Source of the DNA: an uncultured Acidobacteriota bacterium
Lineage (GTDB): Bacteria; Acidobacteriota; Thermoanaerobaculia; UBA5066; Gp7-AA6
NCBI GenBank assembly: GCA_963764715.1
Contig: CAVXTP010000018.1
Span: forward strand, 1-64,000
Reading direction: 5' to 3'
DNA length: 64,000 nt
A model generated the notes under the pieces. The model saw nothing but the letters and a program-made list of their open reading frames with translations. It made no database searches and had not been told where the DNA came from. The translations under genes were made by a program, and so were the position numbers. Shown here piece after piece: positions 1 through 64,000 of the stretch; the first letter of the stretch is position 1; every line of letters starts with the position of its first letter.

Positions 1-1790
1 AAGGGGATCGAGCCGTTGTTGTTCATCCAGAGGTAGCCGCCGTCGAGCGAGAACGGGCCCGCCTGGAAGTGCAGGCCGCCCTCCCACGTGTGGCCGAACT
101 CCTCCTGCTCGGTCGGGACGATCGCGAAGTCCTGCGGCACCCGGATGAGGATCTGGCGGTTGACGGCGAACTCGCCGCCGGCCCCGCGCAACGTCAGCAT
201 GTTCTGGAGGAGCGTGAGCTCGACGTCGGCGACGAACTCCCGGACCTTCGTCTTGTAGCCGATCTCGACGATGTCGTCGTCGGCGTCGGTTTCGGAAAAG
301 ACCGCCCCGACCTTGAGCACGTCCTTGAAGTTCCAGACGCCCCGGAACTTGTAGCGGTCCCGGTTGATGTAGTCCGTCCGGAAGATCGGCTGGTTCGCGT
401 CGTCGTGCCGGTAGTCGCCGGTCAGCGTCACGCCCCACATCGAGAACGACGCGCCGCCGCCGTAGGTGTTGACCGTGCGCTCGAAGGAGCCGTCCTGGCC
501 TCCCGGCACCACGATCTCGGCGGCGTCGGCCGTCGCCACCACGTCCTGCTGCGTCTGGGACCAGCCCGCGTTGACGGCGAAGGGGCCGAGCATGCGGGCC
601 GTCACGTTGGCGTCGTAAACGACGTTCTGCTGCTCGACCGCGGTCCGCGCGTCGATCTGCCGCAGGATCTGGCCCGTCGGCACGCCGGCGTAAGTCACGG
701 TGTTGAGGTAGAGGCTGGCGATCAGGGCCTGACCGGTGAGCGTTCGGCTGTTCTCGGTCCAACCTCCCGCGAGGGTCACGTTGGGGACGATCGAGATCTC
801 GGCGCGCGCCGAGCCGCGCCAGTAGTCCGTGCGGGCGCGGGAATTGACCGTTTCGCCGAGGCCCGAGAAGAAACGCGCGATCTCGAACCCGACGAAATTG
901 CCCGCGTCGGCTTCGACGTAGTTCGTCTCGTTCGAGCCGTCGGCCTTCATGTAGGAGCCGACGAGCTTGAGGCGCCCGAAGAGGTTTCCCGTGACCCAGG
1001 CGTTGGTGACGGGCGTATTGACCTTGTTCTCCTCGACCGAGGCGATCGCGTCGGCGTGGATGTCCTGTCCGAGGACGGGGTTCGTCACGTTGCCGTCGCC
1101 CGCGCCCGGGGCGAGCGTGTTGACCTGCTTCCAGCGGAAGTAACGCCAGCCCTGGGTGAACCCGGCCTGGACGGGGCCGCAGTCGAAACCGAGGCCGAGC
1201 CGGTAGAGCTCGTCGACCGAGTTGACCTGTTCGTTCATCAGGAACTCGTCGCCACCGAGGTGGTACGTCGTCGTCCCGGGGCCGTTGTAGACGTTGCGCG
1301 TGTACTGGAGGATGGGGCTGATGAGCTTGCCCGGAAGGAGCTCGAGCGTCGCGTCGTAGATGTTGCGCGTCCGGTTGTAGGTGTGCTGGCCCGGGATGAT
1401 GCCCTCGGAGAGGAACGGGTTGGCGAAGGCCGGCAGGGCGCTGTAGAGGTCGGTCTTGCGCCAGCTGAAGGTCAGCTTGTACATGCCGGTCGCGCCGGCC
1501 TGAAGGCGCAGCTGCCCGGCCGGACCCGCGCCCACGTCGGAGGCGTCGACGTGGAAGTATTCGAGCATCGAGCCGAGAGGGCCCTGCGATGTGTAGTCGA
1601 GGGAGCGCAGGAGGAAGCCCTGCCGGTCGTTGATCTGGGTCCGGTACTCGCGCTCGTTCCCGGACACGTCGACGAAACGGTACCCGACCTCGAGGTCGAG
1701 CGGGAGGGCCTGGCCGAGGAGCGAACCGGCGCTCACGAGCAGCGCCAGCGGGGCCGCGGCGGAGGCGATGAGCCAGGGAGCTTTTCTCAT
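1..1790 (-). CDS. Outer-membrane beta-barrel porin of MtrB/PioB type (3' end outside window)
   Basis: Not in the ORF track because it runs off the edge. Read by hand from ATG 1790 (GAGG RBS): MRKAPWLIASAAAPLALLVSAGSLLGQALPLDLEVGYRFVDVSGNEREYRTQIN... Signal peptide plus aromatic/Gly-rich beta-strand pattern; directly downstream of a decaheme cytochrome. Confidence 0.8.
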   Translation of the reverse strand, partial: MRKAPWLIASAAAPLALLVSAGSLLGQALPLDLEVGYRFVDVSGNEREYRTQINDRQGFLLRSLDYTSQGPLGSMLEYFHVDASDVGAGPAGQLRLQAGATGMYKLTFSWRKTDLYSALPAFANPFLSEGIIPGQHTYNRTRNIYDATLELLPGKLISPILQYTRNVYNGPGTTTYHLGGDEFLMNEQVNSVDELYRLGLGFDCGPVQAGFTQGWRYFRWKQVNTLAPGAGDGNVTNPVLGQDIHADAIASVEENKVNTPVTNAWVTGNLFGRLKLVGSYMKADGSNETNYVEADAGNFVGFEIARFFSGLGETVNSRARTDYWRGSARAEISIVPNVTLAGGWTENSRTLTGQALIASLYLNTVTYAGVPTGQILRQIDARTAVEQQNVVYDANVTARMLGPFAVNAGWSQTQQDVVATADAAEIVVPGGQDGSFERTVNTYGGGASFSMWGVTLTGDYRHDDANQPIFRTDYINRDRYKFRGVWNFKDVLKVGAVFSETDADDDIVEIGYKTKVREFVADVELTLLQNMLTLRGAGGEFAVNRQILIRVPQDFAIVPTEQEEFGHTWEGGLHFQAGPFSLDGGYLWMNNNGSIP

Positions 1791-1798
1791 GTCGACCT

Positions 1799-2797
1799 CT
1801 ACTTCAAGAGCCCCGGCGAGAGGTTCGATCCATGGACCGCGACGTGGCAGCTCGTGCAGTTGCGGTAACGAGGCGACGTCAGGTCATGGAAGGACGGCGG
1901 CTGGGAACCATAGGTCTTCGGGCCTCCCGTCTGCGAGTGGCAGGAGAGGCAGAGCTGGTCGACGCGGGCCCAGAGAAGCATGTTGGGATTGTTGGAGCCG
2001 TGGGGCTGGTGGCACGAGAGGCAGTCGCCGCCCGAGCCGGTGACGTGCTGGAAAACGAAGGGTCCCCGCATCTCGGAGTGGCAATTGAGGCAGGGGAGCT
2101 CGCCCTGCGTCGTCATCTTGACGGTCTGGCCCTTTTCGCCGTGGGGCGCGTGGCAGTCGAGGCAGGTCATCCCGCCGCGGTCGAGCCGGTGGGCATAGGG
2201 CTTGTTCTGGAAGGCCGCGGTCTGCGTCGTGTGACAGGTGGCGCAGAGCTCGCCCGGCGCCGCCGCAAGCAGGTTCGTGGTCTTCGGCGCGCTCTTGTGG
2301 ATCGAGTGGCAGGTCAGGCAGTTGACGGCCGCCGAGTTGGCGTGGACGCTGTTCGTCATCGACTGCTGGACGCCCTTCGAGAAGGAGTCCGTCCCGCCGC
2401 TCGAGAAGACCTTGACGTTGGCGTGGCAGGAAACGCACTCCTGCGCGCCGGCCGCGCCCCGCGGCACCGAGATGAGGGTCTTGTCGCCGCCCGCCTCCAT
2501 GTGCTTCGTGCCGTCGCCGTGACAGCTCGAGCAGAACTCGTTGAGGTCTTTCTTGAACTTCTGCGAGTGCCGCGCGTGGGGGTTCTTCGCGAAGGCCTCG
2601 ACGATGTCGCCGTGGCAATCGGCGCACTTGGTTTCGGACGACGCGGCGGCTGACGCGGGCGGCGCGGAATGCGCCGCGGGCGGAGCCGCCGGTGTGGGTG
2701 GGGGATCCGGCGCCCCGGCGGCGCTCCCGCCTGCGAGGAGCAGGCCGGTGGCGAGCACCGCGAGGGCGATCGACGGGGTGGCCCGGCGCCTCTTCAC
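1799..2797 (-). CDS. Periplasmic decaheme c-type cytochrome, MtrA/DmsE family
   Basis: Signal peptide; 10 CxxCH motifs; 'RGPFVFQH', 'HQPHGSNN' and C-terminal 'CHVAVHGSN' typical of MtrA/DmsE. Confidence 0.92.
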   Translation of the reverse strand: MKRRRATPSIALAVLATGLLLAGGSAAGAPDPPPTPAAPPAAHSAPPASAAASSETKCADCHGDIVEAFAKNPHARHSQKFKKDLNEFCSSCHGDGTKHMEAGGDKTLISVPRGAAGAQECVSCHANVKVFSSGGTDSFSKGVQQSMTNSVHANSAAVNCLTCHSIHKSAPKTTNLLAAAPGELCATCHTTQTAAFQNKPYAHRLDRGGMTCLDCHAPHGEKGQTVKMTTQGELPCLNCHSEMRGPFVFQHVTGSGGDCLSCHQPHGSNNPNMLLWARVDQLCLSCHSQTGGPKTYGSQPPSFHDLTSPRYRNCTSCHVAVHGSNLSPGLLK

Positions 2798-2824
2798 TCC
2801 TGTCTCCTTCCTTTAGAAAAAGGA

Positions 2825-2848
2825 AGGAGCGGTCTTGCGACCGCTCCT
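2825..2848 (-). terminator. Hairpin plus U-tract between the mtrC-like and mtrA-like genes
   Basis: AGGAGCGGTC-TTGC-GACCGCTCCT, followed on the minus strand by TCCTTTTTCT. Confidence 0.65.
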
Positions 2849-4922
2849 ACCGAGCGTGAACCTGGTCGACCGCGAAGTCGGTTCCCTCTCCGTGGCAGGC
2901 GGCGCAGGCTTCGCCGAAGGGCGCCGTCATGACGTAGGCGTGGGCGGCCGCGGCCTGGCCGTCGTGGCAGCCGAGGCAGGCCGCCGCGTTGTGCTGCTGC
3001 GGGGTGTACCAGTCGCGCAGCGTGACCGTGGGAAGAAGGCCCGGGGGCGGGTTCTCGCTGACCTGCTGGGAGCCGTCGACGTGGCACTTGACGCAGTCGC
3101 GGCGGTCACCCGGATAGAGGACGTGGTTGAAGTTGTTCACGGAGCCGCCGAACCCGTAGACCGTGTAGACCTGCGTGAGCTCCTCGCCCGTGTGGATGCG
3201 GTGGATCATGCGCTTGAAGTCGATCGACTCGGGTGGGGCGGCGTCCGCCGGGCGGCGGGAGGAGTCGTCCTCGTTGGGGTTGTGGCACATCACGCACTCT
3301 TCGGTGTTGAGGCGCTGTCCACCGTGGAGGGCGAGACGCGCGTGGCACGTGTTGCAGTTGGCCAGATCGACCACCTGGCGCCGCGGCTCGGGCGTGCCGC
3401 CGTCGACGGCCGCGTAGGCGACCGGGTTCATCGCGCCTTCGGTGAAGGTCGTCGCGTTGTTGGGGTGCGGATCGAGGTTGACGGTGCGGCGGGCCTCGAT
3501 CGAGAAGGCCCAGGTGCCCGTAGCGTCCGCCGGGATGGCGTGCGTGAACGTGTAGGTGCAGCTCTGTCCGTCGAAGGAGGCGCCGTCGGCGCGCTCGCGG
3601 TAGGGGTTGATCGCGTAGTCGGTCGTCGGTCCGCCCATCAGGAGGTTGAGGTTGGAGGTGAAGGGGCCCGGGGGAAGGACCGTGCCGTCGTTCTCGGTGA
3701 TCTTGAACGTCACGACCGGGAACTCGCCGGGGGCCGTGTGGGACACGGACAGGATCTCGGCGTTCAAGCCCTTGAGCTGGGTCGAGTTGTACGGGATCGT
3801 GTGGGCGCCCTGGACCGAGGCGTCCCACTCGCTTTCGCCGACCGGCTGGTGGCAGCTCGCGCACGAGCTGTCGGGCTGGACTCCGGCCGCGTGGCCCTCG
3901 CCGGTCGTCCAGTTGATGTTGTCGTGGCAGGAGCCGCAGGCGGCTTGCGACGGGTAGGTGAACCAGGTCGTGTTCTGGGTCGCCGGCGGGGCGTGGCAGG
4001 TCGTGCAGTTGCGGATGTCCTGCGGGAAGGCGACCTCGGAGAAGTCCGTGATCTCGCCCCGGCCGTAGAAGTAGTAGGGGATGCCGTCCGCGACGCTCGG
4101 CAGGCTCTCGCCCATGTGGATCTTGTGGATCATGACCTTCATGTCCACGGTGTTGCCCGAGTCGGGGTTGACGGTCTGCGGGGAGTGGCACAGGACGCAC
4201 AGCTTGACGTCCTGGCGGGAGCCGCCGTGCGCGGAGAGCGGGTCGTGGCAGGTGTTGCAGGCCGAGTTCGCGATCTCGTCCCAGGCCTCGGTGACGGGAG
4301 CGCCGCTGGGTACGAAGTCCTGCTCGACGTTGTCGTAGTAGTTCTTGTCCTGGATGCCCGCCATGTTGCGCGTGGCGTAGATGCCGAGGGTCGTCGTGAT
4401 CGTCTGGTCGTAGTCGGCCGGCAGCATCGTCTTGAACGTGTAGATCGAGTGGCCGATGTCGAGGTCGTTCCAGGTGCCGCCAGAGTCCGCGGCGGCCTGG
4501 GTCACGGTCACGCCCGGGTTCTGGCTCTCCGGCGCGCTGGTGCGCTGGCGCGTCGTGTAGGACGTGTACTGGCGCTGGCCGGCGTCGTACCACGCGAGGA
4601 TCATGCTCATCGAGATCGGGCCGGCCGTGACCTTGCCGTTGCGGTCGAGCGGCTGGTCGAGGTCGTCGGTGTACGAGACGTCGACGACCGGATGGAGGCC
4701 GGCGTCGATCGTGACGCTGTTGACCGTGATCTTGAGCCCCGGCCGGATGTACTCGGCCTGTTCGGCCGTGAGATAGAACTCCTTGGTGTCCTTGGCGTAC
4801 AGCGCCTTCGGGTCCGGCGTTCCCCGGCCCACGACCTGCGTCGTTCGCGTGCTCGTGGCCGGCACGATTGCCAGCGCTCCGGCCGCCATCGCCATCATCA
4901 GACCATTGCGAAACTTCTTCAT
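2847..4922 (-). CDS. Decaheme c-type cytochrome, OmcA/MtrC family
   Basis: 10 CxxCH motifs in two pentaheme blocks, each preceded by a beta domain; 'KVMIHKIHMG' and 'KRMIHRIHTG' motifs; GAGG RBS. Confidence 0.92.
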   Translation of the reverse strand: MKKFRNGLMMAMAAGALAIVPATSTRTTQVVGRGTPDPKALYAKDTKEFYLTAEQAEYIRPGLKITVNSVTIDAGLHPVVDVSYTDDLDQPLDRNGKVTAGPISMSMILAWYDAGQRQYTSYTTRQRTSAPESQNPGVTVTQAAADSGGTWNDLDIGHSIYTFKTMLPADYDQTITTTLGIYATRNMAGIQDKNYYDNVEQDFVPSGAPVTEAWDEIANSACNTCHDPLSAHGGSRQDVKLCVLCHSPQTVNPDSGNTVDMKVMIHKIHMGESLPSVADGIPYYFYGRGEITDFSEVAFPQDIRNCTTCHAPPATQNTTWFTYPSQAACGSCHDNINWTTGEGHAAGVQPDSSCASCHQPVGESEWDASVQGAHTIPYNSTQLKGLNAEILSVSHTAPGEFPVVTFKITENDGTVLPPGPFTSNLNLLMGGPTTDYAINPYRERADGASFDGQSCTYTFTHAIPADATGTWAFSIEARRTVNLDPHPNNATTFTEGAMNPVAYAAVDGGTPEPRRQVVDLANCNTCHARLALHGGQRLNTEECVMCHNPNEDDSSRRPADAAPPESIDFKRMIHRIHTGEELTQVYTVYGFGGSVNNFNHVLYPGDRRDCVKCHVDGSQQVSENPPPGLLPTVTLRDWYTPQQHNAAACLGCHDGQAAAAHAYVMTAPFGEACAACHGEGTDFAVDQVHAR

Positions 4923-5488
4923 GGCGCCGACCTCCTCACGTTCGGGGCGTCTGGGTCGAGTCTGACCTCGAGGCCTCTGGAGAACTCTGATTCATTTGCA
5001 TCAAACGAGACTCCCGAACCCCTATCGTTGTCAAGGCGTGTCGGGACGTCGGGAGCGATTTCGATGGCGATGGGCTGTCGGTCCGTCACGACGACCCGGC
5101 GCCCCAGGATCTCGGCGCAGAAGCGGGACAGGTCGACGTTCGAGAACTCGTCCCAGCCGCGACAGACGCCGGGGCGGACGACCTGCGTGTCGCAGGCCAG
5201 GGTCAGGCCCTGCCGGACCTGCTCGGAGAGCTGCCAGAGGTCGGCGAACCGCTCCATCTGTGCGCGGCTCAGGTGCGTGCTCACTCCGATGAGCGGCTTC
5301 CAGAGGTCGTGGAACTCCCGTTCGCCCCATTGGCGGAAGCCGCGGCAGAAGATTCCGCGCTCCGCGGCGGCCTGGCACATCGAGCGCCCGTCGCCGCAGA
5401 GCCGCACGAGGGATTCTCTGAGTTGACCGATCGCTTCCGCGCGCGTCCACACGTCCTGCGGGACGGGAGCGGAAGGCGAAGGGTTCAT
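4919..5488 (-). CDS. Uncharacterised Cys-rich protein (paralog A)
   Basis: Aligns by eye with the adjacent ORF (TRxxAI..LC..C.AA..G..CRGF ... CD.....C.GW..F.N). Stop overlaps the mtrC ATG. Start uncertain (5488 or 5497). Confidence 0.7.
   Translation of the reverse strand: MNPSPSAPVPQDVWTRAEAIGQLRESLVRLCGDGRSMCQAAAERGIFCRGFRQWGEREFHDLWKPLIGVSTHLSRAQMERFADLWQLSEQVRQGLTLACDTQVVRPGVCRGWDEFSNVDLSRFCAEILGRRVVVTDRQPIAIEIAPDVPTRLDNDRGSGVSFDANESEFSRGLEVRLDPDAPNVRRSAP
4988..5003. promoter_or_regulatory. TGATGC-N4-GCATCA box upstream of the mtrC-like gene
   Basis: TGATTCATTTGCATCA; candidate -10 CAGACT on the minus strand at 4964-4959. Confidence 0.75.
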
Positions 5489-5524
5489 GGCGCGCATCTG
5501 ATCCTCGATCCGGCGAAGAGCGCA

Positions 5525-5540
5525 TGATGCATCCACATCA
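5525..5540. promoter_or_regulatory. TGATGC-N4-GCATCA box upstream of Cys-rich paralog A
   Basis: TGATGCATCCACATCA. Confidence 0.7.
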
Positions 5541-5552
5541 CGGCGAAAAGTT

Positions 5553-5957
5553 TCAGCCGATGATGGCTTCACGGCCGGTCAGCTCCTTGTACGTTTCCGC
5601 CAGGCGGGCGTTGTCGAACTGATTCCAGCCGTCGCAGCCGCAGTGATCGCGGGTCTCGGCGTCGCAGCAGATGGCGAACCCGCCGACTTCCTGGCGCCCG
5701 ATGTGGTAGAGGCTGATGAGCCTCTCGAGCTCCTCGCGCGAGGCGTCGGGACGGTGGCGCGCGATCCAGTCGAAGCGCTTCCGGAGCTGATCGTCCGTGA
5801 GGGCCGCGAACCCGCGGCACATCACGCCCAGGTGCGCCGCCGCGGAGCACGCGCAGTGCTCTTCGTCGCAGAGCTTCGCGAGCCGCTCCCGGATCGCCGC
5901 GATCGCCTGCGGGCGGGTGAGGTGAAGGGGCCGCATCGGGGTCGTGGGTTCGTCCAC
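5553..5957 (-). CDS. Uncharacterised Cys-rich protein (paralog B)
   Basis: LCDEEHCACSAAAHLGVMCRGF...ICCDAETRDHCGCDGWNQFDN; homologous to paralog A. Start GTG 5957, or ATG 5936 or 6017. Confidence 0.7.
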   Translation of the reverse strand: MDEPTTPMRPLHLTRPQAIAAIRERLAKLCDEEHCACSAAAHLGVMCRGFAALTDDQLRKRFDWIARHRPDASREELERLISLYHIGRQEVGGFAICCDAETRDHCGCDGWNQFDNARLAETYKELTGREAIIG

Positions 5958-5991
5958 GACGACAGGATCGCCCGGGGAATTTGCGGGTGCC

Positions 5992-6007
5992 TGATGCGAA
6001 TGGATCA
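5992..6007. promoter_or_regulatory. TGATGC-N4-GCATCA box upstream of Cys-rich paralog B
   Basis: TGATGCGAATGGATCA, identical to the copy at 19489. Confidence 0.75.
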
Positions 6008-6025
6008 AGTCCCTCATGGGCCGCC

Positions 6026-6259
6026 TCAGTCGGGCTTGCGGGCTTCGGCCGCGCCGCCCTGGGCCGCGCGCAGGGTCTCGCCGGCGCGGAAGCGGTAGTG
6101 GCCGCCGGGCGTCCGGATGGTCGCGAGCAGGCCGGCGCGCGCCCACCGCGTGACCGTCGAGGTCGAAACTCCGAAAAGTCGCGCCACGTCGCGTCGGGAC
6201 AGAAAGTCGGGCTCCGCCGGAAAAGTCGGGCTCGCTTCGCGATTCAGCAGTTCGGGCAT
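6026..6259 (-). CDS. BldC/excisionase-like small MerR-type HTH DNA-binding protein
   Basis: LSRRDVARLFGVSTSTVTRWARAGLLATIRTPGGHYRFR; AAGGAG RBS before ATG 6259. Confidence 0.85.
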   Translation of the reverse strand: MPELLNREASPTFPAEPDFLSRRDVARLFGVSTSTVTRWARAGLLATIRTPGGHYRFRAGETLRAAQGGAAEARKPD

Positions 6260-6325
6260 CTTTCTTTCTCCTTTTCTTGACGATCCCACGCCGGAGACTC
6301 TGACGCCGGTGGCAGTCCGCCCGTA

Positions 6326-6341
6326 TGATGCAAACGAATCA
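6326..6341. promoter_or_regulatory. TGATGC-N4-GCATCA box upstream of the BldC-like gene
   Basis: TGATGCAAACGAATCA; candidate -10 CAGAGT on the minus strand at 6302-6297. Confidence 0.75.
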
Positions 6342-6456
6342 AACGGGAGGATCGGCCTCCCGGGGCCGTGCCGAAGCGGCGCTCCGCCTCCTTTCGAAGG
6401 GCCCGGAGGTGGAGGCGGCGGATCAGGACGACCAGTCCGGCCGCCGCCTCGGCGCG

Positions 6457-7392
6457 TCAGGCGGTCGGCGCGAGCGGCTGGGGCCAGTTCGGGACGAGCC
6501 CCTCGTGGCGCACCGTCTGCAGCACGCGGTCGGGAGTGCCCCAGTCGCTCCACGACACGTCGGGCAGCGACGAGACGGCGAGGAGCGCGGGAAAGGCCTG
6601 GAGAATTCGTTCGGAGAAGTTGGCGGTCGGCGCCGCCGCGTACGCCCGCTCGATCGCCCGCGCCTCGGCGCTCGTGCCCGAGAAGGGGCGGATGGCTTCG
6701 AGCGCGGCGTGGAGCGAGGGAATCGCGCGCCGTCCGGCGTCGAGCAGCGCCGCGGCGCGCGCGACGACGACGAACGTGTTCCAGAGGCAGCCGCGCTCCA
6801 TGCAGGCCCGGGCCGTTCCGTCGTCGGGCTTCTCCCAGAACCGGCGCACCAGGCGCAGCCCGGGCTCGAGCTCGCTGCCCGGCTCGATCCAGCCGTAGCC
6901 GGTCTCCGGGGCGTCCGGCCGGGCGCCGACGACCGCGAGGTGCGCGGGGTGGCGCTCGACCTGGCGGGCGACGTCCGCGACGTGAGAAATGAACGCGGCG
7001 TCGTCGCCCACGAAATGGTCCGACGGAAAGACGGCGACCACGGCCTTCGGGTCGCGCCAGGCGATCCAGTGGACGGGGAGCAGGACGCCGGCGGCCGTGC
7101 CCCGGTCGCTCGGCTGCACCAGAACCTTCGGCGCGTCCCGGCGGGCGAACTCGCGGGCGAGAAACGCCGCGTGGGATCTGGTGGCGATGACGACGGTCCG
7201 CTCGGGAGGCACCGCGAGCGCCACGCGATCGAGCGTCTGGCGCAGGAGGGAGCGGGACCCGGTGAGCACCGCGTACTGCTTGGGCCGGCCGTCGGCGTGG
7301 ACGCGCTCGACGAGGGACGCCAGGCGCCTTCCCTCCCCGCCGGCGAGGACGACCGCCCAGAGTCGAGGACCCGATTCATCCGGACGCGGCAT
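6457..7392 (-). CDS. Mannose-1-phosphate guanylyltransferase-like nucleotidyltransferase
   Basis: LAGGEGRRL, PKQY, FPSDH, TGYGWI, FWEKP and WSDWG motifs. Confidence 0.85.
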   Translation of the reverse strand: MPRPDESGPRLWAVVLAGGEGRRLASLVERVHADGRPKQYAVLTGSRSLLRQTLDRVALAVPPERTVVIATRSHAAFLAREFARRDAPKVLVQPSDRGTAAGVLLPVHWIAWRDPKAVVAVFPSDHFVGDDAAFISHVADVARQVERHPAHLAVVGARPDAPETGYGWIEPGSELEPGLRLVRRFWEKPDDGTARACMERGCLWNTFVVVARAAALLDAGRRAIPSLHAALEAIRPFSGTSAEARAIERAYAAAPTANFSERILQAFPALLAVSSLPDVSWSDWGTPDRVLQTVRHEGLVPNWPQPLAPTA

Positions 7393-7481
7393 CGAGCCTT
7401 CCCCTTCGAATTGCCCGCTCGCGCGTGAGTCCGACGTCCGATCCAACCACATCGGAGGCGTCATTTTCCACCCGCCGGCGA

Positions 7482-7946
7482 TCACGCCGGCGCGGCGCGG
7501 ACGGTCAGGACCGGGCGCGCCGCGCGGGAGACCACCCGGGCCGCGACACTTCCCAGGAGAATGCGCGAGGGACCGCGGCGGCCGTGGGTTCCCATGACGA
7601 TGAGGCCCGCCTGTTCCTTTTCGGCGGCATCCAGGATCTCCTCGTCCGGGAGTCCCTCCCGCAGGGTCCCGTGGGCGTCGATGCCCCCGGCGCGGGCATG
7701 GTCGACGGCGGCCTCGAGCCGCTTCTCGGCGTTGGACCGGACGGCCCGGGCGAAATCCTCGTAGACGCCGGGCGGGTAAGCGCCGATCGGCGCCTCCGGG
7801 ACCGCGGCGAGCGCGGGGACCTGGTACGCGTGGACGATCGTCAAACGCCCGCCGCATTCGCGCGCGATGCGCTCGGCTTCCTTGAGGGCCGGCTCCGACG
7901 CCGGCGAGAAGTCGGTGGCCGCGAGGATGCGATCGAAGGTCTTCAT
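7482..7946 (-). CDS. Universal stress protein
   Basis: ILAATDFS...IVMGTHGRRG...LGSVA. Confidence 0.92.
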   Translation of the reverse strand: MKTFDRILAATDFSPASEPALKEAERIARECGGRLTIVHAYQVPALAAVPEAPIGAYPPGVYEDFARAVRSNAEKRLEAAVDHARAGGIDAHGTLREGLPDEEILDAAEKEQAGLIVMGTHGRRGPSRILLGSVAARVVSRAARPVLTVRAAPA

Positions 7947-7990
7947 GGTGACCTCCACCGCGATCATCTGGTTCCGGGAGGCGCGCCGAA

Positions 7991-8006
7991 TGATGCATTC
8001 TCATCA
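7991..8006. promoter_or_regulatory. TGATGC-N4-GCATCA box between the divergent USP and HPF genes
   Basis: TGATGCATTCTCATCA. Confidence 0.75.
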
Positions 8007-8041
8007 ATCCGCGCGCCCGGCCCCGCGGGGAGACTCTTCCC

Positions 8042-8410
8042 ATGACGACGATGCCGCTGCAGATCCATCTCGGAGAAGTCGGAGACGCGCCGGGCGTGGA
8101 GAAGGCCATCGCGGAGGGCGCGGCGCGGCTGGAGCGCTATTCGGACGAGATCCAGCGTTGCCAGGTCTGGGTCGAGGCGCCGCACGGCCACCACCAGCAG
8201 GGACGGCTCTACGAGGTCCGGATCCGCCTGACGGTTCCGGAGGAAGAGCTCGTGGTGCACAACCAGCCGGCCGACGACGACGTGCACGCGCTGCTGCATC
8301 GGGCCTTCGACGCGGCGCGGCGCCAGCTCCAGGACTACATGCGGCGTCGCCGGCGGGACGTCGCGCGGCATGGTGCCGCGCGCCGCAAGCCCGGACAGGG
8401 AGGAATGTGA
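8042..8410 (+). CDS. HPF/RaiA-family ribosome hibernation protein
   Basis: LERYSDEIQRCQVWVEAPHGHHQQG..YEVRIRLTVP..AFDAARRQLQDY. Confidence 0.8.
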   Translation: MTTMPLQIHLGEVGDAPGVEKAIAEGAARLERYSDEIQRCQVWVEAPHGHHQQGRLYEVRIRLTVPEEELVVHNQPADDDVHALLHRAFDAARRQLQDYMRRRRRDVARHGAARRKPGQGGM

Positions 8411-8871
8411 TGCAGACCAAGTCGATTTCACGCACGCCGGCGCCCACCCGTCCGGTGCGCCCCGCGGAGGTCCGCGACCTCATGACGGAGCACGTCTTCA
8501 CGCTGCAGCCCTCCGACGACCTCGAGGCGCTCTACGACCTGATGGACGCGCACCACGTGCGGCACGTTCCGATCGTCGATCGGGACGGCGATCTCGTCGG
8601 CCTCGTGACGCAGCGCGACCTCGCGCGCAGCGCCCTCGGCACCCAGGACGTCCTCCCGCTCTCGGCGCAGCAGGAGATGCTCCGCCGGCGCCACGTGCGG
8701 GAGATCATGGCAACCGAGGTCGAGACGGTCGAGCCGGACGAGTCGCTGAAGGCCGCGGCCTCCATGCTTCTCGAGAACAAGATCGGCTGCCTGCCGGTCG
8801 TCGAAGGGGAACACCTCGTCGGGATCCTGACGGAGTCGGATTTCGTCCGTTACTACACGGAGAGGAGCTGA
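8410..8871 (+). CDS. CBS-domain pair protein
   Basis: VRHVPIVD..LVGLVTQRD; IGCLPVV..LVGILTESD. Confidence 0.9.
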   Translation: MQTKSISRTPAPTRPVRPAEVRDLMTEHVFTLQPSDDLEALYDLMDAHHVRHVPIVDRDGDLVGLVTQRDLARSALGTQDVLPLSAQQEMLRRRHVREIMATEVETVEPDESLKAAASMLLENKIGCLPVVEGEHLVGILTESDFVRYYTERS

Positions 8872-8873
8872 AG

Positions 8874-9392
8874 ATGAGCGCTCGGGTGAGAATGCTGTTT
8901 CCGCTGGCGGCGGCCGTCGTGGCCGCGGCGGCTTTCGCGTCGGTCGGGGCCGACTCGATCCAGAACTTCCATCGAATCAACGACCGCGTCGCCGTCGGCG
9001 GCCAGCCGACGCCGGAGCAGATCAAGGCGCTGGGCGAGGAAGGCTTCAACGCGATCATCAACTTGCGCGAGGAGTCCGAGTTCAACGACGGGGCTCAGTT
9101 TCACGAGGCCCGCGACGCGGGAGTCCTGTTCGTCCGGGTCCCGTTCTCGATGGAGAACCCCACCGACGCGCAGGTCGCGAAGTTTCTGGAGGTCACCGAC
9201 GACCAGTCGCTCTATCCGGTCTACATTTACTGCGCCGAGGGCAACCGCGCGGCGGGCCTCTGGATGATCCGCCGGGTGGTGCGCGACCACTGGACGTTCG
9301 AGAAGGCCGAGGCCGAGGCGAAGGCCGCGGGCCTGACGAAGCCCGGGACGATCGAGTTCGCCCGCGGCTACATCGCGCGTCACAAGTCCTAG
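8874..9392 (+). CDS. Secreted PTP-fold phosphatase/sulfurtransferase-like protein (DUF442-like)
   Basis: Signal peptide; GGQPT, IINLR and YCAEGNRA (CX5R) motifs. Confidence 0.75.
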   Translation: MSARVRMLFPLAAAVVAAAAFASVGADSIQNFHRINDRVAVGGQPTPEQIKALGEEGFNAIINLREESEFNDGAQFHEARDAGVLFVRVPFSMENPTDAQVAKFLEVTDDQSLYPVYIYCAEGNRAAGLWMIRRVVRDHWTFEKAEAEAKAAGLTKPGTIEFARGYIARHKS

Positions 9393-9407
9393 CGGAGGAG
9401 GCGTCTC

Positions 9408-9854
9408 GTGAAACCCATTCGCAACATCCTGGTCGCGACCGATTTCTCGCCGGCGTCCCGCCCGGCCTTCCGCCGCGCCGTCGAGATGGCCTCCGAGAAC
9501 GGCGCCGCGCTCTGGATCGCGCATGTCGCGTCGCCGCCCGCCCCGATGTCCCCGGAGGGATTCGTCCTGCCGCGCTTCTACGAGGACATGAACGTCGCCA
9601 TCCGGACCGACGCCCAGAAGCGCCTGCGGAGCCTGCTCGCGCGGGCGCGCAAGGCCGGCGTTCGGGCCCGGTCCATCATCCTGAATGGCGTCCCGCACGA
9701 CGCGCTGAACCGCGCCGCGCGGAGGCATCGCGCGGATCTCCTCGTCATGGGGACCCACGGGCGGACGGGGGTCGCGAAGCTCTTCGTCGGCAGCGTGGCC
9801 TCGCGGGTCGTCGCGACGTCGCGTTGCCCCGTGCTCACGATCCGGGGCCACTAG
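9408..9854 (+). CDS. Universal stress protein
   Basis: ILVATDFS...VMGTHGRTG..GSVA. Confidence 0.92.
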   Translation: MKPIRNILVATDFSPASRPAFRRAVEMASENGAALWIAHVASPPAPMSPEGFVLPRFYEDMNVAIRTDAQKRLRSLLARARKAGVRARSIILNGVPHDALNRAARRHRADLLVMGTHGRTGVAKLFVGSVASRVVATSRCPVLTIRGH

Positions 9855-9873
9855 GCGCGCCGGGAAGGCGGTC

Positions 9874-11070
9874 GTGGAAAGCGCCGTCGCCGCGCCCGCC
9901 CGCATCGCCGGCGGGGTGTCCGGCCGGGTGGTGCGCCGGGCGATCTGGCTCGTCGCAGCCGCCGCGCTCGTGGTCGGGCTGCGGCTGACCCTTTTCCGCC
10001 CCGCGCGCGTCCCGGTGACGGTGTTTCGCGCGGCGTCCGGACGCGTCGAGGAGAGCGTCACCAACAGCAAGGCGGGAACCGTGAAATCCCGGCGCCGCGC
10101 CGAGCTCTCGCCCGAGATCGGGGGCCGCGTCCTGGAGCTCCCGGCCGCCAAGGGCGCCCGCGTCCGCCGCGGAGACGTCCTCATGCGGATCGCCGAGGGG
10201 GATTACCGGGCGCAGGTCGACGTCCAGCAGAGCGCGCTCGAAGCGGCGATGTCGGCCCGCGTCGAGGCATGCCGGACGGCGGAACAGCTCGACCGCGAGC
10301 TCGCCCGCAACCAGGCGCTCTCGCGCGAGAAGCTCGTCTCCGTCGAGTCGCTCGACCAGCTGCAGAGCCGGCGCGATGCGGCGGCGGCGGCGTGCGAGAC
10401 GGCCCGGGCGAAGATCGGCCAGGCGCGGGCCGGCCTCGTCGCGGCGCAGGTCAACCTCGAGAAGACGGTGCTCCGGGCGCCGTTCGACGGCGTCGTCGCG
10501 GAGGTGAAGACGGAAGTCGGCGAGTGGATCACGCCGTCGCCGCCCGCTCTTCCGATCCCGCCGGTCCTCGTGCTGTTCGACCCGGGCGCGACCTACGTGA
10601 GCGCGCCGATGGACGAGGTCGACGTCGGAAAGGTCCGGGCCGGCCAGGCGGTCCGCGTCACGTTCGACGCGTTCCCCGGCCGATCGTTCCCGGGCCGGGT
10701 CACCCGCGTGGCGCCCTACGTCCAGGACGTGCAGGAACAGAACCGCGTGTTCGAGATCGAGGCCGAGCTCGAGGACGAGGCTTTCGCGCGCACGCTGCCG
10801 CCGGGGACCTCGGCGGACGTCGAGGTCGTTCTCGCGGCGCGCGACGGCGTGCTCCGGATCCCGAGCTCGGCGATCCTCGAGGGAGACCGCGTCCTCGTCG
10901 CGCGCGACGGCCGGCTCGAGTCCCGCCCGGTGACCGTGGGCCTGAGGAACTGGCAGTTCGCCGAGGTCCGGAAGGGCCTCGGTCCGGGGGACGCGGTCGT
11001 GGTCTCGCTCGACCGCGCGGAGGTCCGGGAGGGTGTCCGCGCGGAGATCACCGCGGAAACGGCGCGGTGA
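9874..11070 (+). CDS. MacA-like periplasmic adaptor (membrane fusion protein)
   Basis: N-terminal TM, coiled coil, LRAPFDGVV, GTSADVEV. Confidence 0.88.
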   Translation: MESAVAAPARIAGGVSGRVVRRAIWLVAAAALVVGLRLTLFRPARVPVTVFRAASGRVEESVTNSKAGTVKSRRRAELSPEIGGRVLELPAAKGARVRRGDVLMRIAEGDYRAQVDVQQSALEAAMSARVEACRTAEQLDRELARNQALSREKLVSVESLDQLQSRRDAAAAACETARAKIGQARAGLVAAQVNLEKTVLRAPFDGVVAEVKTEVGEWITPSPPALPIPPVLVLFDPGATYVSAPMDEVDVGKVRAGQAVRVTFDAFPGRSFPGRVTRVAPYVQDVQEQNRVFEIEAELEDEAFARTLPPGTSADVEVVLAARDGVLRIPSSAILEGDRVLVARDGRLESRPVTVGLRNWQFAEVRKGLGPGDAVVVSLDRAEVREGVRAEITAETAR

Positions 11071-11789
11071 TCGAGCTTTCCGGGGTCGGCCGGGAGTTCC
11101 GGGTCGGGGGCCGGCCCGTCCACGCCCTCAAGTCGATCGACCTGACGATCCCCGACGGGGACTACTGCTCGATCATGGGCCCGTCGGGCTCGGGCAAGTC
11201 CACGCTGCTGAACATCCTGGGCTGCCTCGACCGGCCGACGGCCGGATCCTACCGGCTCGACGGACGGGAGGTCGCGCGGCTCGACGACGACGAGCTCTCG
11301 CACGTTCGACGCCACCGGATCGGCTTCGTCTTCCAGTTCTACCACCTCGTTCCCCGCCTGACCGCCGCGGGCAACGTCGAGTTGCCGATGATCTTCGCCG
11401 GCGTCGAGCGCCGCGAGCGCGCGGCGCGGGTCGCGCGGTCCCTCGAGGAGGTCGGTCTCTCCGAACGCGCCGACCACCTCTCCGAGCAGCTCTCGGGCGG
11501 CGAACGGCAGAGGGTGGCGATCGCCCGGGCCGTCGTGATGGGGCCGTCGCTGCTGCTCGCCGACGAGCCGACCGGAAACCTCGACACGGCGGCCGGCGCG
11601 GAGATCGTGAGGCTCCTCGAGGGGATGAACTCTCGCGGCCTGACCCTGGTGGTCGTGACGCACGACCCGGCGATCGGGCGCCGGGCGCGGCACCGCCTGC
11701 GCCTGGTGGACGGGTCGATCGAGCGCGAGGAGCGGGACGCCTCGGGAGCAGGAGCGGTTTCGGCGGCGGTGGCGGGGGCGGCCTCGTGA
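11067..11789 (+). CDS. ABC transporter ATP-binding protein (MacB/LolD family)
   Basis: GPSGSGKST, LSGGERQR, DEPTGNLD; GTGA overlap with the previous gene. Confidence 0.93.
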   Translation: MIELSGVGREFRVGGRPVHALKSIDLTIPDGDYCSIMGPSGSGKSTLLNILGCLDRPTAGSYRLDGREVARLDDDELSHVRRHRIGFVFQFYHLVPRLTAAGNVELPMIFAGVERRERAARVARSLEEVGLSERADHLSEQLSGGERQRVAIARAVVMGPSLLLADEPTGNLDTAAGAEIVRLLEGMNSRGLTLVVVTHDPAIGRRARHRLRLVDGSIEREERDASGAGAVSAAVAGAAS

Positions 11790-12991
11790 ACGCCCGCGAT
11801 CTCGTCGCCTTCTCGGTCCGGGCCCTCCGCGGCCACCGGCTGCGCACCGGGCTGTCGCTCGCGGGCGTCGCGATCGGAGTCGCCTCGGTCGTCCTCCTGA
11901 CGAGCCTCGGCGAGGGGGCGCGGCTCTACGTGACCGGCGAGTTCGCCAACCTCGGCACCAACCTCCTCATCGTCCTCCCGGGCAAGACCGAGACGACGGG
12001 TGTGACGCCGTTCGTGACGGGCGCGCCGCACGACCTCACGCTCGAGGACGCCGACGCCATCGGCAAGCGCGTGCGCTCGATCCGGCGCTTCGCCCCGCTC
12101 ACGCGCGGCGCGGCCCCGGCCGGTCGGGGCGAGCGCCGCCGCGACGTGACGGTGACGGGGACCTCCGCCGAATTCCTCGCGGTGCGCAACCTCGCGATCC
12201 AGACCGGCCGCTTCCTGCCGGCGGGCGAGGCGGCCCGCGAGCAGCGCGTGTGCGTCGTCGGGTCGACCGTGCGCCGGGAGCTCTTCGGCGCCGAGAATCC
12301 GCTGGGCGAGTGGCTGCGCCTGGGCGACGAGCGCTTCCGGATCATCGGCGTCCTCGCGCCGCGGGGCATGTCGATCGGCATGGACATGGACGACATGGTG
12401 TTCGTGCCGATCGGAAGAGCCATGAAGATGTTCAACCAGTCCGGCCTCTTCCGGCTGCTGCTCGAGGTCCGGTCGCACGACGAGATCCCGGCCGCCGAGG
12501 AGGCCGTGCGGCGGGTCCTGATGGAGCGCCACGACGGCGAGGACGACGTGACGATGCTGACACAGGACTCGGTCCTCGCGACCTTCGGCCGCATTCTGGC
12601 CCTGCTGACGGCCGCGCTCGTCGGCATCGCCGCGATCTCGCTGACGGTGGCGGGCATCGGAATCATGAACGTGATGCTCGTCTCGGTCTCGGAGCGCCGG
12701 CGCGAGATCGGGCTGCTGAAGGCGGTCGGCGTGACCGCCCGGCAGGTCGTCGCCGTCTTCCTGGTCGAGGCCGCGCTGCTCTCGACCTCGGGCGGGGTTC
12801 TCGGGCTCGCCGTGGCGTTCGCGGGAACCGGGCTGCTCCGCGGCCTGTACCCGGCCTTTCCGGCGCAGCCGCCGCCGTGGGCGGTCGGCGCCGCCCTGTT
12901 CGTCTCGATCTCGGTGGGCCTCGCCTTCGGGGCGGCGCCGGCGCGCCGCGCCTCCCGCCTCGACCCGATCGTGGCCCTGGCAAGGCGATGA
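11786..12991 (+). CDS. MacB-like ABC permease
   Basis: GIGIMNVMLVSVSERRREIGLLKAVG; RASRLDPI. Confidence 0.9.
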   Translation: MNARDLVAFSVRALRGHRLRTGLSLAGVAIGVASVVLLTSLGEGARLYVTGEFANLGTNLLIVLPGKTETTGVTPFVTGAPHDLTLEDADAIGKRVRSIRRFAPLTRGAAPAGRGERRRDVTVTGTSAEFLAVRNLAIQTGRFLPAGEAAREQRVCVVGSTVRRELFGAENPLGEWLRLGDERFRIIGVLAPRGMSIGMDMDDMVFVPIGRAMKMFNQSGLFRLLLEVRSHDEIPAAEEAVRRVLMERHDGEDDVTMLTQDSVLATFGRILALLTAALVGIAAISLTVAGIGIMNVMLVSVSERRREIGLLKAVGVTARQVVAVFLVEAALLSTSGGVLGLAVAFAGTGLLRGLYPAFPAQPPPWAVGAALFVSISVGLAFGAAPARRASRLDPIVALARR

Positions 12992-14196
12992 GCGCTCGGG
13001 GCATGCGCGAGGCGCTTCGCCTGGCCATGGGGGCCGTGGCGGCCCGCCGCCTGCGCTCGGCGCTGACGGTGCTCGGCGTCGTCATCGGCGTCGCCTCCGT
13101 CATCCTGCTGACGTCGCTCGGCGAAGGGACCCGCCGCTACATCGTCGAGGAGTTCACGCAGTTCGGGACGCACATCCTCTCCATCAACAAGGGCAAGGCC
13201 ACGACGAGCGGCATGCCGGGGCTCTCGGCGACGGTGCGAAAGCTGACGATCGAAGACTCCGAGGCGCTGAAGCGAGTCCGCGGCATGGAGATCGTCCTGC
13301 CGGGGGCCTACGGCACGGCGGCGGTCGAGTTCGGGGACCGGTCCCGGCGCGTTCTCGTCTCCGGCGTGACCTCCGACATGCCGCGCGTGTTCAAGTTCGG
13401 CGTCCGGCAGGGCCGCTTCCTGCCGCCGGGCGATCCGCGGCGAGGCAGTCCCCAGGCCGTCCTCGGGCCCAAGCTCGCGCACGAGCTCTTCGGCGAGTCG
13501 AACCCGCTCGGCGAGCGCGTCCGCATCGGCGGCCGGCGGTTCCTCGTCATCGGCGTCATGGAGCCCAAGGGCCAGATCCTCGGCTTCGACATGGACGATC
13601 GGGCGTACATTCCGGTCGCGGTCGCGCAGAGCCTCTTCAACCAGGACGAGCTGACCGAGATCCACGCGCTCTTCTCGAGCGACATCCCCGCCGCCCGGAT
13701 CAAGGCCGCGGTGCGGCAGGCCCTCATGGCGCGGCACGACGGCGAGGAGGACTTCACGATCACGACCGAGACCGAAATGCTCGACGTGCTCGGCCGCGTG
13801 CTCTCGATGGTCAGCCTCGCGGTGGCGGGCATCGCCGCGATCTCGCTCGTCGTCGGGGCGATCGGGATCCTGACCATGATGTGGATCGCGGTCGGCGAGC
13901 GCACGGGCGAGATCGGCCTCATGCGGGCCGTCGGCGCGACGCGGCGGCAGGTCCAGCGCCTCTATCTGCTGGAGGCGGTCATGCTGTCCTCGGCCGGCGG
14001 CCTGGCCGGCGTTCTCGCGGGCTTCGGTCTGGGCGCCCTGATCCGCGTCTTCGCCCCGGGCCTTCCCCTCGAGACGAAGCCGGGTTACGTCGCGGCCGCC
14101 CTCGCCGTGAGCTTCGCCGTGGGCGTGGCGAGCGGCGTGCTGCCCGCGCGACGGGCCGCCTCGCTCGATCCCCTCGAGGCGCTGCGGGCGGAGTAG
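12988..14196 (+). CDS. MacB-like ABC permease (second copy)
   Basis: ERTGEIGLMRAVGA; PARRAASLDPLEALRAE. Confidence 0.9.
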   Translation: MSARGMREALRLAMGAVAARRLRSALTVLGVVIGVASVILLTSLGEGTRRYIVEEFTQFGTHILSINKGKATTSGMPGLSATVRKLTIEDSEALKRVRGMEIVLPGAYGTAAVEFGDRSRRVLVSGVTSDMPRVFKFGVRQGRFLPPGDPRRGSPQAVLGPKLAHELFGESNPLGERVRIGGRRFLVIGVMEPKGQILGFDMDDRAYIPVAVAQSLFNQDELTEIHALFSSDIPAARIKAAVRQALMARHDGEEDFTITTETEMLDVLGRVLSMVSLAVAGIAAISLVVGAIGILTMMWIAVGERTGEIGLMRAVGATRRQVQRLYLLEAVMLSSAGGLAGVLAGFGLGALIRVFAPGLPLETKPGYVAAALAVSFAVGVASGVLPARRAASLDPLEALRAE

Positions 14197-14209
14197 TCGG
14201 CCGCCGCGG

Positions 14210-16732
14210 CTACCGGGCGGCGAGCCGGCGCAGGCGGTCGAGGATCTCGAGCGCGACGATTCCGGCGAGGCCCGCGCCGATCCCCAGGGCGGCGTCCGGG
14301 GGCCGGATCCCCGAAAAGTGAAAGAGCTCCCGGAGCCCGGGCAGGGCGAGGACGAGAAGCAGCGTCGCCGCCGCGAGCCCCGCGATCCAGCGGAGGGCGA
14401 GGTTGTGCCGCACGAGTGATTCGAGGGCGGTGTGCTCGAGGGACCGGTGCGCGAGGACGAGGCCGAGATTGCCCACGACGAGGGTGGCGAAGGCCGCGCC
14501 CCGGGCGGCTCCGACCGGGTGCCCGAGAAGAAACCCCCCGGCATAGACCGCCAGGGCCGCGGCGAGGACGACGCCTCCGCGCACCAGGGAGAGGGCCAGG
14601 CTCCGCGCGGAAAGCAGAGGGGCGTTCGGGGGGCGGGGTGGCCTCCGCATGACGTCGTCCTCGGCCGGCTCCGCCTCGAAGGCGATCGAGCTGACGGGAT
14701 CGATGATGAGCTCGAGGAAGACGATCTGGACGGGCAGGAGCAGCAGCGGCCACCCGAGGAGCACCGGCACCAGGGCCATCCCCGCGATCGAAACGTGAAC
14801 GGCGACGAGATAGGACGTCGCCTTCTTGAGGTTGTCGAAGATGCGCCGGCCGAGCCGGATCGCCGCGACGATCGAGGCGAAGTCATCGTCGAGAAGCACC
14901 AGGGCCGCCGCCTCCCGCGCGACGTCGGTGCCGCGGCCGCCCATCGCGATGCCGATGTGGGCGGCCTTCAGGGCCGGCGCATCGTTGACGCCGTCGCCCG
15001 TCATGACGACGACCTCGCCTCGCGCCTTGAGGGCCTCGACGAGTCGGAGCTTCTGCGCCGGAACGATGCGCGCGAAAACCGAGATTTCGCCGATCCCGGC
15101 GGCGAGCGCGGCGTCGTCGAGGTCTTCGAGCATGGCCCCGGTCATCGGATCGGCGTCGGGCAGGCCGATCTCGCGCGCCACCCGGACGGCGGTGACCGGA
15201 TAGTCCCCGGTGATCATCACGACGCGGATGCCGGCCGAGCGGGCGTCCTCGATCGCCGCGCGCGCCGACGGCCGCAGCGGATCTTCGAGGCCGAGGAGCC
15301 CGAGGAGCTCGAACGGAAAATCGTGGGACCGGGGCGGCAGCTCCGACGGCTGAAAGCGGGCCTTCGCGACGGCGAGCACGCGCAGCCCGTCGCGGGCGAG
15401 CTCCTCGACGCGGGAGGTGAGGCGGCGCGTCGCGGCTTCGGGAAGGTGGCACAGGTCTGCGATGGCCTCGGGCGCCCCCTTCGCCGCGATGACGAACTCC
15501 GCGAGTCCGCGCGACTTCCATGCGTGGGCCACGGCCAGGAGCTCGGGCGACAGCGGATATTCGCGGAGGAGCTCCCAGTCGTCGTGGAGGTGCTCAGTCC
15601 GGGCCAGCGTGCGCAGGCCGAACTCGCGGATCGCCTGCTCCATCGGGTCGAAAGGCGTGCGCTGGCTCGCCAGGATCGCGAACTCCACGAGCTCGTGAAA
15701 CGCGTCGGGAAGCGTCGACGCATCGGCGACGTCGAGCACTCGGTCGCCGGCGACGACGCGCGCCAGGGCCATTCGATTGATTGTCAGGGTCCCCGTCTTG
15801 TCGACGCACAGGACCGTGGCGGCGCCGAGCGCCTCGACCGCCGGGATCCTTCGCGTCAGGACCCGCTGGCGCGAGATCCTCCAGGCGCCCAGAGCGAGGA
15901 ACACCGTCAGAACCACGGGAAACTCTTCCGGGAGCACGGACATCGCCACGGCCAGGCCGGCGAGCAATCCTTCGAGCAGGTTCCCGCGGGAGCGGGAGTA
16001 GAGGACGACGATCAGCAGGCACACCGCGATCCCCACCGCCCCGAGCCTTCGGACGATGCGGCCGATCTCGCGCTGGAGGGGGCTCTTCTCCTGAGGGATC
16101 GACCGGAGCGCCTGGCCGATGCGGCCCATCTCGGTCGCGGGCCCGGTCGCCGTGACCTCGGCGAGACCCTGCCCGGAGACGACGAGTGTTCCGGCGAAGA
16201 CACGCGCGGCCGGGTCGGCGGGGCGCCCGCTGGCGGGCGCGGATTCGCGCTTCTCGACCGGAACGGATTCCCCCGTCAGGAGCGACTCGTCCACGGAGAG
16301 GTTCGACAGCCACCGGACCTCGCCGTCGGCGGCGATGCGGTCTCCCTCGGAAACGATCAGCAGGTCGCCCCGGACGACCTCGCGTCCGGCGATGCGCGCC
16401 TGCGTCGAGTCGCGGATGACCCGCGCGCGCGGGCTCGCGAGATCGCGCAGCTTTTCGAGCGAGCGCTCGGTGCGGCGGCTCTGGAGGAGCGAGATGCCGA
16501 TCACGGCGGCGATCGACGCCAGCAGGATGGCGGCTTCGGCGGGGTCGCCGAGCGCGAAGTAGATCGCCCCGGAGGCCACGAGCAGCAGGATCATCGGCTC
16601 GCGCAGGACTTCCCCGGCGAGCGCCGCGAGGCCTCGCCGCTTCGCCTCCGCGATCTCGTTGGGGCCGTCCTTCGCGAGCCGCGCCCGGGCCTCTTCGGAA
16701 GAGAGCCCCTGGAACGCGCTTCCGTCGCGCAA
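14210..16732 (-). CDS. P-type cation-transporting ATPase (P2/CtpF-like)
   Basis: LTGES, DKTGTLT, KGAPE, TGDGVNDAPAL. Confidence 0.93.
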   Translation of the reverse strand: MRDGSAFQGLSSEEARARLAKDGPNEIAEAKRRGLAALAGEVLREPMILLLVASGAIYFALGDPAEAAILLASIAAVIGISLLQSRRTERSLEKLRDLASPRARVIRDSTQARIAGREVVRGDLLIVSEGDRIAADGEVRWLSNLSVDESLLTGESVPVEKRESAPASGRPADPAARVFAGTLVVSGQGLAEVTATGPATEMGRIGQALRSIPQEKSPLQREIGRIVRRLGAVGIAVCLLIVVLYSRSRGNLLEGLLAGLAVAMSVLPEEFPVVLTVFLALGAWRISRQRVLTRRIPAVEALGAATVLCVDKTGTLTINRMALARVVAGDRVLDVADASTLPDAFHELVEFAILASQRTPFDPMEQAIREFGLRTLARTEHLHDDWELLREYPLSPELLAVAHAWKSRGLAEFVIAAKGAPEAIADLCHLPEAATRRLTSRVEELARDGLRVLAVAKARFQPSELPPRSHDFPFELLGLLGLEDPLRPSARAAIEDARSAGIRVVMITGDYPVTAVRVAREIGLPDADPMTGAMLEDLDDAALAAGIGEISVFARIVPAQKLRLVEALKARGEVVVMTGDGVNDAPALKAAHIGIAMGGRGTDVAREAAALVLLDDDFASIVAAIRLGRRIFDNLKKATSYLVAVHVSIAGMALVPVLLGWPLLLLPVQIVFLELIIDPVSSIAFEAEPAEDDVMRRPPRPPNAPLLSARSLALSLVRGGVVLAAALAVYAGGFLLGHPVGAARGAAFATLVVGNLGLVLAHRSLEHTALESLVRHNLALRWIAGLAAATLLLVLALPGLRELFHFSGIRPPDAALGIGAGLAGIVALEILDRLRRLAAR

Positions 16733-16739
16733 TTCGGCC

Positions 16740-19445
16740 CTAGTACGCGATCCGCCGCGAGGGGGGAAGCACCGGGCGGCGCTCGATCCGGACGCGCGCG
16801 TCGACGACGCGCAGGCCCTTGCCGAGCACCTTGACGGGGTTCAGGTCCATCTCGCGCACTTCCGGGCAGGCCTCGACGAGGGCCGAGAGCCGCAGCAGCA
16901 GGTCGCGCAGCGCGGCCTCGTCGTGGCGCGGAGCGCCGCGGTACCCGCGCAGGAGCGCCGTGCCGCGAACTTCGTCGAGCATCGCCTCGACGTCCGCGTC
17001 GGTCAGCGGCGGGAGGCGGAAGGCCACGTCCGAAAGCAGCTCGACGAGCGTGCCTCCGCTGCCGTAGAGCACGAGGGGCCCGAACGTCGGGTCGTTCGTG
17101 ACGCCGGCGATCACTTCGACCCCGCCCGCCACCATCGACTGGACGAGGTAGTCCGTGAGGTCGTCGCCGAGCCGCTTCTTCAGGTCCCGACAGGCGGCCT
17201 GGACGGCGGCCTCGTCGGCGAGGTTGAGGCGAACGCCTCCGACCTCGGTCTTGTGGAGGATCGTCGGGCCGACGGCCTTCAGCACGACGGGGAAGCCGAG
17301 CTCGCGCGCCGCCGCCGCCGCCTCGGAGTCGGTTCGCGCCAGCCGCATGGGGGCGACGGGAATCCCGAAGGACGACAGAAACTCGTCGGTCTCGAGCGGC
17401 GGGAGCCAGCCTCCGCCCCGCTCGAGCGTGCGCTCGACCACCGCCCGCGCGCGCGCCGGATCGAGGCCGTCGAGCTTCGGAACCTTGCCGACGGGCTGGC
17501 GCTTCCACTCCCCGTACGCCGCGGCCCGCGCGAGCGCGATGACCGCCGACTCGGGGAAGGGGTAGCACGGAATGGGCGCGAGGACCGGGGGCGCGCCCTT
17601 GGCGCTCATGAACGTCGCGAGGACCGGCTTGCGGGCGCCGCGCGCGCCGTCGACGATGGCCGACGCGACCTCGTCGGCATTGGAGGCGATGGGCGGAATG
17701 AAGATGACGACGAGGCTGTCGATCGCGTCGTCCGCGAGGAGGATCTTCTCGGCCCGGCGGTAGTGCTCCGGCGACGCCGAGGCCAGCATGTCGACGGGAT
17801 TCCCGACGCTCGCGGCCGCGGGAAGGAAGGCGCGCAGGGCCTCGATCGTCTTCGGCGAGAGCGCCGGGAGCTCCAGCCCCTTGGCCTCGCAGGCGTCGGC
17901 GGCGAGGATGCCGGGGCCGCCGGCGTTGGTCAGGATGCCGACGCGGCGGCCGCGCGGCACGGGCTGGTTGGCGAGGATCATCGCGACGTCGAAGAGCTCC
18001 TCCAGGGTCCCTGTCCGGATGACGCCGGCCTGGCGCAGGAGGGCGTCGACGACCTGGTCCGACTCGGCGAGCGCGCCGGTGTGGGAGCTGGCGGCCCGCG
18101 ACCCGGCCCGCGAACGGCCGGACTTGACGGCGATGATCGGCTTGCGGCGCGCGACGCGGCGGGCGATCTTCGAAAAGCGAATGGGATTGCCGAAGCTCTC
18201 GAGGTACAGCAGGATGACGTCGGTCCGCGGGTCCTCCGCCCAGTACTGGATGAGGTCGTTGCCCGAGACGTCCGCCTTGTTGCCGACCGAGACGAACGTC
18301 GAGATCCCGAGGTTGAGCTTGGAGGCGTAGTCGAGGAGAGCGAGCCCGAGCGCCCCGCTCTGGGACGAGAGCGCCACGCGGCCCTCAGGGGGGTAGATGG
18401 GCCCGAAGGTGGCGTTGAGGCGGAACTGGGGATCGGTGTTGACGAGGCCCATGCAGTTGGGGCCGACCATCCGCATCCCGGCGGCGCGCACCTTGTCGAG
18501 CAGGACCGCCTCGCGGCGCCGTCCCTCGTCGCCCGTCTCGGAGAAGCCCGCCGTGATGACCACGATCCCGGCGACGCCCTTGGCCGCGCACTCGTCCACG
18601 GCGGCCTCGACGCGGTCGCTCGGGACCGAGATCACGGCGAGGTCCACGGGCCCGGGGACGTCCGAGAGGCTCGGGTAGCAGCGGACGCCCTCGATCTCGG
18701 CGGCGCGCGGGTTGATCGGCACGAGCGTTCCGCGGAACACGTCGTGGAGGTTGTGGAAGATCTCGGCCCCGATCTTGCCGCGCTCGCGGCTGGCGCCGAT
18801 GACGGCCACGACCCCCGGCTCGAACAGGCGCTGCATCGACGCGAACGCGGCGCGCGCCGAGCGGTCGGCGGCGTGCTCCTCGAAGGCGGCCGTGGGCGTG
18901 ATCGACAGGACGATCCGCTCGACGCCGCTCTCCGTCCGCCGCTCGGTCGTCTCGAAGCCGCAGTTGCGGAAGACGTCGATCATGCGGCGGTTGTGGCCGA
19001 GGACCTCGGCTTCGAAGGTGTCGATGCCGTGGGCGCGGGCGATCTCCGCCAGCCGCTCGAGGAGCCGCGTCCCGACCCCCTGCCCCTGGAGCGGGTCCTC
19101 CACGGTGAAGGCGACCTCCGCCCGGTCGGGATGGTTCGGAAGCCGGAAGTAGTGGGCGACCGCGACGAGCCGGCCGGCGACCTCGCCGACGAGGGCGAAC
19201 TGGTCGTGGTAGTCGACGCGGCAGAAGCCCGCGGCCTTCTCGGCGTCGACCCGGGGAAGCGAGAAGAACCGGAAGTAGAGGCTGTCGGGGGAGAGCCGGC
19301 GGTAGAAGGCGAGCAGGGCGGCGGCGTCGTCCGGCCGGATGGGGCGCAGCCGCAGGGTCGAGCCCGAGCGCAGGACGACGTCGCGCTCTTCTTCCCTCGG
19401 ATAGGCGGCCTCGGCGGCGGGGGCGGATTTGGTTGTCTTGCGCAC
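16740..19445 (-). CDS. GNAT plus NDP-forming acyl-CoA synthetase fusion (Pat-type protein lysine acetyltransferase)
   Basis: N-terminal GNAT (QGQGVGTRLL), CoA-binding domain (VIGAS, GPNCMG), C-terminal ATP-grasp (HKTEVGGV, MDLNPV). Start GTG 19445 after GGAGGA. Confidence 0.88.
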   Translation of the reverse strand: MRKTTKSAPAAEAAYPREEERDVVLRSGSTLRLRPIRPDDAAALLAFYRRLSPDSLYFRFFSLPRVDAEKAAGFCRVDYHDQFALVGEVAGRLVAVAHYFRLPNHPDRAEVAFTVEDPLQGQGVGTRLLERLAEIARAHGIDTFEAEVLGHNRRMIDVFRNCGFETTERRTESGVERIVLSITPTAAFEEHAADRSARAAFASMQRLFEPGVVAVIGASRERGKIGAEIFHNLHDVFRGTLVPINPRAAEIEGVRCYPSLSDVPGPVDLAVISVPSDRVEAAVDECAAKGVAGIVVITAGFSETGDEGRRREAVLLDKVRAAGMRMVGPNCMGLVNTDPQFRLNATFGPIYPPEGRVALSSQSGALGLALLDYASKLNLGISTFVSVGNKADVSGNDLIQYWAEDPRTDVILLYLESFGNPIRFSKIARRVARRKPIIAVKSGRSRAGSRAASSHTGALAESDQVVDALLRQAGVIRTGTLEELFDVAMILANQPVPRGRRVGILTNAGGPGILAADACEAKGLELPALSPKTIEALRAFLPAAASVGNPVDMLASASPEHYRRAEKILLADDAIDSLVVIFIPPIASNADEVASAIVDGARGARKPVLATFMSAKGAPPVLAPIPCYPFPESAVIALARAAAYGEWKRQPVGKVPKLDGLDPARARAVVERTLERGGGWLPPLETDEFLSSFGIPVAPMRLARTDSEAAAAARELGFPVVLKAVGPTILHKTEVGGVRLNLADEAAVQAACRDLKKRLGDDLTDYLVQSMVAGGVEVIAGVTNDPTFGPLVLYGSGGTLVELLSDVAFRLPPLTDADVEAMLDEVRGTALLRGYRGAPRHDEAALRDLLLRLSALVEACPEVREMDLNPVKVLGKGLRVVDARVRIERRPVLPPSRRIAY

Positions 19446-19488
19446 GAATCCTCCGTTCGAAGGCTCGCGTGATCCGCGCGAACGAACC

Positions 19489-19504
19489 TGATGCGAATGG
19501 ATCA
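19489..19504. promoter_or_regulatory. TGATGC-N4-GCATCA box between the divergent Pat and PfkB genes
   Basis: TGATGCGAATGGATCA; candidate -10 TAGAGT at 19527-19532. Confidence 0.8.
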
Positions 19505-19611
19505 TAAGTGGAATTGCGGTTGCGCCTAGAGTCGGAATCACCGGGAGGTTCGCCATTGTGCAGCCAGCGGGGTCCACGCAGCGGGCGTCCTTTCCTCGGG
19601 CCGAAGGCCCG

Positions 19612-20568
19612 ATGAAGGAGGTGTCCGCGGCCGTCGCTCCGATCGTGACGGTGACGGTGAACCCGTGCATCGACGAGAGCGCCGACGTCGATCGCGTCGT
19701 CCCGGACCGGAAGCTGCGCTGCGGCCCGCCGCGCTACGAGCCCGGCGGCGGCGGAATCAACGTGGCCCGCGCCGTGCGCCGGCTGGGAGGCGATGCGCTC
19801 GCGATCTATCCCGCGGGGGGAGCGGCGGGCGATCTGCTGTCGGCGCTCCTCGACCGCGAGGGCCTCGCGCACCGGCCGCTGAAGATCGCCGGATGGACGC
19901 GCGAAAACCTCAACGTCCGCGAGGAATCGACGGGGCACCAGTACCGGTTCGTCCTCCCCGGCCCGGAGTTGACCCTCGCCGAACGGGAGGCCCTCCTCGC
20001 GGAGGTCGCGGCCCTGCGGCCCTTCCCGGCGTACCTCGTCGCGAGCGGGAGCCTGCCGCCGGGCGTCCCGGCCGACTTCCTCGCGCGCCTGGCCCGGCTC
20101 GCCCGCGAGCGCGGCGCCCGGTTCGTGCTCGACGCCTCCGGCGAGGCGGCCCGGCGGGGCCTCGAGGAGGGCGTCTTCCTCGTCAAGCCGAGCCTGCGCG
20201 AGTTCCAGCACCTGGCGGGCCTTGCCGACGCGGAGGAGTCCCATCTGGTCGCGGAATGCGGGCGCTGGATCGGGTCGGGACGGTGCGAGGTCGTCGTTCT
20301 CTCGCTCGGCGCCGCCGGCGTCCTGTGGGTGACGGCGGATGCGAGCGAGCGTTTGCCGTCGCCGACCGTGCCCGTGCGGAGCACCGTCGGGGCCGGCGAC
20401 TCGATGCTCGCCGGGATCGTGTTGCGGCTCCAGCAGGGGGCGGGCCTCCGCGACGCCGTCCGTTTCGGGGTCGCGGCGGGCGCCGCCACGGTCATGAACC
20501 CGGGAACCGAGCTGTGCCGCCGGCCGGACGTCGAGCGACTTTACGCGCAGATGGCGGCGGCCGCCTGA
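19612..20568 (+). CDS. pfkB: PfkB-family hexose/phosphofructokinase
   Basis: TVNPCID, PGGGGINVAR, SGSLPPG, TVGAGDS. Confidence 0.88.
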   Translation: MKEVSAAVAPIVTVTVNPCIDESADVDRVVPDRKLRCGPPRYEPGGGGINVARAVRRLGGDALAIYPAGGAAGDLLSALLDREGLAHRPLKIAGWTRENLNVREESTGHQYRFVLPGPELTLAEREALLAEVAALRPFPAYLVASGSLPPGVPADFLARLARLARERGARFVLDASGEAARRGLEEGVFLVKPSLREFQHLAGLADAEESHLVAECGRWIGSGRCEVVVLSLGAAGVLWVTADASERLPSPTVPVRSTVGAGDSMLAGIVLRLQQGAGLRDAVRFGVAAGAATVMNPGTELCRRPDVERLYAQMAAAA

Positions 20569-20603
20569 GAAGGACCATTCAACGAGCGAAAGAGGAGGAT
20601 GCC

Positions 20604-21059
20604 ATGCGAGTCCAGGACATCATGACCCGGAAGGTCGAGACGATTGCGTCGACCGAACCGGTCGAGGCGGCCGTCGAACGGATGCGGCAGAAGAGGATCC
20701 GGCATCTCGTCGTGATGAAGAGCGCCCACCTCGTGGGGATCGTGTCCCAGAGCGATCTTCGGGAGTTCGGCGCGGGCGAGCGGCTCCGGGTGGAGGATGT
20801 CATGACGGCGCCGGCCATTTCCGCCTCGTCCGACATGACGATCCGCAAGGTCGCCAACCTCCTGCGGGGCCGCAGCATCGGCTGCCTGCCGGTCGTGGAC
20901 AACGGCGATCTGGTCGGGATCGTGACCACGACGGACCTGCTGGAGCGGATCGGCCGGGGCGCCGAGCGGCCGGTCGACAAGGGAAAGCGCTGGACGCTGA
21001 AGGGCCGGGGCCCGCGCCGCAAGAGCGTCGTCGGCCACAAGGGCTTCGCCGCCCACTGA
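20604..21059 (+). CDS. CBS-domain pair protein
   Basis: IRHLVVM..LVGIVSQSD; IGCLPVV..GIVTTTD; GAGGAG RBS. Confidence 0.88.
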   Translation: MRVQDIMTRKVETIASTEPVEAAVERMRQKRIRHLVVMKSAHLVGIVSQSDLREFGAGERLRVEDVMTAPAISASSDMTIRKVANLLRGRSIGCLPVVDNGDLVGIVTTTDLLERIGRGAERPVDKGKRWTLKGRGPRRKSVVGHKGFAAH

Positions 21060-21068
21060 GGCGGCACT

Positions 21069-21084
21069 TGATGCGATCGCATCA
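21069..21084. promoter_or_regulatory. Perfect TGATGC-N4-GCATCA palindrome upstream of a USP gene
   Basis: TGATGCGATCGCATCA. Confidence 0.82.
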
Positions 21085-21145
21085 GGCGGCTCCTCGATGC
21101 GGCTGTTATCAAGGTCAAGATGCCGTGGGGATGGAGGTACGACCG

Positions 21146-21553
21146 ATGAAGATCCTGGTGGCGACCGACGGCTCGCGCGCGGGCCTGGCGGCGGTGAAGT
21201 TCGCGGCGAAGCTCGCGGGGGGGGACCGGGGCAACCGAGTCGTGGTGCTGACCGTCGAATCAAACGGAAACTCGGGGGCCGGGACGCAGAAGGTCCTCGA
21301 GGCCGCCGCGCGGCAGATGGGCAAGGGCCGCGGCCAGAGCCGGTTCCAGGCGGTTGCGGCGCGCGGCGTCGAGGTCCCGGAAGTCATTTCGCGGGAGGCG
21401 GATCGGTGCCACGCGGACCTCGTCGTCGTCGGCAGCGAAGGCCGGGACTCGCTCGACGAGTGGGTGGTCGGGGGCACCGCCCTCCGGCTGATCTACGTCG
21501 CCCGACGGCCCGTGACGGTCGTGCGGGCGCCACGCAAACGCAAGGCCAGCTGA
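21146..21553 (+). CDS. Universal stress protein
   Basis: MKILVATDGS..DLVVVGSEG..RPVTVV. Confidence 0.88.
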   Translation: MKILVATDGSRAGLAAVKFAAKLAGGDRGNRVVVLTVESNGNSGAGTQKVLEAAARQMGKGRGQSRFQAVAARGVEVPEVISREADRCHADLVVVGSEGRDSLDEWVVGGTALRLIYVARRPVTVVRAPRKRKAS

Positions 21554-21609
21554 CCCGCGGCGGCTCCGGGAACGGTGCTAGGCTTAAGGCCTTCACCGAA
21601 AGCCGAGCC

Positions 21610-22266
21610 GTGCCACACTCATCTGAAGCCCTCGACCGGATCTCGCGCAGCGGGGAGGCCGTTTTCGCGATCGATTCGTCCGACCGGGTCATCCTCTGGA
21701 ACAAGAAGTGCGAGGAGCTTCTCGGCAAGCCCGCGCGCGCCGTGCTCGGGAAGCGCTGTTACGACGTCATGGGCGGCCGCGACGAGAACGGCAACGTCTA
21801 CTGCTACCGGAACTGCCCCGTCGCCTTCCAGGCCCGCGAGCGGCAGAAGGACCCGGTCCACCGGTTCCAGCTGACCGTCGACTCGGTCAACGGAGCCCGC
21901 AAGTCGGTCGACGTCTCGCTCTTCGCCATTCCGTCCTACCACCCGGCGCTCTCGACCCTCGTCCACGTTCTGCGGGAGGGAAAGAAGAAACCGACGGCGC
22001 TCGAGAAGGTGCTGGCGCAGGAGGCCGAGGTCCGCGAGCCGCTCTGGCCCATGGAGACGAAGACGGGCCAGCCGATCGATCTGACCTCGCGCGAGAAGGA
22101 GATCCTGCGCTGCCTCGCCGAGGGGCTTCCCACGAGCGCGATCGGCAAGAAGCTCTTCATCTCGCCGGTCACGGTCCGCAACCACATCCAGAACATCCTG
22201 CACAAGCTCGACGTCCACACCAAGCTCGCCGCGGTCGTCTTCGCCTACCAGCACAACCTGATCTGA
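21610..22266 (+). CDS. PAS-LuxR HTH one-component regulator (copy 1)
   Basis: PAS domain with C..CYDV..GRDENGNVYCYRNCP; LTSREKEIL..TVRNHIQNILHKL. Extended -10 TGCTAGGCT at 21576-21584. Confidence 0.9.
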   Translation: MPHSSEALDRISRSGEAVFAIDSSDRVILWNKKCEELLGKPARAVLGKRCYDVMGGRDENGNVYCYRNCPVAFQARERQKDPVHRFQLTVDSVNGARKSVDVSLFAIPSYHPALSTLVHVLREGKKKPTALEKVLAQEAEVREPLWPMETKTGQPIDLTSREKEILRCLAEGLPTSAIGKKLFISPVTVRNHIQNILHKLDVHTKLAAVVFAYQHNLI

Positions 22267-22315
22267 CGGCCCGGCCGGGCCCGGGGAACCCGAGCCCCAC
22301 CACGTCGTCCCCCGC

Positions 22316-22363
22316 TTACTGATTACTGATTACTGATTACTGATTACTGATTACTGATTACTG
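22316..22363. repeat. Heptamer tandem repeat (TTACTGA)x6 plus TTACTG
   Basis: Perfect AT-rich 7-mer array in a GC-rich intergenic region. Confidence 0.97.
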
Positions 22364-22415
22364 CCGTCTGCCCTCCCGCCGTCCCTCCTCCCGTCTGGTG
22401 CCGATGCATCAGAAA

Positions 22416-22431
22416 TGATGCAAACGCATCA
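22416..22431. promoter_or_regulatory. TGATGC-N4-GCATCA box upstream of PAS-LuxR copy 2
   Basis: TGATGCAAACGCATCA, with an extra GATGCATCA half-site just upstream; candidate -10 CACGAT at 22455-22460. Confidence 0.82.
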
Positions 22432-22484
22432 TCAGGCTTCCGGACGCCCGGAACCACGATGAAACCGCCCCTGAAGGAGGTTCC

Positions 22485-23135
22485 ATGGAAGCCTTCGACG
22501 AAACGCTCGATCGCATCGCACGCAGCGGAGAGGCGGTGTTCGCGGTCGATGGAGCCAATCGCATCATCCTCTGGAACAAGGCCTGCGAGAACCTCGTCGG
22601 CCGGCCCGCGCGCCACGCGCTCGGCAAGCGCTGCTTTGAGGTGGTCGGCGGCCGCGACTCCAACGGCAACGTCTACTGTCATGCGAGCTGTCCCGTCGCG
22701 CACCAGGCCCGCGATCTCCGGAACGACCCGGTCCGGCGGTTCGAGCTCGACGTCGCCTCCGGCGACGGTGGCCGGCGCCGCCTGTCCACGTCCATGTTCG
22801 CGGTCCCGTCCTATCACCCGGCGCTGACGACGCTCGTGCACGTGCTGCGCCCCGCCGAGGGTCCCTCGGCCGCTCCGGCGCCTTCGGCCGGCGAACGGGA
22901 GCCGCTCGCGCCTCTGACCGCGCAGGGGGACGCGGTTGCCCTGACGCACCGCGAAAAGGAGATCCTGGGCTGCCTCGCGAGCGGCCAGACGACCGTGGCG
23001 ATCGCGAAGGCGCTCTCGATCGCGCGCGTCACGGTGCGCAATCACGTGCAGAGCATCCTCCAGAAGCTCAACGTTCACTCGAAGCTCGAGGCCGTCGTGG
23101 CCGCGCGTCGGGGCGGGCTGCTCCCGACCTGTTGA
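22485..23135 (+). CDS. PAS-LuxR HTH one-component regulator (copy 2)
   Basis: Paralog of 21610 with the same Cys pattern (C..CFEV..GRDSNGNVYCHASCP); LTHREKEIL..TVRNHVQSILQKL; AAGGAGG RBS. Confidence 0.9.
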   Translation: MEAFDETLDRIARSGEAVFAVDGANRIILWNKACENLVGRPARHALGKRCFEVVGGRDSNGNVYCHASCPVAHQARDLRNDPVRRFELDVASGDGGRRRLSTSMFAVPSYHPALTTLVHVLRPAEGPSAAPAPSAGEREPLAPLTAQGDAVALTHREKEILGCLASGQTTVAIAKALSIARVTVRNHVQSILQKLNVHSKLEAVVAARRGGLLPTC

Positions 23136-23148
23136 TGCGCCTGCATCT
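23133..23148. promoter_or_regulatory. TGATGC-N4-GCATCA box upstream of a small Cys-rich ORF
   Basis: TGATGCGCCTGCATCT, overlapping the stop codon of PAS-LuxR copy 2. Confidence 0.7.
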
Positions 23149-23183
23149 GGCGCCGGCCGTCCCGGCGTGGGAGCGTCGGAGCC

Positions 23184-23408
23184 GTGATCCTCTGCCAGCA
23201 CTGCTGGCTCGCCCGCCGCGGCCTCTGCGAGGCGACCTGCCGCCCCCAGTCCCCCGTCCGGATCTACTGCCTGCAATGCGGCCTCCCGTTGGATGCCGCG
23301 CGGCGGGCGGCGGGCCGGGCCGACTGGTGGGTCTGCGAGCGCGGGTGCAACCGGAACGCCGCCGAGGCGATCGCCGACCGAACCGAACCGGGCCCGCGCT
23401 CGCCCTGA
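23184..23408 (+). CDS. Small 8-Cys putative metal-binding protein
   Basis: CQHC..CEATC..CLQC..CERGC. Fills the gap between genes; GTG lies 43.5 bp from the box centre. Confidence 0.6.
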   Translation: MILCQHCWLARRGLCEATCRPQSPVRIYCLQCGLPLDAARRAAGRADWWVCERGCNRNAAEAIADRTEPGPRSP

Positions 23409-23433
23409 GAGCGTCGAGCCGGAGAAAGCCGTC

Positions 23434-23874
23434 ATGAGCCGCATTCGCAGCGTCTTCTTCGCCACCGATTTTTCGCCCGCGTCGCGTCCCGCCTTCCGCC
23501 GTGCCGTCGACCTTGCGGCCGCCAGCCGGGCGACGCTCTGGATCGCCCACGTCATCCCCGTGGCTCCCGCCCACTTTGACGGCGGAGTCCTTCCCCGCAT
23601 ATACCGGGAAATGGATGCCTTCGTCCGGAAGGACGCGGAAAAAAGGCTGCGCGCGCTGGTCGAGGCCGCTCGGCGCGCGGGCGCCCGGGCCCGGTCCCTC
23701 GTCCTCCGCGGTGTGCCGCACGAGGCGATCCGGCGGGCGGCCCGCGGGCGCCGGGCCGACCTCATCGTGCTGGGGACGCACGGACGGACCGGGATCACCC
23801 GGTTTGTCGTCGGGAGCGTCGCTTCCCGCGTTGTCGCGACGGCGCCCTGTCCGGTCCTGACCGTCAAGGCCTGA
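23434..23874 (+). CDS. Universal stress protein (close paralog of 9408)
   Basis: ATDFSPASRPAFRRAV..GTHGRTG..GSVASRVVAT. Confidence 0.9.
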   Translation: MSRIRSVFFATDFSPASRPAFRRAVDLAAASRATLWIAHVIPVAPAHFDGGVLPRIYREMDAFVRKDAEKRLRALVEAARRAGARARSLVLRGVPHEAIRRAARGRRADLIVLGTHGRTGITRFVVGSVASRVVATAPCPVLTVKA

Positions 23875-23895
23875 GAGGTCCGGCCGCCGGCCGGA

Positions 23896-25131
23896 TCAGG
23901 CGAGAAGGAGAGCGGCCCAGGCGGCGCCGATGACCGCGACGAGCCCGGGGATGACCTCGAGGGCGTAGGACCGGTCCCGGGAGAGCACGGCGAGCACGAC
24001 CTTCGTGACCGTGTTCGTCGTGAGGCCTGCAAGGATCGGGAGGACCGCTTCCGGCGCCGCGACCTTCCCCGCCGCGACGAGCGAGGCGGCCGCGATCGCG
24101 GCGGCGTGCGCGTCGGCGAATCCGGCCACGGCCGTCGCGAGGAGGAGGCCGCGGTCGCCGAGCCACTGGTGGATCCCCGCGGAGGCGAGCGTCGCGAGCG
24201 AGACAGCCGCGGCGAAGACGACGGCGATCGGCAGCCGGAAAGCGCGGCCCTTCGCCTTCTCCCCGCCGGACCGGCTTCGCGCGCCGCGGAAGGCGAAAAC
24301 GAGCGCATAGGCGACCGCCGCGGCGCCCGAGAAGAGGAGCGGCCAGCGCATGGCGGAGAGCGTCGGGCGGCTCGTCGCCGCGAGGAGAGCCGTGAGCTGC
24401 ACGACGGTCGCGACGGTCGAGAGAACTGCCCCGGCGACGGCGGCCGGGCGCACCGCGGCGTTCTCCCGCGCGCGGGCGCCCATCGCGGCGATCGTCGCGG
24501 AGCTCGAGACGAAGCCCGAGACGAAGCCCGACACCGAGAGCCCGATGCCCGGACCGAGCGCGCGCAGGGCGATGTAGCCGCTGCCGGAGATCGCCATGAA
24601 GATGACGGCGAGGCGCCAGAGGGTGCGCGGGTTCAGGACCCCGAGCGGGCCGATCGCCCGGTCCGGCGTCAGCGGCAGGATCACGAGGGCCGCCGCGCCG
24701 AAGATGATCGCGTCGTGGAGCTCCTGTTCCGTGAGGACGCGCCGGACGAACCGGTGGAGGCGCGAGCGCGACGCGAGGAGCGCCACCACGCCGACCGCGA
24801 GGCCCGAGGCGAGCCCCGGCTCGCGCACGGCGAGGGCCCCGAGGAGGACGGTCGTGACGAGGGCCACCTCGGTCGTCAGGCCGGGGTCCCGGCCCCGCGA
24901 GCGGCCGTACCCGACCGCGACGAGCGCGCCGATGACGAGGGCGGTCGCGACGAGGACGGCCTCTCCGCCGAAGGCGAGGCTCAGGCCTCCCGCGAGCGAC
25001 GCGAGCGCGAAGGTCCGGATTCCCGCGGGCGCGCGGTCGGAGCCCTCTCCCTTGCGCCGCTCCCGCTCGACCCCGATCAGCAGGCCGATGCCGAGGGAGA
25101 TCGCGAGACGCAGCGCCAGGGACTCGGTCAA
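23896..25131 (-). CDS. MgtC/SapB-DUF4010 membrane protein
   Basis: GLLIGVERE, AGIRTFAL, GLTTEVA, SSSAT. Confidence 0.85.
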   Translation of the reverse strand: MTESLALRLAISLGIGLLIGVERERRKGEGSDRAPAGIRTFALASLAGGLSLAFGGEAVLVATALVIGALVAVGYGRSRGRDPGLTTEVALVTTVLLGALAVREPGLASGLAVGVVALLASRSRLHRFVRRVLTEQELHDAIIFGAAALVILPLTPDRAIGPLGVLNPRTLWRLAVIFMAISGSGYIALRALGPGIGLSVSGFVSGFVSSSATIAAMGARARENAAVRPAAVAGAVLSTVATVVQLTALLAATSRPTLSAMRWPLLFSGAAAVAYALVFAFRGARSRSGGEKAKGRAFRLPIAVVFAAAVSLATLASAGIHQWLGDRGLLLATAVAGFADAHAAAIAAASLVAAGKVAAPEAVLPILAGLTTNTVTKVVLAVLSRDRSYALEVIPGLVAVIGAAWAALLLA

Positions 25132-25158
25132 GTCCCGGCTTTCGGCGGCCGCGGCGCT

Positions 25159-25878
25159 TCAGGGATGGCCATACACCGGGATGGCCGCGCCGTGGACGAC
25201 GCGAGCCTCGTCGCTGCAGAGAAAGAGGATGACGCGGGCGATGTCCTCGGGCTTCGGCCAGCGGGCGAAGTCCGCCTTCGGCATGGCCTTCCGGTTCGCC
25301 TCGGTGTCGATGATGCTCGGAAGGACCGAGTTGACACGGACGGCGGTCCCGGCGAGGTCCGCGGCGAGCGAGCTCATCATCGCCACCGCCGCCGCCTTGG
25401 ACGCGGCATAGGCCGCCTGGCCCGCCGCGGGCTCGAGGGCCGCACGCGACGCCACGTTGACGATCGCGCCCTGCCCCTGCCGCAGCATCGCCGGCACCGC
25501 GGCGCGGGTGAGCGCATGGCCCGAGCGCAGGTTGAGGTCGAGCATCCGGTCGAGGACCTTCTCGTCGCTCTCCCAGAGCTTCGATCCGCCCGCGAAGCCG
25601 CCGACCGCGTTGACGAGAAGGTCGAGGCGGCCGAGACTCGCGAAGACGCCGCCGACGAGCGTTTGGGCGGCGGCCTCGTCGGTGACGTCGGTCCGCTCCG
25701 CGTGGAGGCGGGAGAGGTTCTCTCCGGAGTCCTTCCGGAGCCGCTCGAGCTCGTCGTCCGAGCGGTACGTGACGACGACGTCGGCGCCCTCGCCGAGCAG
25801 CGCGAGGCTCACCGCGCGGCCGAGCCCTCCGGTTCCTCCGGCGACGAGCGCGACCCGGCCGCGGAACCGGCCGGTCAT
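25159..25878 (-). CDS. Short-chain dehydrogenase/reductase
   Basis: AGGTGGLG, YAASK, LPSIIDT. Confidence 0.88.
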   Translation of the reverse strand: MTGRFRGRVALVAGGTGGLGRAVSLALLGEGADVVVTYRSDDELERLRKDSGENLSRLHAERTDVTDEAAAQTLVGGVFASLGRLDLLVNAVGGFAGGSKLWESDEKVLDRMLDLNLRSGHALTRAAVPAMLRQGQGAIVNVASRAALEPAAGQAAYAASKAAAVAMMSSLAADLAGTAVRVNSVLPSIIDTEANRKAMPKADFARWPKPEDIARVILFLCSDEARVVHGAAIPVYGHP

Positions 25879-26807
25879 CGCCGGGCGGCCTCCCGCCGAC
25901 GTTCGAGGTCGGCGCGCGGCCAGCCCGCGAGGTCCGCAGCCACCTCGTAAGTGCTCGTCAGGAACGCCGCCAGCTCCGCCCCGGGGGAGGCCGCCCGGCG
26001 GACGGCCTCGTACGGCAGGATGAACTCGGAAAGCGCAGCGGAGTAGAAGGCGGCGGTCGGCCGGACCGGCGCCGCCTTCAGTCCCGCCGGCTCGGGCGCG
26101 GCATACGCGTAGAACGCCGGCTCGGCGACCGGCCCACCGACGCTTCCGGGCCAGAACCCGTGGCTGATGACCTCGTGCGAGTAGGCCTCCCGCGTGATCG
26201 GGTCGGCCCCGGGCCGCTCCGGCGCGCGGCGGCCCGAGAAGCGGGTCACGGCGAGATCGAAGCTTCCCCAGAAGAAGTGGACCGGGCTGCACTTTCCGAG
26301 GAACTCCCCGCGGAACGTGTCGAAGACGGGCTTCATGGCGACCAGAGCGCGCCAGAAAGCGCCGGCCGCCGCCCGGTCGTAGGACCGGTGCACCGTGTCC
26401 GTCTCGAACCGGATCGGCTCCGGGACCTCGACCGGTTGCGTCCAGATGCGGGCTTCGACTCCGAGCCGGTCGAGCGCCTCCATGACGAGCCGGTGGAACT
26501 CGGCGACCGTGCGGGGCTCGAGCGCGATCCTCGCCGTGCCGCCGTCGGAGCAGCGCAGGACGAGCTCGTGGTCGACGAAGTCGAAGACGATCGTCAGGGC
26601 CCCGTTCCCGTGGGAGAGCGAGGGCGTCGCGAGGCCCCGCGCCGTCACCTGGAAGGCGATGTTCCAGTAGTGATTGACGAGCGGGGTCAGGGCGAGGCAG
26701 ACCTTCCCCACGACCTGGGTCCACATGTGGAGCGTCGCGAGGGTTTCCTTCCAGGGCTCGAGGGGCAGCGGGGGCCAGGGCTCGCCGGCCGAAGACGTCA
26801 CGGGCAT
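25875..26807 (-). CDS. DUF5996-family protein
   Basis: TLHMWTQVVGK, SPVHFFWGSFDLAVTRFSGR, EAYSHEVISHGFWPG. Confidence 0.8.
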   Translation of the reverse strand: MPVTSSAGEPWPPLPLEPWKETLATLHMWTQVVGKVCLALTPLVNHYWNIAFQVTARGLATPSLSHGNGALTIVFDFVDHELVLRCSDGGTARIALEPRTVAEFHRLVMEALDRLGVEARIWTQPVEVPEPIRFETDTVHRSYDRAAAGAFWRALVAMKPVFDTFRGEFLGKCSPVHFFWGSFDLAVTRFSGRRAPERPGADPITREAYSHEVISHGFWPGSVGGPVAEPAFYAYAAPEPAGLKAAPVRPTAAFYSAALSEFILPYEAVRRAASPGAELAAFLTSTYEVAADLAGWPRADLERRREAARR

Positions 26808-26883
26808 GCGTGGTGTCCGATCATGCTAGAGGTCGCCGATCGCCCGTGAGAGTACTCCATGAAGAGAGATGTAGAGTTTCGCT

Positions 26884-27357
26884 ATGGCCAGATCGCAGCC
26901 GAAAAAGAAGAAAGCCCCCGCCCGGCGGGCGAAAGCCGCGTCCCGACGCAAGCCGCCGAAGAAGCGGGCCGTCCGGCGGCGGCCCGCGCGACGCGCGAAG
27001 CCGAAACGCGCGAAGGCCGCTCCTTCGCGGAAGAAGAGAGCCGCCGCCCCGAAAATGATGAAACGGCCGGGCGCGGCGCGCGGTCTCGGTGGTTCGGCGA
27101 GCTCGGGGCTTTCCGAGCCGCTCGACGCACGCGGTCTGGGACCGGAGGCGGGCGGCCAGTCCGGCGACACCGAAGGCCTCTCGCGAGCCGAGCTCGCCGA
27201 CTCCGAGAGCGTCGAGGAGCTCGTGGAGGAAGGCCAGGCCTTCGAAGCCGGGATTATCGAAGGGGTCGAGAACGCCCCCGACGCGGACCGGGGAGAAGTG
27301 CGGACGCGGGAGGTCCCGGAGGACGACGTTCCGCAGGAGTATCTGGACGAAGACTAG
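26884..27357 (+). CDS. Hypothetical protein: histone-like basic N-terminus, acidic C-terminus
   Basis: K/R/A-rich N-half; GGQSGDTEGLS..DSESVEELVEEGQAFEA. Confidence 0.7.
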   Translation: MARSQPKKKKAPARRAKAASRRKPPKKRAVRRRPARRAKPKRAKAAPSRKKRAAAPKMMKRPGAARGLGGSASSGLSEPLDARGLGPEAGGQSGDTEGLSRAELADSESVEELVEEGQAFEAGIIEGVENAPDADRGEVRTREVPEDDVPQEYLDED

Positions 27358-27372
27358 CGCGCGGCCCGCGGC

Positions 27373-28797
27373 TCAGACGCCAGTCGGGTAGGTCTCCGGC
27401 ACTTCGCCCCGGGTCCAGATCGCGCCCATCTCGAGGGGCTCGACCGCCCGCGTGTGGTCGATGTGGATGAGGCCGTCGAACTGCGCCGGCAGCGACGCGT
27501 GGAAGTAGTGGCTCGCCCGCTCCGACTCCGGCAGGTAGACGACGCCGATCGCGCGCTCGAGCCGCGGGTCGTGCAGGGCGCCCACGGGGTCCTCGGGCCC
27601 GAGCGGGAGGAAGAACCGCGGTAGCTCGACGCGGTGGAACCGCGCCTCGTAGCTCCCCTCGAGCGCGGGACGGACGACCCGGCGCTGCGCGGGGCCGTGC
27701 CACTCGCTGGCGGCCGTGACCGTCCCGTCGTAGGTGGAGAACCCCAAAAGGTAGGCCTGGGACTTGTGCCGCTCGCGCACGAGCTGGCCGACGTTCCACT
27801 CGCCCTGGAGGCCCATCTCCGTCGCCCGCGCGTCGCCGAGGTGCGAGTTGTGCGCCCACACCACGATCCGGGCCGGCCGGCGGTCCGACGAAAGGTGGGC
27901 GCGGAGGGCCTCCAGGGTCTCGACCATGTGCCGGTCGCGGAGGTTCCAGGAGAGCACGGACCCGCGGAACATTCCGCGGTAGTACTCCTCGGCGTTCCGG
28001 ACCAGGCGGGCGTTCTGTTCCGCGAAGAAGAAGTCGTCCTCGGCCTTCGCGCCGTCGTGCGACAGGTATTCCGCCGCGGACCGGCGAAGCTCGATGAGCT
28101 GCCCGACGGCCTCGTCCTCGCAGGAGCGGCGCAGCCCGAGCTCCGCGGCGTATCCATAGTCCTGCGCGTCCGCGTGGTCGAAGCACGAGTAGCGGCGGCG
28201 CGCGCGCTTCGCCGCCTCGGGGTTCACCGTCGCGAGGTAGGAGACGACGGCCTCCATGGACGCGTGGAGGCTGTAGAGATCGAGACCGTAGAAACCGACC
28301 TTGCGGCCTTTCGGCCCGGCGGCGTCGTTGTGCGCCCGGAGCCAGCCCACGAAGTCGAGGACGTCGGCGTTGCGCCACATCCAGGTCGGAAAACGCTCGA
28401 ACCCGCGCAGCGACTCTTCCGCGTCGCCGTCCGCCGAGACGCCCCGCACGTAGCGGTTGACGCGGTAGGCGTCGGGCCAGTCCGCCTCGACGGCGACCGC
28501 GTCGAAGCCCTTCTCGACGATCAGCCGCTTCGTCAGGACGGCGCGCTCGCGGTAGAACTCGTGCGTCCCGTGCGAGGCCTCGCCGATGAGGACGAGCGGA
28601 CGCTCGCCGATGCGTTCGAGGAGGAGGTCGTAGTCGTCGAGTGCGCCGGTCAGGGGCCGGAGGGTCCGGCGCCACGTTTCCGGGGTCGAGAGCTCCTCCG
28701 AGAATCCGCCCGGTTCGGGATACTCCGCCGGATCGATGGGATTCGGGTGCGAACAGCGCGTGAAACCCGGGTCGGCGGCGGTCGCTCCAGAGAACAT
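27373..28797 (-). CDS. Erythromycin esterase-family protein
   Basis: IGEASHGTHEFY, EADWPD, FPTWMWRN, WAHNSHLGDARAT, ERAIGVVY. Confidence 0.9.
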   Translation of the reverse strand: MFSGATAADPGFTRCSHPNPIDPAEYPEPGGFSEELSTPETWRRTLRPLTGALDDYDLLLERIGERPLVLIGEASHGTHEFYRERAVLTKRLIVEKGFDAVAVEADWPDAYRVNRYVRGVSADGDAEESLRGFERFPTWMWRNADVLDFVGWLRAHNDAAGPKGRKVGFYGLDLYSLHASMEAVVSYLATVNPEAAKRARRRYSCFDHADAQDYGYAAELGLRRSCEDEAVGQLIELRRSAAEYLSHDGAKAEDDFFFAEQNARLVRNAEEYYRGMFRGSVLSWNLRDRHMVETLEALRAHLSSDRRPARIVVWAHNSHLGDARATEMGLQGEWNVGQLVRERHKSQAYLLGFSTYDGTVTAASEWHGPAQRRVVRPALEGSYEARFHRVELPRFFLPLGPEDPVGALHDPRLERAIGVVYLPESERASHYFHASLPAQFDGLIHIDHTRAVEPLEMGAIWTRGEVPETYPTGV

Positions 28798-28860
28798 CGG
28801 ACTTCGCCTCCGGAAAAAAGACTGTCACTTCCCGCCGCCGCGCGACAAGGGCCAAACGCA

Positions 28861-29520
28861 TCAAGGGCGCGCGGCCCGATCCACTTCCGCGATCTCCCGG
28901 TCCTGGAGCCGGCCGAACAGGAGCTGCCCGGCGACCGCTCCCGCGAGGCCGAGGAACATGTCCCACTGCGTGTCCCAGACGTCCCCCTGGGTCGCGAGAA
29001 ACGCGGCCGCTTCGAAGCCGGAAAGTTTCGCGGCCCACCACTCGAGAATCTCGTAAACGGCGCTGCCGCCCAGGCAACTCAGGGCCACGAGCCAGAAGAG
29101 CCAGCCCCCGGGCCGCAGCCGGGTCTTCCGCAGAAGAAGCTCCCGCGCGAGGACCGCCGGCGCGAGGCCGCCGAAGAAGTGCACGACGCGGTCGAAATGA
29201 TTTCGAGAGAGTCCCAAGGCGTCTCTCCACCAGAGCCCGGCGGGCACTCCCGAGTACGTGTAGTGACCTCCGATGACGATCAGGAGGGCGTGGACGAAGA
29301 GCAGTCGATACGTCCACCGCGTCAGGCGAAAGCTCCAGAAGGTCGCGAGGAGGATGGGGGCCGCGAGCAGAATGGGCGCCTCCTCCAGGATCCAGATCCG
29401 GCGGTCCGCCGGCGCCAGGCCGGAGACCGTCATCGCCGCCGCCAGCAGAACGAGGAGGACGATCGGCTCGCGCGGTGTCTTCGTCGCCGGTCGGATCGCG
29501 GGGACCGGCGCCCCGCTCAT
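28861..29520 (-). CDS. DUF2238/YjdF membrane protein
   Basis: IGGHYTYSGVP, RNHFDRVVHF, YEILEW, QGDVWDTQWDM. Confidence 0.85.
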   Translation of the reverse strand: MSGAPVPAIRPATKTPREPIVLLVLLAAAMTVSGLAPADRRIWILEEAPILLAAPILLATFWSFRLTRWTYRLLFVHALLIVIGGHYTYSGVPAGLWWRDALGLSRNHFDRVVHFFGGLAPAVLARELLLRKTRLRPGGWLFWLVALSCLGGSAVYEILEWWAAKLSGFEAAAFLATQGDVWDTQWDMFLGLAGAVAGQLLFGRLQDREIAEVDRAARP

Positions 29521-29599
29521 CCGCGCGCGCCGCACCCCGGCCGGGAACCGGCCGGCGCCCCGGTGGGGACGGGACGCCGGCCCCCCGTGCGGCCCGGGT

Positions 29600-30277
29600 C
29601 TAGTTCCACGGGCTCACGGCCAGGTGATCGCGGACCTCGCGGACGCCGGGGGCGTGGCTGACGGCACCGAGGACGGCCGTCTTTTCCGGCCACGTCCGGA
29701 CGCGGCCCTCCAGGGTGACGATCCCGTCGTCGACGGCAACGCGGACTTTCTCCGCCTCGCGTTCGGCCCGGCGCTCGAGCGCCTGCTCGATCGACTTGCG
29801 CAGCTGCGCGGGGTCGGCCTTCGCCTTCGCCACGGTCAACCAGTTGTTGACGCCCTGGACGCCCTTGACGCTCCGGATGGCGCGGGCCGCATCGTCCTTC
29901 TGACGAAGCGTGTGAACCTCGCCTTCGAGCGTGACGAGGCCGTCCGACACGGTCGAGCGGATGTTCTGGTCCGGCACGAAGGCTTCCCATTCCAGGGCGA
30001 GCCGCACGTCCTGGGCGATCTCGGTATCGGTCCGCTGGAGGCTTCCCGGGAGCTTGATCCGAACGTCGTCGGCGACGTCGCGGACCCCGACGACGCGATG
30101 AGCGGCTTCCTTCGCGGCGAGCTTCTTGGCCCAGCTGTCGACGGTCCCGGTCAGCGTGACGACACCCTCGTCGACCTCGACGCCGACCTCCTCCTGGCGA
30201 ATTCGCGAATCCCACCGCAGCTCGTTCAGGACGTCTTCCTGAATCTCACGATCGGTTCTGACGGACATGACGGGCAT
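29600..30277 (-). CDS. Triple BON-domain protein
   Basis: Three repeats of GxVTLxG; AAGGAGG RBS before ATG 30277. Confidence 0.88.
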   Translation of the reverse strand: MPVMSVRTDREIQEDVLNELRWDSRIRQEEVGVEVDEGVVTLTGTVDSWAKKLAAKEAAHRVVGVRDVADDVRIKLPGSLQRTDTEIAQDVRLALEWEAFVPDQNIRSTVSDGLVTLEGEVHTLRQKDDAARAIRSVKGVQGVNNWLTVAKAKADPAQLRKSIEQALERRAEREAEKVRVAVDDGIVTLEGRVRTWPEKTAVLGAVSHAPGVREVRDHLAVSPWN

Positions 30278-30337
30278 GACGACCCTCCTTTCGAGGTTAT
30301 CCCTCCTATCGGATACACCCCGCCGGCGGACCGGGAA

Positions 30338-30393
30338 AGATGCCGCTGCATCAACCGCGCGGGCGGCGGCGGCCGGATGATGCTCCTGCATCT
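30338..30393. promoter_or_regulatory. Two TGATGC-N4-GCATCA boxes between the divergent BON and DLH genes
   Basis: AGATGCCGCTGCATCA (30338-30353) and TGATGCTCCTGCATCT (30378-30393), one per direction. Confidence 0.78.
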
Positions 30394-30469
30394 TTCGGCC
30401 GGGAATGGATCCGAGTCATCGTCGGGATGCGAGCCCAGGCGAACCCGGCCGGGCCCGGGGAGGTGTCAC

Positions 30470-31189
30470 ATGACGAAGCAAGGGGGAACCGAGGCGGGGG
30501 AGGTCCATCTCGCGATCCCGTCGAGCCGGCTGACCGGGAACCTCGAGATTCCGGACCCGGCCGAGGGCCTGGTGATTTTCGCGCACGGGAGCGGCAGCAG
30601 CCGCCGGAGCCCGCGCAACCGGTTCGTCGCGCAGAAGCTCCGGGATGCCGGCATGGCCACGCTCCTGACCGACCTTCTGACCCCGGAGGAGGAAGCGCTC
30701 GATCTGGAGCAGGGGCATCTGCGATTCGACATTCCGTTTCTCGCGGGGCGGCTCCTGGCCGTGACCGACTGGGCCGCGCGCCACGACGCCGTCGGCCGGC
30801 TGCCGCTCGGCTACTTCGGCGCCTCGACCGGGGCCGCGGCCGCGTTGCTCGCGGCGGCGGAAAGAGGCGGGGCCGTCCGCGCCGTCGTCTCGCGCGGCGG
30901 GCGGCCGGATCTCGCGGGCACGGCGCTTCACCGCGTCACGGCGCCGACGCTGCTGATCGTCGGCGGGGCCGACGTGGACGTCCTCGAGCTGAACCGGGCG
31001 GCGCTCGCGGGCCTGCGCTGCGAGAAGGAGCTCCGCATCGTGCCGCGCGCGACCCACCTCTTTCCGGAGCCGGGGGCTCTCGAGAATGTCGCGGGGCTGG
31101 CGGCCGCCTGGTTCCGGCGGCACCTGGGAACGACCGAATGGGCGCCGGCTTCGGGCGATCGGCTCGAGGTCTCGGTGCGGGGGGAGTGA
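30470..31189 (+). CDS. Dienelactone hydrolase-family alpha/beta hydrolase
   Basis: FAHGSGSSRRSPRN, GYFGASTGAAAA, SRGGRPDLA. Confidence 0.88.
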   Translation: MTKQGGTEAGEVHLAIPSSRLTGNLEIPDPAEGLVIFAHGSGSSRRSPRNRFVAQKLRDAGMATLLTDLLTPEEEALDLEQGHLRFDIPFLAGRLLAVTDWAARHDAVGRLPLGYFGASTGAAAALLAAAERGGAVRAVVSRGGRPDLAGTALHRVTAPTLLIVGGADVDVLELNRAALAGLRCEKELRIVPRATHLFPEPGALENVAGLAAAWFRRHLGTTEWAPASGDRLEVSVRGE

Positions 31190-31190
31190 G

Positions 31191-31904
31191 ATGAGCATGA
31201 TCTTTCGTGATCGCCGTCAGGCGGGCCGCGTGCTCGGCGAGGCGCTGGCGCATTACGCCGGACGGTCCGGCGTGATCGTCCTGGCCCTTCCGCGGGGAGG
31301 CGTGCCCGTCGGCTTCGAGGTCGCGCGGGCGATCGGCGCGCCGCTCGACGTCTTTCTGGTGCGCAAGCTCGGATTTCCGGGCAACGAGGAGTTCGCCATG
31401 GGCGCGATCGCGTCCGGCGGCGTCCGCGTGCTCGACGAGGCCCTGCTCCGTCGCGTCGGGATCTCGCCCGCCGCGGTCGAGCGGGTCGTTCAACAGGAGG
31501 AACGGGAGCTGCGCCGCCGCGAGTACGCCTACCGCGGCAAGGTCCCTCCGGCCGAGCTCGCCGGGCGGACGGTCATCCTCGTCGACGACGGGCTGGCGAC
31601 GGGATCCTCGATGCGTGCGGCCGTGAAGGCCGCGCGCCAGCGCGGGGCGCGCCGCATCGTCGTGGCGACGCCCGTGGGCCCGGCCGACACGGTCCGCGAG
31701 CTCGCGCGGCTCGCCGACGAGGTCGTCTGCCCCTCGACGCCGGAACCCTTCCTCGCCGTCGGGCGTTTCTACCAGAACTTCGACCAGACCGAGGACGCCG
31801 AAGTCGTCGAGCTGCTGGAAGAGTCCCGCGCCGGGGAACCGAAGCCGGCCGATCCGCCGCCCGTGCGTTCCCGAGGGGGCGTGCACGGAGGGACCCATGC
31901 GTAA
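31191..31904 (+). CDS. Phosphoribosyltransferase-family protein
   Basis: FRDRRQAG, LPRGGVPV, VDDGLATGSSM. Confidence 0.9.
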   Translation: MSMIFRDRRQAGRVLGEALAHYAGRSGVIVLALPRGGVPVGFEVARAIGAPLDVFLVRKLGFPGNEEFAMGAIASGGVRVLDEALLRRVGISPAAVERVVQQEERELRRREYAYRGKVPPAELAGRTVILVDDGLATGSSMRAAVKAARQRGARRIVVATPVGPADTVRELARLADEVVCPSTPEPFLAVGRFYQNFDQTEDAEVVELLEESRAGEPKPADPPPVRSRGGVHGGTHA

Positions 31905-32268
31905 CCGGCTGGTCCCGCGGACCGAGTGGTTCCACTTCTTCCAGGAGTTCAGCCGCCGCTACGAGGGCTGGCTCGTGACGGTCCGCGTCCTGCACCCGAG
32001 CTTCGGATCGCAGGTCGAGGCCCGGGACTTGCCGCTCGAAGGCATCGTGTCGGGAGCCGACGCGTCCGGTCCGATCTCCCTGCACCTCGGCCGGGCGGCC
32101 TCCAACGTCGAGCACGAGATCGCGTCGCCCCGCCAGGTCTGGGTCGAGCTCGACGAGGCCGGCGCCGAGGACGCGCTCGGCGTCGTGTCGGAGGACGGCA
32201 CGAAGACGATCGTCGAGTTTCGCGTGCCCGCGCTGCCCGAGACGGTCGACGGCCTGGCGCGGCCCTAG
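31897..32268 (+). CDS. DUF5335-like protein
   Basis: W..FFQEFSR, GSQVEARDLPLEGI, EHEIASP; overlaps the PRT stop. Confidence 0.7.
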   Translation: MRNRLVPRTEWFHFFQEFSRRYEGWLVTVRVLHPSFGSQVEARDLPLEGIVSGADASGPISLHLGRAASNVEHEIASPRQVWVELDEAGAEDALGVVSEDGTKTIVEFRVPALPETVDGLARP

Positions 32269-32346
32269 AAGTCAGAAGAGCGGGCCCGGCCTCGCTCCGG
32301 GGAGCGGCGCCGCGGCCGCTGGTATCGTGGCGCCGGAGGTGCCGCC

Positions 32347-33342
32347 ATGAGCCGCCTGCGTGCCACTCTCGCCGCGCTTGCCCTGGTGCCGGTCGCGCTG
32401 ACCGCCGACGACGGGTCCGCCCCCGTCCCGCTTCGCCCGGTCCACACGTACTCGATCGTCGCGCGCGACCCGGCGACGGGCGAGCTCGGCGTGGCCGTCC
32501 AGTCGCACGCGTTCTCGGTCGGGTCCGGCGTGTCCTGGGCCGAGGCGGGCGTGGGCGCGGTCGCGACGCAGTCGTTCATCGACCCGAGCTACGGGCCGCT
32601 CGGACTCGCGTTGATGCGCGCGGGGCGGAGCGCTCCCGACGCCCTCAAGGGGCTCCTCGCGGCCGACGACGGACGCGACGTGCGGCAGGTGGCGATGATC
32701 GACGCCTCCGGCCGCGTCGCGGCCCACACCGGCGGCAAGTGCATCCCGGCCGCCGGCGACCACGTCGGCGAGAACTACTCCGTCCAGGCGAACCTGATGG
32801 ACAAGGACACCGTGTGGCCCGCGATGGCGAAGGCGTTCGAGACGACGCGCGGCGACCTCGCCGATCGGATGCTCGCCGCCCTCGACGCCGCGCAGGCGGC
32901 GGGAGGCGACATCCGCGGCATGCAGTCGGCCGCGATCCTCGTCGTCAAGGGCGTCTCGAGCGGGCGGCCGTGGCAGGACAAGATCTTCGACCTGCGCGTC
33001 GATGACCATCCGTCGCCGGTCGTGGAGCTCCGGCGCCTCGTAACACTTCAACGCGCCAACAACCTCGCGAGCGAGGGGGACCGCGCGCTGGAGAAGAAGG
33101 ACGACGCCGCGGCGATGAAGGCCTACGGCGCAGCCGAGGCTCTCATGCCCGACGATGCCGAGATGGCGTACTGGCACGCCGTCGCCCTCGTGGGCGCGGG
33201 GCGGGTGGACGAGTCGCTTCCCGTCTTCGCGAAGGCTTACCGTCTCTACCCGAGGTGGCGCGAGATGGCGCCGCGCCTCGCGAAGGTGGGGCTCCTTCCG
33301 GACGATCCGAAGGTCATCGCCCGGATCGTCGCCGCGAAGTAG
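32347..33342 (+). CDS. DUF1028 Ntn-hydrolase-like secreted protein with TPR tail
   Basis: TYSIVARDP..GVAVQS, AGGDIRGMQSAA, DLRVDDHPSP. Confidence 0.85.
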   Translation: MSRLRATLAALALVPVALTADDGSAPVPLRPVHTYSIVARDPATGELGVAVQSHAFSVGSGVSWAEAGVGAVATQSFIDPSYGPLGLALMRAGRSAPDALKGLLAADDGRDVRQVAMIDASGRVAAHTGGKCIPAAGDHVGENYSVQANLMDKDTVWPAMAKAFETTRGDLADRMLAALDAAQAAGGDIRGMQSAAILVVKGVSSGRPWQDKIFDLRVDDHPSPVVELRRLVTLQRANNLASEGDRALEKKDDAAAMKAYGAAEALMPDDAEMAYWHAVALVGAGRVDESLPVFAKAYRLYPRWREMAPRLAKVGLLPDDPKVIARIVAAK

Positions 33343-33603
33343 CGGGAGGCGGCGGGGACGGCTTCCCTTCCGATTCCGCCGGTGCTCGCATCCCGGTTCG
33401 GAGGCGTCGCGGATTCCGCAATGCGGTCGTCCACGGCTAGCTCGAGGTCGATCCCCGAATCGTCCATCGGCTCCTGGACGAGAACCCCGAGAATTTCGCC
33501 GAATTCGCAAAGGACATCGAGCGCCATCTCGAGAGGACGGATCGCGGAAGCGCGGCGGTGCCCAGCGACTTGGACGAACGTCGTCCGGCCGGGCGATACG
33601 CCC

Positions 33604-33619
33604 TGATGAGATCGCATCA
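33604..33619. promoter_or_regulatory. TGATGC-N4-GCATCA box upstream of the ferredoxin gene
   Basis: TGATGAGATCGCATCA; extended -10 TGtCAGGCT at 33639-33647. Confidence 0.8.
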
Positions 33620-33668
33620 TGGCTGGGCCGCGCCCGCCTGTCAGGCTCTCGTCGGAGGACTGAGAGCT

Positions 33669-33920
33669 ATGGCCATGGTGATTCGCGAGGATTGCATCAA
33701 CTGCGGCAGCTGCGAGCCGGCTTGCCCGAACGAGGCGATTTCGGCCGGCGACACGGTGTACCTGATCGATCGCGAGCGGTGCACGGAGTGCGTCGGCGCC
33801 TTCGACCATCCCCAGTGCGTCGATGCTTGTCCCATCGAGGGATGCATCGCGACCGACGCGGATCACCTGGAGTCGAAGGAGACTCTGCTGGCCCGATACC
33901 AGCAGCTGCACCCGAACTGA
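33669..33920 (+). CDS. 2x[4Fe-4S] ferredoxin, YfhL family
   Basis: CINCGSCEPACP..CTECVGAFDHPQCVDACP; GGAGG RBS. Confidence 0.92.
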   Translation: MAMVIREDCINCGSCEPACPNEAISAGDTVYLIDRERCTECVGAFDHPQCVDACPIEGCIATDADHLESKETLLARYQQLHPN

Positions 33921-33949
33921 CACCTCGTCGAGCCGGCGCGCTGACCGAA

Positions 33950-34128
33950 GTCCGACGTTCAACGACGTGCCGGCTTCGGACGGCGCCTATTCCTTCATCG
34001 AGGCGCTCGTCGCGTCCGGCGTCACCGCCGGCTGCGGCAACGGGAACTACTGTCCGGACGCCCCGCTGACTCGCCGGCAGATGGCCGTGTTCCTCTCGAA
34101 GGCGCTCGGCCTCCACTGGCAGAACTGA
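33950..34128 (+). pseudogene. C-terminal S-layer homology (SLH) domain remnant
   Basis: FNDVP..FIEALVASGVTAGCGNGNYCPDAPLTRRQMAVFLSKAL*, with no credible start or signal peptide. Confidence 0.7.
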
Positions 34129-34170
34129 GGCTGGCGGCACGTCCGAGAAGAGAACGGGAAGAACTGAAAG

Positions 34171-34196
34171 TGGTGGAGGCGGCGGGAGTCGAACCC
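34171..34196 (-). repeat. Copy of the tmRNA 3' end (distal att core)
   Basis: TGGTGGAGGCGGCGGGAGTCGAACCC; 25/26 identical to 49079-49104. Confidence 0.92.
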
Positions 34197-34324
34197 ATGG
34201 AATTCCCGTCAATTCCCGAGTGATTTCGACGCGCTCCCCGGACTCGTTCGTGTCGTCGTCCGCGTTGCCGGCCTTCGCGCGCTCGTGAGGGCCTCGTCGC
34301 CGACGAGAGAAGGCAGCCCCTGAA

Positions 34325-35167
34325 TCACTCCGGGCGCGGCACGGGCTCGAATTCGTACAGCGATGCGGCCAGACGCTTCAGCCCGCGATCTCGCGCAATG
34401 AGGTCGAGGTGGAGTGAGGTCCAGTCCGATAGCAACAACGTCTCGTTGCCGTGCCCGTCGTATGTCTTGAGGTAGCCCCCGCACGAATCGCACGAGTCGA
34501 TGCGAAGGCCGCCGTCTCCCTCGACGGTGAGGGCCGCGAGGCGCTGAGTATCGCCTTCACAGAACGGGCACGCGGTGCGCCGGAACTGCCAGCGGCTGCC
34601 GCAGCAGCCGCACGCCAGGAGCCGCTTGCGTCCCGGATCGGCGCCGACCAGCTGGGCCATGGCGGGAGCCGATCCGCACACCGGGCAGTAGGGGCGAAGC
34701 CACTTTTCGTCGTCGCGCCAGGCCTCGAACGCGGTCACGAGCGGCGCCAGGTACCGCGCGGCGGCCGTCCAGCCCAGGTAGCGCAGCAGCCCCGGCGACG
34801 GCGGCGCGAAGGACTCGTCGCCGAGCAGCCAGTCCCCGATCCGCCGCGGGGCCTCGGGCTCGCGGCGCAGGACGGCGTCCAGGGCGGCGAGGTCCGAGGC
34901 GAAGGAGTCCGGGGAAGGCTCCGATGCCAGCTTCGCGACGAGCGCCACGGCCGCCGTCCCCGCCGGCTCGAGGTCGACCGCGGCATCGGAGCCGCGCAGG
35001 AGCGGCACGCCGGCGAGAAAGTCGTTGCGGTAGTCGCCCCAGCACGGCACCGGTGCGCCGGCGGACGCGATCCCCGCCGCAGCGCGGTCGACTCGTGCGC
35101 AGAAGCCCGCGACCGCCCGCAGGTACGCGTGAGCCTCCAGCCAGCCGTCCCGGGTCCAGTGGCTCAA
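34325..35167 (-). CDS. fdhE: Formate dehydrogenase accessory protein FdhE
   Basis: CPVCGSAP, CGCC..W..RTACPFC, CDSCGGYLK, HLDLIA; TTG start overlapping the upstream stop. Confidence 0.88.
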   Translation of the reverse strand: MSHWTRDGWLEAHAYLRAVAGFCARVDRAAAGIASAGAPVPCWGDYRNDFLAGVPLLRGSDAAVDLEPAGTAAVALVAKLASEPSPDSFASDLAALDAVLRREPEAPRRIGDWLLGDESFAPPSPGLLRYLGWTAAARYLAPLVTAFEAWRDDEKWLRPYCPVCGSAPAMAQLVGADPGRKRLLACGCCGSRWQFRRTACPFCEGDTQRLAALTVEGDGGLRIDSCDSCGGYLKTYDGHGNETLLLSDWTSLHLDLIARDRGLKRLAASLYEFEPVPRPE

Positions 35168-37359
35168 TGTCCCTCGCTGGGCTCCGCCCGGGAGAGAACC
35201 GGCATGAGCCGGGCCGCCAGGCCGAAGAGAAAGATCGTCGCGGCGATCAAGCCGATCGAAACGCCCCACTCGAAGATCGACGGCACGTAGGCCCGGGGCG
35301 CGACCCAGGGCATCCGGCCGTGGAAGGTCATCGCGAAGAGGACGACGTTCATGCGGTTGTACACGACGCCGAGGACCGCGAGCAGGGCCGCGACGAAGAG
35401 CGCGTCGGGGCGCTCGCGGAGCGACCGGCGGGCCAGCATGAGGAGCGGGAGAACGCCGCCGAGGAGGATCTCGGCCGCGAAGGCCGGGCCCAGCCGCCCG
35501 GAGAAGGCGCTCGCGAGCTGGTTTCGAATTGCCATGTCCCCGAGGCGAAACACGAGGTAGACGAGGAGCGCCCAGAACGCGATCTGTCCGACCGCGGCGA
35601 GCCGCGTCATCTCGAGCGGGCGGCGCCACCCCTTCGCAATCCCCATGTCGATGAGGATCACGAGCGCGGTTCCGGCCACGATCGACGACAGGAAGAAGGA
35701 GACGGGCATCACGGGGGACCACCACTGCGGGGCGAGCAGGTTCGGCATCAGCAGGTACAGGGAGCCGAGCGAGCTCTGGTGCATCGTCGACAGCGTGACG
35801 GCGGCGATCGCGAGCATGATCGGCTCGGCCCGGTCGTCCCGCGCGCGAAAGAACCAGGCGAGGGCGCCGAAGATCACCGCCGTCGCAAGGGTGTAGAGGA
35901 GGTTGCGCGAAAGCATGTAGACGAACAGCGTCACCGCCGCCGCCACGTAGGCGCCGTTCCACCGCCGCCAGGCCGCCGCCGCCCGCTGGAATCCCCAGCG
36001 CTCGAAGGGAACGGGGAGGAACTCGAGCAGGAGGATCGTAACGTAGAGGCCGACGCACCACGAGACCTCGAACATGGCCGAGTGCTCCGGAGCCTGCAGG
36101 CCGAGCTGGTAGAAGTGCCAGGGCAGGCCGAGGTCGGCGACGAGCGTGACCGTCACGAAGGAATAGCTCAGGAGGCCCATCAGGACGGCCGTGCGGCCCA
36201 GCCCGTAAAGGTCCTTTCGCTGGAGGACGTAGATCACGCCGGCCATCGCGAACGCGCCCGCGGCCACCGCGATCCACACCAGGTCGAAGAGGATCCACAG
36301 GCCCCACGGGTAGGTGTCGGAGAGGTGCGTGCTGCCGCCGAGCCCGAGGGCGAAGCGCGCCACCATCGAGACGCCGCAGAACGCCATGAGCAGGAGGAGG
36401 ACCCAGTTGAAGGGGGTCATCAGCTCGTTCCGGAGAGGCTCGAATTCGACGTGGCCGTGGTCTCCGGAATGCTTCGACGCAGCCGATCCGTCCGCCGCCG
36501 CCTGAACCCGCTTCCGGAAGAAGGCGTACGCGGCGCCGAGCAGGGCGCCGACGGCCATCACGGCGGGGGGAACGGCGCCGAGCGCCGCCCTGGTGAAGGC
36601 CGGAAAGGGCTTCTCCCCGAACGTCGGGAAGCCGAGCTTCTCGAACGGCACGGTCGACAGGTACACGACGCTCGTCCCGCCCAGCTCCTTCTCTCCGTAG
36701 ACGTGATCGACGTATTTGTCGGGCCGGTCGGAGATCCGCTTGTGCGCGAGCGCCAGCATCTCGTCGCGGGTTCCGTAGCGCAGGGCGTCGGCGGGGCACG
36801 CCTTGACGCAGGCGGGAGTCGCGATGGTATCGAGGAAGCGCTTCGTCTCGTCGGGAGGGGCCGGCTGACCGTTGAACGCGATCGGCGCCGGCTGCGGGGC
36901 CCGGTCCGCGCAGTGCGTGCACTTCTCGATCTTCGGAGCGAGCCTGTCCCACTCCGCGGTCGGCACGTCCCAGGGACACGCCAGCATGCAGTAGCGGCAG
37001 CCGATGCACTTGTCCGCGTCGTAGGAAACGGGCCCGTCGGGTTGCCGGTAGAGCGCCGTCGTCGGACAGGCGGAGACGCAGCCCGGCTCCAGGCAGTGGA
37101 AGCACCGCCGCATCACGAAGGCGGAATCCAGGCCTCCCGGCTTCTGCGGGTTCTCCATCTCGTGAAACGAGATCAGGGTGTACGTTTTCGCGCTGAGCGT
37201 CGCCGGGTTCTGGAAGCCCAGTTGGGCCTGCAGCTCCGTCTCCTCGCCCTCGCGCTCGTTCCACTGCTTGCAGGCCACCTGGCACGCCCGGCAGCCGATG
37301 CAGTTGGCGATGTCGATCAGCGTCGTCCGGATCGGGCCGGCGGCCGCGGCGTGCGTCAC
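35164..37359 (-). CDS. Fused formate dehydrogenase Fe-S beta subunit and NrfD/HybB-type membrane anchor
   Basis: CIGCRACQVACKQWN, CFHCLEPGCVSACP, CIGCRYCMLACP, then YPWGLWI, DLGLPWHF, SAMFEV, STMHQSSLG; GTGA overlap with fdnG. Confidence 0.85.
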   Translation of the reverse strand: MTHAAAAGPIRTTLIDIANCIGCRACQVACKQWNEREGEETELQAQLGFQNPATLSAKTYTLISFHEMENPQKPGGLDSAFVMRRCFHCLEPGCVSACPTTALYRQPDGPVSYDADKCIGCRYCMLACPWDVPTAEWDRLAPKIEKCTHCADRAPQPAPIAFNGQPAPPDETKRFLDTIATPACVKACPADALRYGTRDEMLALAHKRISDRPDKYVDHVYGEKELGGTSVVYLSTVPFEKLGFPTFGEKPFPAFTRAALGAVPPAVMAVGALLGAAYAFFRKRVQAAADGSAASKHSGDHGHVEFEPLRNELMTPFNWVLLLLMAFCGVSMVARFALGLGGSTHLSDTYPWGLWILFDLVWIAVAAGAFAMAGVIYVLQRKDLYGLGRTAVLMGLLSYSFVTVTLVADLGLPWHFYQLGLQAPEHSAMFEVSWCVGLYVTILLLEFLPVPFERWGFQRAAAAWRRWNGAYVAAAVTLFVYMLSRNLLYTLATAVIFGALAWFFRARDDRAEPIMLAIAAVTLSTMHQSSLGSLYLLMPNLLAPQWWSPVMPVSFFLSSIVAGTALVILIDMGIAKGWRRPLEMTRLAAVGQIAFWALLVYLVFRLGDMAIRNQLASAFSGRLGPAFAAEILLGGVLPLLMLARRSLRERPDALFVAALLAVLGVVYNRMNVVLFAMTFHGRMPWVAPRAYVPSIFEWGVSIGLIAATIFLFGLAARLMPVLSRAEPSEGH

Positions 37360-40300
37360 GTGCGCCTCCCCGGGGGCCGGGATCTTTTCGCCGCCGGGCG
37401 CTCGGCCTTGACCACGTTGACGAGGCACGCCTTGGTCTCCTGGGTCCCCGCGCCGGGATCCGTGGCGTCGATCGTGAGGTGGTTGACGCTGGGACCGGTC
37501 GACAAACCCTGGAAGCCGAAGTTGTACGGCATCCAGACGATCGTGACTTCGCGGTCGCCGATCTTCAGCGCCTTCATGCGCGGCGTGACGAGGGCCTTGA
37601 CCTCGAGCTCACCGCGCGCCGACGAGACCCGGACCCAGTCCCCCGATTTCACGCCGAGCTTCTGGGCGAGGGCGAGCGGCATCTCCACCACCGGTTCGGG
37701 GACGAGCTCGTTCAGCCAGGGGATGTTCCGCGTCGTCGAGCCGCCGCACCAGTGTTCGGCGACCGTCGACGTCATCAGCACATAGGGGTACTTGTCGGCG
37801 GTGCCGATCGGCTGATGCGTTGCGACGCGCGGGTACTTCAGCATCGGGTTGCTCTTCACGCCCGGATGCAGGACGTTTTCCACCGGGCTCTCGACGGGCT
37901 CGTACATCTCCGGCAGCGGGCCGTCCTTCGGCACGTAGGCCACGTCGCGCGGATACCCCGGATGCTTCTCGTCCGGGTCCGAGTAGACGGCCGCGAAGAG
38001 TCGCCCGACGCCCTCCGCGCCCAGGTGGAAGGGGCGCTTGCCATTCGGCGTGTCCGGCCCGTCGGTCAGGACGGGGACGTCCGGAACGTCGTATCCCGTC
38101 CAGCGCTTCGCCTGCTCGTCCCACCAGACGATAGGTTTCGAGCCCGGATAGGGCTTGCCGTTCCGGTCGCAGGAGGCCCGGTTGTAGAGGATGCGCATGT
38201 TGTTGGGCCATGTCCACCCGAAGCCCGGGTAGAGGCCGAGGCCTCCCGGATCCGTTCGCGAGTCGCGGCGCTTCGAAAGATTCTCGCCGTTGGCGAAGAC
38301 CCCCGCGTAGATCCAGGCGCCGGACGACGTCGAACCGTCCGCCCGAAGATCGCCGACCTTGCGGACGAGATCGCCCGCCTTCAGTCCGGTCTCCGGGTTG
38401 TCGCGCAGGGCGTACCCGTTGATCTCGCGTAGCACGTCCTCGGCCGTGGTGTAGGTCCAGAAGGCCTTCTTGATGCTCTCGTCCCTCGGCTCCGTCGAAT
38501 CCTTGACCAGATCGCGCACCTTGCGGAAGACGCGGTCCACGATCTCGCCGTCGGGCCGGGCCTGCCCGGGCGGCTTCACCGCGGCGTGGCGCCACTGCAC
38601 CATCCCGCCCGAGTTGCTGATGGTGCCGTTCTTTTCCATGAAGAACGCGGCGGGCAGCAGGATCACTTCGGTCGCGATGGTCTTCGGGTCGACGCCGGGC
38701 CGCCGCCAGAACGCGGCGGTCTCGGTCTCCCAGATCTCCTGGACCACGAGGGTCTCGAGCTTCGCCATCGCGTCGAACGTCAGCGTGAGGTTGGGCACGG
38801 TGACCGCGGGGTTCTGGCCGACGATCCAGAGGACCTTCAGCTTCCCGGCGAGGGCATCCTCGAACATCGGCATCGTCCCGTAGTCCTTGGAGGCGTTCCG
38901 TTTGGGCAGCCAGCCATAGGCATAGTCGTTCTCGGCGGTCGCCGCCTCTCCGTAGAACGCCTTGAGCGTGTTGACGAGGTACCGGCTGTCGGCGATCCCG
39001 TTCTTGCGCACGTAGTCGTAGATCGTCGGCTCGGCGCTCGACGGCGAGTTGAGGTAGCCCGGCATGTAGTTGTAGAGCACCGCCATGTCGCAGGCGCCCT
39101 GCACGTTCGGCTCGCCGCGCAGCGCGTTGACGCCGCCGCCCGGCTTTCCGATGTTGCCGAGCAGGAGCTGCAGGATCGTGAACGAGCGGATTCCCTGCAC
39201 GCCGGTCGTGTGCTGGGTCATCCCGAGGGCGTAGAGAATGGATCCCGGCCGGTTCTTCGCCATCATCTCCGCGATATGCCGGATCTGGTCGGCCGGAATG
39301 CCGGTGATCTGCTCGCCCGTCTCGAGCGTGTACCGCGAAACGAAGGTCTTCAGGCGCGAGAAGACGCAGTGCGGGTCATCCAGGCTCCTGGCGACACGCG
39401 GCTTGCCCTTCGCGTCGAGCTGGTATCCCCAGCTCCGGGTGTCGTACTTGTGGTGCTCCGCGTCGTACCCGCTGAAGACGCCATCCTTGAAGTCGAAGGC
39501 CTCGTCGCCGAGGTAGAGGGCGTTCGTGTGGTTCACGACGTAATCCTCGTCGTACAGCTCGTGGACGAGGATGTGGTTGATCATGGTGTTCTGGAAGGCG
39601 GCGTCCGTGCCGGGCCGAATGCGCGCGTACACGTCCGCCCCCGCGGAGGTCCGGGTGAATCGCGGATCGACGTGAATGATCTTCGCCCCGTTCTCCTGTG
39701 CCTTGCGGATCCACTTGTAGGCCATGGGGTGGTTTTCGGCGACGTTGCTGCCTTCCACCAGGATCGTCTTGCAGTTCTGCAGGTCGAGCCAGTGGTTGGT
39801 CATCGCCCCCCGCCCGAACGAGGCCCCCAGACCGGGGACCGTGGGGCTGTGTCAAAGTCGGGCCTGGTGCTCGACGTAAGCCAGGCCGAGCAGCCGGGCC
39901 GCCTTCTGGAAGAGGTAGCACTCCTCGTTCGTGTTCTGAGCGCCGCCCAGAAAGCCGATCGCGTCCGTCCGATTGACGGGAACCTCTTTGTCGCCGACCT
40001 TCTCGGTGGCGATCCAGGTCGCGTCGCGCGTCTTCCGGATCTTCTGCGCGACCCGCTCGACCGCGTCGTCCCAGGTGATGTCCTCCCAGTGGTCGCTGCC
40101 CGGCGCCCGGTAGCGGGGCGTCTTGAGCCGGCTCGGGGAAGTGTGCGTCGCGAACATGGAAATGCCTTTGACGCACAGCGATCCGCGGTTCACGATGTGG
40201 TCGTAGTCGCCCTCCATCGTCAAGAGCTTGCCGTCGCGGACCGCGGCGATCATGCCGCAGCCGCACGAGCAGAAGTTGCAGGACGTCGTGAACTCGCTCA

Positions 40301-40496
40301 CGTCCGAAAGCTTCAGCTCTCGCACGGCGGCTCTCATCGCGGGCACGTCGATGAACCCGTCGAGCGCGAGCCCCGCGCCACCGCAGACGGTCAACCGCAA
40401 CAAGTCGCGGCGGTTGACCGAAGTCGACGCTCGCGGCCGACTCTCGTCTGCCCGAAGAGAGAGGTCCGGGATCGGAGTCTCCGGAGGTTTATCCAC
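37356..40496 (-). CDS. fdnG: Selenocysteine-containing formate dehydrogenase alpha subunit (Tat-exported)
   Basis: Two track ORFs join in frame through UGA at 39854-39852: EHQARL-U-HSPTVPGLGASFGRGAMTNHW. NRRDLL Tat motif, CNFCSCGC, ALRGEPNVQG. Confidence 0.93.
39821..39854 (-). promoter_or_regulatory. Sec UGA codon plus bacterial SECIS hairpin
   Basis: UGA CAC AGC CCC AC GGUCCCC-GGUCU-GGGGGCC: stem-loop with a GGUCU loop just 3' of the UGA. Confidence 0.85.
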
Positions 40497-40537
40497 GAGG
40501 TTGCCTCCGTGCGATTGCCTGCGCTCCGGCCAGCATC

Positions 40538-40556
40538 GATTGCGACATTCGCAATC
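40538..40556. promoter_or_regulatory. Perfect inverted repeat upstream of fdnG
   Basis: GATTGCGA-CAT-TCGCAATC, with extra half-sites nearby. Confidence 0.5.
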
Positions 40557-40871
40557 CCTCCCTCGCTACGCGCAATCCAGAAGGCGGCTCCGGATCGGAG
40601 CCGACGGCAACGAAACCAGTTTACCGTACGGCCATTGTCGGGTGGCAGGTTCCGTGAATGCTGCGGCCGGGCGCCGGACCCTGAGAGCGAGGTGGGCAGT
40701 TCTCTCCGGACCGGGCGACGAAGGAGATCCCGATGGAGGAGGCCCGCACGCCTCCCGCACCCGCTGACCCGCTAAGCGATCGTCCGGTGTTGGAATCCTG
40801 GCGCTCCGAAAGCCGCAGCGCCGTGATGCCTTTGGCGCCGCACCGGAGGGCCTTGCGCAACGACCTCGACT

Positions 40872-40887
40872 TGATTCAATCGCATCA
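40872..40887. promoter_or_regulatory. TGATGC-N4-GCATCA box inside island B
   Basis: TGATTCAATCGCATCA; candidate -10 TAGGGT at 40910-40915. Confidence 0.78.
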
Positions 40888-40966
40888 TCTGCTCGCCATC
40901 CCCGAGCCATAGGGTGTTGGTCTTGGTCTCGTTAATCGCCCCAAGAGGGCACTCAGGAGGAGAACA

Positions 40967-41548
40967 ATGAAAAGAATCGGATCCTGGATGACGGCCGCCT
41001 GGGCCGCTGGCGTACTGTGCCTGGCAACCGCGGCACTGGCCCAGGCTCCCGGGTCTCCGCCGGAGACGGTCTCGTCGGTCACCGAAACGGTCAAGGCGAC
41101 CGTGGTGAAGATCGACCGGAAAACGCGCGAGGTCACGCTCAAAGAGGATGACGGCCACGAGTACACCTTCATCGCCGGCGACGAGGTGAAGAATCTTGAT
41201 CAAGTCAAGAAAGGCGACCTGGTCACGACGTCATACAAGGAGAGTCTCGTTTACGAAGTGAAGAAGGGTGGCAAAGCCATCGGCGCAGAGACGACCACGA
41301 CGATTGCGCGTGGGAAGCCCGGCGACGTGCCGGCGGGCATCTGGGCGAAGCGGACCACGATGACCGTGGCGATCACGGCGATCGACCCCAAGGCTCCGAC
41401 GGTCACCTTCAAAGGACCGCAGGGGAACACGCGCACGATCAAGGTGCGGAACCCCGCGAATCTCAAGGGCGTCAGCGTCGGGGACACGGTCGAAATCACC
41501 TGGGTCGAGGCGGTCATGATCAAGGTCGAAAGGGCGCTCGGGAAGTGA
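40967..41548 (+). CDS. Secreted protein with two small beta-barrel (OB-like) repeats
   Basis: AGGAGG RBS, signal peptide; repeats 'ATVVKID..VTLK..GD.V' and 'AITAID..VTFKGP..GD.V'. Confidence 0.75.
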   Translation: MKRIGSWMTAAWAAGVLCLATAALAQAPGSPPETVSSVTETVKATVVKIDRKTREVTLKEDDGHEYTFIAGDEVKNLDQVKKGDLVTTSYKESLVYEVKKGGKAIGAETTTTIARGKPGDVPAGIWAKRTTMTVAITAIDPKAPTVTFKGPQGNTRTIKVRNPANLKGVSVGDTVEITWVEAVMIKVERALGK

Positions 41549-41777
41549 TTCCGGGCCCGGACTCCGCCGGGACCCACGGCCGTAGCCACTGAGAAACAGA
41601 GGGGCGGGGAGTAAGGGGGGGCCGTCCAGCAGCCCGTCCAGCTCTCCAAAGGCCCCGTCCATGGCGGCCGCGTCGGTCACGTCGACATGGGTGACATCTG
41701 CCGAATCGACATGTTTTCGGGCGCGGCGAAGGAGAGAACTGGTAGAGAATCTGCCCAGCGAAAGAAAGGAGAATTCA

Positions 41778-42650
41778 ATGGAGGCAAGAAGGGGAGGCTT
41801 CTCGGTCATCCTCGGGGCCGGACTGCTGGCGGCGTCCGGAGCCATCGCGACGGCTCAGCAGCCGAGCGTCACGAAAATCACGCAGACGGGACAGCCCGCG
41901 ATGACGTCGAGCACCCGCGTCGTCAAGGCCACCGTGGTCAGCGTGAACGGCAACAGAGTCGTCGGCGAAGACGCCACCGGCCATGCGACGGAGTACACGA
42001 TCCCGGAGGGCTTCAAGTTCCAGTTCGAGGGCAGGGACATCGGCGTCGCCGAGCTGAAGCCCGGAATGCACGTTACGGCCACGATCACGACGACGACCAC
42101 CACGACACCCGTGTGGGTCACGGAAATAAAAACGGGCAAGGTCCTCGTGGTCTCGGGCCACAGCATCATCGTCCGAGGGCCGCAAGGGAATCGCTTGTTC
42201 TCGAACAAGGACGCGGAGCAACGGAATGTCACGGTCATGCGCAACGGGCAGCAGGTCTCGTTGAGCGACCTGCGTGCCGGCGACATCTTCACGGCCATCA
42301 TCGTCACGGACGAGGCGCCGAAGGTCGTCTCCGAGCGCGAGGTCCAGGCCATGGCCCACGCGGCGCCCCAGCCCGCTTCGGCTCCGGCCGCTGCTCCCGC
42401 CGCCGCCCCCACCACTGCCCCCGCCGCTGCACCCGCGGAGGCTCCCGCGGCTGCCCCCGCGGAGGCTCCCGCGGCTGCCCCCGCGGAGGCTGCAGCCGCC
42501 CCCACGGAGGCTCCCGCCGCTGCACCGGCCGCTGCTCCGGCCGCCGAATCGCCCGCGCCGGCGAGCGGGTTTCCGAGTTGGCTCCTGTGGCTACTCATAC
42601 TGATCGTGATTCTCGTCGTCGTGCTCATTCTCCGCCGCCGCAAGTCCTGA
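41778..42650 (+). CDS. Exported protein with Pro/Ala-rich repeat linker and C-terminal TM anchor
   Basis: AAGGAG RBS, signal peptide, (PAEAPAAA)n, hydrophobic tail ending RRRKS. Confidence 0.75.
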   Translation: MEARRGGFSVILGAGLLAASGAIATAQQPSVTKITQTGQPAMTSSTRVVKATVVSVNGNRVVGEDATGHATEYTIPEGFKFQFEGRDIGVAELKPGMHVTATITTTTTTTPVWVTEIKTGKVLVVSGHSIIVRGPQGNRLFSNKDAEQRNVTVMRNGQQVSLSDLRAGDIFTAIIVTDEAPKVVSEREVQAMAHAAPQPASAPAAAPAAAPTTAPAAAPAEAPAAAPAEAPAAAPAEAAAAPTEAPAAAPAAAPAAESPAPASGFPSWLLWLLILIVILVVVLILRRRKS

Positions 42651-43009
42651 CGTCGAACCGTCTCCACGGACCGCCGTGCCGCCGGCCCTTCGGGGCCGGC
42701 GGTCACCGGCGGCGCCAACTTCCGGTTTCGAATTTCCGCGAGGCCCCGCGCGGACGCAGAGGACTCCCACGACTCGGTGGTCCTGGCGAGCGAACTTGAG
42801 TGGTGAGCCGTGCAGAACTCGAACCTGCACGGTCCTTCCTCTGTGGTTAATTCGAGAGGCGAGCAGCGACGCGACCCTGTCCGGTCTGCACAAGACCCGT
42901 TGTGGATGCGTTCGCGGCGCCCGCCCTTCGCCAGGAACGCGGAGGACGGGGCTGTGTTGCCGACGCCAGCGAGATCAAGAACCCGGGTCACCCGCTTTCG
43001 GTTGGGTCC

Positions 43010-43396
43010 TCAGGCCTGACCGATCCCGGGGATGTGCTGGTTGTCTTCCTCGGTCCGCTCGAGGAACGGGCGGATCTCGACCGGCGTCCGACAGGCGACG
43101 GCACCCTTGCGCCCCCACTCCAGTGCCTCGTCCAGGTTCGCGCATTTCAGAATAATGAAGCCGCCGACGTGCTCCTTGGTCTCCATGTACGGCCCGTCGG
43201 TGACGACCACCTTGCCGTCGGGCTGCGCCCGCAGGGACTTCGCGCTGCTGGCCGGGTAGAGGCCGGCACCGAAAATCCTGGCACCGGCAGCGACCAGCTC
43301 ATCGTTCATCACGTCGATCTCGCGGATCATCGCTTCGGTCACGGTGGATGGGTCGAAATTGTCGGGTAAGAAACTCGTCCACAGATAGAGCGGCAT
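43010..43396 (-). CDS. YciI/DGPF-family protein
   Basis: VTDGPYMETKEHVGGF..EALEWG..VEIRPF; AAGGAG RBS. Confidence 0.85.
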   Translation of the reverse strand: MPLYLWTSFLPDNFDPSTVTEAMIREIDVMNDELVAAGARIFGAGLYPASSAKSLRAQPDGKVVVTDGPYMETKEHVGGFIILKCANLDEALEWGRKGAVACRTPVEIRPFLERTEEDNQHIPGIGQA

Positions 43397-43699
43397 GTTT
43401 TCTCCTTTTCCTGTGTCTTCGGGCCGGGCGTTTGCCCTGCCTTCACTCCATCGACGAACGGCCGGACCGGAATTCGACAACTCGTCCAAGAAAATCTTAC
43501 CTTTCGACTTGGGGATCGTTGATCGAGGAGGTGACTGGCTTGGATCGGAAACCCTGGCTGGGGGAGAGAGAGTCTCCGCTGCCATCTCCCGCGAAGCGGC
43601 CGGCCTCACTGTCCGCGTCTTTGTCGGTGTCCGGTGGTGGAGCGTCTTCCTCGGTGGTGGCCGGCGAGATGGTGGCGGCGGAGCCAAACGCCTGAAAGG

Positions 43700-43723
43700 A
43701 AAAGGGCCGAGAAACTCGGCCCT
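43700..43723 (-). terminator. Intrinsic terminator just 3' of the internal tmRNA-end copy
   Basis: AGGGCCGAG-AAA-CTCGGCCCT stem with a U-tract on the minus strand. Confidence 0.7.
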
Positions 43724-43742
43724 CACCTCGATGAACCCAAGT

Positions 43743-43768
43743 TGGTGGAGGCGGCGGGAGTTGAACCC
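43743..43768 (-). repeat. Copy of the tmRNA 3' end (junction att core)
   Basis: TGGTGGAGGCGGCGGGAGTTGAACCC; 26/26 identical to 49079-49104. Confidence 0.95.
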
Positions 43769-44073
43769 ATCTGATTCTTCTGAATTCCTGAATGATTTCG
43801 ACGTACTCCCCCGATTTGTCCGCCTCCTTGTCCGTGTCGCCCGGCCGCATAGCAAACACGCGGAGACAAGCCGTGGTAGTCGGTAAGGCTCACTACCTGC
43901 CGGTGCATTGCGACGACCTCAGCCGGAGCGCGTCTGCCGGCACTGTCTCCTCATGAAGGCTCGGCAGAGTTGCGGAAGGCCCTGCCCCGGCAGTCGTCGT
44001 TCTACGTCCCACCGCGTTGAAAAGACGGCTCCCCACCGGCGATCCTCCCGCCGGGCATCCTGCCCGCCGGACG

Positions 44074-44835
44074 TCACCTTGCGGCGCGGTTCGGCCTCTG
44101 CCGCGCGAGGAGGAGAAGGCGCATCAGCCCGTCGACGTCGGCCTGGCCCCGGAGGTAGTAGGACGCGGCGGACGCGGGACTTGCCCCCACACGGATGGTG
44201 AGAAAGCGCGCAGGCTGCTTGAGAGCGAAGACATCTTCATCCGTTTCATCGTCTCCCACGTAGATCGCGGTGTCACATCCGAGACGCTCGCGCTCCCTCT
44301 CGAGGGCCATACCCTTGTGAGGGGCGCCCCTCGGGAGGAGGTTGATGACCAGAGCGCCGCCGACGACTCGGACATCGTTCAAAGCCGCCGCCGCCTCCAT
44401 GATCGCCGCTCGTGCCTTCTTCTTGTCACGCGACTGACGGTAGTGGACCGAAATCGAAAAGACCTTGTCCTCGATGCTCACTCCTCGAATGGGCGAGAGC
44501 CTCTCTTCCAACAGCGGCCGCCAGCGTTCGATCTCCTCCTTCAGCCGTGCCGAAGCCCCCCAGGGTTCGATTCCGTGGTTGCCGACGACCCCGTGCACCG
44601 GGATACCGCGCAGTCGCTCCAGGACGCTGGTCCGCGCGCGGCCGGAGATCACGACGCATGAATAAAGATTCGTGAGATCACCCAGCAGCCGCGACGTTGC
44701 CGGGCGAAGATGCGCTCGTTCCGGAAGAGTCACGATCGGAGTGAGGGTCCCGTCGAAGTCGAAGCCGAGCAGCACGTTCGATCGGGCAAACTGCTCGACG
44801 ATTCGCCGATGGGCCGGCAACAGGATGTTCTTCAT
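44074..44835 (-). CDS. otsB: Trehalose-6-phosphate phosphatase
   Basis: FDFDGTL, ISGR, GNHG, HKG, YVGDDETDED. Confidence 0.92.
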   Translation of the reverse strand: MKNILLPAHRRIVEQFARSNVLLGFDFDGTLTPIVTLPERAHLRPATSRLLGDLTNLYSCVVISGRARTSVLERLRGIPVHGVVGNHGIEPWGASARLKEEIERWRPLLEERLSPIRGVSIEDKVFSISVHYRQSRDKKKARAAIMEAAAALNDVRVVGGALVINLLPRGAPHKGMALERERERLGCDTAIYVGDDETDEDVFALKQPARFLTIRVGASPASAASYYLRGQADVDGLMRLLLLARQRPNRAAR

Positions 44836-47093
44836 GGAGAGTGCTGCGCCACCGGAACGAGATGATCGGTCAGGCGGCCTGTGAGTCGGTCACGGCTGCG
44901 GAGGCGAGCGGCATCGACGAGCATCCTCCCCGCCCAGCGATAAACATTGAACTCGGAGAGGAAGGCCCGCATGGACCGCATGCGGTCCCCCTGCTCTGCC
45001 GGAGACATGGCGAGGGCGGCTGCTAGGGCAGAGCTCGCCTGGTCGAAGTCGTAAGGGTTGACGATCAGCGCCTCGGTCAGCTCACGCGCCGCGCCGGTGA
45101 ACTGACTCAGGACCAGGACGCCGCGCTCGTCCTCCCGGGCCGCGACGAACTCTTTGGCAACCAGATTCATGCCGTCGTGGAGGCTGCTCACGTAGCACAG
45201 GTCGGCTGCCCGGTAGTACCGAAACACGGTCGGGGGCTCGTGGTGGGTTCGCCGCAGGACGATCGGACGGTAGTTTCCCTGACTGAACCGATCGTTGATG
45301 CGCGCGGCCACACGTTCCACGTTCTCGTTGAGCTGCTGGTAGCGCTGGATGACGGTTCGACTCGGGGCCGCAAGCTGAACGAAGGTAAATCGACCGCGGA
45401 ATTCCGGAAACCGTTCCAGCAAGCGCTCGACGGTGAGGAGCCGCTCCTCGATTCCCTTCGTGTAGTCGAGGCGGTCCACGCCAATACCCAGGAGGGCGTC
45501 CGGGGCCAGCCCGAGCTCCTGGAAAAGGCTCCTTCGGCACTCTTCGGCGGGCGGAGCCGTTTTCGACCACCGCACGGGCCATTCGAGCGAGATCGGGTAG
45601 GGACGCACCAGCGTGCTTCGCCCGTGCTGGACGACCGCGTTCTGCTCCCGGTCGATCCGGGCCTCGAGCAGCCGATCCACGGAATCCACGAAGTTATTGC
45701 AGTGGGATTGGGTGTGAAAGCCCAGGATGCTCGCGCCGAGCATTCCCTCGAGCAACTCGTTGCGCCAGGGGCAGATGCTGAACAGCTCCGAGTTGGGCCA
45801 GGGGATATGCCAGAACATGATCACGGTCGCCCGGGGCAGCCGCTCACGAATGAGATGGGGTACGAGGGCGAAGTGATAGTCCTGAACGAAGACGATCGGG
45901 TCTTCCGAGTCCACCTCCGCGCAGAGAGCGTCCGTGAACTTCTGGTTGACGGCCTGATAGTGCTTCCAGTCCTCGCTTCGGAAGACGGGGCGGGCATGTG
46001 CGAGGTGGCAAAGGGGCCAGAGACCCTCGTTGGCAAAGCCGTAGTAGTAACCCTCCTCTTCTTCGGGAGAGAGCCAGACCCGCCTGAGCAGGTAGGACTC
46101 TTCGCCGGGCGGCACGCGGATCCGCCCGTTCTTGTCTGCCGTCTGCCGGTCCGCGGAACCGCCCCCGTGGGCGATCCAGACTCCGGAGCAGGCCCGCAGG
46201 ACCGGCTCGAGCGCGGTGACGAGACCGCTCGCGGGATGAACGACGACGACACCGCCGTCCTCGGTCCGCTCATGAATATACGGTTCGCGATTCGCGACGA
46301 TGACGACTCTCTCGAGGTGGAGGTACCGGTTGAGCGTCTGCTTGAGTCGCTGCGGCGTCCAGTCGCCGCCTTCAAGGTCGGCTTGCTTCTCGGCAACGAT
46401 GCGATCGACGAGCTCGCGGACATCCCCGAGGATGGGCCGGAACTCGGGGTGAGGCGTACCGCTTCGGAGGAAGCTTCGGAGCTCTTTGCTCCAACCGCGC
46501 CAGGACAGCCGGGCCGCGATGGCAGTCACGGCAGAGGCGGCCACCGCGAGGAACCCGAAAGCCAGGAGCAGGAAGTTCCGGGTCTTCGCTTCTCGTCGTT
46601 CGACGAAGCTCAGATCGTGCACGAGGACGACAAATCCCAGCGGCTGATCTCCATCGGACACGGGCATGGCGCTGACGTGGACCTTGCCCCCGGGCAGCGG
46701 CAGGACGCTCTTCCAGGGGTGCCAGCCGGTTGCGGGTTCGCCGGCGGCGGGACGGACATGTTTGGCGAGTTCTTCGCAGCCGAGCTGCTTGGGGTAGTCC
46801 GGCGTTCGCGTCAGCAGTGTGAGGTCTGCCGTGCACGCCGCGGCCGCCATGATGCGCTCATCGTGAGTGATCTCGACGAGCAGGTTCCGCAAGTCGGCCC
46901 GCTGCTCCTTGTGCCAGTGCGAGATCAGGGCCTGGCGGGCCCCGCTCACCGCGAGTTGCGCGCGCAGGCTCACGTCCTTCTCGAACCAGCCGCGCGTGGT
47001 CTCGTTGACGGTGACGGAGGCCACCCAGGTGAGAAGCCCGAGCCCGAGGATCAGAGCGACGGCGAATTGGAATGCGCGACCCATGCCGGCCAT
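44832..47093 (-). CDS. otsA: Trehalose-6-phosphate synthase with an N-terminal TM-periplasmic-TM extension
   Basis: GLWPLCH, QDYHF, HIPWP, DRLDYTKG, DGMNLVAKEF. Confidence 0.92.
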   Translation of the reverse strand: MAGMGRAFQFAVALILGLGLLTWVASVTVNETTRGWFEKDVSLRAQLAVSGARQALISHWHKEQRADLRNLLVEITHDERIMAAAACTADLTLLTRTPDYPKQLGCEELAKHVRPAAGEPATGWHPWKSVLPLPGGKVHVSAMPVSDGDQPLGFVVLVHDLSFVERREAKTRNFLLLAFGFLAVAASAVTAIAARLSWRGWSKELRSFLRSGTPHPEFRPILGDVRELVDRIVAEKQADLEGGDWTPQRLKQTLNRYLHLERVVIVANREPYIHERTEDGGVVVVHPASGLVTALEPVLRACSGVWIAHGGGSADRQTADKNGRIRVPPGEESYLLRRVWLSPEEEEGYYYGFANEGLWPLCHLAHARPVFRSEDWKHYQAVNQKFTDALCAEVDSEDPIVFVQDYHFALVPHLIRERLPRATVIMFWHIPWPNSELFSICPWRNELLEGMLGASILGFHTQSHCNNFVDSVDRLLEARIDREQNAVVQHGRSTLVRPYPISLEWPVRWSKTAPPAEECRRSLFQELGLAPDALLGIGVDRLDYTKGIEERLLTVERLLERFPEFRGRFTFVQLAAPSRTVIQRYQQLNENVERVAARINDRFSQGNYRPIVLRRTHHEPPTVFRYYRAADLCYVSSLHDGMNLVAKEFVAAREDERGVLVLSQFTGAARELTEALIVNPYDFDQASSALAAALAMSPAEQGDRMRSMRAFLSEFNVYRWAGRMLVDAARLRSRDRLTGRLTDHLVPVAQHSP

Positions 47094-47142
47094 TGAAGCA
47101 CAGAGGCTTTGGGGCAACAACCGAATCTGTTAGCTTCCGTGC

Positions 47143-48909
47143 GTGCGCCTGGAAGACCTCGGCCTCATCGGCAATTGCCAGTTCTCGGCGCTCATCCATC
47201 GCACGGGCGAGGTCGTCTGGTGCTGCCTGCCGCGCTTCGACTCGGAGCCGGTCTTCTCGACGCTGCTCGACCACGAGGGCGGCGGACGGTTTGCCGTCGG
47301 CGCGGTGGACGGAGCGGCCGGAGTCCAACGCTACGTCGAGAATACGAACGTTCTCGAGACCAACTTCCGAACGGAAGGCGGTTCCTTCCGAGTTCTGGAC
47401 TTTGCTCCGCTCTTCATTCAGCACGGGCGGGTCTTCCATCCCACGCAGCTTCTCCGGATCGTCGAACCGGTGGAGGGAACTCCGCACATACGAGTGAACT
47501 GTGATCCGCGGATCGGCTGGTCGAAGGCCCTCCCCGCACAGCTTCGGGGCTCCAACCACGTTCGCTTCGACGGCTTCGCGAGTCCTATGAGACTCACGAC
47601 CGACGTGCCGCTCTCCTACCTTGGCGGTACACCCTTCGCTCTCTCGCAGCGCCGGCATTTGGCTCTCACGTGGGGACCGCCGATCGAAGAGCCCCTCCCC
47701 GCGCTTTGCGACCGCTTCCTGGGCGACACCGTTCGGTACTGGCAGCGATGGGTCAAGCAGTGCAACATCCCTCCCCTTTATCAACGGGAGGTCATTCGTT
47801 CAGCCCTGGCGCTCAAGCTTCACTGCTTCGAGGACACAGGCGCCATCGTCGCGTCCATGACGACGTCCATTCCCGAAGCGGCAGGCAGCGGGCGGACCTG
47901 GGACTACCGGTATTGCTGGCTGCGGGACGCCTACTACGCCCTCGGCGCACTCCGTCGGCTTGGCCACTTCGAGGAGCGCGAGAATTTCACTCAGTACCTG
48001 CTCAACATCGTTGCCGAGGCGCCGGACCTGAAGCTCTCCCCGCTCTACCGTGTCGACGGGACCTGCGATCTCGAGGAACGGGTCCTCGACAGCTGGCCCG
48101 GCTATGGCGGCGACGGGCCGGTCCGCGTTGGCAATGGTGCCGCCCGGCACGTTCAGAACGACATCTACGGCGAGATGGTTCTCGCCCTGACGCCGGTTTT
48201 TCTCGACGAGCGGTTTACCGCGGAGCGCTCGCAGGCAACCCTCGACCTGCTGGAGCGGTTGGCCCGGAGGGCCATCTCGGTCGTGGGGACTCCCGACGCC
48301 GGCATTTGGGAATACCGCACGGAGTGGAAGCCGCAGACCTTCTCGAGCCTCATGTGCTGGGCCGCCGTGGATCGGATGTCCCGTGTTGCCGCTCAACACG
48401 CACCCGGCCTGGAAGCGGAATTCCGGAGCGCCTCGGCTCGCATTCGCGAGGAGATCACCGACAAGGCGTGGAATCTGGAACTCGGGGCCTTCGTTGCGAC
48501 CTACGGTGGAGGAGACCTCGATGCGTCGCTCCTCCAGATGGCAACTCTGCATTTACTGCCGGCCGACGACCCGCGGCTGCGAGGAACGGTCGACGCGATC
48601 TGGAAGGGGCTCTCGAGAGACGGTTGGCTGTTCCGCTATCGGCTCGACGACGGCTTTGGTCGACCGACCGTCGCATTCATCATCTGTACGTTCTGGCTCG
48701 TGGAAGCTCTGGCCTCGACCGGGCGCGTGAACGAGGCCAAGACGGTCATGGACCGCATTCACTCAGCCCTTTCGCCGCTCGGCCTCCTCTCCGAAGACTA
48801 CGAGACCTCCGGCCTGCGAATGTGGGGCAACTTCCCGCAGGCGTATTCGCACGCAGGCCTCATCCTCGCGGGCTTCGCCGCGTCGCCCCGGTGGGCGGAA
48901 ATACTCTGA
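47143..48909 (+). CDS. Glycoside hydrolase family 15 (trehalase-like)
   Basis: CLPRFDS, WDYRYCWLRD, DAGIWE, GNFPQAYSH. Confidence 0.9.
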   Translation: MRLEDLGLIGNCQFSALIHRTGEVVWCCLPRFDSEPVFSTLLDHEGGGRFAVGAVDGAAGVQRYVENTNVLETNFRTEGGSFRVLDFAPLFIQHGRVFHPTQLLRIVEPVEGTPHIRVNCDPRIGWSKALPAQLRGSNHVRFDGFASPMRLTTDVPLSYLGGTPFALSQRRHLALTWGPPIEEPLPALCDRFLGDTVRYWQRWVKQCNIPPLYQREVIRSALALKLHCFEDTGAIVASMTTSIPEAAGSGRTWDYRYCWLRDAYYALGALRRLGHFEERENFTQYLLNIVAEAPDLKLSPLYRVDGTCDLEERVLDSWPGYGGDGPVRVGNGAARHVQNDIYGEMVLALTPVFLDERFTAERSQATLDLLERLARRAISVVGTPDAGIWEYRTEWKPQTFSSLMCWAAVDRMSRVAAQHAPGLEAEFRSASARIREEITDKAWNLELGAFVATYGGGDLDASLLQMATLHLLPADDPRLRGTVDAIWKGLSRDGWLFRYRLDDGFGRPTVAFIICTFWLVEALASTGRVNEAKTVMDRIHSALSPLGLLSEDYETSGLRMWGNFPQAYSHAGLILAGFAASPRWAEIL

Positions 48910-49078
48910 GGAAGTCCTTCAGCCGCCGGTGATTCGTGATGCGGGCTGATGGACAAGACGCGTCCTCGCCGGCCGATCCTCGCGGTGCGCGAGCAGAAGG
49001 CGAGCCAATTCGGGGACCCAACATCGCGGAGCCACACCTCTATGAGAAGGGCGGCTCTGAACTGGAATGAACGTAGTG

Positions 49079-49439
49079 TGGTGGAGGCGGCGGGAGTTGA
49101 ACCCGCGTCCGGAAGCGCGGCGGGAGAGGCCACTCCATGCTCAGCCTCTTCTTGGTTCTCGCCCTGCCGCCTCGAGAAGAGGCAAAACGGCGGCAGGGCA
49201 ACCCCGAATTTGTTTCGCCGCTCCGTCCGGGGATCCGGAGCCGCTACACCCGAATTTCGCGACGTCGGCCGAAGCGCGTCGGGTGCGCTATCCGGCCAAC
49301 GAGGCTACTTAATTAAGCAGCCAGAGCGAAGTTGCTGTTGTTCGCAGCTACTATTTTTCACCCTGCTTTTACGAGGAGGGGTGAGACCTCGGCATGCGAC
49401 CTCTCGCGTCATCGTCCCCGTCGAAGCCGTTTCGCCCCC
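49079..49439 (-). ncRNA. ssrA: tmRNA
   Basis: 5' GGGGGCGAAACGGCTTCGACG; tag ORF ANNSNFALAA* (49345-49313); 3' GGGTTCAACTCCCGCCGCCTCCACCA. Confidence 0.97.
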
Positions 49440-49550
49440 ACGTGGTCTCGATCGCAAGAGACTCAAAGAACGGAGCGGAAGTGTAACACCCGCGGCACTG
49501 TGGTTCTTCCCGGCTTGACTCCCACCCACCGCTGGGGTCCAATCCGCGCC

Positions 49551-49979
49551 GTGGCATCCCGGGATCTGATCGTCGTCGTAACCTCCGTGGGGACGGAAGA
49601 GCAGGCCCTCGACGTCGCGCACGCCCTGGTGCGCGGCAAGCGGGCCGCCTGCGTCAACATCATCCCGAACGTGCACTCGATCTACCGCTGGAAAGGCCGG
49701 GTGTGCGACGACGGCGAAATGCTCCTCATCATCAAGACGCGCGCGTCGAGCTTCGAGGCCGTGCGCGAGACGATCCACCGCATCAACACGTACGAGCTGC
49801 CCGAAGTGCTCGGCTACCGCGTGGACTGGGCGTCGAAGGGCTTCACCGACTGGATCGAGAAGATGACGACCGCGCCCAAACGCAAGGCGGCCGCCGCGAA
49901 GGGGCCCGCGGCGAGGAAGGCCGCGCGCAGGAAGTCCGCCGCGCGACCGACACGGAAGACCGGGCGCGCGAAGGCTTGA
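49551..49979 (+). CDS. cutA: Divalent cation tolerance protein CutA with basic tail
   Basis: AACVNI..SIYRWKG..E.LLIIKT..YELPEV. Confidence 0.88.
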   Translation: MASRDLIVVVTSVGTEEQALDVAHALVRGKRAACVNIIPNVHSIYRWKGRVCDDGEMLLIIKTRASSFEAVRETIHRINTYELPEVLGYRVDWASKGFTDWIEKMTTAPKRKAAAAKGPAARKAARRKSAARPTRKTGRAKA

Positions 49980-50055
49980 GGTCGCTCCCACGAGCGCGAC
50001 GGTCGCGTTCCTCTCCATCTTTCTCGGGCTGACCTCCGGAGACCAGCAGGTCCGG

Positions 50056-51276
50056 TTGAACGTCCAGGGCCGCGTGGCCGAGGTCGAGCTCCGGCTCGAC
50101 GGCGAGACCGTCGCGACACTCGACAGCCCGCCCTGGGTCGTGCCGCTCGACCTGGGCCCGGCGCTCGCTCCGCACGAGCTGGTGGCGCGCGCGCTCGACG
50201 AGCGAGGCGCCGAGCTCGCCCGCGCGCGGCAGTGGATCAACATGCCGCGGCCGCCGGCCGAGGCGAAGATCCTCCTCGAGCGCGACGCGAGCGGGCGCGT
50301 GAAGGCGGCCTCGATCGCCTGGCAGAACCTGCTCGGCGAAACGCCCTCGTCGGTGGCGGTCAGCTTCGACGGGCGGCCGATCGCCGTCGACACGCTGCGC
50401 CGGGTCGTGATCCCCGCGTACGCGCCCGAGGTCTCGCACATCCTGACCGTCGAGCTCGAGTACGAGAGCGGCATGAGCTCGCGGGACGACCTGGCGATCG
50501 GCGGCGCGGCAGGCGAGGAGGCGCAGAGCGAGCTGACCGCGGTGCCGATGCGGCGGCCCGGTAAGGCGCGCCTCGAGCCGCGTACCTCTGAGGGGATGCT
50601 CCGCACCGGAGGAAAGCCGCTCCGGGTGGCCAAGGTCGAGGAGGGGAGCGCGTCCCTCTGGATCGTCCGCGACGAGAGCGCGCTCGAGGCATACCGGAAG
50701 CTGCGGGAGGCCGGGGGCGACAAGATCGGGCGTCTCTTCGCGCCCGCCGCCCTCCCCCTGAAGAAAGACGACTCGGTCCGTTTCCTGTGGCCGCGCCCCC
50801 GGGGAGTCGGGGGCGCCGGCGTGCCCACGGCGCTCTTCCCGTCTTCGCAGGAATTCACGCGGAAGGACGGCGGCCTCGCCTTCCTGCTCGAGCACATCGC
50901 CAACACCGAGCCGGCCGGCCTCTTCCCGATGTACACCGATGCCGTCGCCGTCGCAGGCCTGAATGCCTTCGACAGCCACGGCCGGCGCGCGGTGCTTCTC
51001 GTTCTCGGCGGGTCCTCGCCGGACCTCTCGACCTACAAGCCGCCGGTCGTCCGGCGGTACCTCGAGATCCTCCGCGTGCCGCTCTTCGTGTGGTCCCTCG
51101 AAACGGAGCCGCCCGAGGGCTCGCCCTGGGGAGCCGTCGAAGCCATCGGGACGAGCCGCGGCATGCGCGCCGCCTACGAGCGGCTGCGAAGCGCGCTCGA
51201 CTCCCAGGCGATCGTCTGGGTCGAGGGCCGCCTTCTGCCCCAGGAGATCGAGGTCGTCGAGCGACCTTCCCCCTGA
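50056..51276 (+). CDS. Hypothetical protein (Ig-like N-terminus, vWA-like C-terminus)
   Basis: Long ORF with typical codon use; frame stays open upstream through a hydrophobic stretch, so the start is uncertain. Confidence 0.6.
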   Translation: MNVQGRVAEVELRLDGETVATLDSPPWVVPLDLGPALAPHELVARALDERGAELARARQWINMPRPPAEAKILLERDASGRVKAASIAWQNLLGETPSSVAVSFDGRPIAVDTLRRVVIPAYAPEVSHILTVELEYESGMSSRDDLAIGGAAGEEAQSELTAVPMRRPGKARLEPRTSEGMLRTGGKPLRVAKVEEGSASLWIVRDESALEAYRKLREAGGDKIGRLFAPAALPLKKDDSVRFLWPRPRGVGGAGVPTALFPSSQEFTRKDGGLAFLLEHIANTEPAGLFPMYTDAVAVAGLNAFDSHGRRAVLLVLGGSSPDLSTYKPPVVRRYLEILRVPLFVWSLETEPPEGSPWGAVEAIGTSRGMRAAYERLRSALDSQAIVWVEGRLLPQEIEVVERPSP

Positions 51277-51385
51277 TCCGCGGACGCGCCAGCCAGGGTC
51301 AGCCCTGAGCCGGCCACCGGAGGTAGACCCCCGGCAGTAGGCAACGCGTGCGTGGCACGGCGTTTACTCGAATGCAGCTTCCGGG

Positions 51386-52519
51386 TTAACCCAGCGCCTG
51401 GTCGAGGTCGGCCAGGATGTCCGCGGCGTCCTCGATGCCGACCGAGATCCGCACAAGCCCGGACGTGACGCCGAGGCGGTTGCGCTCCTCTTCGGGGATC
51501 GAGCCGTGCGTCATCGAGGCGGGGTGCGAGATCAGGGTCTCGACGCCGCCGAGGCTCTCGCCGAGCGAGCACAGCCGCACCTTCGCGAGAAACGCGCCCG
51601 CGGCTTCGAGCGAGCCGAGGTCGAAGGAGATCATCGCTCCGAACCCGCGCATCTGCTTCTTCGCCAGTGCGTGCTGGGGATGGGACGCGAGCCCCGGATA
51701 GTGGACCTGCTTGATCTTCGAGTGCTTCGCGAGGTGCGCGGCGACCTTGCGGCCGTTCTCCTCGTGGCGCTCCATCCGGACGACGAGCGTCTTGATCCCG
51801 CGCAGCACGAGGAACGAGTCCATCGGCGAGAGGATCGCCCCCGAGCTGTTCTGTACGAAGCCGAGCCACTCCACGTGCTCCTTCGCCTTTGCGATCGCGA
51901 TGCCGCCGACCGTGTCGGAGTGGCCGCCGAGAAACTTCGTCGTCGAGTGCATGACGATGTCGGCCCCGAGGGAGAGCGGCTGCTGCAGGTACGGCGAGGC
52001 GAAGGTGTTGTCGACGACGACGATCGCGCCGACCCGGTGGGCGAGCTCCGAGAGCTGCGCGATGTCGGCCAGGCGCATCGTCGGGTTGGTCGGGGACTCG
52101 AGGTGGAGCATCCGCGTCTCGGGGCGGATCGCTCGCTCGACCGCCGCCGGGTCGGCCGTGTCGACGAAGTCGAACGTCACGCCGTAGCGGGCCAGGATCT
52201 TCGTGTAGTAGCGGTAGGTCCCGCCGTACGTCATGTTGGAGCAGACGACGTGCTCGCCCTGCTTGACGAAGGTCGAGATCGCGGTGATCGCCGCCATGCC
52301 CGAGGCGAAGGCCTTCGCTCCCGTCCCGCCCTCGAGGACCGTCAGGTTCTCCTCGAGCCGGGCGCGCGTCGGGTTCTGCGTGCGCGCGTACTCGAAGCCC
52401 TTGTGCTGGCCGAGGGCCTCCTGCACGTAGGTCGAGGTCTGGTAGATCGGGAACGAGACGGACCCGGTCGCGGGCTCCGGCGCGTTGCCGGCGTGGATGC
52501 AGTCGGTCGAAAAGCCCAT
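51386..52519 (-). CDS. Cystathionine gamma-synthase/lyase (PLP)
   Basis: PIYQTSTY, YARTQNPT, FASGMAA, ESPTNP, HSTTKFLGGHSD. Confidence 0.92.
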   Translation of the reverse strand: MGFSTDCIHAGNAPEPATGSVSFPIYQTSTYVQEALGQHKGFEYARTQNPTRARLEENLTVLEGGTGAKAFASGMAAITAISTFVKQGEHVVCSNMTYGGTYRYYTKILARYGVTFDFVDTADPAAVERAIRPETRMLHLESPTNPTMRLADIAQLSELAHRVGAIVVVDNTFASPYLQQPLSLGADIVMHSTTKFLGGHSDTVGGIAIAKAKEHVEWLGFVQNSSGAILSPMDSFLVLRGIKTLVVRMERHEENGRKVAAHLAKHSKIKQVHYPGLASHPQHALAKKQMRGFGAMISFDLGSLEAAGAFLAKVRLCSLGESLGGVETLISHPASMTHGSIPEEERNRLGVTSGLVRISVGIEDAADILADLDQALG

Positions 52520-52535
52520 CGCCGTCCTTTCGGTT

Positions 52536-53501
52536 CTAGCTGTTGAAGATGCCCTGGTTCGGGTAGCGCTCGGCGCCGTCGGGGAAGAGGGTCACGACGG
52601 TCTTCCCGGGCCCGAGGCGCCGGGCGACCTGAAGGGCCGCGTTCGCGGCGGCGCCCGAGGAGCCGCCCACGAAGAGGCCCTCCTCGCGGGCGAGCGCCTG
52701 GCAGGTCGCGAAGGCCGGCGCGTCGGGGACGGTGACGACCTCGTCGATCAGGCTGCGGTCGAGGATCGGCCAGATCTGCGAAAGCCCGATGCCCTCGACC
52801 TCGTGGGGGCCGATCGTCCCGCCCCCGAGGATCGAGCCCTGCGGCTCGACGGCGACGCGCAGCAGGTCCCCCTGACGCTCCGTCAGATAGCGGGCGACGC
52901 CGATGAAGGTGCCCGTCGTGCCGACGCCGGCGACCCACGCGTCGACCCGCCCGCCGACCTGCTCGGCGATCTCGGGGCCGGTCGTCTCGTAGTGCGTCCG
53001 GGGATTCACCGGATTCTGGAACTGGGCGGGAAGGTAGGAGCCGGGAGTCGAGGAGGCGATCGCGACGGCGCGGGCGACGGCGCCCGACATTCGGTCCTCG
53101 ACGGGTGTCCGCACGACCTCGGCCCCCGCCGCCGTCATGAGCCTCGCCTTGACCTCGCCCGAGCCCTCGGGCATCACGATGATGCAGCGATAGCCGCGCG
53201 AGGCGGCGAGCAGCGCCAGGGCCACGCCCGTGTTCCCCGACGTCGCCTCGACGATCGTGCCGCCCGGGGCGAGGAGGCCGCGCTGCTCGGCGTCGTCGAG
53301 CATCGACCTCGCGATGCGGTCCTTGACGCTCCCGCCCGGGTTGAACCACTCGAGCTTGGCGTAGATGCGCGCGGCCCCGCGCGCGAAGCGCGGCATTTCG
53401 ACGAGCGGGGTGGAGCCGATCGCGCCGGAAAGGCGCCCGGCCGGGCGGGGGGCAGTCTCGGAATCGGGAAGCTTGGCGGCCAAGATGTGACTCCGCGCCA
53501 C
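52536..53501 (-). CDS. Cysteine synthase / cystathionine beta-synthase family
   Basis: KLEWFNPGGSVKDR, EATSGNTG, GVGTTGT. Confidence 0.9.
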   Translation of the reverse strand: MARSHILAAKLPDSETAPRPAGRLSGAIGSTPLVEMPRFARGAARIYAKLEWFNPGGSVKDRIARSMLDDAEQRGLLAPGGTIVEATSGNTGVALALLAASRGYRCIIVMPEGSGEVKARLMTAAGAEVVRTPVEDRMSGAVARAVAIASSTPGSYLPAQFQNPVNPRTHYETTGPEIAEQVGGRVDAWVAGVGTTGTFIGVARYLTERQGDLLRVAVEPQGSILGGGTIGPHEVEGIGLSQIWPILDRSLIDEVVTVPDAPAFATCQALAREEGLFVGGSSGAAANAALQVARRLGPGKTVVTLFPDGAERYPNQGIFNS

Positions 53502-53507
53502 GATAAC

Positions 53508-53536
53508 AAAAAAAGCCCCGGCGAATGCCGGGGCTT
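53508..53536 (-). terminator. Intrinsic terminator
   Basis: AAGCCCCGGC-GAAT-GCCGGGGCTT plus a 7-T run on the minus strand. Confidence 0.85.
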
Positions 53537-53553
53537 CGAAGAGACGGGACGGT

Positions 53554-53853
53554 TTAGTAGGCCTGCTGCGAGCGGCGAGCCGAGTAGCACTCGCGGCAGT
53601 AGACGGGCTTGCCGTTGGTCGGGTTGAACGGCACCTGCGTCTGCTTGCCGCAGCCGTCGCAGGTCACGTCGTAGAAGGTGCGCTCGCGGCCCTCTCCCGA
53701 GGACGTCTTGCGCTTGTCGCGGCAGGGCTTGCAGCGCTTGGGCTCGTTGGTGAAGCCCTTGCGCGCGTAGAACTCCTGGTCGTCGGCCGAGAAAAGGAAG
53801 GTTCCCCCACAGTCGACGCACGTGAGGTTCTTGTCCGTGTATTGCTGCATCAT
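53554..53853 (-). CDS. Zinc-ribbon / CxxC-x17-CxxC protein
   Basis: DKNLTCVDCG..F...QEFYARKGF.NEPKRCKPCR; CDGCG..VPF.P...PVYCRECY. Confidence 0.9.
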   Translation of the reverse strand: MMQQYTDKNLTCVDCGGTFLFSADDQEFYARKGFTNEPKRCKPCRDKRKTSSGEGRERTFYDVTCDGCGKQTQVPFNPTNGKPVYCRECYSARRSQQAY

Positions 53854-54240
53854 GGAAGTTACAGATCTCCTGGGTTTAATCCCCTGGCCGGGCGGTTGTC
53901 CGCTCCGGCGAAAAAAATGGCGAAACGAATACAGAACTCTGGAGTAATCCGGCGCCCTGCGCCGGGATCAAGCTCTCTCTAGGACCAACCCCCTTTCGAA
54001 ACGCGAACGCCTCCCCGCAAGAGGGCGTACGGATGGGGGATGGAAAGCATAAAGGCGGCGGTTAGGGTCGTGCGGGGTCTTCGTAAAAGCTGGCGGAACG
54101 TAGCACGGGGCTTGAAATCGTTGCAAGCGGAATCTGTACCCAAGGACAGGGCGCGGGGGGCGCCGGGGAGCCGTGGGGGCGGGGCGGGACGCCGGAGGGC
54201 GGGCACAAGCCACGCCCCTGCATGCACATAGGCCTTCACG

Positions 54241-55053
54241 CTAACTGCCGATGACGCCCCCGGTGGGTGAGGAGGCGGTAGCGTAGCGCTTGCGCGGTAT
54301 CCGGCCGGCGAGGAAGGCGTCGCGGCCCGCCCGGACCGCATCGCGCATGGCCCGGGCCATGCGCACGGGGTCGGCGGCGCCCGCGATCCCGGTGTTCATC
54401 AGGACGCCCGCGGCGCCGAGCTCCATCGCGACGCAGGCGTCCGAGGCCGTTCCGACACCGGCGTCCACGATGACCGGGACTTTCGCGCGCTCGAGGATGA
54501 TCGAGATCGAGTTCGGGTTCTGGATGCCGAGGCCGGAGCCGATCGGCGCGCCGAGCGGCATGACCGCGGCGGCGCCCGCCTCCTCGAGCCGCCGGCAGAC
54601 GATCGGATCGTCCGAGGTGTAGGGGAAGACGACGAACCCCTCCTTCACGAGGGTCTTCGTCGCCGAGAGCAGCGCCTCGTTGTCGGGCCACAGCGTCTGC
54701 TCGTCGCCGAGCACCTCGAGCTTGACCCAGTTCGAGAGGCCGACCTCCCGCCCGAGCCGGGCGGCGCGGACCGCGTCCTCGGCCGTGTAACAGCCCGCGG
54801 TGTTCGGCAGGAGGGTCATTCCCTTCGGGATGTAGTCGAGGAGCGATTCCTTCGAGCGGTCGGTGAGGTTCACGCGGCGCACGGCGACCGTCACGATCTC
54901 GGCGGCCGATTCCTCCAGGGCCGCCTTCATGAGGGGAAAGGTCGCGTACTTGCCGGTCCCGACGATCAGCCGCGAAACGAACGTCCGCCCGCCGAAAACG
55001 AAGGGATCGGCGGCGGTCGCGGGAGGCGTGTCGAGGGTCGTGTCGGTCGACAT
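54241..55053 (-). CDS. thiG: Thiazole synthase
   Basis: [33 protein letters not shown]. Confidence 0.95.
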
Positions 55054-55065
55054 GGGGACCCCTGT

Positions 55066-55926
55066 TTAATCCGCGGTTCGTTCCGGGTCAAGGAGGTAAA
55101 CGTTGTCGATCAGCCGCGTCTTCCCCAGCCGCACGGCGGCGGCGAGCGCCACGCCGGGCCGGACGTCGGCGGCCCGGGCCATGGTGACGGCGTCGACGGC
55201 TTCGACGTAGTCGACGGCGAGCCCGGCCGCTTCGAGCTGAATGAGCGCATCGGCCTCGAGCGCCCGGGCGTCCCGGACCCCGTGCTCGGCGCGGCGCCGG
55301 GCGGCGGAGAGCGTGCGCGACAGGTCGACGGCGCGGCGCCGGTCCTCGGCCGAGAGGTAGGCGTTGCGAGAGGACATCGCGAGGCCGTCGGGCTCCCGGA
55401 CGGTGTCGCCGACGACGAGCCGGATCGGAAAGTCGAGGTCGCGGACGAGGCGGCGCACGACGGCGACCTGCTGGAGGTCCTTGCGTCCGAACACGGCGAC
55501 GTCGGGGAGGACCTGCAGGAAGAGCTTCGTCACGACGGTCGCGACGCCCCGGAAGTGCCCGGGCCGTCGCGCGCCTTCTCCGCCTTCCGACACGCCCTCG
55601 ACCTCGACGTGGGTCGAGAAGTCGGCCGGATAGAACGCATCCGGCGACGGAAGGTAGAGCAGGTCGACGCCCTCGCGCTCGAGGAGGCGGGCATCCTCTT
55701 CTTCGCGGCGCGGGTACCGGGAGAAGTCTTCGTTCGGCCCGAACTGCAGCGGGTTGACGAAGACGGAGACGGCGACGAAGGGCGCATGGCGCTTCGCCAG
55801 GCGCACGAGCGAAAGGTGCCCGCCGTGCAGGGCTCCCATCGTCGGGACGAGCGCGACCGGCTCGCCGGCGGCCCGTGCCCGGCCGACGGCCGCGCGGAGG
55901 GCCGCGACGTCGGAAATGGTCTTCAC
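55066..55926 (-). CDS. panC: Pantoate-beta-alanine ligase
   Basis: PTMGALHGGH, FVNPLQF, GHFRGV, DGLAMSSRN, RLIDN. Confidence 0.95.
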   Translation of the reverse strand: MKTISDVAALRAAVGRARAAGEPVALVPTMGALHGGHLSLVRLAKRHAPFVAVSVFVNPLQFGPNEDFSRYPRREEEDARLLEREGVDLLYLPSPDAFYPADFSTHVEVEGVSEGGEGARRPGHFRGVATVVTKLFLQVLPDVAVFGRKDLQQVAVVRRLVRDLDFPIRLVVGDTVREPDGLAMSSRNAYLSAEDRRRAVDLSRTLSAARRRAEHGVRDARALEADALIQLEAAGLAVDYVEAVDAVTMARAADVRPGVALAAAVRLGKTRLIDNVYLLDPERTAD

Positions 55927-55953
55927 GAGCTCACGCGCCGGCCCGGACGTCGA

Positions 55954-56799
55954 TCAGTGCACCCGCCGGAGCGCCGGAGGCTTGCCGCTGAACGACTCCT
56001 CCTGCGACGGGAACGAGCCGTCCTTGACGTCCTTGCGAAACGCCCGGGCGGCGTCGCCGATCACCGTCGTCAGGTCCGCGTAGCGGCGGACGAACTTCGG
56101 CCGCAGGTCGCGCGTCAGGCCCATGACGTCGTGGAAGACGAGGACCTGCCCGTCGCAGTGCGGGCCGGCGCCGATCCCGAGCGTCGGGACGGAGATCTCC
56201 TGCGTGATCTCGGCGGCGAGCGACTCGGGCACGCACTCGAGCACGATCGCGAAGCAGCCGGCCGCGGCCAGGGCCTGCGCGTCTTCGCGGATCTCGCGCG
56301 CCGAGTCGACCTCGCGGCCCTGGACCTTGAACCCGCCGAACTTGCGGTAGGACTGGGGCGTCAGGCCCACGTGGCCCATGACCGGGATGTCCGCCGCGAG
56401 GATCGCCTCGACGGCCGGGAGGATCCGCTTTCCGCCCTCGACCTTGACCGCGGCGCAGCCGGCCTCGGCGAGGAAGCGGCCGGCGTTCTCGACGGCGCGG
56501 GAGGGCTCGACCTGGTACGAGAGGAACGGCATGTCGCCGACGACGACCGCGCGCTTCGTCGCGCGCGCCACCGCCCGCGAGTGCCGGACCATCTGATCCA
56601 TCGTCGCCGAAAGCGTGTTGGGCTCCCCGTAGACCGTCATCTCGACGGAGTCGCCGATGAGCAGGATGTCGATCCCCGCCTCGTCGAGCAGGCGCGCCGA
56701 GGGCGCGTCGTAGACGGTCAGCATCGAGATCTTCTCGCGGCCCTTGGCCGCGACGATCCGGGGGATCGAGAGGGCTTCGTCTTCCGGGAGGTCGGACAT
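55954..56799 (-). CDS. panB: 3-methyl-2-oxobutanoate hydroxymethyltransferase
   Basis: LIGDS, DMPF, VKVEGG, GHVGLTPQ, GIGAG..DGQVLV. Confidence 0.95.
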   Translation of the reverse strand: MSDLPEDEALSIPRIVAAKGREKISMLTVYDAPSARLLDEAGIDILLIGDSVEMTVYGEPNTLSATMDQMVRHSRAVARATKRAVVVGDMPFLSYQVEPSRAVENAGRFLAEAGCAAVKVEGGKRILPAVEAILAADIPVMGHVGLTPQSYRKFGGFKVQGREVDSAREIREDAQALAAAGCFAIVLECVPESLAAEITQEISVPTLGIGAGPHCDGQVLVFHDVMGLTRDLRPKFVRRYADLTTVIGDAARAFRKDVKDGSFPSQEESFSGKPPALRRVH

Positions 56800-56893
56800 C
56801 GTTCGCTCCTTGCCTTTCGGTCGACGTCCGCGACGGTGCGGATCGCCGCCGATCAGGGCGAGGAGAGGATTATATGCCCCGGGGGACGGCCCG

Positions 56894-57559
56894 TCACTCG
56901 GGCGCGCTCGCCGCGGGGACGTAGTACTGGACGCCCTTCTTGACCTTCTGGATGCGGGCGACGAGGTCGTCGAAGTCCCCCGGGCGATTGACGAAGTCGA
57001 TCTCGTTGGTGTCGACGACGAGCAGCGGTGTCTCGTCGTAATGGTAGAAGTAGTAGTTGTAGGCCTCGATCAGCTGCGCCAGGTACTCCGGCGTGACGGC
57101 TTTCTCGAGCGGACGGGTCTTCTTCTTGATCCGCTTCAGGCAGGTCTCGATCGAGGCCTGCAAGAAGATCACGAGGTCCGGCTTCCGGACCGACTCCGAC
57201 AGCAGCGAGTAGAGCTTGTCGTAGATCAGCAGCTCCGAGTCGTCGAGGTTCAGGCACGCGAAGATCTTGTCCTTCGGGAAGTGGTAGTCGGCGACGACGA
57301 GGTTGGTGAAGAGGTCGATCTGCGCGATCTCCTGCTGCTGCTGGTAGCGCGCGAGGAGAAAGAAGAGCTGGGTCTGGAACGCGGCGCCCTTCTTCTTCTT
57401 GTAGAAGTCGGGCAGGAACGGGTTGTCGACGTCCTCGAGGACCTTGGTGCCCTTGAAGCGGCGCGCCAGCATCTCGACGAGCGAGGTCTTGCCGACGCCG
57501 ATCGCCCCCTCGACCGCGAGGTGGCGGAGCTTGACGTCGCCTTCCGACGGGATCGCCAT
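56894..57559 (-). CDS. Deoxynucleoside kinase
   Basis: EGAIGVGKTS, NPFLPDFY, PDLVIFLQA. Confidence 0.9.
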   Translation of the reverse strand: MAIPSEGDVKLRHLAVEGAIGVGKTSLVEMLARRFKGTKVLEDVDNPFLPDFYKKKKGAAFQTQLFFLLARYQQQQEIAQIDLFTNLVVADYHFPKDKIFACLNLDDSELLIYDKLYSLLSESVRKPDLVIFLQASIETCLKRIKKKTRPLEKAVTPEYLAQLIEAYNYYFYHYDETPLLVVDTNEIDFVNRPGDFDDLVARIQKVKKGVQYYVPAASAPE

Positions 57560-57569
57560 CGAGCGGATT

Positions 57570-58448
57570 CTAATGCGAACGCGCGAGCATGTCCGCGATG
57601 CCGCAGGCGGCGAGCGTCACGGACACGAAGCCGTTGGCCGTGAAGAAGGCCGCGTCGACGCGCGACAGGTCGCCGGGCCGGACGATCGCGTGCTGGTAGG
57701 CGAGCGCCGCGACGGTCGCCAGGACCCCGGCCAGAAAGAGCCAGCCTCCGCCCGAAAGCCGCCAGACCGCGACGAGGAGGACCGCCATCGCCAGGTGGAA
57801 GAGCCCCGAGATCCAGAGCGCGCGGCGCGTCCCGAAGCGCGCCGGGATGGACTTGAGGCCCGCCCGGCGGTCGTGCTCCTCGTCCTGCAGGGAGTAGATG
57901 ACGTCGAAGCCGGCGGTCCAGAAGAGGACGGCGAGGCCGAGAAGCACCGGCAGGAGCGCGAGCTCCCCGCGGACCGCGATCCACGCGCCGACGGGCGCGA
58001 TCCCCAGGCACAGCCCGAGGACCAGATGCGAGAGCATCGTGAACCGCTTCGTGTACGAGTAGAAGAGGAGCAGCGCCAGCGCGACCGGCGACAGGAGCAG
58101 CGTCAGGCGGTTGAGGCTCGCCGCGGCCGCGAGGAAGACGGCGACCGAGACGACGAGGAAGGCGCGCACGAAACCGACCGAGAGAGCGCCGGCGGGAAGC
58201 GCGCGGGACGCCGTGCGCGGGTTCGCCGCGTCGAGGTGGCGGTCCGCCAGCCGGTTGTGGGCCATGGCGGCGCTGCGCGCGCCGACCATCGCGACGAGGA
58301 TCTTCCCGAGCGTCGGAAGAGACGGCCAGCCTCCCGCGGCGAGCACGGCGGCGAGGACGGCGAACGGCAGCGCGAAGAGAGTGTGCGAGAACTTGATCAT
58401 CTCGAGCGTCGCCCGGAAGGACCGGACGACGCCCGCCGGCGCGCTCAC
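57570..58448 (-). CDS. UbiA-family prenyltransferase (MqnP-like)
   Basis: IKFSHTLFALPFA, NRLADRHLDAANPRT, YSYTKRFT, GFDVIYSLQD. Confidence 0.9.
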   Translation of the reverse strand: MSAPAGVVRSFRATLEMIKFSHTLFALPFAVLAAVLAAGGWPSLPTLGKILVAMVGARSAAMAHNRLADRHLDAANPRTASRALPAGALSVGFVRAFLVVSVAVFLAAAASLNRLTLLLSPVALALLLFYSYTKRFTMLSHLVLGLCLGIAPVGAWIAVRGELALLPVLLGLAVLFWTAGFDVIYSLQDEEHDRRAGLKSIPARFGTRRALWISGLFHLAMAVLLVAVWRLSGGGWLFLAGVLATVAALAYQHAIVRPGDLSRVDAAFFTANGFVSVTLAACGIADMLARSH

Positions 58449-59125
58449 TTCTTTCGGGACGGCCCGCCCTCGCGGGAGGGGGCTCGCCTCCGGCCGGCCC
58501 CTCCGGTCCAGCGGAACTGCTCGCCCCGGGGTGAGAGGCCCAGCATCCGCGCCGCGCGCACGCAGTAGACGTCGAGAAACCGCGCCACGGACGGGGACTC
58601 GACGTAGAAGGCCGGCGAGGGGGGGGCGACGATCGCGCCGGCCAGGGTCGCCAGGCGCATGTTCTCGATGTGCACCAGGGAATACGGGGACTCCCGGAAG
58701 GCGAGGACGAGGGGCCGGCGCTCCTTGAGGCAGACGTCGGCGGCGCGCGCGAGGAGGTCCCGCGCGATGCCGTGCGCGATCGAGCCGAGGGTCCCGCCGC
58801 TGCACGGGATGACGATCATTCCGGAGGCGGGGTAGGAGCCCGACGCGATCGAGGCCCCGATGTCGCCGTTGTCGTGGAGCACGATGCGCGAGCGCTGCGC
58901 CTTCGGCGCCCCGAGCTGCTCGATCCAGTCCTGCGGTGTCGCGACCCGGGGGGAGATTTCGCTCCGGGCGACGTCGAGTCCCGGATCCGAGACGATCAGG
59001 TGGAGCCGCGAAAGCCCACCGGAGGCGAGGGCGATCTGGACGAAGCGCCGCGCGAGCTCGGAGCCGGAGCCTCCGGAGACGCCGACGATGATTTCTCGGC
59101 CGGGCACGCGGGCCAGTCTATCCAT
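58445..59125 (-). CDS. ubiX: Flavin prenyltransferase UbiX
   Basis: VGVSGGSG, ASGS, PCSGGTL, RAADVCLKERR, RESP. Confidence 0.9.
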   Translation of the reverse strand: MDRLARVPGREIIVGVSGGSGSELARRFVQIALASGGLSRLHLIVSDPGLDVARSEISPRVATPQDWIEQLGAPKAQRSRIVLHDNGDIGASIASGSYPASGMIVIPCSGGTLGSIAHGIARDLLARAADVCLKERRPLVLAFRESPYSLVHIENMRLATLAGAIVAPPSPAFYVESPSVARFLDVYCVRAARMLGLSPRGEQFRWTGGAGRRRAPSREGGPSRKK

Positions 59126-59463
59126 ACGGCGTCGCCGACAAGAAATTCGACGGGCGTCGTCATCCTTTGTCGCTCCCCCGGGCGCGTCGGCGCCGGGTGA
59201 AGGCGACAGCCGGGGGCTCCGGCTGAAAAGATCTCTTGTCGGCCCGCCCGGGCCGGCGGCGCGGCCATTCCCGGCCTAACTGCCTCCCTCGACGCGGCTT
59301 CGCCGCGAACGGCCCTCGCGGCACGGCTTTCGCCATCACGGAGCTCCCGAAAAGGAGGTGCCGATGGAGAACGCCTGATCGCAGCGACTCGATGAGGACA
59401 ACAAAGAGTCGACCCCTCGTCTCCGTCTCGTCGGTCCCACCGCATTCCGAAAGGAGAAGCTCG

Positions 59464-59883
59464 ATGCCCGCATCCCGCATTCGTGTCGCCGCCATCGCCG
59501 TGCTGCTTTCGCTCGGCGCCGGCGCGCTGCTCTTCGGCGAGGGCGCCCAGGCGCCGGCCGCGGGCGGCAAGAAGGTCAACATCAACACCGCCTCGGCGGC
59601 GGAGCTCGCGTTCCTGCCTCGCATCGGCCTGAAGGTCGCCGAGCGCATCGTCGAAAGGCGCAAGGAGAAGCCGTTCGCCCGGCCCGAAGACCTCATGGAG
59701 GTCAAGGGCATCGGCGAGAAGCTCTTCCTGAGCCTGAAGCCCTACGTCTCCGTTTCCGGCCCCACCACCCTCGACGCCAAGGTCCGCCTGTCCTCTTCTC
59801 CGTCCGCTCGCCGCGCTTCCTCCCCGGCGCCGGCGGCCCAGGAGAAGCCTGCGAACGCCGTCCCCGTGGGCAAGGGACGGTGA
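59464..59883 (+). CDS. ComEA-like helix-hairpin-helix DNA-binding protein
   Basis: Signal peptide; KVNINTASAAEL..LPRIG; DLMEVKGIGEK. Confidence 0.88.
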   Translation: MPASRIRVAAIAVLLSLGAGALLFGEGAQAPAAGGKKVNINTASAAELAFLPRIGLKVAERIVERRKEKPFARPEDLMEVKGIGEKLFLSLKPYVSVSGPTTLDAKVRLSSSPSARRASSPAPAAQEKPANAVPVGKGR

Positions 59884-60509
59884 CCCCTCCGCCCGCCCGG
59901 GGCCCTCGGGGCCCCGGGCCTTCCTCCTCTTGTGCGGGAGTCTCGGTGCCGGAGCTTCTCGTCACGCTGATGCTCGGCGCGTGCCTGCTCCTCATGATCG
60001 CGCCGGGGGTCTGGTCGCTGCGCGAGTCGGTCGCGATCCGCAACGCGGTCCACGAGACGACGGTCGCCTTCTTCCGGGCGCGGTCGTACGCGATCTCGCG
60101 CGGGCGCAACGTCGGTCTCAAGTTCCGCCGCAACGGGGACCGGTGGGAGTGGGCGCTCTACGGGGACGGCAACGGGAACGGGGTGCGCACGGCCGAGATC
60201 GCGAGCGGGGTCGATCGGCCCCTCGGCGTCTATCTGCCCTGGTCGCGCAACGACGTGCGGCCGGCGATCATGACCGGCATCCGGGTGCCCGACCCTTCGA
60301 CGGCCGGGCGGTACCTCGACCGCATCGACGACCCGATCCGGTTCAACAACTCCGACATCTGCTCCTTCTCGCCGATCGGGGAGAGCACGCCGGGCTCGGT
60401 CTACCTCTGGAACGCGGGCGACCGCATGGCGGTGGTGCGGGTCTTCGGAACGACGGCGAAGATCCGGACCCTCTACTACCGTCGGGGAGAGAGAGGCTGG
60501 AAGCCATGA
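59880..60509 (+). CDS. Prepilin-like (GspH/FimT) protein
   Basis: G-VSVPELLVTL type IV pilin-like N-terminal motif; RARSYAI. Confidence 0.7.
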   Translation: MTPPPARGPRGPGPSSSCAGVSVPELLVTLMLGACLLLMIAPGVWSLRESVAIRNAVHETTVAFFRARSYAISRGRNVGLKFRRNGDRWEWALYGDGNGNGVRTAEIASGVDRPLGVYLPWSRNDVRPAIMTGIRVPDPSTAGRYLDRIDDPIRFNNSDICSFSPIGESTPGSVYLWNAGDRMAVVRVFGTTAKIRTLYYRRGERGWKP

Positions 60510-61498
60510 TCGTTCCGATCGAAGCCGGCGAGGGCGTGGACCGCGACGACTCCATCGTCGCTCTCGGCCCAGAGAAGGGCTTTCTCATAGTGGGCTCCCT
60601 CGGGAACGCGGCCGCGAGCCGCGAGGCAGTCCGTCAGGCGCGCGCGCGCTCCCAGCGAAACGCCGTCCCAGACCGCCGAGCGGCGGATCTGCGCGCCGGA
60701 GCCGACGTCGCCGAGGCCGAGGACGCTTTCCGACGCGTCGAACCCGGCGCGCCGTGCGAGGACGCGCCGGTCCGCGTCGAAGACGCCGCTCCCCTTCGGG
60801 AAGGGTCCCCCGCGCGCGAGCGCTTCGAGCGACGCGCGGAGGAAATCGCCCGGGCGGCCGATATCGGCGTGCGGACCGTGGTGGAAGACGAAGCCGAGCT
60901 CCTCCCGCCCCGCGTCGAGGATCGGCTGCCAGAGGTGGGCGACGAGCGCCGTCTCGCCGGGCGGAATGCGGGGCAGCAGCCGGGGCGAGAGGACGCAGAC
61001 GCCCGTGTAGAGGAGCGCGCCTGGGCCGTGGAGGCCGAAGGCCGTGATGCGGTCCCCTTCGGCCTGAAGCGGCGTGTAGTGCTCCGGGTCCCGGTTTTCC
61101 GTGACGAGAAGCGTCGCGGGACGCCCGGAGGCCCGGTGGCGCGCGAGGAGCGAGCCGAAGTCGACGTCGATCGCGGCGTCGGAGTTGACGACGAGGAAGT
61201 CGTCCTGCCCGAGGAACTCGGCCGCGTTGCGCAGGGCCCCGGCCGTTCCGAGAATCCGGGGCTCCGGGAAGAAGCGGAGCTCGGGAAAGTCCGCCGACTC
61301 CTGGCGCAGGTGGCGCTCGATCTGATCGCCCAGATGATGGAGATTAACCGCTACTTCGCCGACGCCGGCCTCGTGCAGGCGCCGGAGGTGTGCCACCGCG
61401 AGCGGGACGTTCAGAAAGGGTAGGAGCGGCTTCGGAATTCGTTCGGTCACCGGGCGGAAGCGCAGCCCGCGGCCGGCGCACAGCAGGATCGCCCGCAT
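60476..61498 (-). CDS. NDP-sugar nucleotidyltransferase
   Basis: LCAGRGLRFRP..PKPL, LGTAGAL, DIGRP. Confidence 0.88.
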   Translation of the reverse strand: MRAILLCAGRGLRFRPVTERIPKPLLPFLNVPLAVAHLRRLHEAGVGEVAVNLHHLGDQIERHLRQESADFPELRFFPEPRILGTAGALRNAAEFLGQDDFLVVNSDAAIDVDFGSLLARHRASGRPATLLVTENRDPEHYTPLQAEGDRITAFGLHGPGALLYTGVCVLSPRLLPRIPPGETALVAHLWQPILDAGREELGFVFHHGPHADIGRPGDFLRASLEALARGGPFPKGSGVFDADRRVLARRAGFDASESVLGLGDVGSGAQIRRSAVWDGVSLGARARLTDCLAARGRVPEGAHYEKALLWAESDDGVVAVHALAGFDRNDHGFQPLSPRR

Positions 61499-61502
61499 GG
61501 GG

Positions 61503-62078
61503 CTACGGCACGAAGACCATGTCCGGCGGGAGCGAGGGCTCGTCCTTCCGGCGCCGCGCGTAGAGCTCCGCGTAGGAGTACGGGACCGACTCCGAGGCGT
61601 CGAGCCCGAGCCGGGCGACGACCCGGCGGATCGTCGGCGGATCGCCCTCGATCTCGACGAATCGCCCGATCGGCGTCGTGTCGAGGGCCACGACCGCGCC
61701 CTCGCAGGTCCACTCCTCGCGCCGCTTGTCGTATCGAAAGCGCGGGGAGAGCCCGAGCCCGGCGAGGATGGCCACGGCTTCCTCGGCGTCGGAGACCTCG
61801 GTCTCGCGCTCCTCGCGGACCCTGGCGCCCGACTCGAAGCGGGCGGCGCCCTTGTAGGTCAGGATCGCGCGCCCGTTGGCGCGGCGCAGGCGCACGGTCC
61901 GGCCGCTTCCGGAGAGCCTGCGCTCGGGGTCGTCGAAGAGGACGTTCGATTCGTCGTGCTCGGGCGCGAGCGGCCGGGCGCCGGCCGACCGGAGCCGCTC
62001 GCGGATCGGGGCGAGGTCGGAGACGGGGATCTTGACCTCGATTTCCTCCCGCGGGCCCGGAGCGTCGGGAGGGGTCAC
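61503..62078 (-). CDS. CYTH-domain (class IV adenylate cyclase-like) protein
   Basis: EIEVK, VRLR, LTYKG, REERET, FVEIEG. Confidence 0.88.
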   Translation of the reverse strand: MTPPDAPGPREEIEVKIPVSDLAPIRERLRSAGARPLAPEHDESNVLFDDPERRLSGSGRTVRLRRANGRAILTYKGAARFESGARVREERETEVSDAEEAVAILAGLGLSPRFRYDKRREEWTCEGAVVALDTTPIGRFVEIEGDPPTIRRVVARLGLDASESVPYSYAELYARRRKDEPSLPPDMVFVP

Positions 62079-62512
62079 GGGAGGAGGCGGCGGGCGATCT
62101 CCTGGGCCTTCTTGCCGTCGACGCGCCCCTTGTAGCCGGCCATGAGCTCCTTCATCAGGAGCCCCACGTCCTTCGAGGCGGAGAAGCCCTTCTCCGCGAC
62201 GATCGACCGGATCGCGGACTCGATCTCGGCGTCCGTGAGGCCCTTCGGAAGATAGCCCTCGAGGATCGCGAGCTCCTCGGTTTCCGCGTCGACGAGGTCC
62301 TGGCGGCCGCCCCGCGCGTACTGTTCGATCGAGTCCCTGCGCTGCTTGACGGCGCGGCGCAGCACGCTTTCGATTTCCTCGTCGGTAAGCGCGCGCTGGG
62401 CCTGGATCTTCTCGTTCTTGAGGGCGGCGAGCATCAGGCGCAGCGTCGCGACGCGGCGCTTGTCGCCGGCCTTCATCGCCGCCTTCAGGTCCTCTTCGAT
62501 GCGGGCCTGCAT
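62075..62512 (-). CDS. GatB/YqeY-domain protein
   Basis: [32 protein letters not shown]. Confidence 0.9.
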
Positions 62513-62557
62513 GCGCGGAGGCTATCACCGCCGAAGCGCCGCGGAAGGCGATAGCCT

Positions 62558-64000
62558 GTGCGCGTGCGGCGCTTCCTGATCGGCACGGCCGGCCACATCG
62601 ACCACGGCAAGACGGCCCTCGTCAAGGCGTTGACGGGGATCGACGCCGACCGCCTGCCCGAAGAGAAGCGGCGGGGCATCACGATCGACCTCGGCTTCGC
62701 GCACGCCGAGTGGGACGGCGTGCGCATGTCCTTCGTCGACGTTCCCGGCCACGAGCGTTTCGTGCGCAACATGCTCGCCGGCGCCGGGGGCATCGAGGCC
62801 GTCCTCCTGGTCGTCGCCGCCGACGAATCCGTGATGCCGCAGACCCGCGAGCACTTCGAGATCGTCCGGATGCTGGGGATCCCGGCGGGCGTCGTGGCGC
62901 TGACGAAGATCGACCGGGCCGCGCCCGAGCTCGTCGAGGTGACGGCCGCCGACGTCCGGGAGCTCACGCGGGGCTCCTTCCTCGAGGCGGCGCCGATCGT
63001 GCCGGTGTCCGCGCGCACCGGCGAAGGCCTCGAGGCGCTCAAGGCCGCGCTCGTCGAGGCGGCTCGGGCCGGTCGCCCGGGCGCTCGCGAGGAGGCCGTG
63101 ACGCGGCTGCCGATCGACCGGGCGTTTCTCGTGCCCGGGTTCGGCCCCGTCGTCACGGGCAGCCTCGTCTCGGGAACGATCGCGCGCGAACGGAAGCTGG
63201 AGCTTCTCCCCGAGCGCAAGCCCGTGCGGGTCCGCCGCGTCGAGGTTCACGGGCGCGAGGAGGACGTTGCGCGGGCGGGCGAGCGCGTGAGCGTGAATCT
63301 CGCGGGCGTCGAGCTGTCGGACCTCCGGCGGGGCATGGTGCTGGCGGAGCCCGGGGCGATCGCGACCTCGGAGCGCCTGATCGCGCGCCTGGACCTTCTG
63401 CCGTCGGCGCCGCCGCTGAAGAGCGGCGACCGCGTGGCCTTCCACCACTTCGCCTCGGAGGCGACGGCCGGCGTCCGCATTCTCGACGCGCCCGGGATTT
63501 CCGGCGGCGGGTCGGCGCGCGTGGCGCTGCGGTTCGCGTCGCCGGTCGCGGCCGCCGCCGGAGACCGGTTCGTCGTGCGCCGGCTTTCGCCGGTCGAGAC
63601 GATCGGCGGCGGAGTCGTGCTCGACCCGCGGCCCGCGGCGGTGCGGGGCCGCGCCGACGAGGCGCGCCGCCAGGCCCTCGACCGCCTGGAGCACGGTTCG
63701 CTCGGCGATCGCCTCGTCCTGTGGATCGAGGAGGCGCGCGAGCACGGCGCGGCCGAAGACGACCTGGCGCAGCGCGCCGGGACCTCTCCCGAGGCCGTCC
63801 GGAGGGCGCTCGCGCCGGCGCTCGCCGAGGGCCTCATCCGGGCGCTCCGGACCTCGCCCGACCGCTACATGGCGGAGGCCGCGCTGGCTCGCCTCGCCGC
63901 GCGGGCCACCGCCGAGCTCGGGAAGCTCGCGGCCGCGGGCTCGACGTCGGTCGGCGTCCCGCGCGGGACCCTTCTGCAGAAGCTCCTGCCGCGGGCGGAC
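62558..64000 (+). CDS. selB: Selenocysteine-specific elongation factor SelB (3' end outside window)
   Basis: Read by hand: [63 protein letters not shown]. Start 62558 or 62564. Confidence 0.93.

Follow-up and report, generated by a model that had tools for sequence, protein, structure and literature searches.

The question raised by this locus is what a 16-bp palindromic box, TGATGC-N4-GCATCA, which recurs ahead of a cytochrome cluster and of numerous stress genes, does and which protein binds it. The locus lies in the window, that is, the whole stretch of 64,000 nucleotides that was analysed (GCA_963764715.1 CAVXTP010000018.1:1-64000), from an uncultured Acidobacteriota bacterium. The original prediction listed 13 copies, all of which match TGATGCNNNNGCATCA at 0 or 1 mismatch (Table 1), and overlooked a fourteenth at 22396, 20 bp upstream of the one at 22416. 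With up to one mismatch allowed, 14 copies are found in the window versus 0.09 expected by chance (100 dinucleotide shuffles, the largest count in any shuffle being 1), and exact matches number 2 versus 0.01 expected. The whole genome, with a non-coding share of 12%, contains 40 copies, 34 of them intergenic. The box is a true promoter element with a strong preference for intergenic DNA, and the four bases at its centre are palindromic in themselves and AT-rich.

The box was said to be absent after 49 kb, and indeed none is present in the window beyond 40887 at up to one mismatch, the sole box-like match there being a 2-mismatch site at 58024. The copy at 28848, described as half-degenerate, retains the right half GCATCA alone. 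The claim that each box stands just upstream of a start codon holds for most copies. Box 23133, however, runs into the regulator gene's stop codon and stands approximately 290 nt from the called start of the next universal stress protein (USP) gene, and box 4988 lies within a weakly supported ORF, 73 nt upstream of mtrC. Since genes were called by codon usage, with a gene caller made for this analysis, the start codons are approximate.

Table 1. Boxes and neighbouring genes of the window; offsets of hexamers are counted in nt past the box end.
Feature	Position	Strand	Remarks
Mtr-like cluster	3..4922	-	
Secreted protein, 596+ aa	3-1790	-	No family; placed where the MtrB porin would be; cut by contig end
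DmsE/MtrA-like decahaem protein	1799-2797	-	DmsE-family score 185.5, just below cut-off 192.2
MtrC/OmcA-family decahaem protein	2847-4922	-	TIGR03507, 468.5 bits vs cut-off 209.3
Box TGATTCATTTGCATCA	4988..5003		Faces minus-strand mtrC-mtrA-(mtrB-like) operon; -10-like CAGACT (-) at +23
Box	5525..5540		Ahead of a 162-aa minus-strand ORF, 4919-5407, with weak coding score and no family
Box	5992..6007		Ahead of a 134-aa minus-strand ORF, 5553-5957, with no family
Box	6326..6341		Upstream of minus-strand 77-aa MerR/HTH_17-type gene 6026-6259; CAGAGT (-) at +23
Box	7991..8006		Divergent promoter region; leftward USP 7482-7967, then NTP-transferase 6457-7392; rightward HPF-CBS-phosphatase-USP-MacAB-like gene row 8042-14196
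Box	19489..19504		Divergent promoter region; rightward PfkB 19612-20568 and CBS 20604-21059, TAGAGT (19527) at +22; leftward GNAT-ACS(ADP-forming) 16740-19445 and P-type ATPase 14210-16732, GAGCCT at +22
Perfect box	21069..21084		Upstream of USP 21146-21553 and PAS-LuxR paralogue 1
PAS-LuxR paralogue 1 (P0002, 218 aa)	21610..22266	+	
Tandem boxes	22396-22411 and 22416-22431		Precede PAS-LuxR paralogue 2; CACGAT (22455) at +23 of proximal box
PAS-LuxR paralogue 2 (P0001, 216 aa)	22485..23135	+	Candidate binder of the box
Box	23133..23148		Upstream of USP 23434-23874; arrangement shared with L001, L003, L010
Two boxes 40 bp apart	30338..30393		Divergent region; box 30338 serves BON 29600-30277 (-), then DUF2238 and erythromycin-esterase-like genes; box 30378 serves 30470-33342 (hydrolase-like, PRT, DUF5335, DUF1028); CATCGT at 30417
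Box	33604..33619		Upstream of ferredoxin 33669-33920; CAGGCT (33642) at +22
Box	40872..40887		Faces plus-strand ORF 40988-41548 (no family); TAGGGT (40910) at +22

The hexamers named beside the boxes were all recovered, each 22 or 23 nt past the box end. Genome-wide, nAnnnT (background frequency 0.027 per position) occurs at this offset in 33 of 52 gene-facing orientations versus 0 of 28 non-facing ones, and 31 of the 40 sites have a gene-facing hexamer there. This fixed distance to a -10-like hexamer would place the dyad near -42.5/-43.5, in line with the -42/-43 first proposed, and judged from the sequence the placement is that of an activator, as had been suggested; the half-site spacing is also unlike that of FNR/CRP boxes, as had been claimed for FNR. 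In approximately 8 of the 33 promoters a gap of 6-9 nt separates the hexamer from the called start codon after it, which is the pattern expected for leaderless mRNAs. The -10 hexamers are weak and no TTGACA-like -35 was seen by eye between box and -10, both being hallmarks of activator dependence.

The window targets encode USPs, HPF, CBS, PfkB, P-type ATPase, GNAT-ACS, BON, PRT, ferredoxin and the MtrC/MtrA cluster, a set that agrees with the families named beforehand (USPs, CBS, PfkB, HPF, ferredoxin and PRT among them). Elsewhere in the genome boxes precede genes for NiFe hydrogenase, OFOR, FeoB, Ccm and HSP20, and in orthologous loci the box-preceded genes encode USP, GNAT-ACS, DUF5335, BON, HSP20, PFOR, PRT and hemerythrin. 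The formate dehydrogenase operon is not claimed as a target because its start lies approximately 485 nt from box 40872. Both the MtrC-family and the MtrA-like cytochrome contain 10 CXXCH motifs. The proposed connection with Mtr is real and conserved in relatives, where a box occurs within 350 nt upstream in 18 of 26 mtrC orthologues. In gene order (decahaem MtrC-family protein, decahaem MtrA/DmsE-like protein, large secreted protein) the cluster resembles MtrCAB of Shewanella, but its third protein has no match to any MtrB family, and control by the box is new here, the regulator of Shewanella MtrCAB being CRP.

No regulator was named in the original prediction. Our results single out the cluster's pair of PAS-LuxR genes as the best candidate for the binder. 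Both paralogues consist of a PAS sensor and a GerE HTH with no receiver domain, and both genes are box-preceded; a third paralogue elsewhere in the genome has no box. Cys50, Cys65, Cys69 and His119 are invariant in the family, as is the HTH recognition stretch TVRNH...VH, which fits a single DNA specificity common to its members. The top structural matches (Foldseek) of the AlphaFold model (pLDDT 88.6) are VqmA and EL222, both PAS-LuxR one-component regulators (6ugl, E 5e-9; 8a5r, E 3e-8).

Orthologous loci of 10 other species have a box at most approximately 90 bp from the PAS-LuxR start; in L011 there is none within that distance. Paired boxes are present in seven of the ten (L001-L003, L005, L008-L010), and in nine the hexamer comes after the proximal box, the exception being L009, for which a box but no hexamer is listed. 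The tandem pair of the window, 20 bp centre to centre and probably at about -63 and -43, is an arrangement conserved in orthologous loci. Altogether 50 boxes occur in 11 orthologous loci versus 1 in 68 loci of unrelated LuxR genes. Even among distant homologues (43-50% identity, two other families) a box lies just upstream in 5 of 20 loci (L110-L114), the other 15 having no upstream box.

In one genus (g14) the box of the regulator's own promoter ends merely 10 nt ahead of its TAGAAT -10 and therefore overlaps the -35 region, a repressor-like position. Palindromic operators are common among repressors, and the box might be one at which PAS-LuxR or another protein keeps promoters off until a signal. 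We find this quite improbable, since 33 promoters of the genome have the box ending 22-23 nt ahead of the -10, upstream of the core promoter, and those promoters show the weak -10 and the missing -35 described above. Moreover the -43/-63 phasing of the tandem boxes is that of the activator DevR, as given in the accessible part of PMC3177182.

Box enrichment tracks the PAS-LuxR regulator in 61 related genomes of the family. With a reversed pattern as control, the 45 genomes in which the PAS sensor domain was detected have a median of 22 boxes versus 5, and the 16 in which it was not found have 4.5 versus 5.5. If only genomes of 90% completeness or more are considered, box counts are 1-9 in all 10 without the PAS sensor and reach at least 14 in 23 of the 28 with it. 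Twelve genomes with PAS-LuxR are not box-enriched by our criterion (counts of 5-14 versus controls of 2-13), for instance G184 (6 vs 5), G321 (6 vs 7) and G180 (14 vs 13); G305 (9 vs 2) falls short solely through the minimum count. Unpublished genomes were counted in the family sample (G004, G305, G326) and in other tallies (G179, G104); minus the first three, 43 genomes with and 15 without the regulator give an unchanged picture.

Three genomes are box-enriched with no detectable full-length PAS-LuxR (G301, 24 vs 3; G302, 19 vs 7; G307, 11 vs 3) and have HTH-only matches to it. They favour another regulator that binds the box, the PAS-LuxR genes being targets only, and so does the fact that the small LuxR HTH and MerR-like genes are box-preceded themselves. 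Such a binder might be the LuxR HTH that stands alone at G000:C6:340.8 kb, the 77-aa MerR-like protein or a protein encoded outside the island. The three assemblies, however, are 85-86% complete, and the HTH-only protein aligns to P0001 residues 121-213 with 50% identity and, should it bind, would do so as a member of the PAS-LuxR family. MerR-type regulators work between -35 and -10, whereas the box is at -43. We therefore consider a different binder unlikely.

The phyletic co-occurrence of box and PAS-LuxR is confounded. MtrC (36 of 61 genomes) and a CRP-type regulator (38 of 61) have nearly the distribution of the boxes, so the entire lifestyle module appears to be gained or lost jointly. 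This CRP/FNR-family regulator (G000:C22:533376-534062), the last gene of an operon behind two large membrane-protein genes, could bind the box as a classical class II activator, a placement typical for its family. Its orthologues are present in 32 of 36 box-enriched genomes, a fit approximately as good as that of PAS-LuxR with fewer cases of presence without enrichment; in many relatives the gene lies 3-35 kb from the PAS-LuxR genes on the same contig, and family f2, which has boxes, contains orthologues of 52-55% identity. Nevertheless no orthologue turned up in G024 (98% complete, 2 contigs), which has 16 boxes versus 4 in the control, 8 of them within 12 kb around the PAS-LuxR genes and including the tandem pair, nor in G124 (22 vs 8). 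G248 has 4 perfect boxes and only a relative at 30% identity, and G007 has an orthologue at 66% with boxes at background (11 vs 10). The G000 gene itself has no box (up to 3 mismatches) in the 400 nt upstream, and none was seen before the operon. Its recognition helix retains the E..R pair with which known CRP/FNR members read TGA-N6-TCA, whereas the TGA/TCA triplets of the box are N10 apart, and the distance from dyad to -10 exceeds the canonical -41.5 spacing by 1-2 bp. Neither CRP/FNR-type protein of the genome has an N-terminal Cys cluster. The co-varying CRP-type gene is thus a weaker rival to PAS-LuxR, and we regard its binding as doubtful.

A NarL-type response regulator with a histidine kinase (G000:C10:171081-172954) would make a DosRS-like pair, its architecture being as in DosR, and a box with TAGTCT at +22 stands upstream of their operon. 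Orthologues (E up to 1e-55) occur in only 8 of 61 family genomes, which already contradicts such a binder; they were not found in the box-rich G132 (47 boxes), G064 (39) and G311 (36), and the recognition helix TVEFHKYQI is unlike that of PAS-LuxR. This reading is highly improbable.

As to known systems, the output of DosR/DevR (Mycobacterium tuberculosis; DosS/DosT-DosR) comprises USPs, an HPF-like protein, a CBS protein, PfkB, a CtpF-like ATPase, ferredoxin, HSP20 and PRT/erythromycin-esterase-like proteins. It is strikingly similar to the targets in our window and genome. DosR is likewise a LuxR/NarL-type HTH activator with positive autoregulation, which we propose for PAS-LuxR. In the accessible part of PMC3177182 the palindromic DevR boxes lie at -42.5 and -63.5, the second approximately 21 bp upstream of the first in helical phase, an arrangement that ours shares, but the Dev half-site GGGACT is unrelated to TGATGC. 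PAS-LuxR further differs in lacking a receiver or partner kinase, its PAS sensor being built in; the host here is a Gram-negative-type acidobacterium, and the regulon adds the Mtr cytochrome cluster, hydrogenase and OFOR.

In VqmA, the DPO receptor of Vibrio, and in EL222, a LOV-HTH protein of Erythrobacter, the PAS is likewise N-terminal and the LuxR HTH C-terminal, and both proteins act on inverted repeats as dimers. Nevertheless they are 15-19% identical to PAS-LuxR, their ligands are DPO and FMN, the invariant Cys3-His signature is in neither, and their DNA sites and regulons are unrelated to those here.

With FNR of E. coli and the CRP/FNR class II activators there is a functional analogy: a global anaerobic switch (hydrogenase, FeoB, cytochrome maturation), a palindrome adjoining the -35 position and, as we suspect for PAS-LuxR, cysteine ligands, which in FNR hold a [4Fe-4S] cluster. 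The folds differ (PAS and LuxR HTH versus cNMP-like barrel and CRP HTH), as do the boxes (TGATGC-N4-GCATCA versus TTGAT-N4-ATCAA), and the dyad lies 1-2 bp further upstream here. FNR-type boxes in the genome show no enrichment upstream of genes, 7 of 34 being intergenic and none of the perfect ones.

FG214 of Fimbriimonas ginsengisoli is a haem-binding, redox-switched PAS/HTH one-component regulator (bioRxiv 10.64898/2026.03.15.711900, available text, for all that follows on it), and the structural matches of our model include its PAS domain (10jx_B). Redox sensing in a single protein, and a PAS-bound cofactor governing dimerisation and inverted-repeat binding, are described for FG214 and proposed here for PAS-LuxR. 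In FG214, however, the HTH precedes the PAS domain, two histidines ligate haem b, with no occurrence of the word 'Cys' in that text, the preferred half-site is GGGGCGGGG, and no natural regulon is described there.

Where testable, the earlier interpretation is supported, and no published description of motif or regulator was found in literature searches. We put at roughly 65% the probability that TGATGCRWWYGCATCA is an activator site bound by the receiver-less PAS-LuxR dimer encoded in the cluster. In this Thermoanaerobaculia (Acidobacteriota) genome the box would be centred approximately 42.5-43.5 bp upstream of the transcription start at some 30-45 promoters. A dimer of the proteins encoded at 21610-22266 and 22485-23135 would bind it, and Cys50, Cys65, Cys69 and His119 of the PAS sensor may hold a metal, an iron-sulfur centre or some other redox-active cofactor through which oxygen or redox state would be sensed, low O2/redox being a possible inducing signal. 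The active regulator would adjoin the -35 position of promoters with a weak -10 and no recognisable -35, recruit RNA polymerase from the box and boost its own synthesis via the tandem boxes.

The putative circuit, with a small cysteine-rich protein as its likely sensor and regulator, belongs to an uncultured soil acidobacterium and, as far as our literature searches went, is undescribed in print. Its output would be a stress or low-energy programme that takes in hibernation, fermentation and metal respiration. One arm would provide universal stress proteins, ribosome hibernation factors, CBS, BON, HSP20, PfkB, P-type ATPase, the GNAT-acetyl-CoA synthetase fusion and ferredoxin, and the other, for anaerobic energy, NiFe hydrogenase, 2-oxoacid:ferredoxin oxidoreductase, FeoB, cytochrome c maturation and the MtrC/MtrA outer-membrane cytochromes.

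The 16-bp palindrome TGATGC-N4-GCATCA (the box) is strongly over-represented in the window. Exact matches to TGATGCNNNNGCATCA number two against 0.01 expected, and boxes with at most one mismatch number 14 against 0.09 expected, the largest count in 100 shuffles being one. All 13 copies named in the original prediction are among these 14, and the additional one, at 22396, is the tandem partner of box 22416 (boxes are named by their start positions), 20 bp apart. No box with at most one mismatch was found in the window beyond 40887 (the original prediction noted no copies after 49 kb), and the site at 28848, described as half-degenerate, keeps the right half of the palindrome alone. The observation itself, of palindrome copies in the window, is confirmed.

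The whole assembly (G000; 4.36 Mb, 70% G+C), of which the window is C18:1-64000, carries 40 boxes with at most one mismatch, of which 10 are perfect. By our own gene calls, 34 of the 40 are intergenic; the caller, which uses codon log-odds and was trained on long ORFs of high GC3, placed 3636 genes covering 87.7% of the genome. The promoter-associated copies share the consensus TGATGC-R-W-W-Y-GCATCA, so that the central four bases are palindromic too, and AT-rich within a GC-rich genome.

The boxes stand at a fixed distance from a -10-like hexamer. When a box orientation was counted as gene-facing if a gene start lay within 300 nt, an nAnnnT hexamer starting 22 or 23 nt after the box was present in 33 of 52 gene-facing orientations versus none of the 28 that face no gene, the intergenic background of nAnnnT being 0.027 per position. 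At least one gene-facing hexamer of that spacing accompanies 31 of the 40 boxes and 12 of 78 sites with two mismatches, those 12 being all intergenic, which gives roughly 30-45 promoters. With the hexamer set at -12 to -7, the dyad would lie at -42.5 or -43.5, close to the predicted placement near -42/-43. No -35-like hexamer was seen by eye between the box and the -10 in the listed flanks, and the -10 hexamers are weak, with A2 and T6 fixed by construction and the other positions variable. In about eight promoters the called start codon falls 6-9 nt past the hexamer, which suggests that their mRNAs may be leaderless. With its inferred positions, the predicted layout is the anatomy of activator-dependent promoters. 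Public sequencing runs matching this DNA were soil DNA metagenomes only (shares of 0.21 or less), and no RNA run was among those listed.

The genes behind the boxes, with the families of the window assigned by Pfam and NCBIfam, are collected in the table. Judged by these families, their content reads as a low-oxygen, low-energy programme, and the original interpretation, a hypoxia or redox regulon that activates dormancy genes together with extracellular electron transfer, is supported as far as sequence analysis goes.

Genes preceded by the box in the window and elsewhere in genome G000 (USP, universal stress protein; HPF, hibernation factor; PRT, CBS, BON and PfkB, gene families of the window).
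Genes	Location	Positions	Strand
mtrC-mtrA-like cytochromes and large secreted protein	window	3-4922	minus
two small ORFs without family	window		
77-aa MerR/HTH_17 protein	window		
USP and NTP-transferase	window	USP 7482-7967	
row of HPF, CBS, dual-specificity-phosphatase-like, USP, HlyD, ABC and two MacB-like permeases	window	8042-14196	
GNAT-fused ADP-forming acyl-CoA synthetase and P-type ATPase	window	14210-19445	minus
PfkB and CBS	window		
USP and PAS-LuxR 1 (P0002)	window	P0002 21610-22266	plus (P0002)
PAS-LuxR 2 (P0001)	window	22485-23135	plus
USP 23434	window		
BON and DUF2238, then erythromycin-esterase-like gene behind the half box	window		
hydrolase-like protein, PRT, DUF5335 and DUF1028	window		
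ferredoxin	window		
ORF 40988	window		
USP; second HPF	elsewhere in G000		
NiFe hydrogenase small and large subunits	elsewhere in G000		
2-oxoacid:ferredoxin oxidoreductase; FeoB	elsewhere in G000		
Rieske/cytochrome b/multihaem cluster; cytochrome c peroxidase; CcmE-CcmF	elsewhere in G000		
hemerythrin/DUF2249 protein; operon ending in HSP20	elsewhere in G000		
HisKA_3 kinase with NarL-type regulator	elsewhere in G000		
stand-alone LuxR HTH (HTH-only relative)	elsewhere in G000	C6:340692-341011	

The stretch from 36000 to 50000 has a G+C content of 0.64-0.66, against 0.70-0.75 elsewhere in the window. It includes trehalose-6-phosphate synthase/phosphatase genes (44074-47093) and a GH15 trehalase-like gene (47143-48909). 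Within this stretch the predicted box at 40872 was recovered; the region that holds the trehalose genes (44074-48909) has no box. The formate dehydrogenase operon was rejected as a target because box 40872 points the opposite way, about 485 nt from the operon start. The gene for its formate dehydrogenase-N alpha subunit (37356-40394, minus strand) appears as two ORFs divided by an in-frame TGA at 39852-39854, in the context VEHQARL-TGA-HSPTV, which we take to be the selenocysteine place of FdnG-type enzymes. The downstream part matches TIGR01553 with 824.8 bits (cut-off 814.2), and the two ORFs are most likely one selenoprotein gene.

Ahead of the Mtr cluster, box 4988 lies 73 nt before mtrC and has CAGACT at +23. 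ORF 2847-4922 encodes a decahaem cytochrome of the OmcA/MtrC family (TIGR03507, 468.5 bits, cut-off 209.3) and ORF 1799-2797 a DmsE/MtrA-like decahaem cytochrome, whose TIGR03508 score of 185.5 bits is slightly below the cut-off of 192.2; both cytochromes carry 10 CXXCH motifs. The product of ORF 3-1790, which is cut by the contig end, starts like a signal peptide and matched nothing in Pfam or NCBIfam, so that a role as MtrB would be positional only. The link between the box and an Mtr conduit, already proposed from the window, extends to relatives. Among 26 full-length mtrC orthologues (four loci were dropped, L153 from an unpublished genome and L165, L169 and L171 as partial or at a contig edge), 18 have a box with at most one mismatch within 350 nt upstream, 10 of them with the -10 spacing. 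Moreover, genome G124, which has no MtrC match, carries a perfect box ahead of a 10-haem ORF. Taken together, these loci indicate that the coupling of the box to outer-membrane cytochromes is conserved across several genera.

Two of the genes behind boxes encode the regulators P0001 and P0002 (216 and 218 aa), which are our candidates for the protein that binds the box. They are 61% identical and consist of a PAS-type N-terminal half and a GerE HTH (PF00196, 63.0 bits for P0001 and 62.7 for P0002, cut-off 23.5), and the GerE profile also matches the solved HTH domains of NarL, DesR, VraR, GerE and DosR. A PAS domain was matched in P0002, PAS families are precomputed on homologues, and no Response_reg domain was found by Pfam in either protein. 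The AlphaFold model has a mean pLDDT of 88.6, only the interdomain linker being low, and presents a five-stranded PAS core and a four-helix HTH, with VqmA and EL222 as top Foldseek matches. The two proteins belong to the broad PAS-LuxR one-component class, in which PAS is fused directly to a LuxR HTH. Regulators of this class bind inverted repeats as dimers, and the box, as the putative site here, is a 16-bp palindrome. The nearest solved proteins, VqmA, EL222 and a Bacteroides PAS-LuxR of unknown function, are 15-19% identical.

The closest regulator loci found come from MAGs of Acidobacteriota and Thermoanaerobaculia. In 10 of 11 orthologous loci the regulator start has a box no more than about 90 bp away, with paired boxes in seven, and the proximal box has the hexamer in 9 of those 10, locus L009 having no such entry. 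These 11 loci (about 190 kb) contain 50 boxes, against a single one in 68 loci of unrelated LuxR genes from the same search. Further away, homologues of 43-50% identity in two other families have a box just upstream in 5 of 20 distant loci, and an alignment of 24 sequences, reaching down to 35% identity, shows no variation in the HTH stretch TVRNH...VH.

The distribution of boxes follows that of the regulator. In a sample of 61 genomes of the family the sensor domain was found in 45, where the median number of boxes with at most one mismatch was 22 versus 5 for the control (the reversed pattern counted in the same genomes); in the 16 genomes lacking it the medians were 4.5 versus 5.5. When only genomes of 90% completeness or more are counted, box numbers range from 1 to 9 in the 10 that lack the regulator and reach 14 or more in 23 of the 28 that have it. 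The contrast in box count has a Mann-Whitney p of 1.5e-6, which is a description only, as related genomes are not independent. A survey of 301 genomes of the class detected perfect boxes in 30 of the 43 that belong to the window's family and in 23 of the 27 from a sister family; outside these two families they are rare, and the control stands at 0-2 per genome. The class- and family-level tallies include the unpublished genomes G004, G104, G179, G305 and G326; once G004, G305 and G326 are left out, the family table has the regulator in 43 genomes and lacks it in 15, with the same contrast. Many isolated matches in other families have one sequence in common. The box with central ACGC/GCGT, in exactly the same form, turns up once per genome in many genomes without the regulator, in several families of the class, and may sit in a conserved gene rather than a promoter.

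This phyletic test is confounded, since MtrC (matched in 36 of the 61 genomes) and a CRP-type gene (38 of 61) have nearly the same distribution as the boxes. In addition, twelve genomes carry the regulator yet are not box-enriched by the criterion used, and the box-enriched MAGs G301, G302 and G307 (85-86% complete) have none but HTH-only matches to the family profile. The CRP-type protein, encoded at C22:533376-534062 of G000, is the serious rival as the binder of the box: its distribution is near that of the boxes, and its gene is often on the same contig as the PAS-LuxR genes, in many relatives only a few kb to tens of kb away. However, no orthologue was detected in G024 (98% complete, two contigs), which has 16 boxes versus 4 controls, eight of them around its PAS-LuxR genes and including the tandem pair, nor in G124, with 22 boxes versus 8. 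G007 encodes a 66% identical CRP-type orthologue with boxes at background, and G248 combines four perfect boxes with a CRP-type relative of only 30% identity. No box precedes the CRP-type gene in G000. The conserved E..R pair of CRP/FNR proteins reads a TGA-N6-TCA core, and the CRP-type protein retains this pair, whereas the half-sites here are spaced as TGA-N10-TCA. The gene itself is the last of an operon with two large membrane-protein genes (C22:529449-534062).

Two further candidate binders were discarded: the CRP-type protein at C22:700420, whose 67% identical orthologues in G072 and G168 coincide with boxes at background, and the NarL-type response regulator at C10:171081, which has orthologues in only 8 of the 61 genomes. 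Scans for a motif of the co-varying CRP-type protein gave 7 of 34 intergenic matches for TTGAT-N4-ATCAA and 8 of 14 for TGTGA-N6-TCACA, with no link to the gene.

In genus g14 of a sister family (loci L111-L114), only 10 nt separate the box in front of the PAS-LuxR homologue from a TAGAAT -10, compared with 22-23 nt here. The box thus covers part of the -35 region in the promoter of the regulator itself, so the same protein may autorepress there.

G000 encodes two more relatives of the PAS-LuxR pair. A third full-length paralogue (C22:442377-443009, minus strand) is 55% identical to P0001 and has no box within 400 nt upstream, even at three mismatches; it could be the primary sensor, present constitutively and turning on the two copies that have boxes. 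The HTH-only gene on contig C6 aligns with residues 121-213 of P0001 at 50% identity and is either a truncated paralogue or a sensor-less competitor or partner.

The PAS half carries an unusual set of conserved residues. In the 24-sequence alignment, with identity down to 35%, the invariant ones are D22, W30, N31, G47, C50, G56, D58, N62, C65, C69 and H119, and a fourth cysteine, C33, is present in closer relatives only. In the model C50 starts a helix (50-54), C65 and C69 lie just ahead of helix 70-77, and H119 is in the last long strand (116-123), elements that in PAS domains line the cofactor pocket. We infer from alignment and model that this Cys3-His site suggests a ligand set for an iron-sulfur cluster, another metal or haem. 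In the protein atlas the sensor domain fell in generic PAS clusters only, and the regulator family counts at least 752 database proteins, none with more than a generic name.

Compared with known regulators, the system resembles DosR/DevR in its LuxR-type HTH and dormancy-like output and, as predicted from sequence, in boxes at about -43/-63 and in autoregulation. Its analogy to FNR would be that of a global switch to anaerobic life, working from a site next to the -35. The gene families of the mycobacterial DosR regulon used for comparison are mostly general background. At the level of protein families the predicted DosR-like gene set is a real likeness, the DosR side resting for the rest on extracts of PMC3177182. 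The distance from the hexamer, -42.5/-43.5, and the tandem spacing of 20 bp can be set beside the -42.5/-63.5 of DevR. DosR/DevR, however, has a receiver domain, working with a HisKA_3 kinase, that is absent here, where the N-terminal half folds as PAS, and the half-site TGATGC differs from the Dev half-site GGGACT, given as G4G5G6A7C8T9 in the extracts of PMC3177182. The CRP/FNR proteins combine a cNMP-binding-like barrel with HTH_Crp, neither of which occurs in the PAS-LuxR proteins, and the two true members of that family in G000 have no N-terminal Cys cluster. With receiver domain, Dev box, CRP fold and FNR box all missing, the system is a member of neither group.

Among PAS-LuxR proteins, the photoactive cysteine of LOV photoreceptors stands in an NCRFLQ-type motif of a flavin-binding pocket, whereas the sequence around Cys50 is GKRCFEVVGGRD and identity to the LOV protein EL222 is 16-18%, which places the two proteins outside the LOV subclass. 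The PAS domain of FG214 is also among the structural matches of the model. According to extracts of its preprint, FG214 is a recently described redox switch that works through haem with bis-His ligation, has its two domains in reverse order and recognises a GC-rich site (bioRxiv 10.64898/2026.03.15.711900). A literature search covering main texts gave no published description of the box or of the regulator family, FG214 being nearest and different. Within the PAS-LuxR one-component class the system is new in sensor signature, box and regulon.

We are tempted to suggest, at a probability of roughly 40%, that oxygen or redox state is sensed directly by the Cys3-His PAS-LuxR proteins, as a new class of sensors. 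A single polypeptide, with an iron-sulfur or other metal centre in its PAS pocket, would do the combined job of FNR and DosS/DosT-DosR in soil Acidobacteriota, and one box would couple a dormancy-like state with Mtr extracellular electron transfer, hydrogen metabolism and ferredoxin-dependent fermentation.

Acidobacteriota rank with the most abundant bacteria in soil, and to our knowledge almost nothing is known of their gene regulation. The present finding offers a cis-element that can be tested, a regulon defined as some 30-45 promoters and a named candidate sensor-regulator, proposed for the switch from active growth to low-oxygen persistence. It would place a DosR-like gene set, as in tuberculosis, under another type of sensor and in a phylum unrelated to the mycobacteria. 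PAS is the most widespread sensor fold of bacteria, and its Cys3-His form could be a new variant that binds a cofactor. The conserved box before mtrC also offers a prediction of when iron or manganese outside the cell would be reduced by these bacteria, which bears on redox cycling in soil.

Follow-up and report, generated by a model that had tools for sequence, protein, structure and literature searches.

The window (the whole 64,000-nucleotide stretch of an uncultured Acidobacteriota genome, G000, that we analyzed) contains one functional tmRNA gene (ssrA), placed by both ARAGORN and Rfam (RF00023, 190.2 bits) at 49079-49439 (reverse strand), with the tag AANNSNFALAA. Pattern matching showed that the last 26 nt of this gene (49079-49104, reverse strand, no mismatches) recur as two displaced tmRNA 3′ ends in the same orientation, one at 43743-43768 (reverse strand, 26 of 26 positions identical) and one at 34171-34196 (reverse strand, 25 of 26, the single mismatch lying in the T loop). 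None of 100 dinucleotide shuffles gave a match to this end (TGGTGG...GAACCC). The three copies, starting at 49079, 43743, and 34171, bound two units of 5.3 kb (unit B, next to the tmRNA gene) and 9.5 kb (unit A), as the preliminary description had reported, and the arrangement has the hallmark of a genomic island: the target gene is intact, and the far border carries a displaced copy of its 3′ end as a direct repeat. The block of identity begins at the T loop and runs to the 3′ end, the canonical T-loop sublocation; GCC replaces GGG right before TTCAAC in four copies (the four arm copies, directly before TTCAACTCCCGCCGCCTCCACCA). Among the arrays compared (see below), perfect cores adjoin the tmRNA gene and decayed cores are distal.

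The displaced cores also gave partial tmRNA matches in Rfam (20.9 bits at 43743 and 26.6 bits at 34171), which suggested a tRNA-like minihelix made of a 5′ GGGG strand, the T arm, and the 3′ strand. The 5′ part of this minihelix overlaps the integrase-tail homology described below, and the intervening hairpin is the self-complementary GGAATTC/GAATTCC with no compensatory changes; we found no support for an RNA gene at these sites. Past the array lies the chromosomal flank, with a DUF1028 gene (32347-33342, forward strand) and an SLH-domain reading frame (33823-34128, forward strand), both recognized by Pfam. A conserved 406-aa protein is encoded upstream of the tmRNA gene.

Cargo genes of the two units

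Unit B carries a trehalose cluster: a GH15 trehalase-like hydrolase (TreH-like; 47143-48909, forward strand; PF00723 and PF19291, with NCBIfam NF041084 at 304 bits, under its cut-off), the trehalose-6-phosphate synthase OtsA (GT20) with an N-terminal extension (44832-47120, reverse strand; PF00982, 394.7 bits; TIGR02400), and the trehalose-phosphatase OtsB (44074-44835, reverse strand; PF02358; TIGR00685, 94.3 bits, over its cut-off). Orthologues of OtsA (79-88% identity) sit away from the tmRNA gene in G034, G011, G062, and G021.

The cargo of unit A begins, on the side of the tmRNA gene, with a YCII-family protein (43013-43366, reverse strand; PF03795 and its translation), orthologous to the YCII protein of a sigma(DUF6596)-YCII block found behind the tmRNA gene in relatives (74-86% nucleotide identity to G002, G034, G032, G019, G006, and G012). 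It is followed by a secreted protein that has a linker rich in Ala and Pro and a membrane anchor at its C terminus (41775-42650, forward strand, read from the translation), which matched no Pfam family; its gene contains a 12-nt periodic repeat at 42355-42568 (repeat family D1), and the reading frame on the opposite strand looks spurious. Further in is a protein without a family match (40967-41548, forward strand; GC3 0.82; no NCBIfam match), with a weak CusF-like stretch (PF11604, under the cut-off). The remainder is a formate dehydrogenase-N (FDH-N) operon. Its alpha subunit has a Tat signal (37356-40496, reverse strand; TIGR01553, 824.8 bits, over the cut-off) and contains one in-frame TGA at 39852-39854, a selenocysteine codon; reading TGA as U gives a single internal U at residue 215, and a SECIS element lies at 39799-39857 (RF01989, 47.5 bits, below gathering). 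The other two genes encode a fused iron-sulfur (FdhB/HybA-like) and NrfD-type membrane subunit (35164-37428, reverse strand; Fer4 families, PF03916, and NCBIfam) and an FdhE-like accessory protein (34325-35290, reverse strand; PF24859 and PF24860 under the cut-off; TIGR01562, 62 bits, under the cut-off).

Arms beside the cores

Each unit has at its distal end, next to the displaced core, a non-identical but related arm (the P arm). The distal arm of unit B occupies 43769-43863 (reverse strand; 107.2 bits against an nhmmer profile of 14 arms). It contains an imperfect inverted repeat, GGAATTC/GAATTCC, and, at 43817-43834, a pair of direct TGTCCG repeats, which read CGGACA on the tmRNA strand; the strict double arm motif occurs once in the entire G000 genome, in this arm. 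The distal arm of unit A (34197-34291, reverse strand; 91.2 bits), whose arm repeats are partly decayed, shares 72-85% identity with arms in nine other genomes of the genus. The preliminary description had called the distal ends homologous, which the alignment bears out: 34158-34269 and 43730-43841 are 76% identical over 112 nt (repeat family D2), and the score of the 95 nt past the core was reached by none of 2000 shuffles. Neither blastn nor nhmmer found further arm copies in G000. The 14 arms and the integrase-bearing relatives alike conserve a pair of CGGACA(A) direct repeats spaced 12 nt apart, candidate arm-type repeats of the sort present in the att sites of heterobivalent integrases.

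The proximal (P′) arms are less alike. That of unit B (48910-49078, reverse strand, read from the sequence) is non-coding, lies directly behind the tmRNA 3′ end, contains a weak hairpin and a GGACAAGACGCGTCC motif, and has no match in the other arrays. That of unit A (43367-43742, reverse strand, from the terminator scan and motif positions) contains a strong intrinsic terminator at 43702-43724 and TGTCC motifs at 43610 and 43628, and the 40-64 nt adjoining its core match the P′ arms in G034, G032, and G011 at 83-93%. The two proximal ends (about 49020-49078 and about 43672-43742) had likewise been described as homologous; they have in common some 20 nt adjoining the core, plus a hairpin, a weak likeness whose score 8 of 2000 shuffles reached.

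The arm family in the genus

The preliminary description proposed a family of units with the same ends and different cargo, and such a family is present in related genomes. The distal arm was found in 13 of the 44 genus genomes and in one further Acidobacteriota MAG, always in direct orientation, behind the tmRNA gene, and with varied cargo. We examined ten arrays in the genus with about 18 units; an array has one to four units, and the cargo ranges from a 0.92-kb ParDE pair to 17 kb. For example, one 10-kb cargo occupies the first unit of the G011 array and the fourth of the G019 array (92.9% identity over 10,128 nt), which fits insertion at the tmRNA-proximal site. In G016, the closest of nine relatives compared, only a ParDE unit lies between the tmRNA gene and the shared DUF1028 flank, the region beyond its array being 90% identical to the DUF1028 region in the window. 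A 25-kb NRPS cluster in G027 is also located behind the tmRNA gene, without an integrase.

A first collection-wide scan of contigs with an 18-nt degenerate arm motif gave chance matches only (the best arm-profile score in nhmmer among 80 loci was 19.7 bits, confined to the motif). A stricter arm-core pattern matched seven loci in genome contigs, five of them in genomes already compared; the others were a true arm in the further Acidobacteriota MAG and a different arm on a Kofleriaceae-labelled contig. The same pattern matched one short metagenome contig and no viral contig.

Recombinases are absent from the arrays

No integrase, resolvase, or transposase family was detected by Pfam in any of the 113 open frames of at least 70 aa overlapping 34100-49150 (107 open frames plus six real genes), in agreement with the earlier claim that the units lack a recombinase; this holds for all six frames. 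A six-frame search of the whole G000 genome for PF00589 gave six matches, none on the window's contig (C18); the same search in G000 and five relatives gave none inside any array, no recombinase was found among 108 ORFs of nine arrays, and tblastn of five integrases against ten arrays had a best E of 0.15. No integrase was found in any of the approximately 18 units in the ten arrays. Nor does G000 (96.8% complete) contain an integrase accompanied by the unit arms or core, which counts against the interpretation favored below.

Three candidates for a recombinase outside the units were considered and set aside. The 406-aa protein matches no Pfam or NCBIfam family; an integrase-like gene 445-480 kb from the tmRNA gene in relatives proved to be an integron integrase; and a C-terminal integrase fragment beside a tmRNA core on contig C6 of G011 is not a helper, being truncated and set in another context, behind tRNA-Met.

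Integrase-bearing relatives of the units

An autonomous relative with an integrase, which the preliminary description had suggested looking for, exists in the sister family. At all three of the loci found there, a PF00589 integrase of 397-413 aa ends in the arm repeats and adjoins a displaced tmRNA core, which equals that family's own tmRNA end; the last integrase codons are formed by two ACGGACA arm repeats, about 45-57 nt upstream of the core. The P arm of the units aligns with the integrase 3′ end, the spacer, and the core of these three elements, and appears to be what is left of an integrase gene at its 3′ end. Because an intact integrase gene has a 3′ end homologous to the arm, the units are probably integrase-deleted derivatives of tmRNA-specific integrative elements. 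The preliminary description had held that decayed integrase fragments inside each unit would speak against it; the arm, as an apparent integrase tail, comes near to such a fragment, but it is the same short piece in all units. Within the genus itself, none of the 24 matches to the sister-type integrase family (44 genomes) sits at the tmRNA gene, which counts against the reading that we favor below; among 14 of these loci that were retrieved, eight lie beside tRNA-Pro, Ser, Lys, or Gln genes, and none has a tmRNA core.

Origin of the cargo

Both cargo operons are native to the genus and occupy ordinary chromosomal loci in the relatives. G000 lacks them at these ancestral loci (the FDH site on C10 and the trehalose site on C9), and the array holds its only FDH-N operon and its only copy of the trehalose cluster. 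The homology to the relatives ends within a few nt of the operon ends, no arm copies are present at the ancestral FDH and trehalose loci, and the divergence of the cargo from the relatives (82-84%) equals that of the flanking chromosome. The units are therefore possibly old and fixed, since their cargo is not foreign and has diverged as far as the chromosomal flank. Plain integration of a foreign element does not explain native operons between the arms.

Formation of the array and alternative explanations

We interpret the locus, with a probability of about 0.7, as two non-autonomous integrative islets arrayed in tandem at the 3′ end of ssrA. Each islet would have arisen when a circular element, with the last 23-26 nt of the tmRNA gene in its att site, recombined site-specifically, the crossover falling in or after the T loop; each new insertion would restore ssrA and shift the older gene end downstream. 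The recombinase would be a heterobivalent tyrosine integrase of the family that is intact at the tmRNA gene in the sister family. In every unit of the genus examined, the body of the integrase is gone, leaving an arm of about 70-95 nt (the arm repeats and the spacer), and the proximal arm provides a terminator behind the core. Movement would then take place only with a cognate integrase supplied from elsewhere, or by accretion with an autonomous relative. We infer that the array was made by integration and that unit B was inserted after unit A; the units may be, or may once have been, mobilized in trans. The native cargo, the decayed arm repeats of unit A, and the weak likeness of the proximal arms count against this interpretation.

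The units could instead be relics of old islands that lost their integrase, became immobile, and were inherited vertically, the differences between genomes having arisen by deletions and ordinary rearrangements. Cargo divergence at the level of the genome background, the decay of distal cores and arms, the failure to find a cognate integrase in G000 or at the tmRNA gene in the genus, and the YCII module that unit A has in common with the ancient sigma-YCII block of the relatives would all be expected of such relics. We nevertheless regard this as a minority possibility, since the cores adjoining the tmRNA gene are perfect in G000, G019, and G011, the short arm and its boundary are the same in all units, in contrast to the end points of random deletions, G000 and G016 have no unit in common despite flanks that are 85-90% identical, and the order of units in G011 and G019 fits repeated proximal insertion. 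Somewhat more speculative, and in our view improbable, is that ssrA serves as a dedicated capture and exchange site, in which minimal integrase-less arm pairs form cassette borders on a lambda-type att site, and recruit resident operons from other parts of the chromosome, which are then exchanged among strains by an integrase acting in trans; if true, the site would do for cargo of operon size what the integron does, as its lambda-type counterpart. This would account for two genus-native operons missing from their ancestral loci, for homology that stops within a few nt of the operon ends, and for the uniform lack of integrases in about 18 units and beside the NRPS cluster of G027, but no capture mechanism is visible, the ancestral loci carry no arm copy, no helper integrase was found, and unit A could just as well be an old sigma-YCII unit with later gene insertions.

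Integron integrases recognize core sites with the consensus GTTRRRY. The T loop reads GTTGAAC on the opposite strand, and the genus has a conserved integron integrase (TIGR02249, 435 bits), so that this enzyme, or XerC/D, might have used the T loop as a secondary site. We consider this very improbable: the boundary of identity is on the GTT's other side, direct repeats of 23-26 bp and arm-type repeats, rather than inverted repeats of the attC type, delimit the units, the arm has its homology with another integrase, of the lambda type, at that gene's 3′ end, and the integron integrase gene is 445-480 kb from the tmRNA gene in G011, G032, and G006, and in G000 is frameshifted and on another contig (C17). 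The term integron-like, applied to the locus in the preliminary description, therefore holds as an analogy only. A misassembly at the 26-bp repeats is least probable of all. The genome is a MAG, and the best of the public sequencing runs holds 0.27 of the sampled words, with only short, low-depth Logan contigs, in which no joint corresponded to an excision or a circle and neither an empty site nor a population polymorphism was seen; because no public read or contig bridges the junctions at 34171, 43743, or 49079, these rest on the assembly and on the same architecture in independent genomes. That architecture (tmRNA gene, units, arm, and core) recurs in at least 10 independent assemblies, several with 2-3 contigs, the repeat is shorter than usual assembly words, and the arms around each core are specific to their unit.

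Comparison with known systems

Stacked integrase-less islands at ssrA are a kind already described, in Dehalococcoides (McMurdie et al., 2011, PMC3146451). As far as the consulted part of that report goes, a number of islands follow one another in tandem immediately downstream of the only tmRNA gene, bounded by a directly repeated copy of ssrA's 3′ end with a conserved motif just upstream of each repeat, and carry metabolic cargo; 15 of 31 lack an integration module and were proposed to be cis-mobilizable. They differ from the units described here in the large serine recombinase DsiB, present on about half of the islands, and in their low-GC foreign genes, as against genus-native operons in the phylum Acidobacteriota. 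No resolvase or recombinase family that could represent a DsiB-type module was found in the window or among the 108 ORFs of nine arrays; the autonomous relatives of our units have a tyrosine integrase (PF00589), whereas the approximately 18 units in ten arrays have none.

The units also resemble, by analogy, the cis-mobilizable elements (CIMEs) known, along with the tandem accretion of ICESt1/ICESt3-related elements, from Streptococcus thermophilus (Pavlovic et al., 2004, cited through the same part of PMC3146451), a concept that also appears in the consulted part of ICEberg 2.0 (PMC6323972). As described there, CIMEs no longer carry the modules for recombination and transfer, are flanked by att sites akin to those of an autonomous element, and occupy the integration site in tandem; the att sites of our units are likewise related to an autonomous element's, and the units have no recombination or transfer module of their own. 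In contrast, the target of the CIMEs is fda rather than ssrA, their excision and transfer after ICE accretion were seen by experiment, and no ICE is near the units, which are known from sequence.

In Prochlorococcus, according to the consulted part of the preprint (bioRxiv 10.1101/2020.12.28.424599), tycheposons, which have tyrosine recombinases, use tRNA and tmRNA genes as insertion sites; with each further insertion the older ones move deeper into the island, degenerate remnants and partial tRNAs are found farther inside, and the cargo has a role in nutrient metabolism. Tycheposons have their own integrase and often replication genes, and their remnants are fragmented, unlike the uniform integrase-less family with conserved arms described here.

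The present case extends integrase-less, att-bounded blocks that pile up at the tmRNA gene to soil Acidobacteriota, with a traceable ancestry of the att arm. What is new is that genus-native operons, relocated from their usual loci, have their only copies in the genome within these blocks, so a tmRNA hot spot can reorganize core metabolism besides importing foreign genes. If the units can be mobilized, the loading of cargo between att sites could be studied in them as a natural system. The consulted parts of the Islander and TIGER reports (PMC4383910, PMC12424338) give tyrosine integrases as the usual agents of islands in which, as here, the target is split and restored and the displaced 3′ fragment marks the far end. 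Those islands are defined by their integrase gene; the units described here would be missed or merged, and such arrays will escape any island finder that depends on an integrase.

Two units behind the tmRNA gene

The window holds a single tmRNA gene (ssrA; 49079-49439, minus strand; found by ARAGORN and scoring 190 bits with Rfam), and its last 26 nt are repeated at 43743 (26/26 identical) and 34171 (25/26); 100 dinucleotide shuffles gave no match to this 26-nt core. The preliminary description took the three copies, at 49079, 43743, and 34171, as the bounds of two units, and this holds: reading on from the 3′ end of the tmRNA, one meets unit B (5.3 kb), a displaced core, unit A (9.5 kb), the second displaced core, and then chromosomal flank. 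The unit junctions are those of the MAG assembly, and an assembly error is unlikely to lie behind the array, because the same architecture recurs in independent assemblies (see below).

We called genes in the units by GC3 analysis together with Pfam and NCBIfam. Unit B contains otsB (44074-44835) and otsA (44832-47120) on the minus strand, and a GH15 trehalase-like gene (47143-48909) on the plus strand. Unit A encodes a formate dehydrogenase-N alpha subunit, whose gene has a single in-frame TGA (residue 215) and a SECIS-like element, together with a fused Fe-S/NrfD subunit and an FdhE-like protein; its remaining genes code for a YCII protein, a secreted, anchored Ala/Pro-rich protein, and a protein of unknown family. 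The alpha subunit is a predicted selenoprotein (TGA at 39852-39854, motif RLUHSP), and the SECIS-like hairpin that follows the TGA (39799-39857) scores 47.5 bits, under the Rfam gathering score. A 12-nt periodic repeat at 42355-42568 (13 overlapping copies) codes the Ala/Pro-rich linker of the secreted protein, which is C-terminally anchored and has no known family.

In Rfam, the displaced ends (34171-34238, 26.6 bits, and 43743-43812, 20.9 bits) each align to both termini of the tmRNA model; a minihelix RNA made of the 5′ acceptor strand, T arm, and 3′ strand was considered at these ends and rejected, since no covariation supported it. A 406-aa protein (50056-51276), matching no family in Pfam or NCBIfam, is conserved directly upstream of CutA and the tmRNA in the related genomes examined. 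The last core is adjoined by an SLH-domain reading frame (33823-34128) that matches dozens of sequences elsewhere in the genome at the nucleotide level (contigs C21, C16, C12, C6, and others), together a large SLH-protein gene family.

Anatomy of the unit ends

The distal arms, directly upstream of the two displaced cores, share 76% identity over 112 nt, and the alignment score of the 95 nt past the core was reached in 0 of 2000 shuffles; the homology proposed for these ends is clear. The aligned arms give the consensus gcAACGCGGACAAcgACACGGACAAAccGGGGGAGTAGcTCGAAATCATTCAGGAATTCGCAAGAATTCCAT, followed by the core. In it CGGACA(A) occurs twice in direct orientation at a spacing of 12 nt, alongside an inverted repeat, GGAATTC/GAATTCC. 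All copies lose similarity at about the same point, ~70-95 nt upstream of the core, and the sequence beyond is unit-specific. Four arm copies have GCC in place of GGG directly before TTCAAC; the true identity block thus spans the 23 nt running from the T loop through CCA, which matches the classical pattern of a tyrosine integrase crossing over in the T loop. In the whole source genome (G000), an nhmmer profile of 14 arms found just the three known sites, and the strict double repeat occurs once, in the arm of unit B.

Homology had also been proposed for the proximal ends, downstream of the first two cores. Here units B and A have ~20 nt and a hairpin in common, but the overall likeness is weak (score reached in 8 of 2000 shuffles). 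In most units the ~20 nt are followed by a GGGCCG...CGGCCC-TTTT terminator; past the 43743 core, the hairpin (43702-43724) makes a strong intrinsic terminator. Unit A has additional CGGACA-like motifs on its proximal side, ~110-140 nt from the core.

Recombinases and the origin of the distal arm

The units were described as lacking a recombinase, and the six-frame search agrees: all 113 open frames of at least 70 aa overlapping 34100-49150 were without a Pfam match to integrase, resolvase, or transposase families, and a six-frame PF00589 search of the whole source genome gave six matches, none on the window's contig. Unit B has nearly no non-coding space that could house a decayed gene. The two top-scoring PF00589 matches have the size of XerC/XerD, and the others are integrases beside tRNA-Leu and tRNA-Pro and a frameshifted integron integrase; no helper for the units was seen among these genes. 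The integron integrase (TIGR02249, 435 bits) is conserved in relatives (L060-L063), and in G011, G032, and G006 it shares a contig with the tmRNA, 445-480 kb away; in G000 it is split across two reading frames (contig C17, 9405-10631), an apparent frameshift.

With the truncated integrase next to an isolated tmRNA core in the genus relative G011 as query, we found three loci in a sister family (genus g2; G037, G041, and G051). Each has a PF00589 integrase of 397-413 aa (80 bits), and a displaced copy of the 3′ end of the family's own tmRNA lies ~45-57 nt downstream of the point where the integrase gene ends. The closing codons of the three genes, AACACGGACACAACACGGACACCCGGGGG, line up with the arm repeats found in units without an integrase. 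We infer that, in the G000 family, the arm consists of such a gene's 3′ tail and its spacer, everything upstream having probably been replaced by cargo. Because the arm reads in this way, the sister-family loci stand as the integrase-bearing, autonomous relative that the preliminary description looked for, though outside the genus. Decayed integrase fragments, which that description had set against cassettes mobilized in trans, are present as one uniform short tail and in no other form.

The g2-type integrase family itself has 24 matches in 14 of the 44 genus genomes. Eight of the 14 loci fetched adjoin tRNA-Pro, Ser, Lys, or Gln genes, and none has a tmRNA core; two have the same ACGGACA doublet beside their own tRNA, so the arm motif is a trait of the integrase family, whose core targets differ. 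The distal arm had no match in viral contigs.

Arrays in related genomes

Among the genomes compared, all uncultured Acidobacteriota MAGs, the distal arm with its core is found in many of the same genus, in one to four copies clustered near the tmRNA; with the arm alone as query, it is present in 13 of 44 genus genomes, and also in one additional Acidobacteriota MAG. We fetched ten arrays, all directly downstream of the tmRNA and in direct orientation. G019 has four units (16.3, 3.1, 4.2, and 14 kb); G011 (10.3 and 3.2 kb), G032 (3.6 and 2.8 kb), and G000 (5.3 and 9.5 kb) have two each; and G006 (~6.7 kb), G030 (~3.1 kb), G002 (~2.7 kb), G034 (~17 kb), G012 (distal core decayed), and G016 (0.92 kb, ParDE only, with a second arm further out) have one. 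Cargo differs between the same ends, as anticipated: arsenic and fluoride resistance genes, ParDE pairs, rhodanese regulators, PhoD, a sigma-54 activator block, phospholipase D, short-chain dehydrogenases, a molybdoenzyme, cytochrome c peroxidase, and a pair of ECF sigma (DUF6596) and YCII genes. A ParD/ParE-type toxin-antitoxin pair directly follows the core in G016 (L044), G019 (L038), G006 (L043), and G030 (L045).

These arrays also lack recognizable recombinases. No recombinase match was found among 108 array ORFs scanned (110 were chosen by GC3, and two straddling locus borders were excluded); the 29 PF00589 matches in a six-frame search of five array genomes all lie outside the arrays; and tblastn of five integrases against the ten arrays gave a best E of 0.15.

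The cores adjoining the tmRNA are perfect, and those farthest from it are decayed. A 10-kb block (92.9% identity over 10,128 nt) forms the first unit in G011 and the fourth in G019, which is as would be expected if new units enter on the tmRNA-proximal side. The sigma-YCII block adjoins the tmRNA in G002 and G012 and lies beyond the arrays in G006, G032, and G034; the start of unit A (proximal arm and YCII) is orthologous to part of this block and to the region beyond the G011 array. Of nine relatives compared, G016 is the closest, with 85% identity upstream and 90% at the DUF1028 flank; it has the ParDE unit alone where G000 has units B and A.

Native operons as cargo

The otsB-otsA-treH block (44067-48913) shares 83.6% identity over 4856 nt with a block in G011, which sits there between genes whose G000 orthologues are 3.8 kb apart on contig C9. 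The formate dehydrogenase operon (~34335-40436) shares 82.3-83.5% identity over ~6.1 kb with those of G006, G032, and G019. In all three of these genomes its neighbors are a SulP permease gene on one side and a 694-aa gene on the other, a pair that in G000 flanks a GH63-like gene on contig C10. Both operons are single copy in G000, and their identities to relatives are those of the flanking chromosome. Unexpectedly, then, operons resident at ordinary chromosomal loci in relatives are missing from those loci in G000 and lie between att arms at ssrA. The ancestral sites (C10:194900-199360, L229, judged from three relatives, and C9:20600-24400, L230, judged from one) have neither arm copies nor a recombinase. 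L229 now holds a 1037-aa GH63/MGH1-like hydrolase, a PepSY protein, and small ORFs.

Comparison with known islands

Tandem islands behind ssrA, bounded by a 20-bp repeat and a conserved upstream motif, are described in Dehalococcoides (McMurdie et al., 2011, PMC3146451), 16 with a serine-recombinase module and 15 without; the latter are proposed there to be cis-mobilizable elements moved by accretion, or fixed. Tycheposons (preprint 10.1101/2020.12.28.424599) insert successively at tRNA and tmRNA genes, with degenerate remnants deeper in, and the Islander/TIGER work defines the general class of such islands. The G000 array is of the same kind as these stacked islands; particular to it are an ancestry in a tyrosine-integrase lineage, with the arm as the surviving integrase tail, native operons as cargo, and, in all arrays examined in the genus, the lack of an integrase in any unit. 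We favor the reading that a tmRNA-specific tyrosine integrase laid down the array and that its units are CIME-like islets from which the integrase has been deleted; for this origin and architecture we give a probability of roughly 0.7. Of the earlier interpretation, the integrase-less units with the same ends, the variable cargo, and the integrase-bearing relative stand, and the comparison with integrons serves as an analogy only.

Two further loci were noted. In G027 (C4:45808-70657; L051/L052), a 25-kb non-ribosomal peptide synthetase cluster lies between the tmRNA and a ~67-nt repeat of its 3′ part, with no integrase among 13 ORFs and no G000-type distal arm; a sigma (DUF6596) gene comes next. 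In G011 (contig C6, L050, 8410-9061), a tRNA-Met gene is followed by two ~200-nt mini-units, both closed by a copy of the tRNA-Met 3′ end; beyond these lie a core from the tmRNA 3′ end with a terminator, CGGACA repeats, and the C-terminal fragment of an integrase. The locus resembles another stacked site, here with cores of mixed type.
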